From: Spizellomyces punctatus DAOM BR117
Lineage: Eukaryota
NCBI GenBank assembly: GCA_000182565.2
Contig: KQ257452.1
Direction: 5' to 3' (one strand)
DNA length: 64,000 bases
The position numbers and the translations under genes were made by a program. The notes under the pieces are model-generated. The model was not told where the DNA came from. It saw nothing but the letters and a program-made list of their open reading frames with translations, and searched no databases. This document shows positions 1 to 64,000 of this stretch, piece after piece; within the stretch, counting starts at the first letter, position 1, and each line of letters opens with the position of its first letter.

Positions 1-2413
1 ACCCGACCAGTCGCCACCTCCATGAAAAAATCTGCGGCACTCTCTCCTGCAATATAATATATGTTAGCGCTTTTGTCTAAAATACCGATCTTTAATAGAC
101 CCACCTTCCCGCATAGTGAAGCCTATTCTCTCAAAATACTTGATGGCTTCGGCTCTATGACCAAAATAGATGATCCGTCCGCCCTTCCCGAGCAGTAGCA
201 GATCATCAAACTGGTTGAATGCGGCAGGTGACGGAGAGTGTACCACTGCAGCGATGGTCATGAACTGTTCGCGCGCAATAGTATGCAACAAACTGCAGAC
301 TTCGAATGATGTTGCAGAGTCCAATCCGCTGGTGGGTTCATCCAAGAATAAGACACTTGGAGCAGCCACAAGCTCCATCCCAATATTGACCCGCTTTCGT
401 TGACCACCACTAAAAGTGTGAACTGCTGCATAAGAGTCCACATCAAAGTAATCACTGCCACAGATGCTGAACGAACCTGATACCGCGTTCTTCTTCATTT
501 CCAATAACGTTATCCATAATGTGATCCAGTCCTAAAAACGATATCGTCTCCAAAACCAGATCCTTCTTTCTCTTGTTAGACCATTCAACCGGAAGTCGCA
601 TGAGAGCGGAATGCTACAAGGATGCAAATCCGAGTAAGATAATTTGCATCAGGTGATGGAGTACCTCGTCACACGAGCTCACCATCAGGATATCACGGAC
701 AGTCAGCTCTCGTAACATCACATCCTCCTGCGGAACAAATCCAATCAACTTGCGGTACTTTGAGAGTTCTTCCTCAATTCCATTGATGCGTATCGTCCCC
801 GAAGTACGTTTGGCTTTATTGGTAAGCAGAGAAACAAAAGTGGTTTTTCCTGCTCCACTGGGACCCATAACAGCGCAAAGACGGCCAGGTTTCAAGTCGC
901 CAGTGACTCCCTGTACGTGTGATCAGAGTTAGCAATGGCCTGCGGACGTCCTCAGCTCTTTAACATCCATTACCCTCATGATCTCGACGCCGGTGGGGAG
1001 GGTGAACCCCAGGTTCTCGAACTCAATTTCAAATCTCTTGTGTTCATCCGATTTTGCGGGTGGGGAGGACGCGTCACCAACAAAGTCTGGCACATCATGC
1101 TCATCTTCCGAGTCTGACTCCGCGTCGCCAACCAGCAATCCTGTCTTATTTGTTCCAGCCTCCATGATAGCCGCTTTTTGCTCCTCCTTCCCTGCCGCAC
1201 TTGCCATACTTGCATCCAGCCGTTTGCGATACTTTATATTGCGTTTCCTCACCATATACTTGCGGATTTGAAAAAAATGTCGACATTACCACAAAGACTG
1301 CGGCAAGCAAAATTAGGATCCCAATCCGCGAGACCGATTTTGTGCCCTCAGGGCAGTATGCTAAAAACGAGCAGCTGATGGGCTCCACCGAGCCGACTGG
1401 ACACCAGCTGCCGGATGGGCACACATGAACTTCGGCAGGGGTTGGACAGTAGAAGCCTGGACAGCAGTAGGCCGGCTGGTATGTATCTGGCGGACAAAGG
1501 AAACCTGGCGTGCACAAGTTCCGAGTGTTCTCAGTGCCATTGATATTGTCACCAGGCGTTTGGCAAAAGTGCCTAATAACAAAGAAGCGCGCGAGTTAGA
1601 AGCACGAATATTATGGTATCTAGAGCGTATCGACGTACCCAGCTGCACATGTCCAATTAGCTCGCAAATACGTGCAATTCAAGCCAGCTTGCTGTTAATG
1701 AAGCCTGTTAGCTGAAGATAATCTATTGGCATGCTACATAGGGGCGCACCTCCAGTGCAGAAGCCTGAGTCACATCTGCTGCCAGCACGCCTGCGGCCAA
1801 TAAAAGGGAAGACGTCTTCTTGTCGGAATCCATGCCTTTTACCAAATTATCCACCGCGGTTTGGTTACTGGAGAACTGATTAAGGGCATCTGAAACTGTC
1901 TGGTTCTGCGACTGCAAAGGCGTTAGCTAATGCAGTGTTTTTGGGGATCACTCAATATCGCAGACCAACCTGTCTCGAGGTTGTATTGTTGTTATTGTTG
2001 ATGGACGGAGGAACTTCCTGCCTGGTCACCTGATTTTCTGGAAGGAAATTGCCTTGTGGAGGGAAACGATCAGATGGCATTCCGGGAAACCTTTGCGGCG
2101 GCTGTTGACGATCAACTGGAGGGCCAAGCGGTGGGCCAAGCGGTGGGCCAAGCGGTGGGCCAACAGGCGGACCAACCGGCGGACCCACTGGCGGGCCATT
2201 TGGCGGTGAACCAAATGGCGGGCCAAATGGTGGCCCGGGTTCGAAGGGTGGTGAAGGAGGACCGGGTGGACCTGCTGCAGAAACGAATGGCCACGGTTCC
2301 CTCAACGTTTGGGGAGAGTGATCTTGGCGCCATCTTTGTCCGGCGAAGCTGCCGGATGCCATGGACACGGCGAAAAGGAATACAAGCAAGGTTGCCACAA
2401 CATGGCGATTCAT
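1..2413 (-). CDS. ABCG-type ABC transporter with N-terminal signal peptide, Gly/Pro-rich repeats and Cys-rich ectodomain (3' end runs off the window)
   Basis: Exons encode Walker A (GPSGAGKTT), FVPQEDVM, signature SGGQRKRVNIGMEL, Walker B LFLDEPTSGLDS, H-loop VVHSP and NPADFFMEV. Upstream are CPxGxYCP repeats and a TM helix. Signal-peptide-like MNRHVVATLLVFLFAVSMA starts at 2413. Confidence 0.88.
2118..2239 (-). repeat. 12-bp coding tandem repeat (GPPV/GPPL/GPPF units)
   Basis: GGGCCAAGCGGT x3 plus degenerate copies on the + strand; encodes GPPVGPPVGPPVGPPLGPPLGPPLGPPV on the - strand. Confidence 0.9.
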
Positions 2414-3130
2414 CGCTGCACAGTACGAGTTTGAACGGGTGGGGTTTGCGTAAACGGGGGTTCCATCACCCGTCGTCGAAAATAATAAAAACGACGACAA
2501 GCGTTTTGAGGTTGTGCTTTGCTGGCTGAACACGAGGCTCAGCAAGCGCACAGCTTCTTTTGCACAGCCTCCACCATCAATTTCTTTTTGTCCAGATTTG
2601 TCCGAAAATGAACTGCACTGCCACCCGGCGCTGATGAGGTAAGCAGGCGGGGCTTTCGGCGCGAACGGAGTGGGGCGGGCGGGCATTGTGAACGGAGGAA
2701 CCGAGCTTACGACTGTTCCTAAAGCAGGCAAGCTTTGGAATATTGGCATACCAGGGGTCTCTTTGGAGAGTAGAGAATGGTGAATTCACATACGTTGTCT
2801 GTGCGTCAAAGAGTACTCATCAGCACACCCAGGGAACCGACCACAGCCTCCAAAAGGGTGGTTTCAGGGTTGCTTCAATGTTCGGCTTTGGCAAGATGTT
2901 ATCCTCAGCATTGAATTATCAAGGGCATTAATGTGCAGCAATGCCCGCAGGTGCAGCCACTGGAAGGATCCATCAGTGTCCCAGTGTCGTAAGCAGTCAG
3001 GCTATCATATGGTTGGCCCAGTCCGAGCAAAGATCAAAAAGTGACCCACCCTCATTTGTCCGCATCATCTTTGAAAAACCTAGTAAAAACCACACAGAAA
3101 TAGTGAACGACCAGTGTCCTTTAGCAAAAC

Positions 3131-4620
3131 ATGCTTGCGGTTTCGCCATCATCATCTCGAGCATGTTCACCTGCTCCTCCACCAGGCTCGGCAACTTCTC
3201 GTCGGAAGCCAGTGGGGAAATACCGTGGAATGGAAGCCGATACAATGAGTCGATGCGACTCCATCATGACCGATACCTCTACTTCCAGTAGATGGTCGCG
3301 AGGGTTTCGTTTTCGACGCAACACTGGCTCTATCAGAAGGTGCAAGTCCTTCAGTTTGCTAATGGTTCTTTATTTGCTTTGCCTAAAACCACTTTTGTAG
3401 TACCACATCTACCATGAGCAGTCGACAAAAATTGACGCAATTGTTCAAGCGTCTGGCTTTGCGTTTGGGTGTCGGAAGTAACCTCTCCAGCTATGACTTG
3501 AGCATGGAGTCTCAGCATTCAGTTCCGACAAGCTCAGCTGCCTCAGTGGCGGCAATGCAACTGGACGACATCTCCATCAGATGGGGATCTACCTCACGTC
3601 GATACGGAGGAGCCGGAGTCTCCAATATACGCCCCAGTGGTCCTAGACGTATGCAATCTGATGATGCTGCGGCTGTCTGGGCCAATGTGATCGCCAAGTA
3701 AGGACCACCAATGTTATTACAAACGGGTTCTGCTTTTTTAACACTCGCTGTGAAGGCATGCTCATACAACAAAAGGGAGTGCACAGGCACGGGCGTTTCG
3801 TCATTTACTGCAAGAAAGGGACGACGCTCGTGCAGAATGTGTTCGCCTAAAATCATCTGTGGGCAAGCAGGTGCCCAATGGTACTGACACTTTGGGGGAA
3901 ATAGGGAGAATTTGTGGGGATTTGAAAGTGGCATTGAGTTCTTTCAAAGAAAGTTTGCCAGCAAAAGACGCCATTGCAGCACCAGATACAACCGTAGCCC
4001 CGCTGGAGGCTATATATTCTAGACTTGAGGAGCTAACGCAGGCGCTCGAGGTAAGCGTGAAAATGAAAGCATTCGATGTGAACATGGGTATTAAGCGCAA
4101 CACAATGTACCAGCGTGTCATCGAGCCTCAAACCAATAACGAACCCACGAAACCGGTCATCCGAAAGCCATCTGCAAAACCCACCGCTCCATCTCCTCGC
4201 GTCTCACGCCAAAGTTCAGTACGTACCCTAGCGGACACAGCACAAGCCACCCGCATACCGACGCCTGCCTCACAGATGCACACTGAGCAAGGGCAGGATC
4301 TGAGCAATGCGCCACCCACGGAACAACCACCGTCTCAACTGATCACCGCCTTGCCCGACAACAAAACCACTACCGAGGATTCTGATACTTTTGCGCGTGA
4401 CTTGTGTGGCAGAATTGAGAAGGTCTTTGCTGGGAACGAAAACGTGGAAGAGGCAGCTCATGTGGTTACGCCTACACCCAAGGTTCAACCACGCCCCCCT
4501 CGCCGTACTCGCACACTAATTGTCCGCAAGGAGCGAGAACAACCTGATGGCGGGAAGCCCATGGAAGGCTCTGATACTGATAACATCAAAAACGATGACG
4601 TCGTAGCAAGTACATCTTAG
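3131..4620 (+). CDS. Hypothetical Ser/Pro-rich protein with a central coiled-coil-like segment (about 3 exons)
   Basis: ORFs 3131-3400, 3414-3701 and 3859-4620 join through GT-AG introns (~3341-3400, ~3697-3755); no family recognised. Confidence 0.6.
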
Positions 4621-4662
4621 TCCGCGGCCAGTTTCGTGATACGCAAGCTATACACGTCCATC

Positions 4663-6066
4663 TCAAACTGAATATATTTTGCGCAACTCCTCCGTGGTCG
4701 TTGGAAGAAACGTAATAGGGCACCGCTCATGCTCCTCCACGTACTTGTAAATACATGGATAGCAGAAGACATAGCCAGATGGTAACATGGTGGGGTTTGT
4801 TCGTTGTTTTGTACAGAGAGGGCATATTGAAGGATCGGTAGGCAGAGGCACACCTGCAGGATTTGGCTGGACGAAAATTGTGTAAGGTGCTATGCTAATC
4901 CGCAGGGCAACACAAATATATACCTCAAGAGGTTTTGGTGGTGGTGGTATTGGTTGATTGCCCGCTTGTTTATGGTACTCGGAAGTGTACCACCATTCCA
5001 GGAATTTGAAAAAGAATATAGACATTGGCAATGCGTATTTGAGAAAGTCAAACCCTCGTGACACAATGGTTGCGAGCAAGTGTCGCAGGACACGAAGGCG
5101 GGATGCATTTTGTAATGCCGCTTCACTCGCTTTTTTAAGGACTTGTTGGCGATCTTCATGATCCCGCTACATGACAAACGGCATTAATTTTGAAAGTGGG
5201 GTTTTGAAACATTTTCGACTTACATAGTCCTTTGCACCCATTCGGCGGATTTGGAGTCCGCACAGATGAAGCCATGGTGAATAATAGTCCGTCTTGCCAT
5301 ACATGTAGCCAATTTGATACACAAAGATAAAGGCCTGATAGCTGGCGTTTATGTAGGGATATGTCCGTTGGAAGATTTTCTTTGCCAATTTTCGTAAACG
5401 GATGGGCAGCGGTTCCTATTTTACGAATTAGCTTCACTTGGATACGCAGATTCGTGCTTGATACAACCTCCAATGTGCTCCCCTCCTCGACGTTCGAAAA
5501 GAGGTCACCAAATATACGGCTTCCGGGTCCACCTGTAGTGCTCTCGTACAGCTCATCCAGCTTGGTCTTGGCATACGGAAGGGCAACCTGAACCAAACGT
5601 AACGGGTTACCTATGTGGCGCAGACAAAGACATAGGATGTATGCACGAACCAAAAGTACTAAAGATCGCCATATTTGGGAAGAGCTCAAATGTTCAAGAC
5701 CCTTCCTTCGTCGAGTTGGACCTGCTGCAGACCGTTTCAGGCCATAAAAGTGCTCTGCAAAAGAGGCATCTGCAAACAGATACATAAGCAAGCGCACACA
5801 TCGACCAATTTCAAGGTCATCATAGATCTGAACGTACTCCACTCTCTTAGGTAGTGCTGCTCTATTAACAGCATGAGAATTGCAAAAACTTCATCGTGTC
5901 TGTTCACCAGACGGAGAAGATGTCGTGGATATCTCTGTGCGTAAACTGCCAGAACATAGCGTAGTGCAGGCTTCAATAGGTCCCGCATTTTGTCTTGAGC
6001 AATCAACTCGAATACCGAGGGACGATAGACATCTGCGGCAGCCCCAATATTGCTTAAATACTCCAT
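4663..6066 (-). CDS. PEX12: Peroxin 12 (peroxisomal RING E3 subunit)
   Basis: N-terminal RPSVFELIAQDKMRDLLKPALRY, ASFAEHFYGLKR, FFFKFLEWWY, and a C-terminal degenerate RING CPLC...SGYVFCYPCI...CPIT. Confidence 0.95.
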
Positions 6067-6142
6067 CTTTAATGAAAATTGCAATCAGAGAAGCGCAAGA
6101 AGTCCAAACACCAGATTTGCAGTTGAAGGCTGGCCTGCTGTG

Positions 6143-6167
6143 TGAGTCAACCTGTTGCTATGGTTAT
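6143..6167. promoter_or_regulatory. TGAGTCA plus X-box-like element in the PEX12/BAF60 divergent promoter
   Basis: TGAGTCA at 6143-6149 and GTTGCTATGGTTAT at 6154-6167. Confidence 0.5.
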
Positions 6168-6321
6168 CGCTATAACGCGACGAGTCTGGCTCTCGTAACG
6201 CAACTTTTGTTGAGATCATTGGCAGGCTTTAGCCCTCTGAAAGCAGAACAACCCAAGAAACTTATTCACTGAATATCGATACTCAGCGTAACACCTTTGG
6301 GAACGGGCTGCGGCGGACACA

Positions 6322-8463
6322 ATGACCTCTTTGCCACCTTACGGGAGTCCTGCTGGCCTGGGCCGCGGAGGAGCTATGGGCGGAAGTGTGCCCCATTCAT
6401 ACGCATCACCGTTCAATGTCCCTGGAGGAGGCGCAGGAATGCCCTCAAATACACCAGCTCAGGTTGGAATACGCCCGGAAAAGGTGGCGCCTAAAAAAGC
6501 AGCCAGGCCATCAGTGTGATACCATACGCTAATGTGCTAAATTATGCCCTCTCCGTACTAGTTCTATCAACGATCTGCACCGGGACCAATGCCGTCTGGA
6601 CTTGCTGCGAGTCCCGTTCCGGCGCCAGCTCCTTCTGCTATGATGCCCAAGCGCCCAGCAGAAACAGCGCCTTCAGGAAAACCAAAGTAAACGAAGTATT
6701 TCGAGTGTCGTCTTTAGAGATCGTCTTCCTTACACCATATCTTTTTTCAGACGAAAGCGACCAGCAGATCGAGTGCTACCAAAGAAGGCAAGCATACTGC
6801 GTCGCGCCGCTTATCATAGAAACTCGTCTAATGTCCAATTTATGCAGATAGAGGCATATATACCAGAGTCGAGACTTTACACACAATTACAAGAGGTCGA
6901 GAAAAAGTTGGATGCTACCATCAGTCGGAAGAAACTGGACATGATGGAGCAGAAAAATCAGCTAAAGGTATGAAATCGATGCAAATAAGGTACGGCCCCG
7001 GACATTTATCTTACGTGCTCCACAGCCCTCGAAACGCACATTACGAATATTTCTATCCAACTTATCTTCCGATCAATACGTGGAGATGAATCCTTTGAGT
7101 GAAAATGAGGATGTATTTAGTTTGGAAAGTATGCGAGCTCCGTCATGGACGCTACGAATTGAAGGGCGACTTCTAGACGTAGGTCTTGGAAAGAGCGATC
7201 GATTTGGGCATATGTTGACAATTTGTATCAGCTCCCGAATAGCCGAAAACCGCAGGCAAATCCACCAAAGTTTTCAACTTTTGTGCGATCGGTAATTGTG
7301 GAGCTACAACGCGACAAGGATCTATACCCTGAAGGCAACATCATAGAGGTATGTTACGCAAGTGAACCTTCATGTGAACAAGCACTGATCACTATTTGAA
7401 AACCAGTGGCATCGAGGAGAAGGGTCTCCTGACTGCGACGGCTTCGAGATCAAGAGAAAGGGCGACAGCGATGTCAACGCAAAGATCTTGATCTACCTCG
7501 ATCACAAGCCTGAGAAGGTTAAACTCTCAACGTCGTTGTCGAAGCTTTTGGACATACATACGGACACTCCCACCAATGTCATCATGGCCTTGTGGCAGTA
7601 TGTGAAGGTTGGTTGCGGTGGATAAAGCTTCCAGCATACAGCATCTGATGAGTTCGGTCTGGTAGTCTCAAAAGCTACAGGATCCTGATGACAAACGGTT
7701 TATCAACTGCGACGAACAATTGCGACAGGTAATTATGTCTGACTACACAGGATGGAAGAGATGTCCTTAATGAATAGGGACCTTTGCCATAGATTTTGGG
7801 TCAACCAAGGATAACGTTTGCACACATGCCCGAACTATTGCGTGCGCATTTCGCTCCTCCCGACCCTATTGTGCTGGAATACACAGTAAGGTATTGTCGG
7901 GCGTCGTCTGCTACTATTGACGCATTTGGATCTAATCTCGGACAGTAGAACGGATAAGGAGCAGAACGTATCGCAGTTCGCGTATGATGTTGAGGTTGAA
8001 GTACCTAACCCTATGCGAGAACGTCTGGAGCAGACGCTGGTATCAAATCCTCAACTTCAAAGGGACATTGGGCAGTTGGATGATAAGGTTAGTTTTCAAA
8101 AGTTTGGAAGCCAGCAATTAGGTCGCGGAATACTTATTGCATGCCTACCGTGCCATGTAGATTACCACCTTGATACAAACAATCAACCATTGCAAGCTGA
8201 AACGAGATTTTATGCTCTCGTTTGCTAACGACCCTATTGGGTTCCTCAACCAATGGATGGCCAGTCAGAGCCGGGACCTGGAGGTACACAACTACAAGCT
8301 TGGTGGCGACGTAGGAGATGTATCTGACCTCATGACTTTCCTTTAGGTAATTCTTGGCGACACGCGATTCAACCTGGAAGAGACACGGAGAGCAACCTTC
8401 TTCGATCATTCTGTCGTGCAGGAGGCTGTTTTCCATCATTTGCGACAAAAAGATATCGAATGA
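6322..8463 (+). CDS. SNF12: SWI/SNF-RSC subunit BAF60/SMARCD (SWIB domain; Snf12/Rsc6 family)
   Basis: [58 protein letters not shown]...[13 protein letters not shown], and C-terminal [11 protein letters not shown]. Confidence 0.93.
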
Positions 8464-8639
8464 TTATTGGGTTTGTCGACGATTATATTTAATCTGACAG
8501 ATTGTCGCCAGTAAAAAAATAGTACAAAAGTAAAACCTTAACGACCAAACGCATTATCTATGTGCAGTGGATAAGTTAAGTAACAGTCCCCATCAGTCGG
8601 GCAATTCTGTACAAGATATCAGTGATGATGTCGAAGATC

Positions 8640-10217
8640 TTATTTAAAACGCTTATAGTCGTGCGTTTCCACTTCCTTCCGTCTGTATTTCAAGCGTTTT
8701 CTGTAATTTTGATTGATGACGTTAGTTAATGGGTAGCTGAAGGGATACGCCGTGCCCGTTTGTGCTACTTACGAAACAGGCACTCGAGCTTCAATCAAAC
8801 TTCGCTTCTGCAAGCTAAGGAAACGATCTTTGAACAGGTTACCCTCAGGCTTCAACTCCCGCAGGGAATCCGGAAGATCCTCGGTCAGTTGTACGTCCAT
8901 TGGTAATGCCTTAAACCTATGATATATGTCTGTGTCAGATTACAATGTTCTGCTGGCACATGCTGGCTTCACCGGGAGGTTGTATACTCACAGATGGGGT
9001 CCCAACCGCTTTGTCTCCCGCTTAGCCTTCTCTTCCTGCAATTTTGCTCGTTCCTCTAATTGCCTTTGTTGCTCCCGCTCCTGCTGCGTTACTACCTTGT
9101 TTATCTCACCAAGCCGATTGAGCTGCTTTGCTAATAGCTTTTCCTCGCGCTGCTTCTCTGCCTCCCGCTCCTTGGCCGCCCGTCTTAGTTCCTTGTTACG
9201 TTGTGCCTTCGTTTTTCGTGCTTCGGTCACCATTCTGGTATGACTCAGACCATCATCTTTTGATGACGTGGCCGCCGCTGTCTCCACACCTCCGTCCTCT
9301 TGCTCCCCGTTCTCTTCTTCATCATCTGAGTCACCAAAGAAGGTTTCATCATCTAAATTATCTAACTCGGCAGGATATGAAAGCTTCTTTAATGTGTGCT
9401 CCTTTTGCTTCAGTTTCGCAACCTCCTCATCAACAGCATTTCGTAGGGCTCGCTGGTGGTCGTCAAAGCTTGGGTTATAAGATGCACCCTCATGTGTGAG
9501 TTCCACAGCAGGTATCGCAATTGGCTTTTCTACAGGTAGATTTGGTTTTTTCACGGGCTTCGGTTTGGTAACTTCAAGGTATTCAGTAGAATCGTCAACA
9601 ACATCCGTGACTGCCCACAGATCAAAACCTCCCTTCTTCTGTGCCAATTTCCGTCTTTTTTCCGCCAGTCGCCTGGCCCTCTCCTCTGCAGCAGCTCCCA
9701 CGCTCGCAGCACCAGTCTCTAATTTCCGTTTCGCCAAGCGGTCAATCAAAGCCGCGTTTGTTTTTGATGCTTGTCTCACTTTCACGCCAGGTACCTCGAC
9801 TTTGACCGTCGACTTTGCAGTGCTTCGTGAGGTTACGCCAGAAAGTGCGGAACTCGGCGTTAGGATTTCATCGATACGAAGCTTTGAGTGTTTGTAGCGG
9901 CGCTTAATTTCGGCATCCCCAGCCTTATCGGTGAAAAAGAGAGCGTTGTCTGCCTTTTTATGGAGAGGACCGCTGTTAACAATTATAAGCGTCAGCATGA
10001 CGTCTGATAGCAGATGCCCTTCCCGTTCCAGTTCCTTTCAGCACATGCTTCCACCGAGTCCCATTCCTCAAACCACCTACCCGAGACGCTCTTCACTTCT
10101 CAGTTCATGCAGTTGTTCCTCCACTTCGGTCACATCCACATTTTTTCTCCATGCTTTCTTGCCTTTGCGGCTAGGCTTGGCAGCCTTTTTGGTTGTTGTA
10201 CTTGTCTCTACAGACAT
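8640..10217 (-). CDS. NOP53: Ribosome biogenesis protein Nop53/GLTSCR2
   Basis: SRKGKKAWRKNVD, LFFTDKAGD, GASYNPSFDDH, LRELKPEGNLFKDRFLSLQKRSLIEAR. Confidence 0.95.
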
Positions 10218-10500
10218 TGTTCCGATGGTGTTAAAAGTTGAGTTCAGCAAAGGTTGAAGACGGAAAGATGTCAAAAAGAAATAAAATGCACAGTCACATT
10301 TCAACAGAGTGCTTGTGCCACTCAGCGCTGCGCAAGCTTTGAAAGCCAAAAACGAAGGTTTTTTATTCTAATCATTAGCTCAACCATTTTCTGCAGCACG
10401 CTTAGGATCGCTAAAGAAACGAAATTCCGCTGGCGGGGTATGAGACAGGTACCATAACGAGTCTGCCTCGTGGCATTCCCGCTTGATTGTGGTAGCAGGG

Positions 10501-12092
10501 ATGAACTTTGGAAAGGATGTAAGTGTCATCCGATCGGGGATGTCTCTATGTGATGATGCAAAAGAAAATTATTAACTCTGTCGACATTGGCAACCTTAGT
10601 TCAGCGAGCTCATGGCTGAGGCTGATCAGACGACGTCACAATTGGAACGGGAAAGGCGCGAGCTGGCGAGAAGGAAGGCTGCGGAAGCTGAACGTGAGCG
10701 ACGTCTGCAAGCCGACGATGCCAAACGTAAAAAGGAACTTCAATCGAAACTGAAATCATCAGCGTCGTCCAACGGTGCGAAGGATTCTCGTTCTGCCAGC
10801 ACATCCGGCCGAAAATCAAGAATAGACGAGCGCAAGAGCCTAGGGGATGAGAAAAAGAAGAAGCCAGCGGGAGGATACAAGAGTGATTTTCTGGAACTTA
10901 TGAAAGAAGCCGAGAAAGTATCCTCGCAGCATAAGAACCTTCTGGAAAAGGGTGCCTCTCGTATAGGTCCAGAACAAGTTATTGAAAAAAAGACTTCAGG
11001 CGAGAGACCCAAAACCTCTGCAGACTTACGTCTTGCAAGGGCACGGAGTCGCACCGAGTCGAAAAATGGGACAGGGAAGCCGGTGAAAGTAGATAGTTTG
11101 AAGACACAGAGAGGATCATTGCGAAGCCAGATAGGCTCACCGAGTGGTAGCGAGGTGGGAAGGCGGTCCGGTGCGCATGAAAAGGTCTCATTGACATCGT
11201 CAAAGGCGCGATTAGACAGTCAGCCCGCTCGGCGTGGAACGTCACCAAACGTGACTTCTCAGGGAGTGTTAAGCAAAAAGAAACCTGATACCGACATCAG
11301 CTCTGTCCGACGGGGAAGTCCCCAAACTGGTAATGCCACAAAGAGAACCTTAACAGATGTTCGCACGAAGGTTGACGTTGCGGGTAAAGCAAGCATTCGA
11401 AAGGAGACCAGTGACTCAAAATTATCATCAACCTACATGGGATCTTCTGAGGAAAAGGGCCGACGAGCTGGGGACACTGGAACAAAAGCTAGGAGCATAA
11501 CGTCGTCTGCGGTTTCCTCGGATAGGGTTAGATCAGCCCCGAGTTCTGTCAAACGTGGACATGATAATGACAGGGACCAAACAATACGGAAAAGGCAGGA
11601 CGATGCGGAGGTTGTGAGCAAGAAGCGCCGGCGATCTGCGGATGCTGCTTCGGATACCAAGTCAGGGGACGGTTTTCGCCGTCCGTACGATATAGATCCC
11701 GATATACAAGCCCTTCGATCTGGAAAAACCTCAGTTGGTGATTTGATCTGGGGTATCTTTGGCAGAAACAAGCGAGAGTAAGTTCTCAGCTTTGACATCG
11801 AGAAGCTAGCTTTCAAGGATATTTACCATTTACTCTAGATATGTCGGGAGGGACGATCTGGATGACAGCGACATGGAGGCCGATATGCGTTCCATTCAGC
11901 GAGAGGAAGCTCGAAGGTATGTGCAGTACCGAGTCACCGAGTCACCTGCAGCGTCGTACTTTTACGTGAACGCTAATCCACTATCCTGCTGCTGACAGTG
12001 CGAGATTAGGAAGACGCGAGGACGAGGACATTGAACGGCAGGAAGAAGAAGCAGAGAAAAGAAGGCGACTGGGAAAGAAGGCAAAAAAGTAA
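10501..12092 (+). CDS. SPT2: Chromatin protein SPT2-like
   Basis: 18-nt first exon (MNFGKD), then FSELMAEA, a Lys/Ser-rich low-complexity middle, and C-terminal IWGIFGRNKRE...DSDMEADMRSIQREEARSARLGRREDE. Confidence 0.85.
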
Positions 12093-12769
12093 TTCATCGC
12101 ACATAATACGGACATTGCTGGTGTGCAGTATATTTGTAATTAGGGATGTATATTTATATCAGATATATTTAAGCAGAGTACAGGCTTCGTTGGGCAGGCA
12201 ATCCTTTGTGCATGCTTTTAATAAACTTGCAGGCATCTGTGAAATGAAATATTTCAAATTTCAACCGTCAACGGAATTGTCTGCAGCACCTCCAATAACC
12301 ACGATAATTTGAAGCATCTGTTTGGTTGCATTATTCGTTGACAGCTGCCGAATACCAATCATTCATCTTGGCAGCGTTTACTTGGCCGTACATGCGATCG
12401 CGGGTTCAGTCGCCGGCAAACAGCCGCGGCGGTTGCCCAACGACCGTCGCCTTAACCGTGCTTACGGAAGCGGTGTGACGTCACTTTCATCTTATCAGCG
12501 ATGGTTGATATGGCAACAAGAACAAGCAAGAGGCACGTGATACATGGTGTGGGCACGCGGACAAGGCGGACCTGCTGGGAGCTGCCTCTCCGCCTTGCTT
12601 GCGCCTTTGACCATCACGAAAACGGCCGTTGGTTCCCCTTCGCACTCCATCTTGTCGTTGTATCTCAGGGTTGAGGACGTAGGCGAATACCACCTGAACC
12701 AAGTTGAAGTGCCCGAGCGACTCTGTTTGCGCGCATTTATCCAAGCGGCGAACCCGAACTGTCGACGAC

Positions 12770-14406
12770 ATGGTCGTGAAGTTCTCTCCAGGACTACTGG
12801 AGCAGGTGAAGAAGCTCGCAACACATCCGCAAACCCCCGTCTCCCTCAAGCAGTTTGTAGAATTTGGTAGGTTTCAAACTGGACTGATAGATGCCTCTGG
12901 GCGGTTCCAGCTCACATGCAGATCATTGTGCTTGAGGCCAAGAACACGTTGAACGCGTTGAAAGCTAACGATTTTGAGCTTCGCTTTTGAAGGGCACCGA
13001 CCATCACCATTAACCATCCTGCGTGGCAATCAGTTTGTTCAAAATGAGCTCCCAGTTCGCTTGGCTCACCGTGTTGTGGAACTCGAGAATCTGCCACATG
13101 GGCTGTCGGATATGCCCAGTATCAAGCGCGTGAAGGACTGGTACACGCAGAGCTTTGAAGATCTTATGAATCTTCCTGGACCGGAATCCTACGGTGTACC
13201 AATGAAAGCTTTGCAACAAGCTACTGACGACTCGGGTACAGGACGGAAAGGTATGTTGACACAATGGGCGCAAGCGGCGAAGATGCGGCTAACCTGTAAT
13301 GTTTACAGGCCTAAAGTAAGCCAATTAAAATGGTCGCACCGTGGATATTAGCACGCTCGGCTGACGAATACGTTTCTGCTAGATACTTCAATCCTGGGAA
13401 CAATGGTAACAATGGTAATGACATACAGGAGCTCGATGCGTGGAATGCAGATTTCATCAAATGCATAGAGAGGATCAAAAGACGTCACGATCCCACCGTA
13501 ACAACTGTTGGTAAGTATGCTCCGCTGTGGATGAGCCCTGCACGTGGTATTTACATACCCATCCAGCACAAGGAGTTTTGGAACTGAAACAACATTGGCA
13601 ACGATCGAATTCCCCTTTGCTGAAGAACACATCCGGCTCGCCCCTACCTCTTCCCACTGCAATCCAATCCTTTCTTGACCGCTTCTACATGTCGCGTATT
13701 GGAATTCGAATGCTGATTGGACAAACGGTCGCCCTTCACAAATCTTCGATTGATCCTCGCCTCACTCGTGATGACTATGTGGGCATCATATGCACAAAAA
13801 CCAATCTGGGTCAGGTGGCAAAGGAAGCTGCTCAGGACGCACGAACCATTTGTCAGGACTACTACGGCGTATGGGGTGGGCCAGAAATCAAACTTCTTGG
13901 GAATCAGGACGTCGAGTTTATGTATGTGCCATCGCACTTGCATCACATGCTATTCGAGCTGTTGAAGAACTCGCTAAGAGCCGTGGTCGAGCGATACGGT
14001 GTAGATTGCGATGAGTGGCCAGAGATAAAACTGGTGGTGGCAGAGGGCAAAGAAGACATAACCATAAAGATCAGTGATGAGGGCGGAGGCATCCCTAGGA
14101 GTGGAATGCCCTTGATCTGGACATATATGTACACAACAGCCGAGAACCCTTTGCTGGAAGAAGGGTACGACCGCAGTGATTTTAGAGCACCAATGGCGGG
14201 GTAAGTAGTCGCGACAACCAGTCATTTACGACATAATCTTTTGACATGACGATATTTGAAATAGTTACGGGTATGGGTTACCTATAACGCGTTTGTATGC
14301 GCGATATTTTGGAGGTGACCTACGTCTGATCAGTATGGAAGGATATGGAACAGATGCATATTTGCATCTTTCCAGATTAAGTGATAGCGAGGAACCGCTA
14401 CCTTGA
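12770..14406 (+). CDS. Mitochondrial pyruvate dehydrogenase kinase (PDK/BCKDK family)
   Basis: [82 protein letters not shown]. Confidence 0.95.
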
Positions 14407-14522
14407 TTGTCATCATCCTTTTATGAACTGCATTAAAGCGATTGAACGGGGAATCTAGATCGAATGCTTTAAAAAGAATGTAAATATGAAATACATATGT
14501 CCTTGAACAGGGCAACCAGCGT

Positions 14523-15829
14523 TCAGCTTCCATAGAGTCTGAACAGCTTGCTGACACCCTCGTAAACCCCAAACGTCACACATGTGCCCGGAAGAACGCG
14601 GATGATATTGATGCCCATTCCCTTGTAGAAACCGCGAATACCCTCACGACTAGAACACTAGTGAGGAACAATCTGATTCACGGAAAGAATGTGCAAACGT
14701 AAATGCATACCTGTATATTATCTTGATGGTTCCCAAAACTCCTTTATAAACGACATTTTGGTGTCCTATCTGGTACTGCAGACGAGAGCGCAACACTTGG
14801 TATGGATATGTGCATACTGTGGCAAACACCTTGGATGTGGCTGCCATGACCAAGTACTCGCCCGTGTCCTGATGGCGCTTACTTCAGACTTTTCCGGGTG
14901 TCATGAGGCACATGTATGCATGAACATACCAGCTTATTTATGTCTTTCCCCGGCATGGCCTCCTGTCTCCATTTCTTCATCTCTTCATAGGCCATGAACT
15001 GGAGAGCACCGTGCGACACTCCAAAGAATGCCGGGACCATGCCTTTGTACAGCCCTCGAAGTCCTTCCTCGTTCCATAGACGTTTCAAGCCATCTAGGCA
15101 ACTTTGGAATGAGCACCATAAAGCAAGCAATTGATAGCTGACAATCTATAATGTACGTACCCGGAACGCCTTTGTAGGCACCTGCGTCTGATGCCCGTGT
15201 GGCGCACATTCGGGTTTTGATAACCCAAAAAGGATTTGAGCAGACTGCAGTCAATGCACCTGTTCATGGAGTGAAGGCATACATGAGCGATCGATGTGCT
15301 TTGATGTATGATGTGCATCATATATGAGGTATTCAAACCTGCCTCAGCGGACGCAAGGAGGTGCTGCCCGGGTCCAAGTTGCTGGGCGGGGGTATCGCGC
15401 ATCCAGTCTTTTATGATGGAATACCTTCAGCATACCAAAGAGTGAACATCAATCCCGCACAGTAGGCGGTAAGAGGCATTGAGTACTTACCACCAGAAAT
15501 ACATTCCCCATGACACTGTCGCTCCAGCCAAATTAGGAGTCACACCACGATACAGCCCACGAACCCCACCTTCGTCTCTCCATATACGGCGAAATGCATC
15601 GAGGCTGGACAGACGGCGTGTTGAAGCATCGACTGATAACAAATAAGATGTTGTCAGTGTGACGGAACACTAGTCGACTGGATACAACGGACAACACACT
15701 TTGAAATCGGGTCTTCACCAAGTCCAAAGGGTGAAGCAGGACCGTAGAAGCAGCTCCCGCGGTGAACCCTGCTAGGGCTTGATCTGTTGCGACGCTTCCT
15801 GTGAACGTCTTTGGTTGTTGATATGCCAT
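14523..15829 (-). CDS. FLX1: Mitochondrial folate/FAD carrier (SLC25A32/Flx1 family)
   Basis: Three carrier repeats: [32 protein letters not shown]. Also [16 protein letters not shown]. Confidence 0.9.
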
Positions 15830-15882
15830 TTGCATCTGGCGGACGGGAGGATTTTTGATGCCAGCGGTCTTCGAGATCCACT

Positions 15883-15896
15883 GTTGACATGGCTAC
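15883..15896. promoter_or_regulatory. X-box (RFX-type) motif in the FLX1/GON7 divergent promoter
   Basis: GTTGACATGGCTAC. Confidence 0.5.
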
Positions 15897-16041
15897 GCGA
15901 TGCCTCGTAGCTAAGCACCTTCCCTCCTCCACACCAACGAGAGCTTTCAACTTTGTTCAAATCTGCCTCCAAACAGATTGCCGGAGGGGACACACTCACT
16001 GCTAGTCCAGTGGCTCCAAGCAAGTTTCACTATCGATCAGG

Positions 16042-16374
16042 ATGGCGGCACCTACTTCGATCTCAAGGCTAACCGCACAGTACACATGCGAAACTTCCTC
16101 CCAAGCTCAACCAATAACCATCTACTCAATAGACCTTTCGACTCCCTCCACGACGAGTATTACTGAACAGATGAAGGTGCTGAGCGCTTCTCTATTGGAT
16201 ATGCAGAACCAAACCAACTCTTTCCTAACGGAAGAGATGCGAAAGTTGGAAGGGAAGGATGTAGTAGAGGACAATGATAATGGAGAGAATGAGGAAGAGG
16301 ATAGTGGAGATGACAGTGCCGAGGATACAAGACATGAGAGTTTGAATGGAGGCGAGAAACGGAGAAAACTTTAA
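16042..16374 (+). CDS. GON7: Probable KEOPS/EKC subunit Gon7-like small acidic protein
   Basis: 110-aa intronless ORF with LTAQY near the N-terminus, helix LSASLLDMQNQTNSFLTEEM and an acidic tail. This layout resembles fungal Gon7/C14orf142. Confidence 0.65.
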   Translation: MAAPTSISRLTAQYTCETSSQAQPITIYSIDLSTPSTTSITEQMKVLSASLLDMQNQTNSFLTEEMRKLEGKDVVEDNDNGENEEEDSGDDSAEDTRHESLNGGEKRRKL

Positions 16375-16572
16375 TGGTCATCAATAATCATACTGATAAC
16401 AAAAGCTGTTGCCGCTTTGAAAATAGGGCTTTGGACACTTTCATCTTCCACTGGATTCTTATCTTTCAAACGCTGGAAGGACATGCATGCTGGAAGCGAG
16501 CTCATACTAGCGCAATAACTACCGTCTGGTCCCAAAGACTTCGACGGGCGAAGTGGTGCAGATCGTTGATTC

Positions 16573-16595
16573 GTTTTCATGGCAACAGTGAGTCA
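16573..16595 (+). promoter_or_regulatory. X-box + AG + TGAGTCA composite upstream of COG8
   Basis: GTTTTCATGGCAAC-AG-TGAGTCA. Confidence 0.6.
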
Positions 16596-16675
16596 TGCGA
16601 GCAGAACGCGGCGTTGATCGCGCGGCACTTCTGCTGTCGTCCTTCCACCACCCGATCTTCCCCATCCCCGCAAGC

Positions 16676-18988
16676 ATGGAGCGCATCCTGACGAGAAACC
16701 ATGCTATCAATGCACATACATCCACAGTCTCATATGGACACGATCTTCTTGTTACATTGCTGGAAGAGACGGCGACGGAAACAGCCCGCCTCCTCCAAGC
16801 TCCACCAACACCCTCAACGCCCACACCACAAACCCCACAGCAAGAGCATGCACAAGTTCCCCGAAGACCCTCGTCAATGCTTCTATCACGTAAACCGTCT
16901 ACGTTTGCGGCGAAACCAGAAACCCTTCCTGCGCATCCTACGCGCAAGGTGTCCCAGGCTCTATTGGAAGACCAACACGTGACATCGATAGAACGAGGAC
17001 CAGCACCTGCTGCTGGTACGGAGATAGTAACCAAAGAACTCTTTGCTGACGCAGAATACCAATCCTATCTTGACTATCTAACCTCTTGCTCATTGGAGTC
17101 ACTTAAAAATGAGCCCGTGTCATTGACGAAGGAGGCTACCCGATTACAACAACAACTAGCGGATCTCGCCTACACTGAATACCGATCATTCTTGCGCGCG
17201 AATGAGTGCACGAGAGCATTCCGCGACACGTTTGAAGCGTTGGAAAGTCGACTAGACTCACTCACGAGCTTGCTGCCGGATCTTGAGAGAGAGTGCACTT
17301 CCTTCGCCTCCTCGTCAGCTGCTGACGTGTTGAAACAAAGACGACGCGAACATTTGGTTCTTAACCAACACTCGAAATTGGTGGAGATTCTCGAAATACC
17401 TCAGCTCATGGATACATTGATTCGAAACGGATACTATGAAGAAGCAATGGATTTGCATACTCATGTACAACGACTGCTGCTTCGATTTCCGCATTTCGAG
17501 CTCTTGAAGTCCGTGGCCGATGACCTTGATGAGGCAATCAAAGTCATGTTGGCACAGCTCGTAAACCTTTTCGCGGGCGATGTGAAATTGCCGTTGTGTA
17601 TCCGTGTTGTGGGCTATCTACGACGCATGGAGGCCTTACCTGAGCCCGAATTAAGGTTGACATTTTTGCAACAACGAGATAAATTTTTTCGAAAGCGCAT
17701 TGAAGAAGGTTGCGGGAAGGAACCGAGTGGTACTGGTGCAGGCAAGGATCATCTCGACTACCTAAAGAAATACATCGATGTTTGGACGTGTCGAGAGTGT
17801 TTTTTCGATATCGTTGCCCAATATCGAGGGATATTTTCCGATTCCCTAAACACGCAGACAAGTCACGCAACCACTGAAGCACATCAGGGGAAGTCAACTT
17901 CCGCACTCCTCTACGACGCCACGGCCCATCCAACACTCACGCAGTCCATTCTCACTTCATACGTCACATACCGCATCGAACACCTATGCACCACATTGAA
18001 AACTCATCTACCGCATGTTACGGACGCAAGTCAGGTCGCCAGCTTGTCAACACAAACCATGTATTTCGGGATGAGTCTTGGGTGGGTGGGAATTGATTTA
18101 CGTGGATTAGTTGGACCGCTATTTGAAGAAACGGTTGCGGGGATTGTTGAGAAAATCATTGGGGAAAGTGTACGAGATTTTGTTGGGTGGGTGAAGGAAA
18201 ATTCTGCTGTCAGCATAGGAGCAGAATTAGGGACACCTACCGGGCGTACCACGACAGCAAAGGATCCGTTCTTGACGGGCATCTACGTCAAACACTCTAC
18301 CATTCCGAATGCAGAATGGACAACCCCACGAACTGGTGGCGGCCCTCAACCCATACGAGTCATACCGGCACCCACACCGCTATTGGCCCACCCACCTCTT
18401 GCACACCTTCTCAACGCCTTTTTCACCGCCTATAATAACCTACGCGCTCTCCCTGCACCATCTCTCCGGACCCGAATGGAATCGTATGTCCAGGAAAAAT
18501 TGATCCTCTGTGCGGAGACCTTGGACGAGGGAATCGCGTCTGGATGGGATGGTTGGTCCGAAGACGGCAGGAAGATTGCAAAATTAGCTGCTGCTGCATG
18601 GATAGATATGTTAGTGCCAAACGTGATGGATGGTCTACAAATGGTGTTTGGTGGGCAGAAAGCTGAAGGTGCTAGTCAGCTAGAAAAGATTGTGGGGCCA
18701 TTGAAGAAGTGGTTGGTGGATTCCAGCGGTCAACAGGACAATGCAGAGTCACAAACTGTACTCGCAGCAAATGACGAGGCCGTCCCTGTAGGACAGAACG
18801 GCGGACTCGCCAAAAGTGAGAATCAGAAAGACAGCGATGGTGACGACTTGCATCCCTTGGAAGCGAAACCGGATGAGGATGAACGGGATACAAACCTAGG
18901 TGACCAGGAGAGGGTGACACCGGCTGCTGTGAAAGTTACTGTCGCTGCACATCCTTTAGAAGGACCCGATGCATCGGGCAATGGCTGA
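16676..18988 (+). CDS. COG8: Conserved oligomeric Golgi complex subunit 8 (Dor1)
   Basis: LVEILEIPQLMDTLIRNGYYEEAMDL, LPLCIRVVGYLRRM, FFDIVAQYRGIF, LLAHPPLAHLLN. Single long ORF; start could be 16595 or 16676. Confidence 0.93.
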   Translation: MERILTRNHAINAHTSTVSYGHDLLVTLLEETATETARLLQAPPTPSTPTPQTPQQEHAQVPRRPSSMLLSRKPSTFAAKPETLPAHPTRKVSQALLEDQHVTSIERGPAPAAGTEIVTKELFADAEYQSYLDYLTSCSLESLKNEPVSLTKEATRLQQQLADLAYTEYRSFLRANECTRAFRDTFEALESRLDSLTSLLPDLERECTSFASSSAADVLKQRRREHLVLNQHSKLVEILEIPQLMDTLIRNGYYEEAMDLHTHVQRLLLRFPHFELLKSVADDLDEAIKVMLAQLVNLFAGDVKLPLCIRVVGYLRRMEALPEPELRLTFLQQRDKFFRKRIEEGCGKEPSGTGAGKDHLDYLKKYIDVWTCRECFFDIVAQYRGIFSDSLNTQTSHATTEAHQGKSTSALLYDATAHPTLTQSILTSYVTYRIEHLCTTLKTHLPHVTDASQVASLSTQTMYFGMSLGWVGIDLRGLVGPLFEETVAGIVEKIIGESVRDFVGWVKENSAVSIGAELGTPTGRTTTAKDPFLTGIYVKHSTIPNAEWTTPRTGGGPQPIRVIPAPTPLLAHPPLAHLLNAFFTAYNNLRALPAPSLRTRMESYVQEKLILCAETLDEGIASGWDGWSEDGRKIAKLAAAAWIDMLVPNVMDGLQMVFGGQKAEGASQLEKIVGPLKKWLVDSSGQQDNAESQTVLAANDEAVPVGQNGGLAKSENQKDSDGDDLHPLEAKPDEDERDTNLGDQERVTPAAVKVTVAAHPLEGPDASGNG

Positions 18989-19324
18989 TTTAATAACAAT
19001 AATAATTATCAGAGCCTCTACCGTAGTTTCCTTTGGCTGTCTTCATGTTTAGGTCGAGTTGGGACGGGATTTCAGTTCGTCACGAGCTGATCGTTAGATT
19101 TTGAAATTAGTCGGCATTTCTCTCCAGAATGCCAGCCATCATTCATGGCACAGGTGGTCGATGAAGGTGGACTGCGGCCATTACCAAAGCGAAAGTGAGG
19201 CCATTGTTTGACATCCAAACGGTCAGAGGATACGACCATCAATGAGCGTCACAACCCAGACCCAATATTATATTCTGATCATCCTTTCAGCACATCCAGT
19301 AGAATCACTAAAATCGGCGCACGC

Positions 19325-21945
19325 TCACCGCCCACTGTCTGGGCTACGTCTCTCACTTTCGATGCCATCCATTTCATTCGTATCTTGTTTCGAAACATCG
19401 TCGTCGTCACCTTCCCATCGCCCACGCTTTGCTGCCCGACCATTTTCTTCTTGATCATCTTCGTTGTCGTCACCATCGTCGTCTTCCTCTTCCTCCTCGC
19501 TCTCCTCCTCGCTTTCTTCGTCTCCATTTCGTTTTTGCATTTGTGCCATCCGCTGTTTCCATTGATGTGCAACAGCCAATAGCTTGAAGTTTGGTCGTTC
19601 AGTTTCGTCATCAGGGAAGATGTAATCGTAGTACTCCTCCCAGCCGCTCTCCTCCCCTGTAACTTCGTCCACAACCTTTCGGCGCTTCTTGACCGCCCGC
19701 GGCATTTTATCCTGGACCTTCGCAAGACCCTCTGCATCCCCATGAGTACGTTCAAAGTCCCGCCATGCTTCAAGGAGAACCACTCGTTCCTCCTTGCCTC
19801 CTTCTCCCCGCTTTTGAAGCGTTGTGTACGCCCGATTGAAGATCTTTCTTGCAGCGTCGACCCGCGCACCATCTTCACCATTGTCCAGAGCCGTGTATTC
19901 AAAGTTGGCAAAGCTCACCCAGACCTGTACCAGATGCACGTTACATGATGTACAAAAAATTCCAATTACTACCATGGGTGCATACCTTTACATGCTCAGT
20001 CCTCTGTAGCAGTCGTTCGTAAAGAGCTCTTCCCTTTTTCCACTCCGCTTCTTCAACCTCAAAGTCAATATATCCTTTCCACAACACCTCTGGCATATCG
20101 AGTAATGGTTGCTCAACGGCGATTTCAAAGATTCCTCTGCTCCTCTCTACATCACCGAGCATTTTTTCCAACTCTGCGTACTTGATCCAGGCATAGCAGT
20201 TACTGGCGTTCCATTGGAGATACTTTTCGTAAAGACTTCTCACGCGGTCGAATTCTCTAAGCTGAATTTCAAGTTCGATGTAGCCTTTGAAGAGCTTCTC
20301 CTTCGGACAAAGGCCGATAGCAGTACCAAGGGTCCGTCGTGCTGCGGTAAGGTCAAGGCGTCGAATGAGGAAGTGTGCATACTGTAGCCACACTTTGGCA
20401 AAGGTGAAATTTTTGTGCGGAACTATTTTTATACATTGCTGATACACATCCTTCGTGCGGTCGTAATCCTGCAATTGACAAGGTGTCAGCATAACGGTCT
20501 TGTCGATGATGTAAGCGAGTTTGGACCAACCTTCGCCACCATTTCCTCCCATACGGCGTAAAAGATCCACAAATATATGTAACGCCGCCAGAATCTCTTC
20601 TCGGCAATTGGCGGAACTTGAGCGATCGCTCGCTCGTACACATTTCGCACTTTGGCTTGATCACCTGCAGACTCTTCCAGCCGTACATAGTCGAACCAGA
20701 TGTCATAGTTTTTCGGATTTGCGGCTAGTTCCTGGAGGGCGGCTGTCAGCGCACAATAATTCACCTTTAATAATGCCTACGATCAAAATACCTCTTCATA
20801 TTTGACCCGCCGCTTTCCTATGATGACATCTTCAATACCCTCCTTCCCACCGTGTTGCTTTTCAAATTGGGTATACATGTTGTAGAGGTTTTCTGTTTGG
20901 CCTTTAGGAAGCTTATCTAGAGCGTACTTGTAAATTACACGGGCTCGCTCAATTTCTTTCTGTCTCGTCTCGAATTTGGCAAACGAGACGTAAACGTTTT
21001 GGTCAATAAATTCTTCGCCAAGCATTTCAAGACACTTTTCGTATATCTCGCGGGCACTGTCTGCATGTTCAGATGTTATTTTTCCCATTCTCACCTGATC
21101 AAGAATTCTGCATAATAGTTTACCTTGTTTCCCTATCGATTCCTCGAATTTGGCCCATTTGATCCAGTTTTTCGGCTGAGGATGTATTCCAACAAATCGT
21201 CTGAAGATGTCTCTTGCCCGGTCAAGTTCCCGATATCGCTTTTCCATTTTAACATAAGCCATCCACGCTTCCTCTGCCGGTTCCCATTTCATCCATCGTT
21301 CAAATACTTGTCGAGCACCGGCCACGTTTCCCAACAACTCCTCCATGTAGACATATTTGTACCAAAACGTATCCACACGAGGGAGGACTGACACAGCTCG
21401 ATCAAAAATATTCCGTGCTCGATTTACATTCTTGTGCTTCATTTCCATCTCAGCATATCGTAACCAAAGCACCTGATTTCGATGGTCTACATCGAGTGCC
21501 CGCTCGTATATAGACCGAGCCCTACGCATGAGAAACCAATATAAGTAAGAATATTCCTTTATAAAAACAAGACACATGGTCTTTTATTCTGCAGACGATA
21601 ACACACCTATCCATTTCCTTTACGGACTCTTCCCAAGCAGCATATTTCAGCCAGGCTGCCATGCCATGTTTATTGCGCCTAACTTTATCCTCAAACTCTT
21701 TTCGCTTTCGCAGCCGATATTCATCGAGTTCCTCTCCATCCGCAATCTTCTGTTTGGGAACGGTAGCACCGGCTTCTTGACGCTCCTTGGACTCACGTAG
21801 AATCTGCTCCGCTGTGATTTGCACAGGGGCGGGATTCTTGTTCTTGACCTGTGATCCAAGTAAAAGCTGAGTAAAAATACCCAACTTACAAAGATGTGCT
21901 ACTTCCTCGCCTGCGCACCTTTGCAGGTCTTGGTTGCCTGTCCAT
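19325..21945 (-). CDS. CLF1: Pre-mRNA splicing factor Clf1/crooked neck (HAT repeats)
   Basis: [62 protein letters not shown]. Confidence 0.96.
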
Positions 21946-22142
21946 GCTGAGTGGTTGGAGATGGAGATTCGATGGGAATACCTTACTAGATTCCGCCTAG
22001 CAAAAACCGAGCGAGAGAAGACAGAGACTCAATCTTATAGAGCGCTAGTACGACTAGCTTCAGTTCACGACTGCCTCGTAAATCTCAAATTGTGATGGAA
22101 GACGAGATCAGCTCCGTGCAACTCGTTGCATTTGCTCGTCAC

Positions 22143-22156
22143 GTTGCCATGACAAT
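22143..22156. promoter_or_regulatory. X-box-like motif in the CLF1/DCAF4 divergent region
   Basis: GTTGCCATGACAAT, preceded by the near-palindrome TGCAACTCGTTGCA. Confidence 0.45.
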
Positions 22157-22603
22157 GATGGCACAGTCAACACAGGGCAGCTATGTTCAAACGCCGATCG
22201 CTTTATTCCTTGGTCCCCCCAAAAGGCCTGATGCAACGATCGTGATAAAGTAGGCCATGCGGAATCTATAAGGCTGCTCCATTCAACTTGTGCTGTGGAG
22301 GATCTGCACCTTGGAGCGGCGCGTGTTCGCAAGGCCCAGGAAGCATGTAGCGATTCTGCCCAGCAAACAGAGGGTTGATTGCTAGATGACCAAAGACACT
22401 GGAAAGTCGTCTGAAATCTGAATTCCTTTGTCGGTCGATGCAGCGTTCTGTTGGTGGGTTCGGAACGTCAAACCCGTTTGGCATATCCGATCGGTAACGT
22501 AATCAATTACCCCATCGGCTTGGAGCTGTGCCACTACCTTGCAAGTTTCTCGTTGTGTTTTCCCGACCGTTGCGGTCGTCTCCCTGGATGAAGCCAAGCG
22601 TTC

Positions 22604-25151
22604 ATGCATCGACAGCCGCGGGGGGGACAGTCCCACGGTGATGCTCAGAGCAGTGGGAGGGGTCGGCGGTATCAGGGCGGTAATAGTGACTCATTAGATA
22701 GAGGAGGACCCGCGAGAAGAAAGCCGAGCTGGGGTGGTCACTCACGAACGCACCAACGTCAGTCAAGAAAACGGCCCCGTCACGGCTGGAAGGAAGGGCC
22801 CCAAGGCCTCGCCGACGCGGTGACGTCTGCCGACGTGGCTTCCTCCTCTGCTGACGATTCCAATACCGCTGTTCCTATGGAGATCCCTGGATATTATTTC
22901 GTATGTTTACAGCGCGAAGCGACAATGACTTGTCCAAGCTGATGTTTACTTTGAACAGGACCCAGAAAAAAACCGCTACTTTAAAATTGTTCCAAGTAAA
23001 CATGCGTCTTCATCTTCACGATATACTGTCGACGCGCTCCGTGAGCAAGAGGCAACAAAAGAACGAAACCGCGTAGCTGAGAATATTCAGAGGAAGCATC
23101 GTGAAGAGGTATAAGCCACTATCAGAGGCAACAGGTTACATATTTACTCATCCTGACTTTCACCCAGATTTTACCTTCCCGCCGGCATGGGGCCGGTTTC
23201 GTTTATCCAACTTTGCCGTTGTTTATAAGTGATCGGGAAATCAATGCCAGTCTGCATCGTCCAGGCGTCAATGTGCAAAGGTATCCTGGTGCATACAGTT
23301 TTATATATCTGTTTGACCAGACAGTCTAAAGCGGCAGCGAACATATCTAGCCGCGCGTGGGAAACTATGATAAAGTATCTTCGTCACCGGTCAACCATCC
23401 GAAATGCGGGTGGGGAAGTTGATGGAATCGGCTTTGTAATGCAGCCAGCAGACATCACCGATTTTCAGGTAGATATGCGCCGCTTCGATTGCATGCGCTC
23501 ACTTGCTAAAGTCGCGGGAATTTGTGAACACAGATGCATCCTTTTCGAAATCATGTCTGTGTAGGCCAAACTGATGGCTCTGTAAGGTAAACTGAGCAAA
23601 GATTGTTGTGGTAGTTCCTGGCTTCTATCGCGACAAACTCTTACATTTGCTGTGCACCATAAAAGACTCTTCGCGTTTGACGTTGAGCAGAAGGAAAGTG
23701 GCCCACCCCAGTACGAACAGAAAAGCCCGTACCTTCTGAGACATGAGGATTCGGAGGTGCGCTGTCATTCGCTTGTGATCTTTTCTTGTTTGTATGCACT
23801 CTACTTATCATGATCCGGAGCAGATCACCTCACTACATTATGGGCATGTCTCAGAAAATACTAGTACGATCATGTAGGAATCCTGACGTAATGGCTGTCT
23901 TGGTCGTCGTCTAATTTGATCCTTTTGCCATAGAACAACGTGCTTGGGGCTTGGTGGTCGACCCGGATCAGTCCAGGCGTACCAGTACCGACACCAGTCT
24001 CCATCGATTGGGCATAATCTATTTGCGGCAGGTCAGTTGCACTCAAATGAAGCGAGCAAAGCGTAATTTTATGCCCTTAAGCCTAATTCCCCCCGATATC
24101 GTAGAGGTTGGTACCTATCGGCTCATGATGAGCAAGATGAGTGTTTTCACCAGCGCAGTCGCAACGCTACCTCATGAAGCGGGCGGGTCTATAATTGCGG
24201 CAGGTACTTGTATTTTCGTCTCGCTTGACGCCGTAAGTGGTTCTCCTCACTCGCTTGCGGAAATTAGGTGCCAAGGGGAAAGCAATTGTCATAAAATCAT
24301 GGGAGGGAGGAAATGGAAATGCACAAGTCAGGCATTTGCTGATGCCTGGAAAAACAGACGTTCTTGCCCAAGCGTTTGACAAAATGGTTAGTGCGATTCC
24401 CTCTGGCGATGATGCAGCATGAAAGTCAACCCTACGATTCTGCATCCAGGGTACCGTTCTATATAGCGGGTGTCGGGACGGGTCGATACATCTTTTTGAT
24501 GTGCGCACATCAGGAACGATTGCAAATGAAATGACGCTAGGTCAATCCGGCAGAGGCGGAACTGTCCAGACTCATGAAGGTGGATCCATACGAAGGCTGG
24601 CTCATCCTTCTGCAATCTGTTGCATACAAGATCTAGGTGCGAATCAAGTTTTATCAGCTGCTATGGATGGCTCGGTAAGTTTATCAAATCACGGGCGAGT
24701 ACTACCGTGCCTAAAGCAGTGAGTTTATGCATCGATATCTGCAGATGTATATGTGGGACACGCGATTTCCGACTTCCCCTATTGTGGAGTTCCACGGCCA
24801 TGTTAATACGCATGCAAGAATCAACTTTTGTGTGAACGAAGACAAGAATGTACTTATTGCAGGTATGTTTTTGAGACGATGCCAATCACGGTTAGTTTGT
24901 ATCCAAACTTCACACTGTCGTTAGCTGGCCTAGACCGCCATCTGCGAGCATGGAGCATGCGTACAGGCGCGCTCCTTTCTCAGCAGCCACCCACACAAAC
25001 GAATGCAATCGGGCCGAGAATCATTAGATTCATGACAGATGGAAAGGATAATAGTAGCGGGTATTCTGAGCAGAATTCATGGGCACGTATGGCTGGTGGT
25101 CTGGTCTGGGGGGCGTGCGGCAAGGACATAGAGATATGGGGTTTGGAATGA
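22604..25151 (+). CDS. WD40 protein, DCAF4/WDR21-like
   Basis: EIPGYYF|DPEKNRYFKI across an intron, followed by WD repeats (DVLAQAF, LYSGCRDGSIHLFDVR, MYMWDTRF, GLDRHLRAWSMRTG). Confidence 0.8.
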
Positions 25152-25284
25152 GTACACCTATTCACCACTTCAAATCGCAAGCGAATCATTTCTATTGGAT
25201 ACTATCATTATTGAGACTACATTATGATACAGTTAGTTGCTATAGAAAAATATGATGGAAAGCACACTTATGGTACACTCTACA

Positions 25285-26073
25285 TTAAGCAGTCAAAGTT
25301 CCTTTGGTGCTTGGAACGTCATTTGGTGCTCCCGAGGGCGAAATGGCCTCACGCAGTGCAACTGCAAGAGCTTTGAAAGCAGACTCCGCACTATGAGGAA
25401 GAGCAATAATGTAAGCGATAATTCCGTGAGCGGATACACGGGCCGTGGCCATACCGGTGATGATCATTAAATCCCCTGATCACATCAACATGAACCGTCA
25501 ATCCAGCGCTGGTAGCAAAGCTCTCGATAACGTGAGGAATCATCTCACAGCTCAGATCGCCAATTTTCTCCCTCTTCAATCCCAACTCCACCACAGCATG
25601 GGGTCTCCCCGAAACATCCACAACAGCTCGAGATAGCGCTTCGTCCAATGGAGCATACGCGTAACCAAAACGCTTTATACCGGTAGGTGGGCCCAGCGCT
25701 TGCTTGAAGGCGTAGCCAAGGGCAATGGCACAGTCCTCAGCGGTATGGTGATCGTCAATATGAAGGTCGCCCTTGCAGGTGAGAGTAAGAGACCAGCGGG
25801 AGTGCTTTGCTAGCGCATGTAGCATCTGTTCGCATCAAAGGCGTCAAAGATATATCAGTGCATGCTGTTTATTGCAAGGTCTTATTTGGAGGCTCCTGTT
25901 CTTCCTTTTTGCAGTTCCCTCTACACAGCCTTAAAACTTACATGGTCGAGAAATCCAACCCCTGTGTTGACCTCAATCGACTGGGCTTGATACTGATCGA
26001 GTGCGAGGTTGACATGAATGTCCGTCTCGTTCGTCTTTCGTGAAATGGTCGCCGTTTTCGTTGTTTGTGTCAT
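25285..26073 (-). CDS. HIS3: Imidazoleglycerol-phosphate dehydratase
   Basis: [69 protein letters not shown]. Confidence 0.97.
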
Positions 26074-26132
26074 GTTGTTGCAATGGTGTGAAATGGCGGA
26101 CGACCCCATCAAACGCAGTAGTTTGATACTCG

Positions 26133-26146
26133 GTTGCCATGGCAAC
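26133..26146. promoter_or_regulatory. Perfect palindromic X-box upstream of HIS3
   Basis: GTTGCCATGGCAAC, about 60 bp upstream of the HIS3 ATG. Confidence 0.65.
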
Positions 26147-27070
26147 AGTAGATCTTTGGGATCTAATCGCTCAGCCTTTGACATTTGCAAAGACCTTTCA
26201 TTTCTACGGCGAATAGGCACCGCCAACACTCAAGCAAGTCGTCTCAAACATGACCGTGAATGCGACAGGTGCAGGAGCGATATCTTTGTGACTCGATGTG
26301 CCGTCGGGCCATCATCAAAGATTGATCTTGCGGTTGTAGTTTTGTTGGAGATCTGAACGTTTATATGCAAGGAGCTATTGATCTAGTCGATTGCTCGATT
26401 GGTTGAGCGTTTCTTGTTATCAAATAATGGTAGATTACCAGGGCAGGATAGCGAAGACCGGCCATGCTTGGGGCCGAGGGAAACCAGTAGATGGAGAAGG
26501 GACGTATATACACTATCCTCCCAACTTCGTCTCTGAACAAGATGTACAGAACATGTCACTATCACCAACAAATCCCCACAGGGCCTCCCTTTTATTCACC
26601 AATGCGTTATGCTCCCTCACTGGATTATTGGACACTCTTTCTTGTCTGTATCCTCTCAACCCGATCGGGTTGTACGCCCACCGTGAGCTGCACCCCTTTA
26701 TTGGCTGCACATCTTCTTCTTTGATCTCATCATTCTCTTGTTTACCTTCTCTTTGGAGCCTCAGTCTCACTCTCTGGATTTACATCTTCTTGAGAGTCGC
26801 ATCCACACCCGGGCACATGTATCGCATAGAGCGTTTCCGCTGGCGATCCGTCCTCGGTATATGCATACGCTACATTTGAGGCCATGTTCTCGCATATTCA
26901 CATCGTGCAGCAGTCACATCCGTCTTATGAATTACACTGTATCTGTTCAGGTTTCTTCCTCTTCCTCTTGAGGTATCGCACTGGTGGGCTGTGCCACATG
27001 CGCGAGCTGATTAGGTAAAACTGATCACCGAAAGTTGGTCCGAACGGTATTCACGCTCGTCTAAAAAAGC

Positions 27071-29539
27071 ATGTCCAGATCCGCACCTTTTCGCCGCACC
27101 TGCCCAGAAATTGTACAGAAACGAATTGAATATGCTCGTGAACTTCAGTTTTTTGTGGTGCAAGAATTGGGCCCCATGGCGTTTATTATCAAGGAGCCAA
27201 ATGCCCCCTCACCATCGCCCGATTCAGTGACTGCCAACAGAACAGGTCGAAAATTTAAAGTGGGACTTGGATCGCTGCAAACCTGTACTTGCTCTTCATT
27301 TATGAAGGATGGCGAGCTTTGCCATCACACGGTAAGTCCAAATTATGGACGATATGTGTCATATTTGACAGTGTGAGACATCTTCTGAGCGGCATATCTT
27401 GTTATTCCGTTCTCCTCAGCTTTGGGTAATGCTTAAGGTTTTTGGAGTGCCCCAAGATAGCGATATACTGTATCAGCAGTCACTGGTAGAAAGAGAGATT
27501 GCGGAGCTTATGAGATATCGAAATCACCGTGTAGGTTCCGCTGCGGGATGGATACCTTCGGTCCTGTGCTAAACTCTATATGGGGGCTGTAGCGACCCAC
27601 ACTACCACCACCTGAGGCTTCACCCAAGACTTCTTCGGAAACCTCCAGTGAAGCGGGGATACCTCCGCGTCCAATACAAGAAAATGACATCTGGTAAGAT
27701 GAACTGAAATCAAAACAAGACAGATTGTACTCACTTCTTATTGCAGTCCGATATGCCAAGAAGAATTGATCTCATCGTCTTCATCTCTGACGTACTGCAA
27801 AACCAGCTGCGGGAACCACATGCACGTCAAATGTGTCAGAGTCCTCATGGAACATCAGAGCAAAAGCATGGGACTGGATACTGTGAAATGCCCAGTACGT
27901 CATTCTATCAGCTCTCATCTGCCATTTTGACAATTATATTCTCACCTTTGGATATGTTTAGCTGTGCCGAAAGGATTTAGGAACTGTCGAGGAGCTCAAA
28001 ACCCAATTGTCCGCCGAAGAGAAAGGGGATCGGCAAAAGAGAAAAGAAAAGACCAGGAAGCCAGCATTGCACAAAGGTACGGGAAAGAAGTATTGATAAC
28101 CTGATCCCATGGCTTCATCTATGTCACTACGACTAGGAACGTCATGTCAAGAATGCGGATGTCTCTCTATTGTCGGAAAGTGTCATCGGTATGTTATACA
28201 TGAAGCTACATGCACGAAGCAATTCTGACCGCGTTACAGATGCACTGTTTGTCAGGTACTACAACTGTCACACGCAATATGTGTGCCTTGTCGATGCTGA
28301 TGTCGACAGCAAATAGAGCTACCATCTCTGTGATAAATGCTTCACATCTGGGGCGCACAGTGATCACACATTCACACACCGATCCCGCCCGAATTCCCCA
28401 TCTCGCCTATCCCCACGTCGTGTTGCACCGACATTTCCCCAAGCTGTTCTAGAAGACATGCAGACTCGGGAGCTGGGCGATGCAGACTATGAGGCCCTTC
28501 TGGCACTGGATTCACCAGGAGTGAATCAAGGCGATATCCCATTACATGTTGTCAACGGATTTCCAACGGACCGTGCGGTCGGAAAGAACTGGGTTGGAGA
28601 TTCGTGTAAGGTTTGTATGCAAAAAATCCAGACAGGGGACGTTGTGAGAAAAATACCATGCTCGCATGGCTTTCATAGGAATTGCATCGGTACGTGCTCT
28701 TGGTCCGGCTAACGAAATGGAGATGATTGCTAACCTTTCCGCTTTAAGATCGCTGGCTCTTGCAATGCCGTACAACTTGTCCGACATGCGGCCTTGCGGC
28801 GTACTCGTCCATTACGGCCGATTCCATTGATACTACTACCGGCGTTGGCGATCCCATCGATCTTAATGCTGCAAACTATCAGGCTGCTAAATATCCTGAT
28901 AAAACAAAGCGCAAAAAGAAGCGCAAAGAAAAGAAAGCTGTGCAGCAGCAATCCTCCGAGGAGCACACTCGTGCAAGTGACAGCTCACTGAATGCGATGA
29001 TTATTTTCGGATCCAGGAGTGAATTGATGACCAAATTAAATCCAGAAGAAATGCAAATCTGTATAGCAGGTGATCATGCTTTCGCAGACCAGACGGGGGG
29101 AAGTACTTCTGGAGCCACGGCGGATAGCGTTATGAATGCTCCATTTTCCCGACAAACCTCATTTCGATCTCCAATAGAAGGCAAGATGAGTCCAACAACT
29201 TCCAGTGACCGCCGCAACAAGCAAGTGCTCATGGGAATCCGAGGCCGGCAACCGCAAAGTGTCCTAAAGGCCACTAAAACCGTCTCCGAAGGCATTACCC
29301 TACCTCCAATCCACATTAAAGGGATTCATGGCATTTGTAGCCCTCTTCCCCAAAAGGATAACCCCAACCCCAACCCCAACCCACACAAAGCACGAAAGGC
29401 TAAATTGCGTCCACAAAAACTGTCGTTTAGTGCTGGTAGACATGGGACGTCAGGGCAAGATACTTCGCTGAACGACCTTGTAAGCACAAGACAGCTGTCA
29501 ATAGGTCCCCAAATGCAGAGACCATTGGTCGACATGTAA
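27071..29539 (+). CDS. ZSWIM2: ZSWIM2-like E3 ubiquitin ligase (SWIM, RING, ZZ, RING-H2)
   Basis: FKVGLGSLQTCTC...LCHH (SWIM), CPICQEEL...CGNHMHVKC...CPLCR (RING), CQEC...HRCTVC...LCDKCF (ZZ), RELGDADYEALLALD, CKVCM...PCSHGFHRNCIDRWL...CPTC. Confidence 0.85.
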
Positions 29540-29668
29540 AAATGGCATTTATGCGGCAAGTGTAATGTAGATATGGCAATAAAAATGCCTTCCCATTGGG
29601 GACTTCACCAAATTAGTGGCACATGCTAGCGGGTGTTCAGTATGTCTGTATTCATTGTCCAAAGCATC

Positions 29669-31969
29669 TTATAGACCTCCTTTTGTTATTCCACGCAGTA
29701 GTCGTTGAATGAGTTCATCATTCTAGCCGTCACCAAAGAATTAGAATAGTGAACATAGTTCGTTTTCCTTTTTTCAAATACCTGAATTATGACGGCTTTT
29801 GCGCTGCTGATCTTTTCGAGCTAGTTGAAATAAAAGCAAGCGTCAGCATGTACTGCGGGCATGAGTGATTATTAAGGCTGCTTCTGCTCAAATTGACATA
29901 CTTGTTCGTCAATTGCATTTTCAATGTCTCTTAATTGTGTTTCTAGGGCGGTAGTGCCTTCTTGTGTTGTACTAGAATAGCTTGTTAACCCTTGTACTGC
30001 TCATGCATACTTTAGCATGCTCACCTGAGCTCCATATCTAAGACGCTTTGGTACTTCTGCCGCTCTTTTCTCCACATTTCAAGCTCCCTGTTCATGCTAT
30101 CAATATCTTCCTGCATGTAGTCCATGGTTTTACCAAGAGGATTTGTGCTCCGTGTGAGCGCTTGAATCCAGTTTCGGAGAGCTTCAATCTAAGGTAGATG
30201 TCAATCTCAATGCATTATAGCGCTTGGCAAGTGCCAAGATGTGGAGTCGTATCATACCTCCTTCTTTCCGCCCGTGCGGTCCTTGGCTGTTTTGGCTCGA
30301 TCCTTGCTTTCTTCCACTTCTTTGGTCCCTTCCAGCTCCTGCTTCGTTTGGAGAATTGTTCGGACGAGACCACCTATATGGTGACGCTTTTGAGCATAGA
30401 GGACAGGACCTAAGAGAGGTTTTTGTATCTACCATGTTTCTCATCTGCCAGTGGCCCCTCTTCTCTCCCGGTCTAGTGATATGGTTGAGCATCCTAACCG
30501 TAAGGAAATGCAAAGCTGTCTGCTATCGACATACCGGCGCCAGCACGTCTTCATCGTCATGGGCTATTACTACAAACTGGTCATCGTCATCTTGTTTCCT
30601 TTCCGTGAATATTGCTGGTAGGTCCCTGATATGCGCCAAAGCACTAGGTTAAATATTGTGAAGCGCAAAGAGTGTCGACTAGAAAACTACTTTGGAACTT
30701 CCTCCAAAACAACTTCAGGCGCCCTCTGTCTTGGAGGAGCTGGCCGAGCGCTTGCTGGTCGCATACGACGTGGAGTTGAGGCAACTCTTGCTTGCCGATC
30801 CTCGAGGTCCATTTCAGCTGTCCGAACGGATTCTTCTGGAACTGTTTGGCAGTAATTTCCGTTAATTTACTAGGTATTTTCTTGCTAAAGGATAGTACAT
30901 GTACCTGCTTCTTCCAAAGCTGGCTGTGGAAGCGCTCGTCCCTGCGAGGGGGCGACGGCTTCCACAGATGGTGGCAACCGACTTTCAGAAGATAGTTGGG
31001 GAGACGGCTTTGAAGGGGGCGGCGTTGCAGCTGATACTTGTGGTGATCTGAATTGCGACTGCGGTGATTGTGGTGACGGCTCTGTTGCGGGAGGGGTCTG
31101 TGGTTTTAGTGGCTGGTGCTGTGGTTGTGTTTTCTGCGCGGAATGATCTCTGGCTCCCCTTGAAGTTTGCGGTCGAGCATCTAATGCAGGATCTGATTTT
31201 CCTTTTTGTAAATCAGATAGGCTTCCTGAATCCCTGTATCAATAACATGCTCAATTCTTTAGTCCATACTCGGGTTAAATTCCAGCTGTCAAAATGAAGG
31301 AATTACCCGGCCTTTGTAGATCTTCCTGCTGAGAGAGACTCCTTGGAACCACGTCGTTTCCCTTGGTGCTCTCCCACAAGGACGCGCTTGACGGCATCGG
31401 AACTGTCCACCTGAATACATTATTAGCAAGAATCACTGGCTCGTTTCCTTGAAAAGTACACCACCTTTTTCAATACCGCCTTTCCTAAGAGCTGCAGCAG
31501 AAAGTTTGTTTCTTCTGGCTCCAATCCGGCAACAATTTTTAATGGAGATGCCTTCACTTCGACTCCAGTTGCAATTCCTGCAAGTAAGAGGCACAAGTTA
31601 TAGTCTGCCGTCATTTTTCGAGTAGATATTCTTCAGGACAATGAACGCACCAACGCAGTCAATTATCTTTGTCAAGTACGCAATTTTGGCATCTTTTTCC
31701 TAGATCCTCCCGCGCATCAGTCGCTGGGTTGATCAGAAAATTAACTCAAGGCAAATTTAAAGTGTTCCCACCTTGACATTTTCAGAATTCATTTCAATCT
31801 CATCATATAGCCCTTTGGCAAATTCGGTTGTGTTAATGATCTCGCTAATGAGGTCATGAAGATAACGGAACGGCGGTTTGGAAAGGAGCTTTGGCGTCAG
31901 AGGAGGCTTTTTAATAATGCGGCCGAGGATGTCTGCTGTTTTTTTGATTGCATCCTCGAGTGTCGACAT
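29669..31969 (-). CDS. IFT54: Intraflagellar transport protein IFT54/TRAF3IP1/MIP-T3
   Basis: [83 protein letters not shown]. Confidence 0.93.
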
Positions 31970-32275
31970 TTTCGAGTTTTACCGTCTCCACTTCCGTGAT
32001 GGACAGGCCGGTTACGTTTTTAGCTTGTGAAATACGAAAGCCGAAGCGTGGTAGTGAGCAGCCAAACTGTCAGATCTACGAGTTCTTCCTGATTTTTATC
32101 TCATACGCTACTAGTAAAAGGTTGCTCAAAGTGCTGCCGGTCTTTCAGGTTTTACGACATGCCAACTAGGCCAGAGTCGATCAGATAAGCAAACGCGTCG
32201 CGGGCCCAAGCCACACTGTCGCGTCTCTGCTTTGGAAGTTGACTTTCTCGTTTTTGTTTTTCACTGCTTCCCACC

Positions 32276-35200
32276 ATGCGGACCAGAGATATTAGAGGAT
32301 TTCATCCTCCTTCATGGGCTTATGCGCTAGGCATTTTTCTTTCTGTGACTACGCTATGTGTCCCCCTGTCCTCCGCCGAAATGTCCGTATCCGCATCCCT
32401 CACGATTCCAGATTGTGCCAGTGGTCTGTATTGGAGTCCAATACTGATGGCCTGCACAGCCTGTCCTACCAGTGAAAATGAGATTCTTGGTCCTAAAGGT
32501 TGGTACTGGAAGGGAGTACGGATCTGAGCAAATGAACTTACTTATCGGAAGGGACGTGATCCAGGGTCATGTGTATGTAGTGTTGGCTATGCACGAAATC
32601 AAGTCAATGGACGCTGTGAAGCATGTCCGGCAGGAAAGGTATGCGGTTTGCTGAATCTTGAATTTCTCTTGAAGAATAATTCTCAACGCTTGTTGCAGGT
32701 TGGATCTACCGATGAGAGCTTTTGCATTGGTTGTGCCTCACCAGCATCACAAACTGTTCTCGCGCAAACTGGTAGCCAATGCACTTGCGGTTCTATGGAA
32801 TATCTCGGTATGTTGTTTATGGCGCCTTGATCTGCCTGACTAGGGTAACATTATTTTGCATATGATTGAAGTGGATCGCAACGCCACTGGCAGACTTGAT
32901 ACCGCCATCTGTACATCCTGTCCAGCCAATTCCCACCCCAGTTTAGATTTATCTACATGTGTAGAATGTCCGGATCCAGGAATGAATGCTGTCAACAGTA
33001 GCGGCAGCTATAGTTGCGTTTGTCGGACCGATCTGGGTTATAGCGCAACTCCAGTAAGTAACGATACTTGAGTCCGGATCGCCTTTACAAGATATCTGAT
33101 AGTCAAGCGTATCAGCAAGACCATACATGCCTTCTTTCGACAGACATTAGCCAGATAAATTCTTTGATCGGCAGCACGAATCCAAATACAATTACATATC
33201 ATGTACGTGCACTATTCTTGGGTTGCATCATTCAGTTCTAATGTCGCTTACAGAATCTAGTTGGACCGGAGGGCACCATCACGCCCATTACCATTACATC
33301 AGACGTATTTGCTTCCCTATTTATGAAGGCGGCTTCCCAATGCCTGGTACTTATTCGCCTTGCGGAATATTTTGGTTATATGGAACACACGTTAACCGTT
33401 GTCAAACCTTGGCCAATAGCGCCAGCAGATTTCCCAAGCTTGTCAGGCGCTGGCTAATCTCTGCGTGCTCCAGTTATACGATTTTTCGACGGCACCCTGT
33501 CAAGTCTATCAGTCGATTATACGAGGACAGTCGTCCGTGGCAGATACACTTGACGCGTGAGTAGAGTAGCCTTTGCTACTGCCCAAGTAATCTCCTAACA
33601 TTCAAATATGAAAAGGCCCCAAGGTTTGCCATGGCTATACTATGGTCTACTGAGCTCCCAGGAATCTACAACGTTTACAAGTCAAGTGCTTAATCTCACA
33701 GTGGATATCGGTTCTGGAGCGGTATCTACATTTCGACCTCTTGTTCGTAGTGCAATCATTAGTTTAAGACGCCTGTGATATCTGTAGGGTGTATCTCGTT
33801 TACCATTTGTCATGTCTACTTATTCGTTGAACGGAACATATCTGGGTTTGCAGAAGCTGACCACCCAGCTACAGGTGGGTACTCTTTTGCGTCGAACACA
33901 GTGGAGCAGAAGCTGACACGATACGTAGCTTTGCACTGCAGTGCCTAGTGAGCGAGCAGATGATTGGCGCCAGATTGGATACGACTACGTAGCATCGTGC
34001 ACAATAGATTTGGCAAGTGCCATCAATTCCACTTCTGCTGCCACCTTTTACGATTTATGTAAGGAACATGAATATCCTAAACTATCACCCCACATAATTC
34101 AAATACCTTTCTCTTGGTAGTTATAGAGGATAGTTTGGGGATATTGAAAGCTGTACCAACACGCTTTATCAACTATCGTACACTTGCTGGACGCCAACCT
34201 AATCTGAATGCCGATCCTCTCGACTACGGCTCCAGTGTTCTTTTCCGCCGGTTTTTCAGCATTGACGATGTAAGTGGAGTCCAAGGCGGAATTTTAAAGG
34301 TTATTCGAGTGCCCCTTTCGATGACGTTCTGGTAAATGCAGCGTATTCGCATTCATTCTCTGAACCGACGTTAACTGTAAACTTGTTGAGGCAGGATTCG
34401 TAAGGCAGATTCAGATGGGCGGATTTACATACCAGTCCTTGATGTCACATATACAGAGCGAGACGTTTCCACACTCTCAGCACAGACAAGTATCTCTTTG
34501 CAGGTGAATAATCTGTTGTGTGGCAGGCCTTCAATACAATCTTCCGCTGACTCGGGATCAGTTTGTTTTCTCTGCTCTATATATCATGCATCTGGACAGC
34601 TTCTGGCGAGTCATGACTGTCGTGTTTTCACTGGTCTGTGCTACGGCAGGACTGCTGGCTTTGTACAGTGCCAGAGCATGGAGTACGAGAAATCTGACTG
34701 TATCGCAAGGATGGGATTTCAATGTAAGTGCTCTCGCTGAATTTGATAAACAGTTTGTTGAGGTTAATGATTTGTTCCAGTTCTTGAGTAGATGCATTCT
34801 CATTCTCGCTGGATGTCTAGCACCATTACTTTTCTGGTTCTTGCTTGCCGTATCCGCGTATTGGTTCTTCTTTTATAAGAACCAAACCGTGATGAAAGTC
34901 CTCTTACCATGGTCGGATTCCGATCTGCACAAGTTCAATGCAATTGTCGTTGCTACACTTGTCTGCCAGGTTTGTATTGGGTTTAGCAATACAGGGTTTT
35001 ATGCCCAGTGCCCAGATCGGTAATTTGTTGACGGTTTCCCGCAGAGCGCTTACATTATCAAACAACTTTACGAGCAATGTACAATCGACATTTTCTTCAT
35101 CGATTGGGAACGGAGTCGTGGGAAGGTTATGGCTGCCGGCGGTGAAGGGAAGCCACGGCTGGCAGCTGTAAGTGTGTGGAGGAGCATATTCATGATGAAT

Positions 35201-36650
35201 GAGTGGAACAAGATGCAGGTGCGAGCGAGCGCATTCGCTTCGAAAAGTAAAGTATCTCATAACAGATTTCACAGACATATCGCCGGGTGAATATCGGGTT
35301 TTCGCTTCTGGCCATGTACTTTATAGTCGAGGGGCTCAAAGTTCGATATGCTGCTACTCCTCAACCGAATATTCACGACCTTACTCCTGGGCTAGTAAGC
35401 CCCATTTTGCTATTTGCAGTCGAATGTCTACTGTGGATTTTGCTCGCCGTTGGCCAAGTGAGAACTATCAAACTGCATAATGCTATACACGGCACTATCT
35501 AACTTCAAGATCAGATCCTTTTTCGTGCGGTTATCTATGAGAGATTCTACAAGGATAAACTGCTGGATTTTGTCGATGTTTTATCCATGGCAAACTTGAG
35601 CATTCTAGCGTTCGACGAATTGTGCCATGGCTATTACATTCATGGTCGCTCCGTCCACCCGTGCGCTGACACAAATATCGGAGAGCTGAATGCATTCTTG
35701 CGTAGGGAACAGGTACCCTTGGATTACTTGAACAGATATATACTTCTTACTTTATTGCTAACTTACATCTTGCAAATCATAGGCCGACTTGGTACCAAGG
35801 CGTGGAATGCAAGATACGGATCAGCAGTGCTTTGAAGTATATACACAAAAAGAGATGCGCTCCGCGTTTAACAAAGTGTATTCAATCGTGATTGCTGAAG
35901 TGGTATGTACGGTCATTATAGTATGGTCATATATGCGAATTCAAAGATGTTGCTTGGATTTCCTAGGAGGCACAAACTGCAGGCAATGTTGCTGCCCGAC
36001 TACGTATGGATGAATGGCATTTTATTTCGAATATTTATGCTATACATTGGTTTTTTCTAATTTTTGAACTTTTTAGAGCGTCTATCTGCTGACAAAATGC
36101 AGCGGCGATTCAACGGAGCTGATGAAACCCGTGTTCGCGCATACGAAACTGTCAACCACTTTGTAAGATCGTTTTTTGATAAGGTACGACCTTGTTCTTT
36201 AATCGCAGCTGGAATGAATGAAACGAAAGTCATGGATCAGTAACCGCTTCGTTCCTTAATCAGAACCTAAAAGAATTCCAATATCATATCCGGGAACGTA
36301 CATATTTTGAACGCTTCTTGGGTACCACTCCGGACGTATCACAGAACACTGTGCTTTTCCACAGTACGTTGATACTTCGGCTTTGCTCAATGTGATTCCG
36401 ACATGTCAATCTAATCACACTTTACCCAGCACCTTCATCTTTCACGAGACTTCTGTTGTACGGTATCGAATACCATCTCCTGATATTGTACATCCTGATT
36501 TTCACGGTGGCGGATAACGGGTTGGAAAATACTGGTGCAGCAGCAATTATAACGTACGGTGTAGATGTTGTGATACGGGTGATACGAAAGCATTTTGGGG
36601 CAAGCAATTTGGCGAGGAAGACAATGATGGATAGGAAGTTTTTAATTTAG
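32276..36650 (+). CDS. TMEM67: Meckelin (TMEM67/MKS3), ciliary transition-zone protein
   Basis: Signal peptide, Cys-rich repeats, ACQALANLCVL, LPWLYY, RRFFSIDDVSG, DIFFIDWER, VSVWRSIFMMNEWN, HGYYIHGRSVH, NLARKTMMDRKFLI. Confidence 0.95.
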
Positions 36651-36704
36651 TTCTCACTTTTTGTATTTTTGTCAGTAAGATAATTCGAGGGGTATGCTTA
36701 CCGT

Positions 36705-38129
36705 TCAGTCGACATCGGCAATAGTTGCTTCAACCTTAATCATTTCCAAGTCGGCTGGAATAGGCGGTCTTTTGATGAGCACTTTAATGATGGTCCACCA
36801 AGAACGAACGTGGCTCATCAAAGAACCATCTGATGACGAGGCAGTCGCAGTTGGGGGAGGCGGCGCATGGTGCAGTCGTACTGATCCTGAGTCCACTTGA
36901 ACCATCGGGGTGTTTGCCTGGTTTGGTCTGGGACCGACACTTCGCTTTGACCTCATAGTCCAGGGATCCGGGCCTGCCCCACATTCGTACTCCTTCTCGA
37001 GTTCGATAAAACGCCAGGTGGGCATTCCTAGATAGACTGACATACAGAATATTAATCAGCTCGCTCCATGACATAGCATACATACTGGCCATGCTTACTA
37101 AGTTTGCAATGGAAAATTGTTAGCGTGAGTCCCGCGCCTCCTGTAAACATCATAACGCAGGCATAAACAAACAGGACGGCCGCAATCACTTGGGATGTCC
37201 CTGAATGGTCGTTCAAGATTCGGCCCACTGTTCAAAATAAGCATCGGTGAGCGGCAAATATCGCTCTAACGAGGGCGATGACCTACCGGTGGCATGAAAC
37301 ATAGTGGGTTCTTTGAAGTACAAGGCAAATGCATACAGAGATATCGCAGCACTCCAAAATGCAAAAAGCCAGCCGAAAACCAGAGCACCAAAGAAAGTTG
37401 GGTAATTCCTACGGCCGATGTCTTGCCCAAGAAAATCGCAATGGTGATCAAATCCATCAACGCATCTATTGCAGGGCTTGCAGTGTTTTGTGTTTTCATC
37501 AACCTTCACTTGGCATATGTGGCAATAATGCGTTTCTTTATTGATGACTGGAACTCCGCGAAGCTTGGTAAATCGGACATTACGCTCCACGTCAGCTGCC
37601 GGAACTCGGGGATCCTCCGTGTCCACAGAGCCTGTGTAGGCAGCCAAGAGAAACGCCAAGGCGGCAAAAGCTCCAGGAAGAACAGTGAAAGTAATGCGTT
37701 CTGTTCCAGAAAAGAAGCGAACGACCAGAAAATAGTATCCAAGAAGACCCAAGATGAACCACGACAGCAGGAAAACCGTTTCAACTTAATGACCCATACA
37801 TGTCAGCCATGCAACAAGGAATGCAACTTTTGAATCCGTAGTTAATTACCTTGAAAGGGTCTTTGCCACATATTCATCTTCCACCATGCGTTAAAGTTTG
37901 CGGGGCCCGAGGTAGCGGAGCTGTGATAGCGCTCCGTAGATGTGACCATCAAAGGCAGTTTGATTTTTGCCGGCATGCGAGGAATTCGTTTGCCGTTCGA
38001 ATAGTATTGAATTGGACGAGGCCGAGGTGGTTCTGGATCAATATCGGTATATACCGCCAATGGATCATCGTTGGGTCTTGTGGTCCCCATCGATGAATGT
38101 TGCGACGAATTTGAGTTTGAATGTGCCAT
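36705..38129 (-). CDS. DHHC palmitoyltransferase (ZDHHC1/11-like)
   Basis: WQRPFQ, YCHICQVKV...KHCKPCNRCVDGFDHHC...GRRNY, with flanking TM helices. Confidence 0.88.
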
Positions 38130-38382
38130 GGTTTTTTGGGCAAGAGATGATGGAGAAATATCTAAATGGAAAAGAATGTTTCTGTTACCCTTTTTCAATA
38201 TACCCCGTTGTTATTTACGTATTTCTCCGAATTCGACGTCAGCGAACTGGAAACCCTTGGAAGGGTTGAGGGTCGGAGGATTTCATACGTAGCCCTTACG
38301 TGATCAAAAACTAAGCCACTCCTGGCACCGTCGAATGCACCAACCAGCCCTTGCGCCTGGGCATCACCATTTTGGCCAAAAC

Positions 38383-40522
38383 ATGATGCTCAACGGGAAA
38401 GAAAAGCAGCCAGGTAGTTTTAAATGGGATGAGACAAGAAGAAGGGAATCCGGCTCATTGATACTGTGGGTTTAGGATCAGATGAGATTGCGTCAAATCG
38501 ACAGATCACCCCAGAACCTGAGAACAACGGCACGAATGAGGTACTTTGAAAACATGATATCACAGCATACGGTTTATTGAATCCACATAGTAACGTACCT
38601 TTGGGAGCAGAACTCTAGTGGCAAGATTGACGTCTTGGGAAGTATAACCGTCGGTAAACGTCCACGCGCAACCGAAGATCACACGCAAGCCAAAGTGGAG
38701 GTAGGATAATCTATTTTGGCTTATTTGCCCGGGGCACGTCAGAAATACCAATCCTAACATTTCATGTAGAAACCCAGCACCGCAATGCATGATGCACCAA
38801 TTGTAAGTCTGTCAACGGTGAAGGACCAAAAGAGCGAAGAGATAGGCGGCAGAAGGGACGGTGGATTGTCGAGCGGCGCAGCAGGTGTCAAGCGCCCTCG
38901 TACGTTGGACGATGACAAAGAGCATGACAGCGAAGACATTTCGAGAGGGAGTGGAGCGAGTGTCAAGCGTCCTCGTACACCAGACGATGAGGAGGAGGTA
39001 ATCATCGAATCTTTCAAGAGTCGTATTTCCGTACATATTTTAACAGCCTTGCTATACGAGCAGGTGACGGCCAATGCACACGTATCGGACAAGTCTACTA
39101 CCGAAGGTGGGCGCTCTACTGCTACACCGGAAGGAACCCCTGAGCCCGCAGAGGTGAATGGAAAACGCGACTGGCATTTGTAAAGTATAACTAATTGACG
39201 TGATCAACCTGTGCAGGTGACGACACCAACCCCTAGAGAGAAGGAACCGAAGACTGCGACGAATCCGTTCCTCAAAGATACCGGAAAAGACGTTACATGG
39301 GACGACCTGGTTGAGGAGGAGGATGAAGATTCTACCCAACCCGCCGCTCCCTCACAACTCGGCACCCCCATGAAGATATCCGGCCCATCTGCTCAATCAA
39401 GTCCTATATTCCCTTCCAGTTTCAGCACCGGTTTTGGCGGATGGTCGAGCTGGGGACAACCAGGAAATGGAAAGGCTGATGGTGGTTCCATATCTTCGCC
39501 TTCGTTCGGCCTCTCGAGTGCTCCGGTATGATCGTTCCGCTGCTGTCGGTTCATTATGTTGGGAACTATGTGCTCAGTGTAAACTCGATAGAATTCCGCA
39601 ATGTCCACTCCTCACAAGTCCAACGTAAACGGCCCTGTTTTCGGCTCTAACCTGTCAGGTTCAGCATTTGCGTCCTTCGCCGCCTCTCCGTTGACGTTTG
39701 CGTCACTTGCATCCCCCAGTCGGCCAACCGAATCCAAGGAAAAGGTGTCCGATGACTCTGGCTCATCCTTTCCGGAACTATTAGCTGAAAAGCTTCAAGA
39801 CGAGGAAAAGAATTCATTAGATCTTAATGCCCCCTCTCCTCTAATCAAACCCGTCAAGCATGATCTTGCAGAAACGAAAGGTGCGCAATTGTAGACCGTT
39901 CAAGTGCAAGATCTGCATATTCATGTTGCTTATCTACATAATAGCTGTTTCTGGAGAAGAGGATGAGGAAACAATATATCAGGTTCGTTAACAGATCCTG
40001 TTCTCGCATGCATGCAACCAAGTTGACGGCGGCCTTCTTCTTCAGACTCGTGGAAAGCTTTTTGTGTGGGACGCGAGTGTCAAGGGCAAAGAAAGATGGC
40101 GAGAGCGTGGGAAGGGAATGGTAAAGGTCAATGTCAAAAATGGCCGTGCTGAGCAAGGACGTCTGGGTAGGTATCCAACCATGCATGACCAATGTGATGC
40201 TCAACTCTCACTTTTTTTTCGCTGTCACCAGTCATGCGATCAGACGGGTCTCTACGATTGATTCTTAACACAAAGATTTTTTCCGAAATGAAGTGCAAGG
40301 TCATTAGTGAAAAATATGTAGAGTTTCTAGGGACCACAGTGGATCAGCCTGGTCAAATAGCGAAATTCTTACTCCAGGTATGGGGGAAGGATATATTTTT
40401 CAAAACATCTGTATGTGCGTAACTCATAAAAAACCTCTTGTTTTTAGTTTAATAAGCGTGAACCGGCAGATGAACTGAAGGAGGCAATAGATCGGGTATT
40501 GGAAGATGCAGGGGAGGCATAG
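38383..40522 (+). CDS. Ran-binding-domain protein (RanBP3/Yrb2-like)
   Basis: Exons joined by hand from MMLNGKEKQP. Three KRPR motifs, an FG/Ser-rich middle, and a RanBD (SGEEDEETIYQTRGKLF...WRERGKG...GRLVMRSDGSLRLILN). Confidence 0.85.
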
Positions 40523-40712
40523 TTCAACGCAAGGGCTTTGACATTTAATGCAATGGGACTTCATGTGAGCTAGGATTTCATTACGAGTTCTCCAGCTGTA
40601 TTCAATGGAAACAATGCACGAACGCGGACAAACATAAACTCTTCGTAGCCGTGCATTTTCCATTATCTCCGAGTACCATGTGCGCGAGATCCACTCACAC
40701 TAGCCAGCTATG

Positions 40713-40735
40713 GTTTCTATGGGAACAGTGACTCA
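40713..40735 (+). promoter_or_regulatory. X-box + AG + TGACTCA composite upstream of ATP10
   Basis: GTTTCTATGGGAAC-AG-TGACTCA; same spacing as at 16573. Confidence 0.6.
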
Positions 40736-40807
40736 TCCCGCAGGAGAGCTTTTGGGTGTCCCATATATTTGAGCATTCGAGATCACTAGATCCTGGTGCC
40801 GACCGAG

Positions 40808-42319
40808 ATGCTGCGAACCAAGGGAAATATCATCCGTGGTTGCCTTCCTTACTGTCGCACATTTGCGACCCAACCCCCCAAGGTACCCCTGCCGCCGCTA
40901 CCACCACTACCTGGAAAAGGAAACGAAAGTTCAGATGCACCTCCGTCAACCATTGACACACCCTCCCCTCCTCCGCAACCGACATCCTCAGGCCTTTTGG
41001 ATCGCTTTGCTAGTAAGCTTCGACGGGATATTGAAGAAATGGAGCAGAGGCGGAAGGAGAAGGAAGCGGCGGCTGGACTCTCACTCCCAGAGACTGCTAT
41101 CCCAAAAGTTCAAAAACAGTGAGTGGTTGTGGCGGTATTGGGTTTGCCTTTTCTTCATTAACAGTCGATTCTTTTACTAAAGACCAGGATTGCTCTCACG
41201 GGTGGACGAACGACTGCAACAGCAGCGACGTGAATTGGAGGCTGCTCAGTTGGCCAAGAGGGAAGCGGGACAGTCTTCCAGAGTATCCCCATCCCTGCAG
41301 AAGCGAATGGATGAATACCTTGATTTAGACGCGAATCTTCGGGAGAGGGAAGAATTGTATGTATCAAAGTTGCTTTCTCACTGTCTTGTCCGCGTGATAG
41401 AATTAATGTGCTTCCCTTTAGATTGAAGAAGGCCTTCCGGGAAGGCTACTGGGATGACTATAAAGGTGCGATCGAACAACCCTTTTTAGGGCTGCTACCC
41501 ATGTTGTTAACAGATTGAGCTTGTAGAGGCCGCAAGAAAAGGCGCAAAGCTGTGGGAAGCACCGCGTCGGATGCGAAATGCTAATGTGGGTGCAATGCAT
41601 TTGCGTGACGGTTGAGATAATGACTTTACGAAGCTCCTTCTCCATATCTTCAGGCAAGCCCACTAGTACCTAATCCGCAAAGTCGAACATTGGCTGGCCA
41701 GACAACCGATGTGATGTCGCTTGTCAGAAACAAGAAAGCCTCTCTCGTGACCTTCATGTTCTCTGCCTTTGGCGAGGTCTGTGAAACTCATCGATTTTGA
41801 TCCCCCGTGCTCACCTGTTGACATTCACATGCCTGCAGCCACACGTAAATAGCTTTGCGGATCGGTTTTTAAAGGAATTTAAGGACGTCCCGGAAGTGCA
41901 ATTGGTTCAACTAAATATTGAGGAAAACTGGGTGAAAGCGCCAGTACTTAAAATGCTAACACCTGTTGTCCGATGGAGAGTACCAAAAGATCGAAGGGTT
42001 TGTGTTCTACTCGCCATCAATATTTTCTCAACGATTAAATTAACATCCCGTTTAGGATAAATATCTACTACACTACTCCTCCATCGCTGATGCTCGACGT
42101 TCTGCGGGGATGACGAATAATGTTCTAGGTTGGGTGAACTTGGTTGATTCACAAGGTCGTATTAGATGGCAGGCGCATGGTTTGGCCAAGGATCATGAAC
42201 TAGCCACCATGATTAAATTGACCCGGAAATTGGCCGGCCTCTCCGATGTAGTGGCACCCGATATGATGGACGACGTTCCCCCAGATGTTGCTCAAGCGAA
42301 GAAGGCTCCGAGCGTGTGA
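40808..42319 (+). CDS. ATP10: Mitochondrial ATP synthase assembly factor Atp10
   Basis: Presequence-like N-terminus, VQLNIEENWVK, GMTNNVLGWVNLVDSQGRIRWQAHG. Confidence 0.85.
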
Positions 42320-42668
42320 TAATCTTTATGTACAGGACAGCATTGCATCATATTCATTGATTAGATAGAACTGTTTCCATTCTTGTGCGTTCGTGAAATC
42401 TCGAACTTAGAGGAAAATTGTTTCCAAACTGTGCTCTTGTGATTATGCTACATGATCGATACGCGGTTGTGCATGAAGCGTCTCGGGTAGTTATTGTTCT
42501 GATTCGCTTTTAGCACAAAGCAGGGGTAGTCGGTAGTAAGTGGGCCTGTAGGTATGGAGAGCGTCTAACAACAATTATGTGCGCGGAGTGGTTAAGGAGA
42601 GCAGAAGCGGCCCTTGTGAAGGTCGTTGGTGGTTGAGGTTTTGAAGGGCCAACGATGAGCAAGGGATA

Positions 42669-43978
42669 TCAAGAGATTTGCAGTTCTATCCCGATTGACC
42701 GTCGTGGATTGTGAACAAACTGTGTCATTAGTCCAATGCTAAATAATGCTCTTTTGTACTGGCCTTCCAGTTTCAATGCCAGACCCTATACGAGACGTTC
42801 GATGTTATGCTTCATATGGCGGCAAACGCGAGAGTTGTGAACCACCCACCTCAGATAGGCTGACCCTTGCCTTTACAAGTTGTTCCTTCTCAGGAGGAGC
42901 ATACTCAACTCCAAGCACCAGATCCGCTTCATAACTGTACACGTTGAAGTCGTACCGTGTTGCCATCGTAAGATTCTTTCGTATTGTCGTTGCATAGCTC
43001 GCGCTTACATGTCCCATCATTGGGTTTGCGAGAAATGTCAAAACAGTTTTGGGTTCCGCTGGAGCGTCAAGCTTGGATGGGTTCTTGTATCGCGCTCCGA
43101 GGGAGACTGCATTTGCAAAGAGTAGTGACATGTTTAAATAATCCATGATAAGAAGTATGACTGGATTTTAACGGAACGTACGTCCACCACTTCGTTCCTT
43201 TGCAGTGTAGTAAACCTCCGAACCAGCAGACCAGTTCGAGCCGGAGAACCGATAGAGCCCGCTCAAACCGATAACATGGTCGTCTGAGCTGTAACTGAGT
43301 TCACTGCTGTATGACAAGCTCGAATAGAGCAGTTGAGTATTCACCTGAAACGACATCAAGTTAGTATCACCAGTCAAGTCAGATACCATTAAACCTGTTT
43401 CTACCGAGCTAGAGGAGTTTGGCGCTCTGGGCTTCCAGGAATTCACGCCAGATGCAACGATGAGGGTATTACGCGAGAGGGATTTGCTGTACAGCGCTTC
43501 CAAACGGAGGTCTTCAAACAGTCGTCCATATACCAAATAGTTTCCTGTGGAGGATCGGCTTAACGGAAGCTACTACACACTGCTGTAGCAAATTACACTA
43601 ACCAGTGTCAGAGGACTTTATCGCCTCGTGCGTCGAGGGAACGACCGGTATGCTACTATTTATTCTGGCTGCTCCATAGACCTTTAGATCGTCTACACAG
43701 CTCGGGGTCAAGCCGCCCTCGTCTTTGAGGTGCATCGGCGGTAAATCCAGTGGTGCCGAAGTAAATAGAAATCCCACAGAGCGAATGTTGGGTATCCCTA
43801 GTGTGTAGGTCCCTTTCAACACTGGTGATATTGTCTTGCCTAACGTAATGCTAAAGCCATGCGGAACGGCAAAGTCTAGTAATCGGCGAGAGTCGGTCAA
43901 AAGGGTAGAGTATTGGTCCTCTCTCCAGTTTATAGAGTAGTAATACCGCCGAAGGCAGTATTCCATAAAGTCCAACAT
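42669..43978 (-). CDS. MDM10: Mitochondrial distribution and morphology protein 10 (ERMES/SAM beta-barrel)
   Basis: MLDFMEYCLRRYY...W...YSTL...LLDFAVPHG, LVYGRLF..LRLEALY, SAGSEVYY, NPMMGHVSASY, TRYDFNVYSYEAD, C-terminal SIGIELQIS. Confidence 0.92.
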
Positions 43979-44218
43979 GATGGAATTGGCGGTGCGATCA
44001 ACCGACGCAACGATTCTAACGAAACGCAAGTTGATACTCGAGGTTTTCCCCATCCGGCATTGGTAGACGGATAGTTGGATGGAATCGGAGACTTTGGATA
44101 ATTACCATCGCGAGACTAAGCCACGCGACATATGTCTGCTCTTCATTATTCCTTGATAACCAAAAACACTTTCCAGCAACTGTATGCAGGTGAGATGCAG
44201 AATATGCTTTTCATTATA

Positions 44219-45627
44219 TCATAAATTTGACCCATTCCAGTTGGTGATGTCAACGCATTGTTCAATGCCCGGATATTCAGGTAAGACGAGGCCATGGCGC
44301 TTGGCAAACTCGGGAGGTACAAATCGTCCTCCCAGATAGTGATATTTACCTATCAGGTTGATCCCAGTTTAGCCATGCAGGCTCGTAGAACAGATTCTAG
44401 CGCTCCTGTGCATGCTGTTATGCCTACCTTTGAAGAATTTCGCTGACTCCTTCGGGATTGTCAGAGATACCAGCATTTCAGGTTCAGGTCCTCGACCATT
44501 TACGTTTCCTAAGAGGAAGACAATGTCTAGATTATTTTTATAAACGAAAAAGCATGTCCAGAAGTCCATCCATACCTTTTTCTACATCCCAGCCGGAAGG
44601 GATATCGATGGAAACTATAGGCAATTTAGAACCTTTAATTTTCTGGAACCTAGATGGTCAGTAATTATAGAGCTCCCCCAAATGATAACGAAGCTGCTTA
44701 CCTTAATCACCTCGTCAAACGGGGGTCGGATATCTCCACGGAAACTAAAACCTGTCAAAGCAACACGTTAGTGTCCCAACCGCGGATACAGCAGTGGTAT
44801 GGAACGCTCAAATACCAAATATGGCGTCTAAGACAATAGTGGCGGTCTTTAGTTCTTCGTCCAAATTCTCTACGAAAGGAACATTCAGGTTCTCCAACTG
44901 TCTCCGTAAGTTCTATGCCAGAAAGGGATGCACAATACGAGGTTGGTAGTCATTCGCATCTCTGCCACATGAAATGCCAACCTTGTACAAAAGCTTCTCT
45001 GTAGCCTTTGGGTAGTGGACGACCGGTCTGTATCCGAAATGAAACAAATGGCGGGCGGCGACCAGTCCATCACCGCCATTATTGCCTTGTTCATTCCACC
45101 GGAAATGAAGTTAGGCGCATAGGTGGGAATGCCTTTTTGATTGTGATAACAACGAACCTGGACCTAATCATTTGTTTTTGCAGATGTCAGTAATGTTAGG
45201 GGCCATTTTCGCAGCAAAATGTAACGCACCCGCGCACACCAATACTCGCTGAAAGCTATCTTTCGAATAGACCTTTGCCAATGCCATAGCCACGCTCAAA
45301 CCTGCCAACTCCATCAACTGTACTCATGTACATGGACACATTCAGCACTGACGTGCGGGTCGCTGCATGGTAACCAAGTACCTGGTCAACTGAGAACCCT
45401 CCCTTCTCTGGGTCCATTAATTCATTGTCCAGCTCTTGCGCGAGCGTTTGCCCAATGTACTGTACGTATGGCAGCCCCACGGCATGATAATATTGAAAAC
45501 GGGAGAGGTCAAAAACCCGACGAGGACAAGAAGAAGTCGATAGAGTTAGACAGGGCCGAATATGATGCGTCGCCAGCCCCAGGATACGCCATCTACATGG
45601 AGTATGAAACAACACCTTGTGGACCAT
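44219..45627 (-). CDS. NNR1: NAD(P)H-hydrate epimerase (YjeF_N; NAXE/Nnr1)
   Basis: AQELDNELM...[68 protein letters not shown]. Start codon uncertain. Confidence 0.92.
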
Positions 45628-45725
45628 GTCTTAACCAATGAAAGGTAAAAATCGGCAGTCGGGATGTGCAGTGTTGAATGTCGTAGAGCCAAACCCAGCT
45701 GTGTGCTGTGCAATTACGTAGGGAG

Positions 45726-45752
45726 TGAGTCAGATAGCGTAACCATGGCAAC
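45726..45752. promoter_or_regulatory. TGAGTCA plus X-box in the NNR1/STK19 divergent promoter
   Basis: TGAGTCA at 45726-45732 and GTAACCATGGCAAC at 45739-45752. Confidence 0.6.
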
Positions 45753-45820
45753 AACCAGAGTCCTCATTTCAAACCCCGACTCAGACACCTGGGATCCACT
45801 GCCCATCCTCCTCCATCTTC

Positions 45821-47198
45821 ATGATTCCAAAGTCTAAAGGAAAAAGATCACGCCCAATACCCACCTGGACCTCCCAAGATAATCCAGCCATTGCAGAGCT
45901 CTTGGCGGCGTACTCCTTCCCACCAAAGCAAAAACTATCGTTATCGCCTTCCCTGCTGCGTAGTCGCACATTTCCTTCATCTCCAGCTAGCTCTTCTCCA
46001 CTTGTCCAGGCCGATATCGCAGTACAGCCTAGTACTCCAATAAGAAGCAATAAGTCAGTGCTTCAAGCATGCGTTGCTATTAGAGATCTACTACCAACAA
46101 CCGTGCCACCTCTGGTTCTTGTTGATCAGCTGTATGCGCAACTGGGGAACGCTAATGTAGATCGCGAGCTGGTATGTACGCAGATTGGCCGAGTTACTAG
46201 CTTTTCTTCCTTGTCACGACTTCCCTCTGACCAGTAGGAACATGTCTTGCTTTCATTGCCATAGGCCCGTTTGTGTCGTCTTGGTGCCGTACGCAAATTC
46301 AAAGTTGGTGCAATTGGAGAGTTTTGCATCATGCTCAGCTGTGATTATGCGGATCAAATACGTGAAGTTGCCACCATGCAACATGGCGGGATCACCGCAA
46401 CAGAGGACACGGATAGCCGCTCTCGGAAGAGGCGTCCAGTAGGCGAAACTGAACCAGAGGGTGATAATGCGCCCCCAACAGAGAGGCACGAAAGTGAAAG
46501 TAATCTGTATGGTGCGTTAGTCCTAGCTTAAGATGCTGAGTTTTCTGTTAGAGGAGACGTCTAATACCAAGTTGCAGAGCGTTATATTCAATACGTCACC
46601 AAAGGGCACTATGAGACAGTACACGTGTCGAAAGCAGACCTGCAGCGTGAACTAGTTGCGTCAGACGATGAGATCAGGTGATTCATCTACGTCTGTGTGG
46701 GCGAGAATGCGGAAGGCGGTTTTCTAACGATGTGGTCATTCCAGCACGCTATTTTCTGCTGGATTTCTCACGCTTAAAGATGTGGACGATTACTGGATAT
46801 CCGTCCGGAACGCAGGGCTATATTGGACAAATTTTATAAAAGGCCGTCAGGAGTTACTCCAAGCATTCAAAAGAAGGAGGTACAATGAAATCCTGGAAAA
46901 GGTAGGAAAGAGGTGTGCCGTTGAGCATGAGGGTTTTTGGTATGCTCACTGGGCTTATGCTTCCCAACGATCTAGGAAATAGAAGAAAGACCATTAAGAT
47001 CATGTGTCCTACCTCCGAAGGTCATCCTGTTAGAGTTGCTAGGGAAAGGGCTCGTTGAAAGGTATGACATTGTTACAGGGTTTTGGAAATTAGATATGTT
47101 CCTGAATATAGATGACCAATTCAAACAGCTTCGATACACCCACGGGTCGTATGATACGCCTGAGGAAGAAGGCAGATGCCAGAGATGTCAAATGGTGA
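45821..47198 (+). CDS. STK19: STK19-like winged-helix protein
   Basis: PPLVLVDQLY...VDREL, LCRLGAVRKF, LFSAGFL, YWISVRNAGLYW..FIKGRQELLQAFKRRRYNEIL, LLGKGLVESFDTPTGRMIRL. Confidence 0.75.
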
Positions 47199-47199
47199 T

Positions 47200-48731
47200 G
47201 ACTTCCACCCCAGTTCTTTGCAGCCCGCCATCATGGTGCCGGCCCTTCGAGACCGCTTTCACGCCAGCGAACTTATGGAAGCGCATGCGGAGGAAATCTG
47301 TTCATCTTGATGAAGGACGGAGCAAAGTGCATCTCGAAGATGTGACGGTACTCACCACCTTTTGCGGCAGACGTACTCTGTTGGCCTTGCACCAGCAATG
47401 AAACGACTCACCATCACGTCATTTTCTATACTCGGCGGCCTCCTGCTCCTGCAAGTTCACTTGTTTTCTAAATGGCCTAATTGGGGTGATTGAAAAGGTT
47501 CTTGCCAGCGATGGCGAGCTGATCCTCTTGCACTAATGATTCCAAAGTTTCACCGGTCCTCTTGAGTAACTTTCTAAGCCATGGCGCAAGAGATCTGATC
47601 GGCGGCCGGGCTAGTTGCTTCAGCTTTGTTCGGGGATGAGCCGATGGCACGGTCACCGAAGTTGATGGATGTCACCGATAGCTTTGAAATGTCGAAAGCG
47701 ACGGGCTGACTTGCAAATCAAGAAAAGATGTGCACCCATCGCTCGAATTTTTGCCTTGCAGACTTGGGGCAGAGAGGTGAACACTTAGCTTGCGATAGTA
47801 TTACGGTAGATCGTAGCGGGATTCATATTAGTGATAGATCCGGATGCTGTTCGAATGAATATAATGCAGCATGTCTATTGTTTTAATAAGACGTCAGCTA
47901 AATCATGAGGTGCTTCGGCCTTGCCTTCCAACCTTCCAACCTCCACATGGCGATAGACTGCTTCTTAGACTGTTGTCCACGTAGAAACCGAGCCAAGCCA
48001 TCCACTACATCCGACGTAATCTATTGGTGCAGTTCCATTCTTCTTCGCCTGAACCACACCCTATCGTGGCGAACTAGATGGTCTTTAATCAACTAAGTAG
48101 AAAACTGCTACATTTCTATTCGTGATCTGCAATGAGGCCTGGGTTCCAAGCAGTAAAAGCGGCTCTTTCGCGGCAAGAATTGGGGAGTAAAGGTATGCAA
48201 AGCATAGAATGTTAGCAATTGCCGTAAAAGTATTGTAAACTATTGCTGTTGCGCATTCTATCCCGCAACCATTGATCATTGATAGTGTAGAGGTGACAGA
48301 AACTGGCACTAGCTACTACACCAGGGAATAAACCAGCGACAACTGGTTCGGAAAACCTAACTAACTACTACTAGGCAATTATACACGCAATACGTAACGG
48401 TTGTCCTAACCGGATAATTGCCCACCACCACACGCGGTCCCTACTAGGCCTTGATCTGGAACTCTTGATGGCATTGAAGCCAGAGTCTTCGCAACATTGG
48501 GGAGACTCGCAAGCTGGAGGATGTTCAGTGACAAGGCTTGGAGACTAAAAACTGCATGTCAGAAGATGACCCGATGACAAGAAATGCCATTGATACATAC
48601 CAACCAAGCTCAACTAATGTGGCAGCATAATAGTAGGTTTTGTTATCGGATCCGATTGGTTGCCACTGGTTCTGATCACGGTTGCTGTCGGGCGGTCGAG
48701 GTCCTCGGCACCACCACATCGGCGTTCTCAT
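47200..48731 (-). pseudogene. Possible decayed multi-exon membrane-protein gene
   Basis: TATAAAA about 80 nt upstream of ATG 48731, a GTATGT...CTGAC...AG intron and hydrophobic coding fragments, but I could not build a continuous reading frame. Confidence 0.3.
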
Positions 48732-49250
48732 GATTGATGAGAGTTGGGCAGATGCTTGTGAGTCGAGGATGGGTAAAGAGGAAAGAGGGAAGAGACAGCT
48801 AAGGCCGCCCTTTTATAGACCTTCCACATGCGCCTCACCGCAATTTAAAAAAAAAAACATTACATGCATGCCACACCGCAGTTTGGAGAACATTAGCATC
48901 CATGCCTCCTCACCGCTTTGAGCAATAGATGGGGGTTCTGATTATGCGATATGATTAACCGGATTAATCCGGATAATAATGGGTCCTAGTGCCATTTTCA
49001 ATCACCTCCACACTATGTATGAGATAATGATCAATGATCTTGATCTGTCTCTCCCAGTAAGGCACTGTTACAACAAGATTAGGACTAGATCCAACTTGAT
49101 GTAGTAGAAAATATGATTAGTGAACCATGGCTTGGTTTATGTATGAAAGCTGATATTGCTTCATATATTATTGACAATGCAGCAGATGTAGAGTTCATGT
49201 ACATGATATGGTATAACAAGCTCATCATAAGGGAGCGCAGTACCTCTTCG

Positions 49251-52200
49251 TTATCGCACAATACTCAAGGGCCTAGGTGTAGCGGCTCGACGTATTCGTC
49301 TACTTTCCCTTTTTCGCATTTGATCCCGAGGACCGCTCAGAAATACTTCATATATCTGAACCTCGGTCGCACGCCGATCTATCTCTGGTAATGGCCTTGG
49401 AGAATCGAGCACAACATGGACTCCCGGTATCCATGATTTTAACATGTCTCTGGCGACGATGGTCACCTCAGGGCACCCAGTGAAGTCGACTGATTTCAGT
49501 CGTGGTGCTGACTCGCCAAGATATGATGCTACCCTATTGGTGATTCCTCTACAGAATCGCAGGGAGATATACTGCAAGTTCGAGATATTTTCGGTGAGGG
49601 ACTTGATTGCATCATCCGTAAGATGTTCACAATGTGAAAAATCGAGGTGCTCAAGGCGCTGGCTTCCCATGCGCAGCTCCCGGAGACCGTGATTCGTAAG
49701 ACGTTTGCAGAAGCTGAGAATCAAGGTAGTGAGATCGAAGCTGGTAGACCCAATCCACTTCAAACAACGATCAGTAAGTTTTTCGCAATCAGAGAGGTCA
49801 AGATAGCGGATATGCCTAGAAGGTAATGGTGCAGTCCTAGTTAGTCAGGCAAGACCATGGTTAGCATGAAAAAGTTCGGGGTAAGTACCTGCAGTATCGG
49901 ACTACATGAAACATAGTCAAATCAGTCATCTTTGTGCATCTCCGTAGTTGCAGGTGAGTAATTTCACTGGTCCCCGACAGTATCTTTTCCAGCTGCTCGT
50001 CCCCAAAAGACCTGCAGTAGCTCAAGTCCAATCTTTTCAACTTGGACCATTTGTGACGTGCAAACCCCGAGCCCTTTAGTTGTCCACAGTAACTGAGATC
50101 GGCCTCAACAACTCGAGTAAGGTTCCGGGTAAGATAGCCCAGGCCTTTGTCAGTGAATCTCCAAGAATTAGACAATGAAAGGTAGTAGATGTTCGGACAC
50201 AGTGCCGCCAGAGTTTCCAGATCCCGATCTGTAACCCTCCAGCACGTCTCGAGACAAAGCCCAGTGAGATGATCCCCTGTGAGCTCCCAAAAGCTGGTAA
50301 GAGTTTTATGGGTGATTGTTGAAAAAACTGGGGAAAAGTCCAAGGTAGTCCATTGGATTGGACGACGTAGAAGCTCATTCCACCGCTTGCACATTAGACG
50401 CATTTTGAGTCGCTCTAATGGGTTCAGGCATGAAAAGATTATGCGCAATGCCCGTTCCTCCAAATCAGCGATACTTTGCACTTCCGTGGTACTGAGAGAG
50501 CATTGAACTATAGTTGAGGCTCCGCTAATATAGCTGGCGTCGCTTCCCCTTCGACTTGACGGCCCTTCAGGAGCGACTTTTGCTCCACGTTCCCTGCGTT
50601 TGGATGAGCTCGACTTTAACCCTTGAAAAAGCTTGGTAATCCAGCGACGGCCCTAAGTAATAGCATTCCGTTAACCACTTGATGAATGACTCTGGTAGAG
50701 AATCGCGCACATCTTCGCCTCACCGTCTTGGGGACATCATTTGTCTTTTCATGCCCTGAAGGTACGTTTCCTTGTTCTTCAATCAAAAGGGATTGGTCTG
50801 CTTGTCCTGGAGGACACGATTCGTTTTCGTTTGTTACTGGCAGGCTCTCATTCGCAACCTTCGATCCACGTCTGAGAAATCTCCGGACTCCTCTTAGCTG
50901 CTGCGGTTGAGACTCGTCCCTGTCGCTTGCTCTCGCTTTCGTTTTAGCCTTTTCTTTTATGTCAGCCTTGACTGAATCGACAGCGGTATCCCATATTTCT
51001 CTCGCCTTCTTCTGAATGGTATCTGTGTCTACATCGGCATGTAGAGCGCCTTCTGTGGATAGTTTCCGCTGTTCTATCAGGCGAAACCGTTTGTCGGCTT
51101 CCAAGACAATGTTCTGATAACTCTCCGGATATTGTTGGAACACCTTTTGCAGGGCCTCGGCTGTCAAAATCATCATACCACACGACTTGGATGCAACACG
51201 CACGGAAGCGGTTCGAGGAATGCCTCGAAGCAATCCTATTTCGCCAAAGAAACCACCCTCCTTGACAGAATCATAGACTGTTGATCCGTCTTCCGAGATA
51301 ATTTGCACCTTCCCATGCACGATAAAGAACATCTCGGCCGACATTTCGCCCTTATGAACGATCAGTTCCCCAGCTTTCCGTGCGCAGACAGATGTCGTAA
51401 GTGCCACTGTGCGCAAAAATCCGTTCTCGCAGTTTTGAAAAATCGGAACCTGAACAAAATACTGTGAGGCTCAGCTGTGATGTTGGATTTCGTTGTTTCT
51501 ACATACCTTTTTCAACCGTGCTGCCGTTGCGTCAATATCGTACGCCTCAGGCAGTGATGATTCCGATAGTTGATTAACTGCTCTTGTCCTCTTCTGAAAC
51601 AGTCGGTAGTTCTCTTCTGCTCGTGCTTGCATAGCATCTCTCAGCGTAGGATGTTGCCCAAGTACGTGGGTGAGGGCATCCTTCGACAGTTCGTACAGAG
51701 TCGTCTGTGACTTTGAACGGACCGTGGCCGTCCGGTTGATTTCGTAAAAAAGGGCCACTTCGCCAAAGAATGCGTTTGCACCCATTTCAGCATATATGCT
51801 TTTACCATCCTCAGATACAACCTGTACAGTTCCATCCATCACAAAAAACATGCTCCGGGCGACCTCATCCTTACGAATGATTACACTTCCCGGTGGATAT
51901 ACATGAAGCTTCAGGACCAGCACTAATTCGTGAAAGAAGGCGAGAGATCCATCCTTGAAGAGCGGGACCTAAGACAATTGCACTCTTGTCAGAATAGTTT
52001 CTGCTTTTCCTAATGTGACTGCCAGCAGCGTCACCTACGTTTTTCAACCGCTCTCTGACAACTTCCAGCTCCAACTGCATCGCTTGCCGCTTATTTAGCT
52101 TGCTTTTCTCCCTCTCTTCATTGAACTTGAATCTCAGCGTCGCTTCTTCTTGAATTTTCTGGTTAACTTCCGGATACTGCTTCAATAACGTGTCCAGATC

Positions 52201-53334
52201 GTTCTTGGCCAGTTTGAAAACCGCCATTTGATTCGATGTACATCGAACGGACGCAGTTCTTCTCACATCAAAGAATATGCCAACCTCGCCGAAGAAAGAG
52301 CCGGGATGAAATTCAGCAAAAGTTTGGCCATCCTCTTCGCTAAACACTTCCGCCGTGCCTCGAACGACAAAGTACATCTCACGAGCAATGTCATCCTTTC
52401 GAATAATGCGATCTCCGTGCCGATATTGAAGTGGGCACAAGCTTAGAGCTAGCATGTGAAGAAATCCCACCTCACAATTCCGGAAGGCAGGGATCTATAT
52501 AACAAATGTGTCAAAGCGAGCGTAGATGCAATTCCCATTTTTCCTTATCATTGGCATATTACACACTTTCTTCAAATCATTCTGGGTCATTCCTAACTTG
52601 AGCTCTTCACCAAACTCCACTAGCATGGAAGATTCCCGCTGTTTCATGTACGAAGCAAATCGCTCTTCCGCAATATATCGGATTGAGGTGGCCACCTCAG
52701 GATGCCGTTGAATCGCCATCTTCAGGGATTCCCTGGTGAGAGTAAGCACTACGCATCGCCCCCTTGCTCTGCATGATGCGGTTCTGTTGAGGGAATTGAT
52801 CAGCAAACGGCATCTACATCTAGCAACCGCGCTGACTATACCGTGGAACGGAAAATAGGACTCCAATCTCGCCAAAAAACGATTTTTCTGTCATTACATT
52901 GATGACAGTTTCACCTAAGCGACACAAAAAGCTGCTTTTAGCTTCATGGAATCCGTCTTTTTGTCCTGCCCCCCCATACTTGCCCCATGTCAGCCCAACA
53001 GCCACGACTCACCATCCTCAGATACAACCTCAATATCCCCTCTGAATACAAAAAACAAAGCTCGCCCAACCTCGCCTTGCCGAATTACATATGAATTGTC
53101 ATAATATACACGAGTCTGCATCGAATTGGCCAACGTCATCAAGAAATCCTCGTCATGTAGATCCTTGAACAGAATATGTTCGTCGAGGAATTTGCAGATT
53201 GAGAGATCCATTGACGACACACTTTGCAAAGGACTAGATTCCTTTGATTGGGATCTTGGGAGAGTACCACATTCTCTCTGTTCTGCATGGTGGTGTAGGA
53301 TTGACACATTGGGAGAAGATCGACAACCACTCAT
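49251..53334 (-). CDS. Protein with four cyclic-nucleotide-binding domains, an F-box and LRR repeats
   Basis: Four CNB cassettes (FGEIGVLFSVPRTAS, FGEVGIFFDVRRTAS, FGEVALFYEINRTAT, FGEIGLLRGIPRTAS), F-box LEERALRIIFSCL...RLMCKRWNEL, and Cys-containing LRRs (LDLSYC, LILSFCKRLTN, LDFSHCEHLTD). Start uncertain (53211, 53334 or 53454). Confidence 0.88.
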
Positions 53335-53476
53335 GACCACCGGATTCAGTGCGTATGGAGACAGGCTGGTGTGGAGTGAGAGTACTTCCGCATGGATTTG
53401 CTTTTGAATACGGGCATGTGGTTCATGGCCTTTCCTTAACCCTGGGGTTTTCATATGCGAGTGGCCAAGACAATTT

Positions 53477-55410
53477 ATGGTCGGCCGTGGCGCGGCATCG
53501 CTTGGTAAGCAGAGAAACGCGCTGACAGACCTATCGAGGATCCACAACAGACCTTTTGGCAAGACTGTTAACGCACAAACCGCCAAAATGACACTGCCAA
53601 AGCGAGTATCATATCCGCCACCCCCAGTGCCTTCTAAACCTCATGTGCGGTTTGGAGATATCATCAAGGAAACGGCGTTACCTGATACGATTGTGCGGCA
53701 GGTGAGTCGTTCAGGCCATAGGTGGACCAATTCCGCTTTTGTATGGTGTTCTTTCAAAATATGCCTCATCAGAGTTAATGGAAAAATATTGAGCCATTTT
53801 GGATATCCTACCTTTGTATAGTTGCATATTGTCTTTTACTGACATGTTACTTCCTAGACGTCGCTCATGCAATTGACCCGGGTACTGGATCAACTCAGTA
53901 ATTTTTCTCTCTACGCAAATGAGATTGCATCGGGTAAGTCTCCCAATCTTTGTAGACGACCGTTATTGCTGATATCAAGTTTAACGGATCCTTCTCAAAG
54001 ACCTTGTCAAGTCATCAGTGTCGATTTCCGAAAGAGTCGAGGAAGTTCAGAAGCGTATTGATGCTTTAAAGAATGCATCACCAAATGTAGAGGAGAAGCT
54101 GGCAGTAGCCAATCTTGCAGAGTCTATGAATCATGAACGTATGCAAGCCATTTGATTGCTAGTTTGCGATATTTTAATCAATGATTCGGTGCATTAGGAT
54201 TTGACTGGAAATCCCAGCTAAAGCTTGGGAGCAATCTTTTTACAAAAGAAACCGAAGACCCCTCATTGCGGGCTGTTTACGAAACATGTAATGATGCACC
54301 AAACCTATCTCTTATGGATCCATTCAGGGCTGATGGCCAGCCTTGCATGAAAGTGAGCAAATGTTCCCAAATTGACACTTTTTCTTTTTTGAAATGCGGA
54401 GTGCTTACAATAATTGAACATAGTTTTATTCATATCCCGAATTCTTTGCGGAAGAATGGAAGATGCTGATGCAAAAGGAGTTTGATGAAGAACGGAAACG
54501 AAAAAAGGAGCGAAGAGAGCTAAAGAAGAAGGCAAAGGTGGGTGCTTACAAACATCTATTAAATCAAACAATGAAACTCCCAATAATGTGCGTGAAATCC
54601 TAGCTACAACGGCCTACAGCGGCCGGAAAGCTCCAAGTCCAAGAGCTGCAAATCAAGCGCTACAATTCTCAAGGGGAGCTGATCACAGAAGGCGGCGAAA
54701 GTGCCGATACATCCAATGCACCATTCCGAAGACTCAGCATTGGGTCTTCCGATAGTCCATATGGTTCAGGACGCGGTATGCCACCTGCTGTTCGATCGTG
54801 GAATAAGGCGGAAATCAGAACGTCCATTATGATGCGTCCAGCGCTTGCCTGGGAAGATCATGGACGACCGTCGCGGGGACACACTCAAGTTGAGCGCTCC
54901 AAAACTTCACGAACCAGAGTGAATACTCCGCCGCCACCTCCACCACCACCGCCTCCACCATTGGCATTTGCAGGAGCACCCTCCACCGTACCAGCATCTG
55001 GTGGTGCGCCTATTGCGGCAACTGGAGCATCAGCCTCCGCAGCAGCAGCAGGCAAACCTACACTGTCGCCAGCCTTGAGTAACATGAACTTTTTGAACGA
55101 GATTCGTAGCGGACAGGTTTGTTGAAGGATTCATATATTATGTCGATCACCCAGTACTGATCGCATGTACCTATGCCAGTTTACATTGAAGAAGGTGGAT
55201 GCCCCTGTCATGACAGCAGCTGAAAAGCGCTCGGCACGAGATCAAGCAAGCGATGTTGCAGCGATACTGATGCGGCGTGTGGCGATGGAGATGAGTGATA
55301 GCGAAGACGGTAACAGCCCCCTGTTGGTCATTGCATTTGGCTAATATCAGTGAGCTCACGATTTCCATATTGTTTCAGAGGACTCTGCGGACGATGATGA
55401 TTGGGATTGA
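53477..55410 (+). CDS. SCAR: SCAR/WAVE actin nucleation-promoting factor
   Basis: WHD (LDQLSNFSLYANEI...VYETCNDAPNLSLMDPFRADGQPCMKFYSYPEFFAEEWK), basic region, poly-Pro, WH2 FLNEIRSGQFTLKKV, C region DVAAILMRRVAMEMSDSED and acidic DDDDWD. Start at 53477 or 53588. Confidence 0.93.
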
Positions 55411-56145
55411 ATAAAGCAACGATAAAATAAAGATTACAAGGTTACATAGAGGCAGATACGTTAATGAGACTGGCTTATCAACAAGTATCAGTCCCTGGAG
55501 ATGGGTCTCTTTCATCAGAAGAGATTCAAAGTTCGCACTGCACTTCAAGTCGTTCCATCTACATGATCGAACTATCGTCGCCCTTGATGGCAACCCATCA
55601 TTTCAGTCAGAGACTGTCAAGGGTGATCAAAAGCGCCGCCTTCGTCGAGAAACTATCCTTTTTCAACTGTTGGTTTTATTCCTGTTATGACCTACCGCAT
55701 CCGCGAATAAAATAAGCGGAAATGCAACTGCCGCCTAACTCCACAGTCAGCTGTTTTCTAGCATTCCAGTCGGACGTAGGGAGTCCACATCACTGTGCAG
55801 TACTACATCCAAAATCATATCTATAACCGTCTCCGGCCGAACATTAGAATCCCACGATCCCACTTCCGAGAGCAAAATAGAGACGACGAATATCCGCGCC
55901 CCATTTTGGAATTTCGTGTAAAATCCCGTTCAGAGATCGCAGCTACTGGAAGAACGGCCAGCGGAGACAGCGACGGAATGCATTCGTATGTGGTTCTAAT
56001 GAATAGCCAGACTGTTATGATTGGAGCCGGCTAAAAATAGTAACGTCACGAACAGCCAGTTGCCTTCTGACCGCTTCCCGTCATTTTCAACGCCCAGAAC
56101 CCACTTTGCAAGGAACCTTCATAACCCAAGTTTACGTATTTCATC

Positions 56146-57944
56146 ATGGGAGGGGTCTTGACGTGCTTTGCAACGGAAGCTGCTTGCTGTTTTGGTAAAG
56201 CTGCCTGCAACTGCTTTTGCAAATTATGTGGGACGAGGAGGTGGGTGCAGTTGGTCGATAGCACCTTGGCAGAGTGTGGTGCAGTGACGTGCTTACTGGT
56301 TCATTCCCTGGTAGCTCCACAGCGACAAGAGTCGGATATGCGTTCATGTTTGTATTGACTGCTGTTCTGTCGTGGGTAAGTAGTACATGCGTAGGTACGG
56401 TCTAGGTCTGTATAGCAGCCAGCAACTGATCACGTATTTGCAGATCATGCAATCAGATTGGGCGTCACGCAAACTTAAAAGCATATCCCATGGATACTTG
56501 GAGCTGAAATGCCCACAGGGAGATTGTTATGGGTATCTGGCTGTGATTCGAATATGTTTTGCCACGACGCTCTTTGTAAGTTGTTGAGGATAAATAAGCC
56601 CTGTCACCTGCTTAAGCCATGTATTCTCAAATTCATTGCTTTTGTAGCACGCGATTATGTCTGCTATTATGTATAACGTTAAAAGCAGCCGCGATTTTCG
56701 CTCGTCCATACAGAATGGCTACTGGGCGTGGAAGCTACTAGCCTGGGCTGGTCTCGTCATTCTCAATTTCTTCATACCGAACGAGTTTTTCATGTTTGTC
56801 GGAAAATACCTCGACACGCCAGGAGCTTTCGTGTTTATCCTCATACAAATAGTCCTATTGATAGATTTTGCGTACACATTCAGTGAAACTTTACTGGGTA
56901 AGTATATTCTTCAGTGGAAAAGGTCACCCAAGTCTCACGTTCTCATCTTCATGCAGAAAAATGGGAGGAGAAGCAGGACAAAAGGTGGCTTGGCTTACTG
57001 CTCGCCATCACATTTGGCGCTTTTCTCTGCTCGATTGCCTTGACTGGTGTCATGTACGCGTGGTTCGGTAGCAGCGCCTGCAAGCTCAACCAGTTTTTCA
57101 TCAGCTTCAATCTTATTCTCTGCCTGATTGTCACCGCCCTGTCTGTTGCCCCACCTGTCCAAGAGGCGAACCCGAAGAGCGGGCTGGCGCAAGCAGCAAT
57201 GGTTACTGTGTACGCCACGTATCTAGTTGCTAGCGCCATTGTCTCTGAGCCTAACGACAATGGGGAGAACGTCTGCAACCCGACAAATAAGAGCGGCAAA
57301 ACCGAGACGACAACACTTGTACTGGGATCCCTCTTCACCTTCCTGGCCCTAGCATACAGTACCACACGTGCGGCAACAAAAGGTGATGTGCTGACCACAA
57401 ATGGGGACGATGAGGCTAGCCTCCCTTTGATCAGCGAGCAGCCTTCTGGGAGGTCATCTCATTTGCGATCAGCAGTGGAGAGTGGCGCGCTCCCATCCCG
57501 CGCGTTGCATGACGATGACGACGGAGATGATAGCGCATTTGGGGTTCCAGATGACGATGAGAAAGACGGAGTTCAATACAACTACTCCTTTTTCCATATC
57601 ATCTTTTTATTGGCGTCAATGTACCTGGCGATGCTGCTTACTGGGGTAAGTTGTGTGTTTACTTCGCTGGAAGCCTACTCTTGTCAGTAACAATTTTGTA
57701 TTGTCCGCCTCCTAGTGGGATATGGTTGACAAGACTGATGGCGTTGCGGTCGTTGGTAAGAGTATGGGTGCGGCGTGGGTCAAGGTCGTGTCAAGTTGGC
57801 TCGTCTTGCTACTTTATGTGTAAGTGCAAGCCACTGCTATTGTTGTCGAATATCTGTGCGCGTGCTTACAATGTATCCATTTGCAGGTGGACGCTGGTTG
57901 CGCCTGTGTGGCTTCCTGACCGCTTTGACCAATATGGGCTTTAA
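56146..57944 (+). CDS. TMS1: Serine incorporator family membrane protein (SERINC/Tms1)
   Basis: ACCFGKAAC, CYGYLAVIRICF, RSSIQNGYWAWK, FILIQIVLLIDFAY, NPKSGLAQA, YNYSFFHIIF, WTLVAP. Confidence 0.95.
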
Positions 57945-58232
57945 TCCGTAACGTCGTTGTTTAGTAATTCAAGCCGCGACCATCCTTTTCAGCGTACATA
58001 ATTTTTTTTGCGTTTGTTTTTTGGTACCTCTATCACATTCAATAAACTGTGGCCCAGAACCTTCAAATCTGGCTTATTCAGCAGGTCCATGTATTATGCT
58101 TGTGAATTTGTGATAGTAGATACGTATTCCGTGTCCCCTCTCCACCTGGCACCCAAAGATACGTATGCTCATCAAGCGACGTAGCGAAATAATCTAGTAT
58201 CCTTTCTGTGCAAAGTAAACTATGACGAATGT

Positions 58233-58907
58233 CTATCGCTTCTTTCCCTCCTTCTTTTTAATGGTTTCATCGCCGATAAAGATTCCTTTCTGATTGTAAG
58301 GTTCCGGGGGTCTCCACTTTCGGATGCTTGCAGCGAACTGCGTAATTTTCTGCAAATCATTCCCTTGCAAAATGATTCGTGTTGGTGCAGGGATCTTGAC
58401 ATCCACGCCTTCGGGGATATCCAACAAAATGGGATGGGAGTAACCCAACTTCAAACTCAGCTTCCCTTCCTCGAACAACGCCCTGTACCCAACACCATTG
58501 AATCGAATGGGAACCGTGAACCCTTCGTGAACGCCCTCTACCATGTTTTCAAGCAAGGCTCGAGTGGTACCCCACATTGCTCGCTGCTTTCTGTCTTTGG
58601 GATCTGTGACCGAAACGGATAGAGTCCTTTTCGGTGCTGTTGGGTCATGTGCATCAATTTGGACAGCGACGAACGGTTGCAGTGGCATTGACAAGGAACC
58701 TCGAGGTCCTTTGACGGTAACTTGTGTGGTAGCGCGGGGGAAGGAAGGTGTCGGAAGGTAGGGTTCGGTGGTTATGGCAACCTCATGGGGATACTTGAGA
58801 ACTCGACGTCCAATCATGGATTGTGAAACACCAGTCGTTGTAAACGAACGGCAAGCGTAATGTGAGAAGGAGGTCCCCTCTGCTCTGACAAGGCGTTGGA
58901 CCCACAT
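58233..58907 (-). CDS. MRPL6: Mitochondrial ribosomal protein uL6m
   Basis: VTVKGPRG, RAMWGTTRALLENMVEGV, GVGYRA, LKLGYSHP, RPPEPYNQKGI, KEGKKR; presequence-like N-terminus. Confidence 0.95.
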   Translation of the reverse strand: MWVQRLVRAEGTSFSHYACRSFTTTGVSQSMIGRRVLKYPHEVAITTEPYLPTPSFPRATTQVTVKGPRGSLSMPLQPFVAVQIDAHDPTAPKRTLSVSVTDPKDRKQRAMWGTTRALLENMVEGVHEGFTVPIRFNGVGYRALFEEGKLSLKLGYSHPILLDIPEGVDVKIPAPTRIILQGNDLQKITQFAASIRKWRPPEPYNQKGIFIGDETIKKKEGKKR

Positions 58908-59002
58908 GTTGGGTTTGCTTGAGCGATCGGCAGAGGGCAACAGATGGATCTCAGCGAAACAAGAAACCTGCAAAAGGCCCAAAGGACTTGCTCACGTCCC
59001 AG

Positions 59003-59023
59003 CATAGCAACAGGGTTGCTATG
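59003..59023. promoter_or_regulatory. Inverted pair of X-box half-sites in the MRPL6/RRP4 divergent promoter
   Basis: CATAGCAAC-AGG-GTTGCTATG, a perfect 9-bp inverted repeat. Confidence 0.5.
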
Positions 59024-59102
59024 GCCATTTGAGGGTTACGATCGGCCTCTTCGTGATCTACACTTGGTTTTCGCAGCTCTTTATTCCAGAATACACATCA
59101 AC

Positions 59103-60461
59103 ATGGACGCATCGGTCGTATCTGCCGCACAAATGCCCGACTACGGCGATGATATGGCCGTTGATAACGAATCCGACGATGGGAACACGCATATTGTGAC
59201 GCCGGGAGAAGTTGTCACTCGGGACACGGCATTCATGCGGTTGGTTCCAATCACTATTCTCCAAAGTTTCTATTTTATGGCGCTAACCCTCACAATGTTG
59301 GTGAACAAGAGGACACGGCACATATACGGAGGATGACGCTTTGGTGGCTTCTATGGCAGGTGTGGTCGACAGAGTCAATAAGCTGATATCCGTTCGACCA
59401 CTGCGAACGAGGTACGGCGAAACATCTTACGATGATATGTATAAGCCTTGGTCCTGAAATCTCATCTCACTCTTCATTGATTTCTCAGATATAATGGAGA
59501 AATTGGTGATGTGGTAGTAGGAAGAATAACGGAGGTACAATCCCTGTATTTCCCTATGGGAGACAGCAGGAATTGTAAAGCTTTGTCCCGTAGGTAGGAC
59601 CGAGACGGTGGAAAGTAGATATCAACGCGCGACAAGATGCAGTTTTGTTATTGTCGTCGGTCAACTTACCGGGAGGTGTACAGGTATTTACCAGATCAAA
59701 AAGGCACATTCACATTACCAGCTCACGAGATGTTAAATCTCATAGCGACGGAAAACAGAATCAGATGAATTACAAATGCGATCTTTCTTTGGCGAAGGCG
59801 ATATGTTGAGTGTAAGTAGTTCCGCTGGGAATATAAAAGTAGAATCGCTTTGTCGCTAATGTAATCAACAGGCGGAAGTTCAGGCCTTTTTTCAAGACGG
59901 TGCGGCGTCACTTCACACGCGAAGTATCAAATATGGAAAGGTAGGCAGTGTGGGTCGCTAGGCATTGTAATAATACACTAAACAAATCATACTAGCTCCG
60001 TAACGGCTCACTGGTCATTGTTCCGTCCGCGCTGGTGAAACGGACGAAATCACATTTCGCTACTCTCCCATGTGGCGTGGACGTAATATTGGGCTTGAAT
60101 GGATACATATGGGTGGCAAAACACGTTGCGATTTCTCCAGAGATTGTGAATCAGCCAGATGCACTATATCATAATGAAAATGAGGTATGTTTTACCATTG
60201 AATGCAGACGCTCCTTTATGAGGTAACCGATCACTGTTTTTCGTGTAGCCAATATCGGATGCAGAACGTCAAACGATAGCCCGAGTCTGCAGTAGCATTG
60301 TTGCCTTGAGTCGACACAACAATTTCATCAATGATACCATGATTGTATATACATTTGAGGCAAGCATGGGACATCCAGTGAAGGACATGCTAAAGCCGGA
60401 CATATGTCAGCAAATAGTGCTGGCAGCGAGGGCACAATTCCGCGAAGCATCGCTTCAATAA
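59103..60461 (+). CDS. RRP4: Exosome cap subunit Rrp4/EXOSC2
   Basis: VTPGEVVT...[59 protein letters not shown]. Confidence 0.96.
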
Positions 60462-61785
60462 AGTCGCCTTCCTCAGTCAGTTTGAGTCCTTTTTATCAAT
60501 GTGAAGTGCGGGTTAAGATCAATCAGTCATAAGTAGGGGTGAGGGAAAAGTGTGTCGAGGGACTATTGATTGCACTACAGGTCGATCGCTCTCATTGTGC
60601 TTTCACTACCCAGGATCGTGCATGAATGGTCAGTATGTTTATATTTGCGTAACCATTGCCCGACGCGATCAAAAGCGTGTGCGTCTTAGGGATGAACTAA
60701 AAGCTTGCGGCTATTCATGAAGGTACAGCTGCCATTGCAGCCATTCACCTACATTAGAATCAATATCATTCGTAGATATCAGGTCAATTAAAGAGATTCA
60801 AGGAGGTGGGAACTCAACGTCCGATACTGCTCCTAAAAGTAAAGTCACATTCGCCAACTTTCCCGGATTTACTGATCAGTGCCAAAATACACATGGAACA
60901 CATGGATGTGGATGTTGATGATATGCGCCGTTGTTACATGAATTCAACTCCATGCTGGAGGGGTTCGCCAAAGCTTAACAAGTTGCTCATGTACAGAGCG
61001 ACGAATGTAAAAAGCGGATAGGGAAAGATCGTTGGCGCTCACTGATAGTCAGGTCACTCACTGCCGACTTTCATTCCAGTCCCGCAAAATTTGGTACTCT
61101 ACAGGAATAGATTTACATCACACTTACCATACCGCTCGCGCTGCTCACTATCCTTGACGGAAAGAAAGTGAGAAGGATCTATGTTCACCAGCAATGGAAA
61201 TGTTCCAAACAGTGTTCCAACCACGCCGTCGCTTACAAGACACGCCATGCTGAAGCAACCCCGACACCTTTGCTCAGCGATCGAAGCGCTGTGATCGCGG
61301 GAAACGTAAGCGCTGACGTAAACCACAGTCAGCATACATCACGTGCGCTCATTTCCCGTTGAGGAATTGCGGGAAGTTCTGCTTTTCATCCCAGCGGGAT
61401 TTGAAGGTTTTGGACGGGAAATCGCAAATGAACGAGATATTGTAGACCAGCAACGCAACGCTACTGGTTCTTCATTGCAATTACCAGCACACAAACGCAT
61501 TTCACACCTTCCCGGCCTCTAGCTGGTTGACATCCCGGAAGTGGTCGAACCAAGGTATGCCCAGATAATCGCCAGTTAAAAGTGAGATTACAATATTCAC
61601 AAACGGTACAGCATATTGCAGCAGATCTCCGTGCAGATCGCCGTCGAAACGTCAACTCGGACGGGGAACTCTTACGGGAAGAGCGTCGAGACTCAAGTGG
61701 CGCAGCATTTCATCTGACCCGATCAACTGTTGAAGGGTTTTAAACGCTTTGTCCTTTTGTCCATTAGTTTGATTTCTTTGCAAAC

Positions 61786-62861
61786 ATGTCCGCAAAACTC
61801 GACACGACAAAGCGCATCACCTTCATTGGTAGATAATGAATGTATGACCATCTTGGGAGAGCATGCTCCAACATTTCTTTTATAGGTGGTGGTAACATGG
61901 CAAACGCCATTATCGGCGGCTTGCTAGCCAACGGATATCCCCCAACAAACATCATTGTATCCGAGCCTTTCGAAGCTTCACGCGAAAAACTCCAATCCAC
62001 TTTTGGAGTATTAACGACCACTGACAATGCCGCTGCAGTGGCATTCTCTCAAGACCCAAAAAATGTTACAACACCGGCAGATTTGGTCATGCTGGCCGTG
62101 AAACCCCAGATAATGAGGGATGTCGCCCAAGGAATTGCCCACGCGGTGCAAAAGCACAAGCCTGTTGTGGTCACCATTGCGGCAGGAATAACGCTGAAGG
62201 ATTTAGCAAAGTGGTTGAGCTCGGACGCGCAGGGTAACGACATATCAGGCGCTCGATCACCCGCTTTGGTGCGAGTCATGCCCAATACGCCAGCACTGGT
62301 GTTGGAGGGCGCTACTGGTCTGTTTGCAAGCAGCGAGGTGACAGAGGAGCAAAAGACATTGGCATTCAATGTCTTGGGGGCAGTTTCTAAAAGTGCTTTC
62401 TGGGTGGAGCGAGAGGAGCTATTGGACGTTGTCACTGGATTGTCAGGTAAGCAGCCTAATATGGAAGCGTTCTCCATTAATGACCGTAACCCTATCGCAC
62501 TTTAGGATCTGGACCGGCATATTTCTTTCTAATGGTTGAATGTCTTGCAGCTGCGGCAACGGAGCTGGGTTTGCCATCTGAGGTTGCACAAGGTCTAGCA
62601 AGACAGACGTGTCTTGGTGCAGGCAGAATGCTAGTGGACACTGCTGAAGACCCGGCAGAACTACGGAGAAAGGTGACTTCTCCCAACGGTACAACGCATG
62701 CCGCCATTCAATCGCTAGAGGCAAGTGGAATGCGGCAAGCTTTCAAAGATGCCGTTGTCGCTGCCACTAAGCGGGGGGAGGAATTGGGAAAGATGTTCAG
62801 TCAGGTAGGACCTCCATCGCCTTTTCCGGTCATCGTCGATGCTAACAAAACCTTGTAGTAG
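61786..62861 (+). CDS. PRO3: Pyrroline-5-carboxylate reductase
   Basis: ITFIG|GGNMA, LAVKPQ, VRVMPNTPALV, DVVTGLSGSGPAY, LRRKVTSPNGTT. The 3' end depends on splicing (see findings). Confidence 0.96.
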
Positions 62862-64000
62862 CCAACGGTTAGCGGACCAAAATTGTAATCTGTTTGATGC
62901 GTTCATAGATCCGTAACTGCTCCAAAATATATACTCTGTGCGTTTGAGTATAAACCACACAAGGAAGCCGTGTGGAAGCTGTGGGATATGATATTCACAA
63001 AATATCGCCCTTTTCTCCTACACGTTGCCGTATTTACACCATTGACCCAGCTACCATATTACGGTCTTGCACCATGACCAATCTGACTAGTACATTAAAA
63101 ATCGCTCGTTCACAATTGCCGCCGACTTGTTACAGAATGGTTCGACTTTCGGCTGTTCACATCAACGTAATGGTACACGACAATCAATCCAAACACCAGA
63201 GCGCCGAGAAAGTTCACTCCTGCCGCTAGTTGATCGTCTGTTATCATGGCCAATACAATACGTAGCCTAAAAAGGGACTGCTCAATACGGCGAAAGACAA
63301 GATGACTTGGTTCTGGTCACTGCACGCGGGCCAGATGCCTCCGTTGCTCACCTTCCACACAACAACTAGAGTATTAGGCAAAAGTAACGTATCAGACAAT
63401 GTATCTTGCAGCGTCCGGCTGGCTACAAAGGGCAGAGTCGTGACGATCAAAAAGAGGATGGAAATGCGCGAGCGGTGAGTTTGCCCGCGTCCGCCAACTT
63501 GGGAGCCAAGCATCACGTGATTTCGAGGCTTGGATGGAGGTCCCTCGTCAGCCTCCCCGTCCCAGCATCGGATGGTGAATACACAGATCTATCACCGATT
63601 GTGCCCCATGATATTACATTTGCGGGTGACATTGAGGCGACCGCAGTGTGACAGAATTTACGGTCCTACTTACCACTTTCTTACCTTCATCTTCCTCGGC
63701 GCACTGCAAAGAGAGCTTCGGTATTGACTTTTGGATACAGGGAGATGGGGGACGAGGAGGAGGCTCCACGAAAGGGCGTGGGGAGCCTGGCAAAGTTTTT
63801 TGAATCCCAAATGCCCACTACTGACACATTATCGGCGGACCGAGGTCATAACAGTCATCACATACTACCAGGCTCCAATGTGGGCAGCAGACGCGTATCG
63901 ACTGTGGGGCGATTCACAACCTCTTCAGTACCAAAAAGGACATCAATCTACGAGCGCTCTGGAGTTTCGCCACCGATTGAGCGATCAATAGGGGGTTGGC

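Follow-up and report, generated by a model that had tools for sequence, protein, structure and literature searches.

Four promoters in a 64-kb stretch of Spizellomyces punctatus DNA (the window) carry an X-box-like site followed within a few base pairs by the heptamer TGASTCA. The pairing is genuine, non-random and limited to promoters, and its excess over chance in the window points to a two-factor promoter element. Judging from the sequence, it is slightly better than an even chance that the four sites represent a genuine composite cis-regulatory element, in which an RFX-type X-box abuts a bZIP-type heptamer.

Composite sites and gene context

The four sequences quoted in the initial annotation were read out exactly at their coordinates (Table 1). 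On the plus strand, composite A displays TGAGTCA at 6143-6149, 4 bp from GTTGCTATGGTTAT at 6154-6167, while composite D displays TGAGTCA at 45726-45732, 6 bp from GTAACCATGGCAAC at 45739-45752.

Table 1. Composite sites and X-box-like sites without a TGASTCA partner in the window
Feature	Position	Strand	Description
Composite A	6143..6167	-	minus strand: X-box-like ATAACCATAGCAAC (6167-6154), gap AGGT, TGACTCA (6149-6143)
Composite B	16573..16595	+	GTTTTCATGGCAAC-AG-TGAGTCA
Composite C	40713..40735	+	GTTTCTATGGGAAC-AG-TGACTCA
Composite D	45726..45752	-	minus strand: GTTGCCATGGTTAC, gap GCTATC, TGACTCA
Perfect palindromic X-box GTTGCCATGGCAAC	26133..26146		no TGASTCA; ~60 bp upstream of likely ATG 26073 (minus strand)
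X-box-like GTTGCTATGGCCAT overlapping everted repeat CATAGCAAC-N3-GTTGCTATG	59003..59028	-	no TGASTCA
X-box-like ATTGTCATGGCAAC	22135..22156	-	TGACGAG (degenerate bZIP-like half-site) comes 1 nt further on
X-box-like GTTGATATGGCAAC	12504..12517	+	no TGASTCA; upstream of a BCKDK/PDK-type kinase gene (start codon not located)

Composite A is located 76 nt before the ATG (6066, minus strand) of a peroxin gene of the Pex2/Pex12-type RING class, evidenced by a Pfam Pex2_Pex12 match on the minus-strand exons, and a likely plus-strand ATG lies on its other side at 6322. Between composite B and the COG8 ATG (16676) there are 80 nt, in agreement with the 70-80 bp originally claimed; upstream, a small gene on the plus strand (ORF stop 16371) ends just before the composite. 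The 770-aa ORF starting at 16676 contains a Dor1/COG8 domain (E 7e-87) and has a letter-for-letter entry in the ESM Atlas. In the case of composite C, an ATG (40808) is indeed present 72 nt after TGACTCA. Its ownership by ATP10 is plausible but unproven, since the ATP10 domain matches are confined to the downstream exons (41785-42316); the ORF from 40808 displays a mitochondrial-presequence-like start and is probably ATP10. A possible minus-strand ATG (40663) is 49 nt away from this composite. For composite D, 98 nt separate the element from the likely ATG (45627) of a YjeF_N-type gene downstream; on its other side, a Stk19-like gene has its likely ATG (45821) 68 nt from the X-box.

Each of the four pairs stands between genes, in the order X-box, TGASTCA, gene, at 72, 76, 80 and 98 nt before the likely ATG. 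The intergenic regions are short (145-305 bp; C ~145 bp, D 194 bp, A ~256 bp), and three of the four pair-bearing regions are divergent promoters. As there are genes on both sides in three of the four cases, the order cannot be called a preference. The spacer AG was confirmed as common to B and C, but the gaps overall are 2, 2, 4 and 6 bp and no fixed spacer was seen; an identical spacer in two of four pairs is by itself not significant. The promoters belong to unrelated housekeeping genes: the Pex2/12-type peroxin, COG8, the ATP10-like gene and the YjeF_N/Stk19-like pair. No TATA-like sequence was found downstream of the element in promoters A, B and D, and a TATA-like stretch occurs ~28 bp after the heptamer in promoter C. 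An alignment of ~145 bp around the four sites revealed no similarity beyond the motif. Since the flanks are otherwise unrelated, the element is a motif rather than a repeated or mobile sequence.

Motif identity

The heptamer TGA(C/G)TCA is exact in all four composites and corresponds to an AP-1/Gcn4 TRE-type site, as proposed; in B and C the flanking bases complete it to RTGASTCAY. The X-boxes gave a mixed result. With the consensus GTNRCC N0-3 RGYAAC, taken from PMC10530576, the X-box of D fits the classical form, while those of COG8 (B) and ATP10 (C) are degenerate and do not fit it. Among the sites scored, only 26133 and 45739 agree with the consensus. A and B hold the proximal half-site only (AGCAAC and GGCAAC, respectively), and in C (GTTTCT...GGGAAC) neither half strictly fits. 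Single half-sites (GTTRCY) can also be read by RFX, according to the accessible part of PMC10530576. B and C are identical at 19 of 23 positions, which is more than either shares with the canonical X-box. The half-site is followed by AACAG in A, B, C, 26133 and 59006, though RGNAACAG overall is not enriched (21 found vs 16.4 expected). Over-representation, as is expected of a transcription factor site in use, was observed for both the X-box motif and the half-site.

Statistics of the pairing

TGASTCA alone is not enriched in the 64-kb window, where 9 copies were found vs 11.19 expected. The motif GTTGCCATGGCAAC with up to 3 mismatches occurs 13 times vs 3.08 expected, a count that none of 100 shuffles reached, and GTTNNNATGGNAAC gave 5 matches (4 places) vs 0.14 expected. 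The half-site 8-mer ATGGCAAC was found 9 times (2.5 expected) and ATRGNAAC 33 times (15.9 expected; 0 of 100 shuffles reached 33), again over the whole window.

When the nine heptamers were compared with the 33 X-box-like sites having up to 4 mismatches, four were at most 6 bp from such a site, with 0.10 expected (binomial P ~2e-6). At up to 3 mismatches for the X-box, three of nine were paired (P 7e-6). The combination of ATRGNAAC followed by TGASTCA (up to 1 mismatch) within 8 bp was found 4 times vs 0.43 in Markov shuffles, in which the maximum was 3. Allowing one mismatch in the heptamer beside the half-site brought no further composites beyond chance (5 found vs 4.99 expected).

Promoter space was defined as the 1904 bp upstream of the 14 ATGs that could be assigned, ~3% of the window, and all composite-bearing promoters are among these 14. 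Every TGASTCA in this space (n = 4) is a paired copy, abutting one of six X-box-like sites, with a mean expectation of 0.18; when TGASTCA was placed at random within promoter space, none of 100,000 trials reached 4. Three of the five unpaired copies are inside protein-coding ORFs, and the remaining two (1766 and 22687) are unassigned. These values refer to four instances in one window, with pattern, motifs and distance cut-offs picked after inspection.

X-box-like sites without a partner

The gene downstream of the perfect X-box at 26133 encodes imidazoleglycerol-phosphate dehydratase (His3). The site at 59003..59028 precedes a gene for a mitochondrial-type ribosomal protein L6 by ~95-120 bp, counted to the likely ATG (58907); everted repeats of the type GCAAC-N-GTTGC were found twice in the window vs 0.5 expected, which is not significant. 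The gene downstream of the site at 22135..22156 is of the Clf1/Syf splicing-factor type; its start codon was not located. A further X-box-like site at 33625 was left out of the promoter set, as the start of the meckelin gene was sought and not located. CGATCG and TTGATCG, which appeared recurrent by eye, are not enriched in the window.

Proposed element and alternative readings

The setting of the putative element would be very short, mostly TATA-less and often divergent housekeeping promoters. It would consist of an RFX-type X-box, often with one good half-site (ATGGCAAC / RGNAAC(AG)), abutted within 2-6 bp by the AP-1/Gcn4-type TGASTCA heptamer. An RFX protein and a bZIP dimer may then occupy neighbouring sites ~70-100 bp before the start codon and together, possibly cooperatively, drive transcription or adjust its level, towards one side or both. 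The motifs, their pairing and their promoter position are direct observations, and from them we infer the binding proteins, their cooperativity, the effect on transcription and where the element lies with respect to the transcription start. The different gaps (2, 2, 4, 6 bp) argue against one rigid protein-protein geometry. Further points against a composite element are the X-box promoters 26133, 59015 and 12504, which carry no TGASTCA, the off-consensus distal half in B and C, together with the proximal half in C, the lack of extra composites once the heptamer is relaxed, and the small number of instances, recognised post hoc.

Those solitary X-boxes, the variable gap of 2 to 6 bp and the small size of intergenic regions C, D and A would also fit two independent motifs, X-box and TGASTCA, crowded into tiny intergenic regions with no functional coupling. 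We regard such crowding as rather unlikely, since the randomisation restricted to promoter space never gave four of four within 6 bp, and each TGASTCA of the assignable promoter space is beside an X-box-like site. A chance cluster spotted by a pattern-seeking reader is still less credible and, in our view, improbable. It is favoured by the small number of instances, by motifs and cut-offs that were set after inspection and by a heptamer that is unenriched overall; on the other hand, P values of 2e-6 to 7e-6 hold up even if hundreds of tests were implicitly made, and all four pairs fall in promoters although assignable promoter space is ~3% of the window.

The close match between B and C (19/23), better than to the canonical X-box, the recurrent AACAG and the lack of a TATA-like sequence downstream in A, B and D (C having its one stretch ~28 bp past the heptamer) could alternatively hint at a single extended motif, roughly GTTTYYATGGSAACAGTGASTCA, for a lineage-specific factor or core-promoter element, or at a Myb-type site (consensus YAACNG) beside the heptamer. 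This possibility is weakened by composites A and D, which do not fit the 23-mer, by the unenriched RGNAACAG, by the enriched ATGGCAAC, which is exactly the RFX half-site, and by the perfect palindromic X-box at 26133; we hold it to be doubtful, with a probability as low as that of crowding. A feature acting on RNA was considered as well, since an ATG in the X-box opens a short ORF in B (MATVSH...), C (MGTVTH...) and D, and GTGAGT, a potential 5' splice donor of a 5'-UTR intron, is formed on the plus strand by letters preceding the heptamer and within it in A, B and D. Both the upstream-ORF and the splice-donor readings were rejected and have hardly any likelihood left: A has ATA instead of ATG, both differences between the putative peptides of B and C hit second codon positions, and the conservation reaches upstream of the ATG (GTTT). 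In addition, the five read-confirmed introns all begin with GTA and show a CTRAY-like branch point and a YAG acceptor, while the candidate introns lack all three.

Comparison with known systems

The nearest known counterparts are the vertebrate MHC-II X1/X2 boxes and RFX3-CREB co-binding. In vertebrates, RFX is known to function beside CREB/bZIP, as described in the accessible parts of PMC4381081 and bioRxiv 10.1101/2025.02.27.640588. In vertebrate MHC class II promoters, RFX5/RFXAP/RFXANK occupy X1, CREB occupies X2 and NF-Y the Y box, with CIITA in addition, and RFX and bZIP factors bind cooperatively (PMC4381081, accessible part). The sites presented here are similar in that a bZIP-type site lies directly 3' of an RFX-type site in a promoter-proximal position, with gaps of 2, 2, 4 and 6 bp. 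They differ in having a perfect TRE instead of a degenerate CRE, in belonging to housekeeping genes and in the variable gap. Moreover, the CCAAT/Y box at a conserved helical-phase distance is missing: neither CCAAT nor ATTGG occurs within 25 bp downstream in A, B and C, and the nearest ATTGG of D is ~80 nt away. The AACAG extension of the half-site may resemble the MHC-II X1 box. RFX5, RFXAP, RFXANK and CIITA are vertebrate proteins.

In activity-dependent promoters of human neurons, the X-box and the CRE are each enriched in the other's vicinity, and at 567 sites shared by RFX3 and CREB the occupancy of CREB is increased by RFX3, according to the available text of bioRxiv 10.1101/2025.02.27.640588. 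The proximity of an X-box to a bZIP-type motif is shared with our window, but that system is mammalian and employs CRE instead of TRE; no fixed abutting arrangement is reported in the available text, from which the word 'spacing' is absent. RFX-bZIP pairing itself has a vertebrate precedent, and the initial annotation's reading, a cooperative RFX-bZIP module or a lineage-specific core-promoter element at housekeeping genes, is partly supported.

One RFX gene per species is usual among fungi, and its DNA-binding domain is conserved (PMC2873420, accessible part). The X-boxes of budding yeast Crt1/Rfx1 and fission yeast Sak1 belong to the same DNA motif family as those in the window, including the perfect X-box at 26133. 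The fungal RFX roles described in the accessible parts of PMC10530576 and PMC2873420 are in DNA damage and cell cycle, whereas the genes here are of general housekeeping function. No report of a fungal RFX X-box paired with TGASTCA was found in the publications searched. Regarding the Gcn4/CpcA and AP-1 (Yap/Jun-Fos) elements, the TGASTCA is identical in all four sites, with the RTGASTCAY flanks in B and C. Here, by contrast, no copy of the heptamer in the window's assignable promoter space is without an X-box-like neighbour. Amino-acid biosynthesis genes are classic Gcn4 targets; no TGASTCA was found upstream of the two in the window, His3 (~25.4-26.1 kb) and P5CR (~61.8 kb).

Significance

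S. punctatus expresses RFX, and in the accessible part of the same report no RFX motif is enriched in its cilium-gene promoters and the function of chytrid RFX is listed as unknown (Coyle et al., PMC10530576). The window supplies concrete candidate RFX targets, the housekeeping promoters, together with a candidate partner site, so that the RFX question in flagellated fungi becomes experimentally simple. If the pairing holds genome-wide, it would provide a non-animal example of RFX-bZIP promoter syntax and, for use in a transformable chytrid, a natural bidirectional promoter module of compact size. A broader proposal, which we consider quite unlikely, is that the single fungal-type RFX of chytrids would act generally at compact, bidirectional housekeeping promoters, together with a bZIP partner on the abutting site, rather than as a cilia/DNA-damage regulator, and that the RFX-then-bZIP syntax would be an ancient opisthokont arrangement predating animals.

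RNA reads and background scans

RNA reads (run X7) and runs X1-X3 were placed on 5500-25499, which includes composites A and B. Run X7 behaves as a 3'-end library: the depth piles up at the 3' ends of genes, 2357 of 2574 reads match the stretch over part of their length only, and molecule starts are not reported. Runs X1-X3 look like DNA, because at least one contig spans a confirmed intron unspliced.

The literal pattern GTTNNNATGGNAACNNTGASTCA gave 49 matches in 596 Gb of prokaryotic genomes, a rate at which ~5e-6 would be expected per 64 kb vs 2 in the window. In metagenomes, at least 120 matches were obtained, corresponding to at least 86 unique sites; 24 of the 86 matches listed look like bacterial gene starts, since an ORF of at least 60 aa opens at the ATG. 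The spacer AG was present in 9 of 86 metagenome sites among the matches listed vs 1 of 46 prokaryotic ones, figures that speak neither for nor against a preferred spacing; no metagenome locus could be tied to a chytrid. A good distal half (NNN = RCC) was found in 15 of 86 metagenome sites among the matches listed vs 2 of 46 prokaryotic sites.

Characterization of the proposed composite elements

Four pairs of an X-box (RFX-type site) and a TGASTCA heptamer, designated composites A to D, were located in the window, and the stretches quoted for them in the initial annotation matched its sequence and coordinates exactly. The match proposed there to RFX and AP-1/Gcn4-type sites held for the heptamer, which was exact in all four composites and carried full RTGASTCAY flanks in B and C, but the classical X-box consensus GTNRCC N0-3 RGYAAC was found only in D and in the unpaired palindrome at 26133. 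The X-boxes of the composites are weaker than their heptamers: in A and B only the half-site adjoining the heptamer is a good one, and the half-site of C is GGGAAC. The half-site is followed by AACAG in A, B, C, the 26133 palindrome and at 59006; RGNAACAG showed no overall enrichment in the window (21 found, 16.4 expected).

X-box-like sites, composites and neighbouring features
Feature	Position	Sequence or arrangement	Setting
Composite A	6143-6167	TGAGTCA 6143-6149; gap 4 bp; GTTGCTATGGTTAT 6154-6167	Peroxin, minus strand; ATG 6066, 76 nt past heptamer; likely divergent ATG pair 6066/6322
Composite B	16573-16595	GTTTTCATGGCAAC-AG-TGAGTCA	COG8; ATG 16676, 80 nt past heptamer
Composite C	40713-40735	GTTTCTATGGGAAC-AG-TGACTCA	Probable ATP10; ATG 40808, 72 nt past heptamer; likely divergent ATG pair 40663/40808
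Composite D	45726-45752	TGAGTCA 45726-45732; gap 6 bp; GTAACCATGGCAAC 45739-45752	YjeF_N gene, minus strand; ATG 45627, 98 nt past heptamer; likely divergent ATG pair 45627/45821
PAR/bZIP-like site	45700-45712	TACGTAAT	8 nt past composite D heptamer
Unpaired X-box	26133-26146	GTTGCCATGGCAAC, perfect 14-bp palindrome	~60 bp upstream of likely start 26073 (minus strand), imidazoleglycerol-phosphate dehydratase (His3-type) gene
X-box-like site, everted repeat	59003-59028	9-bp arms CATAGCAAC / GTTGCTATG	Upstream of mitochondrial L6 gene
X-box-like site	22143	TGACGAG 1 nt away	Upstream of Clf1
Everted repeat	22118-22129		Upstream of Clf1-type gene
X-box-like site	12504	No heptamer	
X-box-like site	33625-33638	TTTGCCATGGCTAT	Inside or near meckelin gene (~33.6-36.6 kb), by its 5' part
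X-box-like match	15883-15896	GTTGACATGGCTAC	Overlaps mitochondrial-carrier start codon, minus strand
Small ORF	16006-16371	Plus strand	Between mitochondrial-carrier gene and COG8; weak Gon7 (KEOPS subunit) match, E 0.0015, below Pfam cut-off

Read from X-box to heptamer, a likely start codon lies at a similar distance beyond each composite. The distance of about 70-80 bp and the shared AG spacer described for the COG8 and ATP10 pairs were borne out, as was the location of the composites at housekeeping genes. For COG8, the 770-aa ORF was identical letter for letter to an ESM Atlas entry, and the composite D gene gave YjeF_N matches on three successive minus-strand exons. The ORF beyond composite C has a presequence-like N-terminus; since the ATP10 domain matches were confined to exons at 41785-42316, its assignment as ATP10 is probable, short of proof. 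Composites A, C and D lie in short divergent intergenic regions, so the apparent order of the motifs is no evidence of an orientation preference. Composite B is placed just past the 3' end of the small upstream gene, downstream of which a strong 3'-end RNA read pile-up was seen in the 16172-16838 bin. The PAR/bZIP-like sequence near composite D could be a further bZIP site within the 194-bp divergent promoter there.

Pfam scans covered 239 of the 248 stop-to-stop ORFs of at least 80 aa, the other nine being short ORFs within COG8, antisense or overlapping. Densely packed housekeeping genes with short introns were revealed at a G+C content of ~47-50%: an ABC transporter, a Pex2/12-type RING peroxin, Nop53, a BCKDK/PDK-type kinase, a mitochondrial carrier, COG8, a Clf1/Syf-type splicing factor, imidazoleglycerol-phosphate dehydratase, a RING protein, meckelin, a DHHC palmitoyltransferase, ATP10, MDM10, a YjeF_N protein, a Stk19-like protein, a large cNMP-binding/F-box/LRR protein, Serinc, mitochondrial-type ribosomal protein L6 and P5C reductase. 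The gene number was estimated at roughly 30-35, a figure with no gene model behind it. Fungal-type genes together with a ciliary one (meckelin) fit a zoosporic fungus.

A raw RNA run, analyzed over 5500-25499, behaved as a 3'-end library; it yielded no transcription starts and confirmed five introns, all with a GTA start, CTRAY-like branch points and YAG acceptors. At least the single contig from the sequencing runs X1-X3 that spanned a confirmed intron was unspliced, so these runs look like DNA. Two other explanations of the conserved letters were rejected: a GTGAGT splice donor, as the candidate introns lacked these three features, and an upstream ORF opening at an ATG in the X-box (MATVSH... 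in B, MGTVTH... in C), as A has ATA and the differences between B and C fall at second codon positions.

Statistics and interpretation of the pairing

In the window, TGASTCA alone was not enriched (9 sites, 11.19 expected; at least 9 in 78 of 100 shuffles). X-box-like sequences were in excess: GTTGCCATGGCAAC at up to 3 mismatches occurred 13 times (3.08 expected; 0 of 100 shuffles), GTTNNNATGGNAAC gave 5 matches at 4 places (0.14 expected), ATRGNAAC 33 (15.92 expected; 0 of 100 shuffles) and the 8-mer ATGGCAAC 9 (2.47 expected). The real signal is the pairing. With 33 X-box-like sites (up to 4 mismatches), four of the nine heptamers lay 2, 2, 4 and 6 bp from one, where 0.10 was expected (binomial P 2e-6); at up to 3 mismatches the count was three of nine (P 7e-6). 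A strand-aware search for a half-site with the heptamer (at most one mismatch) no more than 8 bp beyond it gave 4 occurrences (0.43 expected; maximum of 3 in 200 Markov shuffles). Relaxing the heptamer to one mismatch yielded no further composites above chance (5 found, 4.99 expected). The literal 23-mer pattern common to B and C had 49 matches in 596 Gb of prokaryotic genomes, or ~5e-6 per 64 kb, versus 2 in the window.

The observation is confirmed, and neither chance nor repeats account for it. Alignment of ~145 bp around the four sites showed no flank similarity outside the motif, so that a repeat or mobile element is excluded. A chance cluster is unlikely on these P values, although the pattern was chosen post hoc. 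Since both motifs could be restricted to promoters, where independent sites might simply crowd into tiny regions, the pairing test was redone inside promoter sequence (1904 bp upstream of 14 assignable ATGs, a set biased by the inclusion of every composite-bearing promoter); all four heptamers adjoined one of six X-box-like sites, with a mean expectation of 0.18 and four reached in 0 of 100,000 random placements, which argues against crowding.

The likeliest reading, to which we assign about an even chance, is that an RFX-type and a bZIP-type site form a true composite element at housekeeping promoters that are compact and often bidirectional; the identity of the proteins, cooperativity between them and the position relative to the transcription start are our inference. 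A single extended motif for some other factor, or a core-promoter element, is a less likely alternative. In its favour, B and C are identical at 19 of 23 positions, closer to each other than either is to the canonical X-box, and TATA is absent from most of these promoters (no TATA-like sequence past the heptamer in A, B or D; one stretch ~28 bp past it in C). Against it speak A and D, which depart from the 23-mer, and the identity of the enriched 8-mer with the RFX half-site.

On paper, the composite element resembles two known arrangements: vertebrate MHC class II X1-X2, where a bZIP site directly follows the RFX site and binding is cooperative (PMC4381081), and human neurons, where RFX3 promotes the binding of CREB to promoters that the two share (bioRxiv 10.1101/2025.02.27.640588). 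It does not belong to the MHC-II module, from which it differs in having no Y box, a perfect TRE as heptamer and a setting of housekeeping genes. In human blood cells, a preprint describes co-activity of RFX2/3 and AP-1, not an abutting motif (10.1101/2022.09.28.509751). RFX proteins bind X-boxes or lone GTTRCY half-sites; their role in chytrids is given as unknown, and no motif enriched in S. punctatus cilium-gene promoters was detected with HOMER (PMC10530576). One RFX gene is usual in fungi, and Batrachochytrium is reported to have none (PMC2873420). No description of an abutting RFX/AP-1-type pairing in fungi was found in the literature searched on chytrid RFX or X-boxes and on RFX/AP-1 composites.

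Unpaired and related sequences

X-box-like sites without the heptamer were present in other promoters (26133, 59003-59028, 22143 and 12504). In yeast the His3-type gene would be a classic Gcn4 target; no TGASTCA was found upstream of it here. Everted half-site repeats, GCAAC-N-GTTGC, the inverse of the X-box layout, were observed upstream of the L6 and Clf1-type genes, a number that is not significant in the window (2 matches, 0.51 expected). Meckelin/TMEM67 is a ciliary transition-zone protein, and the X-box-like site near its gene bears on the question whether chytrid RFX touches cilium genes. Because CCATGG, at the core of the X-box, is similar to a start-codon context, some of the X-box-like matches, such as that at the mitochondrial-carrier start codon, probably mark the start of translation rather than a binding site.

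The 23-mer pattern, with free spacer letters and at that spacing alone, was also searched in metagenomes, giving 86 unique sites among the matches listed. In 24 of these the ATG opens an ORF of 60 aa or more, so they look like bacterial gene starts. A good distal half-site occurred in 15 of the 86 listed, versus 2 of 46 in prokaryotic genomes, and the AG spacer in 9 of the 86 versus 1 of 46; several good sites among those listed look like eukaryotic promoter DNA. For none of the 86 was a link to a chytrid found. At one metagenome contig locus (L096), GGTAACAGTGAGTCA recurs within a ~36-nt repeat unit with short variable spacers between units, and this appears to be a repeat array without connection to the composite element. 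Another locus (L100), one of the good sites in eukaryote-like DNA, carries around base 600 a heptamer, 5 bp, an X-box, 2 bp and a second heptamer, with a CCAAT box 13 nt on, a symmetric arrangement reminiscent of the X-X2-Y module.

Follow-up and report, generated by a model that had tools for sequence, protein, structure and literature searches.

The minus-strand gene at positions 49251 to 53334 of the window (the whole 64,000-nucleotide stretch of Spizellomyces punctatus DNA analysed here) is a four-pocket member of the LR_CC family of cyclic nucleotide-binding proteins, and a paralog of the ascomycete F-box proteins FbxA and FBX-19. We assign a probability of about one half to the reading that its product is a cyclic nucleotide-binding partner of Skp1 whose output depends on the ligand. 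If the ligand does govern the output of the F-box and leucine-rich repeat (LRR) half, the protein would connect cAMP or cGMP to the turnover of proteins with no kinase in between. The four-pocket paralog is a further candidate effector through which cyclic nucleotides may signal in zoosporic fungi. Should the ligase be unaffected by the pockets, the gene would be an ordinary case within a family already catalogued. Apparent members of the family in Aspergillus and Neurospora have knock-outs with glucose-repression phenotypes, so the idea is open to immediate testing by single pocket mutants.

Gene structure and domain composition

The gene consists of eight exons whose joined frame is open over 1194 aa. 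The bounds given by the first-pass annotation, 49251..53334, hold exactly, with an in-frame ATG at 53334 and the last base of the stop codon at 49251. Alternative in-frame ATGs are located at 53454 and 53211. The ortholog P0001, a protein of Spizellomyces 'palustris' with 92% identity to the window protein and zero gaps, has a model that begins at the equivalent of 53211. The seven introns are each GT-AG and 57-98 nt long; we infer the splicing from the DNA together with the ortholog.

Exon 1 (53013..53334) encodes the first half of the first cyclic nucleotide-binding domain (CNB1) and is followed by intron 1 (52915..53012; 98 nt, phase 1), over whose junction the P0001 alignment is gap-free. 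Exon 2 (52842..52914) carries the phosphate-binding cassette (PBC) of CNB1, with G122, E123 and codon bases 1-2 of R132; the Arg codon is interrupted by intron 2 (52784..52841; 58 nt, phase 2), and exon 3 (52567..52783) contributes the end of the domain with T133 and the C-helix residue R173. Intron 3 (52495..52566; 72 nt, phase 0) sits at a repeat boundary, and introns 4 (51969..52038; 70 nt) and 5 (51450..51506; 57 nt), also in phase 0, occupy the same repeat position. CNB2 and CNB3 are each encoded by a single phase 0-0 exon, namely exon 4 (52039..52494; 152 codons, with E274, R283, T284 and C-helix R325) and exon 5 (51507..51968; 154 codons, with E426, R435, T436 and Asn476). Exon 6 (50724..51449) encodes CNB4 (D570, E580, R589, T590 and C-helix R631) and the start of a linker, and intron 6 (50653..50723; 71 nt, phase 0) lies at the junction of the CNB and F-box/LRR halves. 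The remaining linker, the F-box and LRRs 1-5 are found on exon 7 (49889..50652); LRRs 6-10, a low-confidence tail and the stop codon are found on exon 8 (49251..49815). For intron 7 (49816..49888; 73 nt, phase 2) the acceptor was picked via the ortholog, because only 49816 gives a gap-free ortholog frame; the first AG, at 49837, was rejected since it would insert 7 residues missing from the ortholog.

The frames of CNB4 and of the F-box differ and are linked solely by a predicted intron, as would be expected from two neighbouring genes or a wrongly joined model. We consider this reading close to refuted. The joining intron is canonical, with a branch-like site at -22, the P0001 alignment is gap-free across it, and the earliest Met in the F-box frame falls within the F-box itself. 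The fusion is likewise present in 40 relatives, four of which (P0020, P0024, P0028 and P0033; 1048-1267 aa) are located on contigs of 3.5-4.7 kb that hardly exceed the coding sequence; in these relatives the fusion is therefore one nearly uninterrupted frame. The single gene of the first-pass annotation thus stands.

The same annotation had claimed four intact CNBs, all reading RTA, together with an F-box and Cys-type LRRs, and had proposed a domain count as a check. Pfam recovers the CNBs, the F-box and the LRRs. The single-exon domains CNB2, CNB3 and CNB4 match cNMP_binding with 63.8, 74.9 and 60.5 bits (cut-off 27.5); CNB1, interrupted by two introns, yields pieces of 21 and 15.8 bits, and the intact ortholog P0001 yields 4 CNB stretches with 239 bits. 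The PBC reads FGE-x8-RTA in 4/4 domains. The lid Arg of the C-helix is present in CNB1, CNB2 and CNB4 and is replaced by Asn476 in CNB3. The F-box (aa 812-861, nt 50475-50326, exon 7) scores 27.1 bits (cut-off 20.5) and LRR_6 scores 39.5 bits (exon 8); the ten Cys-type LRRs have a period of 26 aa, with a single one of 24 aa.

Conservation was assessed in an alignment (A1) of 33 sequences selected from the 52 best matches. Mean identity is highest in the CNBs (50-60%), followed by the LRRs (44%), the F-box (34%) and the linker (16%). Counts for the PBC Glu/Arg are 31/31, 31/31, 33/33 and 33/33 over the 33 rows for the four CNBs in order, the misses being gaps except for one Ala. The equivalent of SthK R418/HCN2 R632 is Arg in 32/33 rows for CNB1, CNB2 and CNB4, and Asn in 33/33 aligned members for CNB3. 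Each of the four pockets holds its own fixed signature across the members of A1. Judged by these residues, the four channel-type CNBs very likely bind cyclic nucleotide.

Family membership and relatives

In the passages of Kannan et al. 2007 that set up the LR_CC family (PMC2246266), it occupies a single row of Table 1, is given no function and is stated to occur in 'metazoans and fungi'. The window protein shares with LR_CC the tandem CNBs followed by a C-terminal F-box and leucine-rich domain, and the PBC consensus printed there, GEIGVLLDPPRTATVRA (PMC2246266), is close to the PBC of CNB1; it differs by its four CNBs and by an F-box/LRR clade of its own. No animal protein with the CNB plus F-box/LRR architecture was found among the named matches listed.

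The 52 best matches comprise 40 proteins with four CNBs and an LRR match, 3 with four CNBs and without an LRR match, and 9 with fewer CNBs. Within the family the number of CNBs varies from 1 to 4 and the F-box/LRR half is retained; relatives with fewer CNBs occur in other fungi, as the first-pass annotation had stated. The survey of the distribution that it proposed reveals an old family that comprises Pigoraptor, ichthyosporeans, aphelids and fungi. Proteins with four CNBs make up a subfamily of their own, whose named members among the matches listed are all zoosporic fungi, a statement that covers the named matches, with about 14 four-CNB-type fragments standing outside it.

FbxA/Fbx19 of Aspergillus nidulans (AN4510) is an F-box protein of 923 aa and the ortholog of Neurospora FBX-19 (NCU08642), whose annotation is that of a cyclic nucleotide-binding domain protein. 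FbxA binds SkpA, is nuclear, and its knock-out gives catabolite-repression phenotypes. The two-CNB matches from Aspergillus have 916-933 aa, and FbxA is an apparent LR_CC member, an assignment made from annotation and length rather than from sequence. The family, defined in 2007 and with knock-out, localisation and pull-down data for this apparent ascomycete member, is hence better known than the 'little characterised' of the first-pass annotation would suggest. The passages covered of the FbxA/FBX-19 literature nowhere mention CNBs or nucleotide binding, and neither a four-CNB F-box protein nor a nucleotide-binding F-box protein is reported in the titles and abstract openings of the matching openly licensed papers. 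FbxA-type proteins differ from the window protein in that those of Aspergillus have two CNBs and the F-box Pro is mostly kept; an RRxS motif is near-universal among them.

The F-box/LRR part of the four-CNB proteins forms a clade separate from the ascomycete FbxA/FBX-19 proteins (support 1.0), and a one-CNB FbxA-type gene located elsewhere in the same genome (L027) groups with the ascomycete proteins. The window gene is therefore a paralog of FbxA/FBX-19; orthology was rejected, as L027 takes that place. Identity of the F-box/LRR part to the FbxA-type subfamily is 20-25% (Aspergillus matches 22% over those columns). The best scores of an F-box/LRR profile beyond the subfamily are those of two-CNB members (215-223 bits, in a pool biased by the search), and in the ESM Atlas the nearest clusters contain CNB/F-box proteins of ascomycetes (0.93) and generic FBXL proteins. 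In the CNB tree, CNB1 clusters with CNB-A of the two-CNB members (support 0.94); tree supports for the origins of CNB2-4 are low, so that the tree speaks neither for nor against a duplicated A-B pair as the origin of the four CNBs.

The probable ligand of the pockets

The CNBs resemble the domains of SthK, HCN and CNG channels in their PBC, C-helix Arg and a spacing of 41-42 residues; they differ in belonging to a soluble chain with four domains and no channel, in lacking the CNG-type Asp and, for CNB3, in the Asn that replaces the C-helix Arg. The first-pass annotation leaned towards cGMP on account of the Thr in RTA. The Thr is indeed present in 4/4 pockets, and in PKG the corresponding Thr contacts guanine N2 (PMC4412288), yet the same residue also occurs in SthK and HCN2, and the hint is weak. 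SthK is the closest single-domain PDB match of CNB2 and CNB3 (66.8 and 74.9 bits; E 2.5e-17 for CNB2) and is activated by cAMP and not by cGMP, though its Thr378 is present (PMC4308110). The cGMP determinant of PKG, an Arg on strand beta5 (PMC4412288) ten residues ahead of the PBC Glu, occurs in 0/33 rows in any pocket; the window residues are Asn, Ala, Ala and Asp for CNB1-4. At the SthK Leu422 position, where CNG-type domains carry a C-helix Asp, no Asp or Glu is found in any of the 33 rows, and the window protein has Tyr, Asn, Phe and Ile. The beta5 position close to adenine N6 in SthK/HCN2 is Asp in 32/33 rows for CNB4 and Asn in 28/33 rows for CNB1. In FbxA-type proteins the Thr of CNB-A is kept in 69/72 rows, mostly from Dikarya, in which the cGMP pathway appears absent (PMC4046227). 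Ranked by summed score, Plasmodium PKG is the top PDB match of CNB3 as well as of the complete model, and its single-domain scores are low. On these residues, the pockets probably read cAMP; it appears unlikely that they read cGMP, and equally unlikely that they read both, pocket by pocket.

A cGMP-dependent protein could act in the swimming stage, where cGMP from zoospore guanylyl cyclases would drive stage-specific protein turnover. Beyond the Thr, such a role is in line with the restriction of the named four-CNB members among the matches listed to zoosporic fungi, and the genome encodes a cyclase with a guanylyl-type Glu motif, with Ala at the expected Cys motif (motifs as defined in PMC9730499). 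Besides the pocket residues given above, it is opposed by the distribution of the family: Blastocladiomycota, which have the best-documented fungal cGMP pathway, are not among the named matches listed (best 120 of 374). We therefore regard this role as improbable.

Tandem CNBs that would govern a linked output, and RRxS motifs near the CNBs, are shared with PKA regulatory subunits and PKG. The window protein differs from these in having neither a kinase nor an N-terminal inhibitor site, and from PKG in the absent beta5 Arg; its tandem CNB packing gives no superposition on theirs, including the four-CNB PKG of Plasmodium (rmsd 12-19 A).

F-box, linker and possible mechanisms

PDB matches to the F-box/LRR part are FBXL2, FBXL17 and Skp2. 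In human FBXL2 and FBXL17, which have no CNB, Cys-type LRRs of 26 residues likewise come after the F-box (sequence match with E 2e-18), and the F-box/LRR model matches their SKP1-complexed structures with TM 0.73-0.75 by target. A Pfam F-box is detected at E<=0.01 in 27/33 rows of A1, and the genome has two Skp1 genes. In the window protein the hallmark Pro of the F-box, present in FBXL17 and Skp2, is replaced by Glu, and the acidic position is Arg. The Pro is found in 7/33 four-CNB rows (absent from 26) compared to 53/72 FbxA-type rows; a role of this Pro in SCF function is described in a passage of PMC5029927. In published pull-downs, FbxA was recovered in 3/3 SkpA-GFP experiments (12, 15 and 24 unique peptides) and in 0/3 CulA-GFP experiments, and GrrA and Fbx23 were recovered in 3/3 of the latter. 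The window F-box is likely to bind Skp1, and to this extent the 'SCF receptor' of the first-pass annotation is retained; the SCF role itself is unproven.

According to the proposed mechanism, the LRR solenoid would bind a partner, the ligand would close the C-helices and thereby make or break a docking surface, and the F-box/LRR half would in consequence engage, or not engage, Cul1 or a target. A CNB array on a long disordered linker would exert no rigid push on the LRRs, so that the ligand would have to act via C-helix closure. The four pockets would each be tuned differently. That the ligand switches SCF-dependent degradation is a plausible but tentative proposal. About as tentative is that LR_CC proteins are direct second-messenger switches on ubiquitin ligation, with the four-pocket form responding at a threshold or detecting the coincidence of cAMP and cGMP: nucleotide would close the CNB lids, upon which the Skp1-bound F-box may join SCF or take substrate. 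Such licensing, if true, would explain why, in resting hyphae, FbxA is found with SkpA and not with CulA. The four-pocket paralog would then trigger proteolysis at life-cycle transitions of zoosporic fungi, and in moulds the two-pocket form would be an effector through which cAMP acts independently of PKA. We note that the experimental data behind the mechanism belong to the paralogous FbxA subfamily.

The scarcity of the F-box Pro and the SkpA-only recovery of FbxA would also fit a Skp1-bound, Cul1-free adaptor that is regulated by cyclic nucleotide, for example for a phosphatase, with no part played by ubiquitylation. The authors of the pull-downs allow roles outside SCF for F-box proteins found with SkpA only, and the FbxA pull-down, itself without CulA, is the sole sheet in the supplement with the phosphatase PphA (6 unique peptides) and AN1010. 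However, CulA is recorded in just 17/67 sheets of the supplement and in 0 of the Fbx23 sheets, and its absence from the FbxA pull-down is therefore weak evidence. The CulA pull-downs were confined to vegetative growth, which would fit conditional assembly as well, the Pro is mostly retained in FbxA-type proteins, and the supporting pull-down data all stem from the paralog; we consider such an adaptor rather doubtful. The two halves might instead be merely tethered, with a constitutive F-box/LRR half and a CNB array that buffers nucleotide, localises or recruits, and does not switch the ligase. The linker is long and variable: the distance from CNB4 to the F-box ranges from 84 to 311 aa in A1, and residues 639-766 of P0001 have a pLDDT <50, which predicts disorder. 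No direct allosteric route is therefore visible, and the CNB number varies while the F-box/LRR half stays. Against a mere tether, the fusion is retained from Pigoraptor and ichthyosporeans to ascomycetes, and the fixed signature of each of the four pockets indicates constraint beyond the needs of a buffer; tethering alone seems unlikely. The AlphaFold2 models (pTM 0.40 for P0001 with 33 sequences, 0.54 for the two-CNB protein P0135 with 72 sequences) have no fixed CNB-LRR packing at these pTMs and are neutral either way.

The linker of the window protein contains RRxS motifs at aa 703 (exon 6) and aa 786 (exon 7). Such a motif is found in the linker of 13/33 four-CNB rows, against 2.6 expected, and is missing from 20/33; in FbxA-type proteins it is found in 68/72 rows, against 7.0 expected (in both sets the rows are related, not independent). 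These PKA-type sites may constitute a second cAMP input.

A single gene for four CNB domains, an F-box and LRRs

Seven GT-AG introns of 57-98 nt link the open stretches on the minus strand, from 53334 to 49251, into a single frame of 1194 aa (the window corresponds to G000:C3:1545219-1609218 of the 24.1 Mb genome). The frame encodes four cyclic nucleotide-binding domains (CNB1, aa 50-183; CNB2, aa 202-335; CNB3, aa 354-486; CNB4, aa 508-640) with mutual identities of 32-37%, a linker (aa 640-811), an F-box (aa 812-861) and ten leucine-rich repeats (LRRs) starting at aa 881. The protein's nearest database match is P0001, from Spizellomyces sp. 'palustris', a gene model itself, with 92% identity over 1153 residues and zero gaps, beginning at the ATG at 53211. 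With this gap-free alignment every one of the seven junctions is fixed, among them the acceptor at 49816 and the CNB/F-box junction 50723/50653. Four relatives of 1048-1267 aa sit on contigs of 3.5-4.7 kb, hence the fusion occurs elsewhere as a nearly uninterrupted frame. Both observations bear out the single gene proposed in the first-pass annotation, and make it highly improbable that the CNB and F-box/LRR halves are two genes. The gene is real and well conserved. Introns 3, 4 and 5 share phase 0 and an identical point in the CNB repeat, such that CNB2 and CNB3 each lie on a symmetric exon (152 and 154 codons), which would be consistent with exon duplication having enlarged the array.

The AlphaFold2 model of P0001 (mean pLDDT 77.4, pTM 0.40) comprises four beta-roll domains that bear long C-helices, as well as the helices of the F-box and a solenoid; residues 639-766 are predicted to be disordered. 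Foldseek pairs the C-terminal half with FBXL2 and FBXL17 (TM 0.73-0.75 by target); for the CNBs it returns PKG, PKA-R and Epac, with a tandem arrangement that superposes poorly.

Two subfamilies of a barely studied family

At a threshold of E<=1e-20, the relatives search matched 374 of 8000 candidates, and 120 of these matches were listed. Among the best 52 of the 374, 40 combine four CNBs with an LRR match, 3 have four CNBs without LRR and 9 have fewer CNBs; all named members of these 52 are zoosporic fungi. They comprise Spizellomycetales, Rhizophlyctis, Batrachochytrium, Chytridiales, Polychytrium, Synchytrium, Gonapodya, Neocallimastix, Olpidium and others. Lower-scoring matches include proteins that combine two CNBs, F-box and LRR, from ascomycetes, Mucoromycota, Dissophora, Saitoella, Paraphelidium, Pigoraptor and ichthyosporeans. 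A second CNB/F-box/LRR gene of the same genome, L027 (G000:C9, plus strand, about 2800-5485 of the locus), is a paralog of the FbxA type, the sister subfamily. It has one CNB with an Arg-Thr-Ala (RTA) phosphate-binding cassette and the C-helix (lid) Arg, LRRs, and a degenerate F-box for which a Pfam F-box search gave no match. Its linker motif RRRASVAVW is common to Pigoraptor, an aphelid and Mucoromycota, and is similar to the inhibitor site in regulatory subunits of PKA.

A FastTree phylogeny of the F-box/LRR half (52 selected rows and 435 columns, rooted at the midpoint) resolves two groups with support 1.0: the window gene clusters with the four-CNB proteins, L027 with those of ascomycetes, Mucorales, aphelids and Holozoa. 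A pair of this kind, one protein per subfamily, also occurs in Blyttiomyces, Polychytrium and Polyrhizophydium. A tree built from 113 CNB repeats gives each of the four positions a clade to itself (0.90-1.0), Gonapodya and Olpidium included, and places CNB1 with CNB-A of the other subfamily (support 0.94). The split and the position-specific clades mark the window gene as an ancient paralog carrying a fixed four-pocket array. A further locus, L028 (G000:C16, plus strand, about 1800-3400), encodes roughly three CNB stretches, two or more of them with RTA, and gave no match to F-box/LRR; other chytrids have comparable proteins with three or six CNBs (P0053-P0056, P0065). Database models add a kinase to the four-CNB protein P0005 (Irineochytrium) and WD-type repeats to P0019 (Polyrhizophydium); both are probably merged gene models.

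The family itself is known. Kannan et al. 2007 (PMC2246266) give a single table row, with 148 sequences, to the LR_CC family, in which a C-terminal F-box and leucine-rich domain follow tandem CNBs. In Aspergillus nidulans, the ortholog of Neurospora NCU08642 is Fbx19/FbxA (AN4510, 923 aa; PMC9744329). A table row labels NCU08642 a cyclic nucleotide-binding domain protein (PMC4545925); FbxA is tied to the CNB family through this annotation and through its length, not through the AN4510 sequence. FbxA is chiefly nuclear and was recovered in 3/3 SkpA-GFP and 0/3 CulA-GFP pull-downs, GrrA and Fbx23 in all six (PMC9744329). Its own pull-down lists SkpA, PphA and AN1010 and not CulA, an absence that is weak evidence because CulA appears in only 17 sheets of the file. 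PphA (AN6391) and the uncharacterised AN1010 occur, among that file's sheets, only in the FbxA pull-down (PMC9744329 supplement file 11, Fbx19 sheet), and could be partners or substrates of family members. Deletion of fbxA alters catabolite repression and xylanase output (PMC6838226, PMC5468973). A search of the Creative Commons literature turned up no paper on the four-CNB form and none on nucleotide binding by an F-box protein. The window protein is a new variant, with four specialised pockets, a separate LRR lineage and a degenerate F-box.

Nucleotide pockets

The pockets are intact in the 33 aligned four-CNB members. Among solved structures, CNB2 is matched best by the cAMP-gated channel SthK (E 2.5e-17), which is also the best single-domain match of CNB3, with multi-domain PKG ahead by summed score. 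SthK has the same Arg-Thr, is opened by cAMP and antagonised by cGMP, and contacts the ligand through G367, E368, R377, T378 and R418; its Leu422 holds the position of the cGMP-selecting Asp of CNG channels (PMC4308110). With pocket residues assigned via alignment to SthK, the lid Arg is present in CNB1, CNB2 and CNB4 (32/33 rows each), whereas CNB3 has Asn in place of R418 in 33/33. PKG reads guanine via an Arg on beta5 (PMC4412288). At this position CNB1-4 of the window protein carry Asn, Ala, Ala and Asp, the latter in 32/33 rows. Since the position adjoins adenine N6 in SthK and HCN2 (PMC4308110), Asn or Asp there would suit cAMP.

The earlier lean towards cGMP, drawn from the Thr of RTA, is thereby weakened: the Thr is present, but SthK shares it, and neither the PKG beta5 Arg nor the CNG-type Asp occurs in any of the 33 rows. 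The FbxA-type set also keeps the Thr (CNB-A 69/72, CNB-B 47/72 rows), although Dikarya apparently have no cGMP pathway (PMC4046227). That the four-CNB form is limited, among the named matches listed, to fungi with swimming spores, and that one cyclase of this genome bears the Glu motif of guanylyl cyclases, speak against a pure cAMP reading and for a cGMP effector, which we nevertheless regard as quite unlikely. Three class III cyclase matches (L005, L006, L008) lie inside 8 kb at G000:C13:298938-306581; of these, L006 shows the guanylyl-type Glu motif, with Ala in place of Cys. RRxS, the usual PKA site, is found in the FbxA-type linker in 68/72 rows (7.0 expected) and in the four-CNB linker in 13/33 (2.6 expected), with two copies in the window gene; the rows compared share ancestry and are not independent.

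F-box output and genomic neighbours

The F-box passes the Pfam cut-off and can be aligned with Skp2 and FBXL17. Both its hydrophobic core and the Cys/Trp block at its C-terminal end are retained; the Pro and Glu of Skp2 are, however, Glu and Arg. The Pro is kept in 7/33 four-CNB rows versus 53/72 FbxA-type rows. A change of this Pro stabilised A. fumigatus SconB, not Fbx15 (PMC5029927). With the core intact and the Pro mostly missing, Skp1 binding is likely, and Cul1 may or may not join. The LRRs, with 44% mean identity across members, point to a conserved partner. The genome has two distinct Skp1 genes, L001 (G000:C6) and L002 (G000:C21).

Most likely, then, the window protein is a cAMP-binding Skp1 partner. 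cAMP would occupy the CNB pockets and shut the C-helix lids; the docking surface thus altered could change how the tethered F-box/LRR half engages Cul1 or a target. We assign a probability of about 0.5 to an output that depends on ligand. That this output is SCF degradation, as initially proposed, is plausible but less likely than not: the F-box and LRR layout stands, but the Pro is absent in the window protein and in 26/33 rows. The rival readings are not mutually exclusive: a non-SCF adaptor seems unlikely, and two halves tethered without coupling slightly more so.

Some 250 bp separate the ATG at 53334 from a head-to-head plus-strand gene (about 53588-55410) that looks like SCAR/WAVE, with a basic stretch, polyproline, a WH2-like segment and an acidic end with Trp. 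The top PDB match of one exon is human WAVE1 (weak, E 0.029), and Pfam gave no match on two stretches; a shared promoter is possible. A MITE-like element (48276-49022, 747 bp) lies 230 bp beyond the stop codon. It has 37-nt terminal inverted repeats (84% complementary), an inner 30-nt palindrome and high depth in DNA contigs, and at least 35 places match nearly the whole query at 78-100% (40 of 203 candidates scored). At 56902-57687, the plus strand carries a Serinc-family exon (244.8 bits).

Follow-up and report, generated by a model that had tools for sequence, protein, structure and literature searches.

Alternative use of a tandem TAG-TAG acceptor in the pyrroline-5-carboxylate reductase gene of Spizellomyces punctatus probably gives cytosolic and PTS1-bearing peroxisomal isoforms

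Introduction

NAGNAG tandem acceptors usually cause the gain or loss of one residue. The closest precedent for the gene studied here is MDH2 of Yarrowia lipolytica, a single gene whose last intron is described as having a pair of 3' splice sites separated by 4 nt, the upstream site leading to a cytosolic form and the downstream site to a PTS1 form that ends in AKI (Kabran et al. 2012, PMC3372373). Cryptic PTS1s are also described for glycolytic enzymes of Ustilago maydis and Aspergillus nidulans (Freitag et al. 2012, as related in PMC3798809, PMC4207609 and PMC9549241), where differential splicing or read-through gives rise to a minor form of a cytosolic enzyme with an extended C-terminus. The cases related there are GAPDH, PGK and TPI, and pyrroline-5-carboxylate (P5C) reductase is absent from the passages on cryptic PTS1s in these three papers.

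An earlier note on the DNA of S. punctatus DAOM BR117 had observed a tandem acceptor in the last intron of the P5C reductase gene, and we confirm this observation in the window, that is, the whole stretch of 64,000 nt that was analysed. As in NAGNAG acceptors, two AGs spaced 3 nt apart are in use, but the triplet between the two cut sites is a stop codon here, and acceptor choice therefore adds or removes an eight-residue tail. The minor extended isoform is a feature shared with the glycolytic enzymes, although the enzyme is a different one. Like YlMDH2, the gene encodes an NAD(P)-linked oxidoreductase, its upstream site is the more frequent one (an upstream:downstream ratio of about 3, compared with 0.9-5 for YlMDH2), and its downstream site adds a C-terminal PTS1-type end. 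The two systems differ in enzyme, phylum and tripeptide (PKL in S. punctatus). They also differ in geometry: the YlMDH2 sites are 4 nt apart and shift the frame (PAN versus AKI), whereas those of S. punctatus keep the frame with a spacing of 3 nt, and only in S. punctatus does the TAG of the second acceptor also terminate the short form. Localisation has been demonstrated for YlMDH2, whereas the S. punctatus case is known from sequence and RNA. The kind of device is already known and the case is new: a single P5C reductase gene whose tandem TAG-TAG acceptor probably gives rise to both a cytosolic protein and a PTS1-bearing peroxisomal protein.

Results and Discussion

On the evidence of its domains, the gene product is a P5C reductase (ProC/PRO3), since both Pfam families are present with scores well separated from their cut-offs (PF03807, 47.2 bits versus 21.6; PF14748, 110.3 bits versus 25; Table 1). 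Exon 2 is 100% identical to a public protein named pyrroline-5-carboxylate reductase, and translation of the joined exons reproduces both public proteins (309 aa and 301 aa). RNA read depth shows that the 3' UTR runs into the 3' end of a minus-strand transcript that converges on the gene; plus-strand depth is 41 in bin 62919-62965 and has dropped to 5 by bin 62966-63012, and minus-strand depth climbs from 62919 onward.

Table 1. Exon-intron layout of the P5C reductase gene (positions in the window)
Feature	Position	Strand	Remarks
Exon 1, P5C reductase	61786..61828	+	MSAKLDTTKRITFI plus first base of a Gly codon
Intron 1	61829..61885	+	57 nt, GTAGAT...TATAG; absent from the annotated protein
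Exon 2	61886..62446	+	NADP-binding Rossmann domain, Pfam PF03807, E 3.4e-12
Intron 2	62447..62505	+	59 nt, GTAAGC...TTTAG; read depth 0 in bin 62449-62495
Exon 3	62506..62804	+	P5CR dimerisation domain, Pfam PF14748, E 7e-32; ends ...GKMFSQ
Intron 3, short form	62805..62858	+	54 nt; first acceptor AG at 62857-62858; from sequence and junction reads
TAG with two roles	62859..62861	+	stop of the 301-aa isoform (AG1) or end of a 57-nt intron with the second AG (AG2)
Exon 4, coding part in the AG2 isoform	62862..62888	+	PTVSGPKL and TAA stop; 3' UTR in the AG1 isoform
3' UTR	62889..62990, end approximate	+	from the drop in plus-strand read depth

Exon 3 ends in phase 0 with ATG TTC AGT CAG (MFSQ), and intron 3 combines a donor GTAGGA (62805-62810) with a branch-point-like GCTAAC (62841-62846) and TTGTAG, followed by the second TAG and then CCA ACG GTT AGC GGA CCA AAA TTG TAA; donor, branch point and acceptors are all at the positions that the earlier note had claimed. 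Splicing at the first AG (AG1) makes TAG the next codon and gives a 301-aa protein (MFSQ-stop), and splicing at the second AG (AG2) gives a 309-aa protein, MFSQPTVSGPKL-stop, with the C-terminus PTVSGPKL, such that only the AG2 isoform ends in a PTS1-type tripeptide. Both isoforms are already present in the public annotation (KND03253.1, 301 aa; KND03254.1, 309 aa), which ranks the longer form as the main product and the shorter one as a 'variant'. With either acceptor, intron 3 is similar in length to the other introns of the gene. Translation through a retained intron would give VGPPSPFPVIVDANKTL-stop-stop.

Analysis of raw RNA reads revealed that both acceptors are in use, AG1 being the more frequent and AG2 the minor site. 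The sample was one run (X8) with the same species label, of which about 6% was read, and its 60-nt reads are biased towards 3' ends. Junction 62804>62859 (AG1) was found in 10 reads with 8 start positions and junction 62804>62862 (AG2) in 3 reads with 3 start positions; the AG1 junction is also seen in 18 partly aligned reads (7 + 11). The earlier note had proposed junction counts as a check on the toggle, and these counts show that this is not a single-acceptor case. The 13 junction reads place AG2 at about 10-25% of transcripts, which is a rough ratio because a single run was sampled at this small fraction with short, 3'-biased reads. Depth within intron 3 is approximately zero in run X8, so intron retention, previously suggested as a third form, is not borne out.

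Read-through of the TAG had also been suggested as a source of the tail. If ribosomes read through this UAG in AG1 transcripts, instead of or besides AG2 splicing, the PTS1 form would result, as the identical tail lies in frame past this codon and the next base is a cytosine, which PMC4207609 ties to lowered termination efficiency when it follows the stop. However, the read-through element for PTS1 described in that paper is a UGA stop followed by CU(A), from which UAG CCA ACG differs, and both UAA and UAG are called less leaky than UGA. AG2 splicing, by comparison, is directly seen in the reads and suffices to account for the 309-aa isoform. A contribution from read-through is thus very improbable.

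Taken alone, a TAG-TAG acceptor followed by PKL is not remarkable. Within the window, NAG follows 7.5% of AG dinucleotides and TAG follows 1.1%, and approximately 0.75% of stops in any frame have [SAPC][KRH][LMI] just before them. Tandem NAG acceptors are also known to wobble without function in many genes, which counts against a toggle. The tail could in that case reflect splicing noise: the spliceosome would slip from one AG to its neighbour, the 309-aa form would arise as a by-product that does no harm, and PKL would be there by chance within a 3' UTR. These window rates speak for such noise, as does the minor use of AG2 (3 of the 13 junction reads). It is the RNA reads together with conservation that take the case beyond chance.

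In a predicted structure of the P5C reductase (pLDDT 92.7), the last helix spans residues 277-300 and residues 301-309 form a coil with pLDDT below 50 at 305-309, which suggests that the tail is an exposed, flexible and disordered extension past the last helix. The proline at position -3 makes PKL non-canonical for a PTS1, as the earlier note had recognised in calling it a PTS1 variant. This assignment agrees with PMC3709128, which regards PKL, AKL and ARL as functional PTS1s and shows PKL, AKL and SKL interchanging among orthologues of the fungal SidF and SidI, which are known peroxisomal enzymes.

Comparison with related chytrids supports the PTS1 reading well. The orthologue of Spizellomyces 'palustris' ends in PTVSGAKL, in which the single change from P to A at -3 produces a canonical PTS1, whereas that of Powellomyces hirtus (72% identity to S. 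punctatus over exon 2 and 74% over the whole protein) ends in TSDTGPKL, with the last four residues identical and the first four different. Three species from two genera thus retain an in-frame G[AP]KL-stop, whereas the initial half of the tail has diverged, and the peptides derived from the introns of the two genera have only the first V in common. Both this pattern and the sole change at -3, which results in a canonical signal, argue against splicing noise. Phlyctochytrium planicorne P5C reductase ends in AKI. An [AP]KL end is present in only three of the nine annotated Spizellomycetales models, the others of which may lack the tail or reflect predictors that missed it, and the absence of the tail from several relatives' annotated proteins is a point in favour of noise. 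These other models stop at or just past the junction (Gaertneriomyces MFSQ, Thoreauomyces QVRTN, Geranomyces NVSAAKF, Fimicolochytrium KLFA). When the end of a second Powellomyces annotation (P0123) was back-translated, 864 DNA versions were possible, and just 72 of them encode [AV][KR]L-stop in another frame, a result that agrees with such a tail but is too weak to serve as evidence.

A general claim that endings with Q followed by V represent unspliced GT donors, and hence an intron conserved in many chytrid proteins, was considered and withdrawn because two protein fragments have V-containing tails with PTS1-type tripeptide ends (P0408, ...GNQVGSSRL; P0413, ...GQQVSKM). These belong to the 6 of 120 short protein fragments that have PTS1-like ends; no close Spizellomyces relative with a spliced tail was found among the 120. 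A metagenome scan with exon 3 returned 80 loci, and no chytrid DNA was found among the 17 that were examined: 16 are continuous, bacterial-looking ORFs with a G+C content of 0.50-0.70, and the remaining locus (G+C 0.31) has no intron and ends in GQQ-stop.

The earlier note had proposed a search for cryptic PTS1s in early-diverging fungi, and this uncovered clear PTS1-type ends on other P5C reductases. An x[KR][LM] end is found in all 68 Mortierellomycota-type sequences (PKL in three of them) and on both Mortierellomycota paralogues; a form lacking the signal is not evident in the protein lists. Among the Zoopagomycota, the enzyme ends in SKL in Smittium and in AKI in Syncephalis, and Coemansia has a PTS1-type end too. 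All of these P5C reductases resemble the AG2 form of S. punctatus in their terminal tripeptide, but they carry it in the only annotated product, whereas in S. punctatus it is optional and set by the choice of acceptor. The recurrence of such ends on the same enzyme also speaks against splicing noise as the origin of the tail, and we consider noise unlikely overall.

The same comparison raises the question of whether the signal is real but the toggle is not meaningful. The PTS1 form would then be the intended product, constitutive as in Mortierellomycota, and the AG1 form would be a tolerated truncation, or the cytosolic pool would come mainly from incomplete import. The signal on both Mortierellomycota paralogues, together with the lack of an evident signal-free form, is consistent with this, as is the annotation of the 309-aa protein as the main product. 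To our knowledge, the fungi studied to date make proline in the cytosol, which counts against a constitutive signal. AG1 is moreover the major junction, both in the 10 versus 3 junction reads and in the partly aligned reads, and in YlMDH2 the upstream site is likewise the more frequent and gives the cytosolic form (PMC3372373). A PTS1 with no functional toggle is therefore quite improbable, even more so than noise.

We favour a mechanism in which AG1 splicing, the more frequent event, places the second TAG in frame as a stop, such that the enzyme ends at its last helix and presumably remains cytosolic. Splicing at AG2, three bases on, takes out the TAG with the intron and appends the eight residues PTVSGPKL, a flexible linker with a terminal PTS1-type tripeptide for Pex5 to recognise, as we propose. 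A minority of the enzyme, corresponding roughly to the AG2 share of transcripts, would then be imported into peroxisomes. Pex5 binding, import and a role within the organelle are inferred, and the likeliest role would be to reduce a small cyclic imine at the expense of NAD(P)H. This imine could be P5C, reduced to proline as part of a redox shuttle, or piperideine-6-carboxylate, reduced to pipecolate. The proline/P5C shuttle had been put forward in the earlier note, and we likewise offer it as conjecture.

NAD(P)H cannot cross between peroxisomes and the cytosol, and the organelles rely on metabolite shuttles. Malate, glycerol-3-phosphate and GAPDH-linked shuttles are named in PMC9549241, which describes the reason for keeping several as unclear. 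A P5C/proline or piperideine-6-carboxylate/pipecolate pair, if true, would be a further shuttle based on amino-acid metabolism. In the first version P5C would enter the organelle and proline would leave it for mitochondrial proline dehydrogenase; in the second, piperideine-6-carboxylate would be reduced to pipecolate. It is tentatively possible that a peroxisomal location of P5C reductase is ancient and widespread among early-diverging fungi, amounting to an unrecognised shuttle that reoxidises NAD(P)H and is tuned by splicing in chytrids. The trait would then be constitutive on both Mortierellomycota paralogues, present in some Zoopagomycota and optional in spizellomycete chytrids by way of a 3-nt splice toggle, and the sampled Mucorales and Dikarya would lack it. 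The splice ratio could tune the shuttle, for example in lipid-burning zoospores, where microbodies lie against the lipid globule and the mitochondrion. The chytrid device is economical, as a single TAG acts either as acceptor or as stop codon. S. punctatus is transformable, which makes a localisation test practical.

Literature searches did not turn up any report of a peroxisomal P5C reductase in fungi. Elsewhere, a putative peroxisomal P5CR is reported for Pelomyxa schiedti (PMC8887013), and P5CR is included in the enzyme legend of the glycosome proteome section for Trypanosoma cruzi (PMC7005584).

Gene structure and the tandem acceptor

Pfam assigns exon 2 of the P5C reductase gene (PRO3) to PF03807 (E 3.4e-12) and exon 3 to the P5C reductase dimerisation domain PF14748 (E 7e-32); the public proteins are identical to the spliced translation of the gene, and no second S. 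punctatus P5C reductase was found among the 120 matches listed in an exon 2 search. The earlier note described a donor, a GCTAAC motif, a tandem TAG-TAG acceptor and alternative tails at the last intron, and a check of the sequence located all of them where it had placed them, which confirms the tandem acceptor at the 3' end of the gene as a sequence observation. The last intron is 54 or 57 nt long, similar to the other two (57 and 59 nt). Translation predicts that the protein ends in MFSQ-stop if the first acceptor (AG1) is used, in MFSQPTVSGPKL-stop if the second (AG2) is used, and in VGPPSPFPVIVDANKTL-stop-stop if the intron is retained. Taken alone, a tandem acceptor with a PTS1-like end is within chance: in the window, NAG comes directly after 7.5% of AG dinucleotides and TAG after 1.1%, and, when stops of every frame are counted, about 0.75% have [SAPC][KRH][LMI] just before them.

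Features of the P5C reductase gene and its last intron
Feature	Position	Strand	Basis
P5C reductase exons	61786-61828, 61886-62446, 62506-62804	+	sequence
Q301 codon CAG	ends 62804	+	sequence
Donor GTAGGA	62805-62810	+	sequence
GCTAAC	62841-62846	+	sequence
First AG (AG1)	62857-62858	+	sequence
TAG after first AG	62859-62861	+	sequence
CCA ACG GTT AGC GGA CCA AAA TTG TAA	up to 62888	+	sequence

Both isoforms are annotated in one public protein cluster, the 309-aa form as KND03254.1/XP_016611293.1 and the 301-aa form, tagged 'variant', as KND03253.1/XP_016611292.1; the alternative acceptor is thus already in the database, where the two entries carry no word on the meaning of the tail.

Use of the two acceptors

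The RNA data come from one raw-read run (X8) that bears the same species label, sampled to about 6% and with coverage heaped at the 3' end, which was aligned to 61650-63050 along with three contig sets (X3, X4 and X5); the contigs traverse the introns without gaps and are therefore DNA. In total 464 reads were placed, 403 of them at a likeness of at least 99%. Counting of junction reads, as proposed in the earlier note, revealed that both acceptors are used in S. punctatus RNA: 10 reads with 8 start positions skip 54 nt (62805-62858, GT..AG; AG1), and 3 reads with 3 start positions skip 57 nt (62805-62861; AG2). A further 7 reads stop at 62804 and run into TAGCCAACGG..., and 11 begin at 62857 preceded by ...GATGTTCAGTC, both corresponding to the AG1 junction. 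Another 37 loose ends have no displayed sequence, so partly aligned AG2 reads may exist, and the AG2 share of splicing is estimated at roughly 10-25%. The intron-retention isoform (NKTL tail) that the earlier note had also suggested is not supported. Bin 62825-62871 has a mean depth of 9.9, against 55 for the bin after it and 73 for bin 62731-62777. Thirteen bases of the first of these bins are exonic and can explain its depth, which indicates that retention is low.

Many X8 reads (62672-63015) start with about 9 unmatched bases with a common ...AAAGTC end, which look like adapter or primer remains of the library, and 375 of the 464 reads lie only partly on the region. A convergent minus-strand transcript (62919-63050) ends in or just past the reductase 3' UTR, the two mRNAs overlapping by some tens of bases; G>T at 62946 is seen in 3 of 7 minus-strand reads.

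A mechanism is proposed where acceptor choice would toggle between the 301-aa MFSQ form and a 309-aa form with a PTS1-type PKL tail. Among described cases, Yarrowia lipolytica MDH2 comes closest (PMC3372373): its last intron has two 3' splice sites 4 nt apart, the upstream giving a cytosolic form (end PAN) and the downstream a peroxisomal form (end AKI), with read ratios of 0.9 to 5 by carbon source and localisation demonstrated with tagged isoforms. The chytrid gene likewise has two nearby 3' splice sites in its last intron, one of which yields a PTS1-type end, but its sites lie in frame with a spacing of 3 nt, and the second acceptor's TAG doubles as the stop codon at which the short form ends. 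Excerpts of PMC3798809, PMC9549241 and PMC4207609 list PTS1 isoforms derived by splicing or read-through for GAPDH, PGK, TPI, 6-phosphogluconate dehydrogenase and hydroxypyruvate reductase, and P5C reductase is absent from these excerpts. Read-through of the TAG, the other route to the tail in the earlier note, is not supported, as the context is UAG CCA as opposed to the read-through element UGA CU(A), and UAG is less leaky than UGA (PMC4207609, in part).

The tail as a candidate PTS1

Comparison of C-termini makes it likely that the AG2 tail (PTVSGPKL) is a PTS1. In Spizellomyces sp. 'palustris' the orthologue has the tail PTVSGAKL, the sole change being from PKL to canonical AKL. Powellomyces hirtus TPX62637.1 (72% identity over exon 2, 74% over the whole protein) ends in TSDTGPKL, in which the last four residues are the same as in S. 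punctatus and the first four are not. Past the same junction, a second P. hirtus annotation (KAI8919218.1) reads VSVPWLSVEF... and has only the first V in common with the peptide that S. punctatus would make on retention (VGPPSPF...), which argues that the junction-to-tail sequence has diverged while the tail end was kept. In a structure model (pLDDT 92.7, from a 30-sequence alignment) the last helix stops at residue 300 and residues 301-309 form a coil, with pLDDT below 50 at 305-309; the last intron would therefore lie exactly where the fold ends, with exon 4 predicted to encode a flexible tail only. As for PKL itself, two papers report that SidF and SidI orthologues interchange SKL, AKL and PKL (PMC3709128, table) and that a cotton isocitrate dehydrogenase ending in PKL is found in peroxisomes (PMC9515950).

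Within the Spizellomycetales, an [AP]KL end occurs in only 3 of 9 annotated models. Gaertneriomyces semiglobifer is annotated to end in MFSQ, Gaertneriomyces sp. JEL0708 goes on with RIHALVEK..., and Thoreauomyces, Geranomyces and Fimicolochytrium end in QVRTN, NVSAAKF and KLFA. PTS1-like ends are present in 5 of 24 named chytrids among the matches listed in the exon 2 search, and in 16 of 234 collected proteins of at least 250 aa. Phlyctochytrium planicorne ends in GSSGAKI. It is in the set of 16 with the other [AP]KL-type chytrids named above; further named early-diverging fungi in this set are Geranomyces (AKF), Borealophlyctis (GKL), Linnemannia/Mortierella (AKL), Smittium culicis (SKL), Syncephalis fuscata (AKI), Coemansia (GKL) and Ambispora (GKI). 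The other five members are two Aspergillus proteins (GKL), two without a name (PKL, GRL) and P0055, a protein that terminates at the exon 2 boundary (...GLSGKF).

The search of PRO3 orthologues in early-diverging fungi that the earlier note called for recovered scattered PTS1-type ends and, with a Linnemannia query, a uniform group. All 68 cluster representatives with at least 63% identity to the query (P0134, P0291-P0357), which form two paralogue groups and whose named members are all Mortierellomycota, have an x[KR][LM] end (SKL 35, AKL 13, NKL 7, TKL 7, PKL 3, PRL 1, PKM 1, SRL 1). Among the other 52 matches (Mucorales, Umbelopsis, Basidiobolus and others), such an end occurs only in Ambispora (GKI). 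Judged by sequence, K-L stays constant while position -3 is freely exchanged, as would be expected of a PTS1, and PKL falls within this set, in the same enzyme.

Possible peroxisomal roles

The reaction of P5C reductase uses up NAD(P)H, for whose reoxidation peroxisomes need shuttles (PMC9549241, in part). Peroxisomal membrane pores are wide enough for P5C and proline. On these grounds a P5C-in/proline-out redox shuttle is plausible, if speculative. Of equal standing is the possibility that the enzyme converts piperideine-6-carboxylate into pipecolate: PMC9854754 describes a peroxisomal saccharopine oxidase that makes piperideine-6-carboxylate, which P5C reductase can reduce to pipecolate. Beyond the fungi, the P5CR of Pelomyxa schiedti is listed as putatively peroxisomal and carries a peroxisomal targeting signal, which a C-terminal tag hid in a yeast test (PMC8887013, in part). 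A review on Trypanosoma cruzi names P5CR in an enzyme legend of its section on the glycosome proteome (PMC7005584, in part).

A full-text literature search found no report of a fungal peroxisomal P5C reductase, and titles and abstract openings gave no link between NAGNAG acceptors and targeting in fungi. A splice-derived PTS1 isoform is a known kind of device, and both isoforms are publicly annotated; what appears to be unreported is this enzyme as a case, the in-frame stop supplied by an acceptor, and the wide occurrence of PTS1-type ends on P5C reductase of early-diverging fungi.

Further P5C reductases were noted. Two short unnamed proteins from public assemblies have canonical PTS1-type ends (P0408, ...GNQVGSSRL; P0413, ...GQQVSKM). 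An intron-free P5C reductase on a metagenome contig (L001:1-912, G+C 0.31), with 60% identity to exon 3, has no PTS1-like end and terminates in EVFGQQ-stop, as does the Piromyces protein P0112. With 63% identity to exon 2 of the chytrid gene, the P5C reductase of the ascomycete Ascodesmis nigricans (P0010) is in the chytrid range, whereas the next Dikarya among the matches listed reach at most 55%; gene transfer, contamination or slow evolution may lie behind this closeness.
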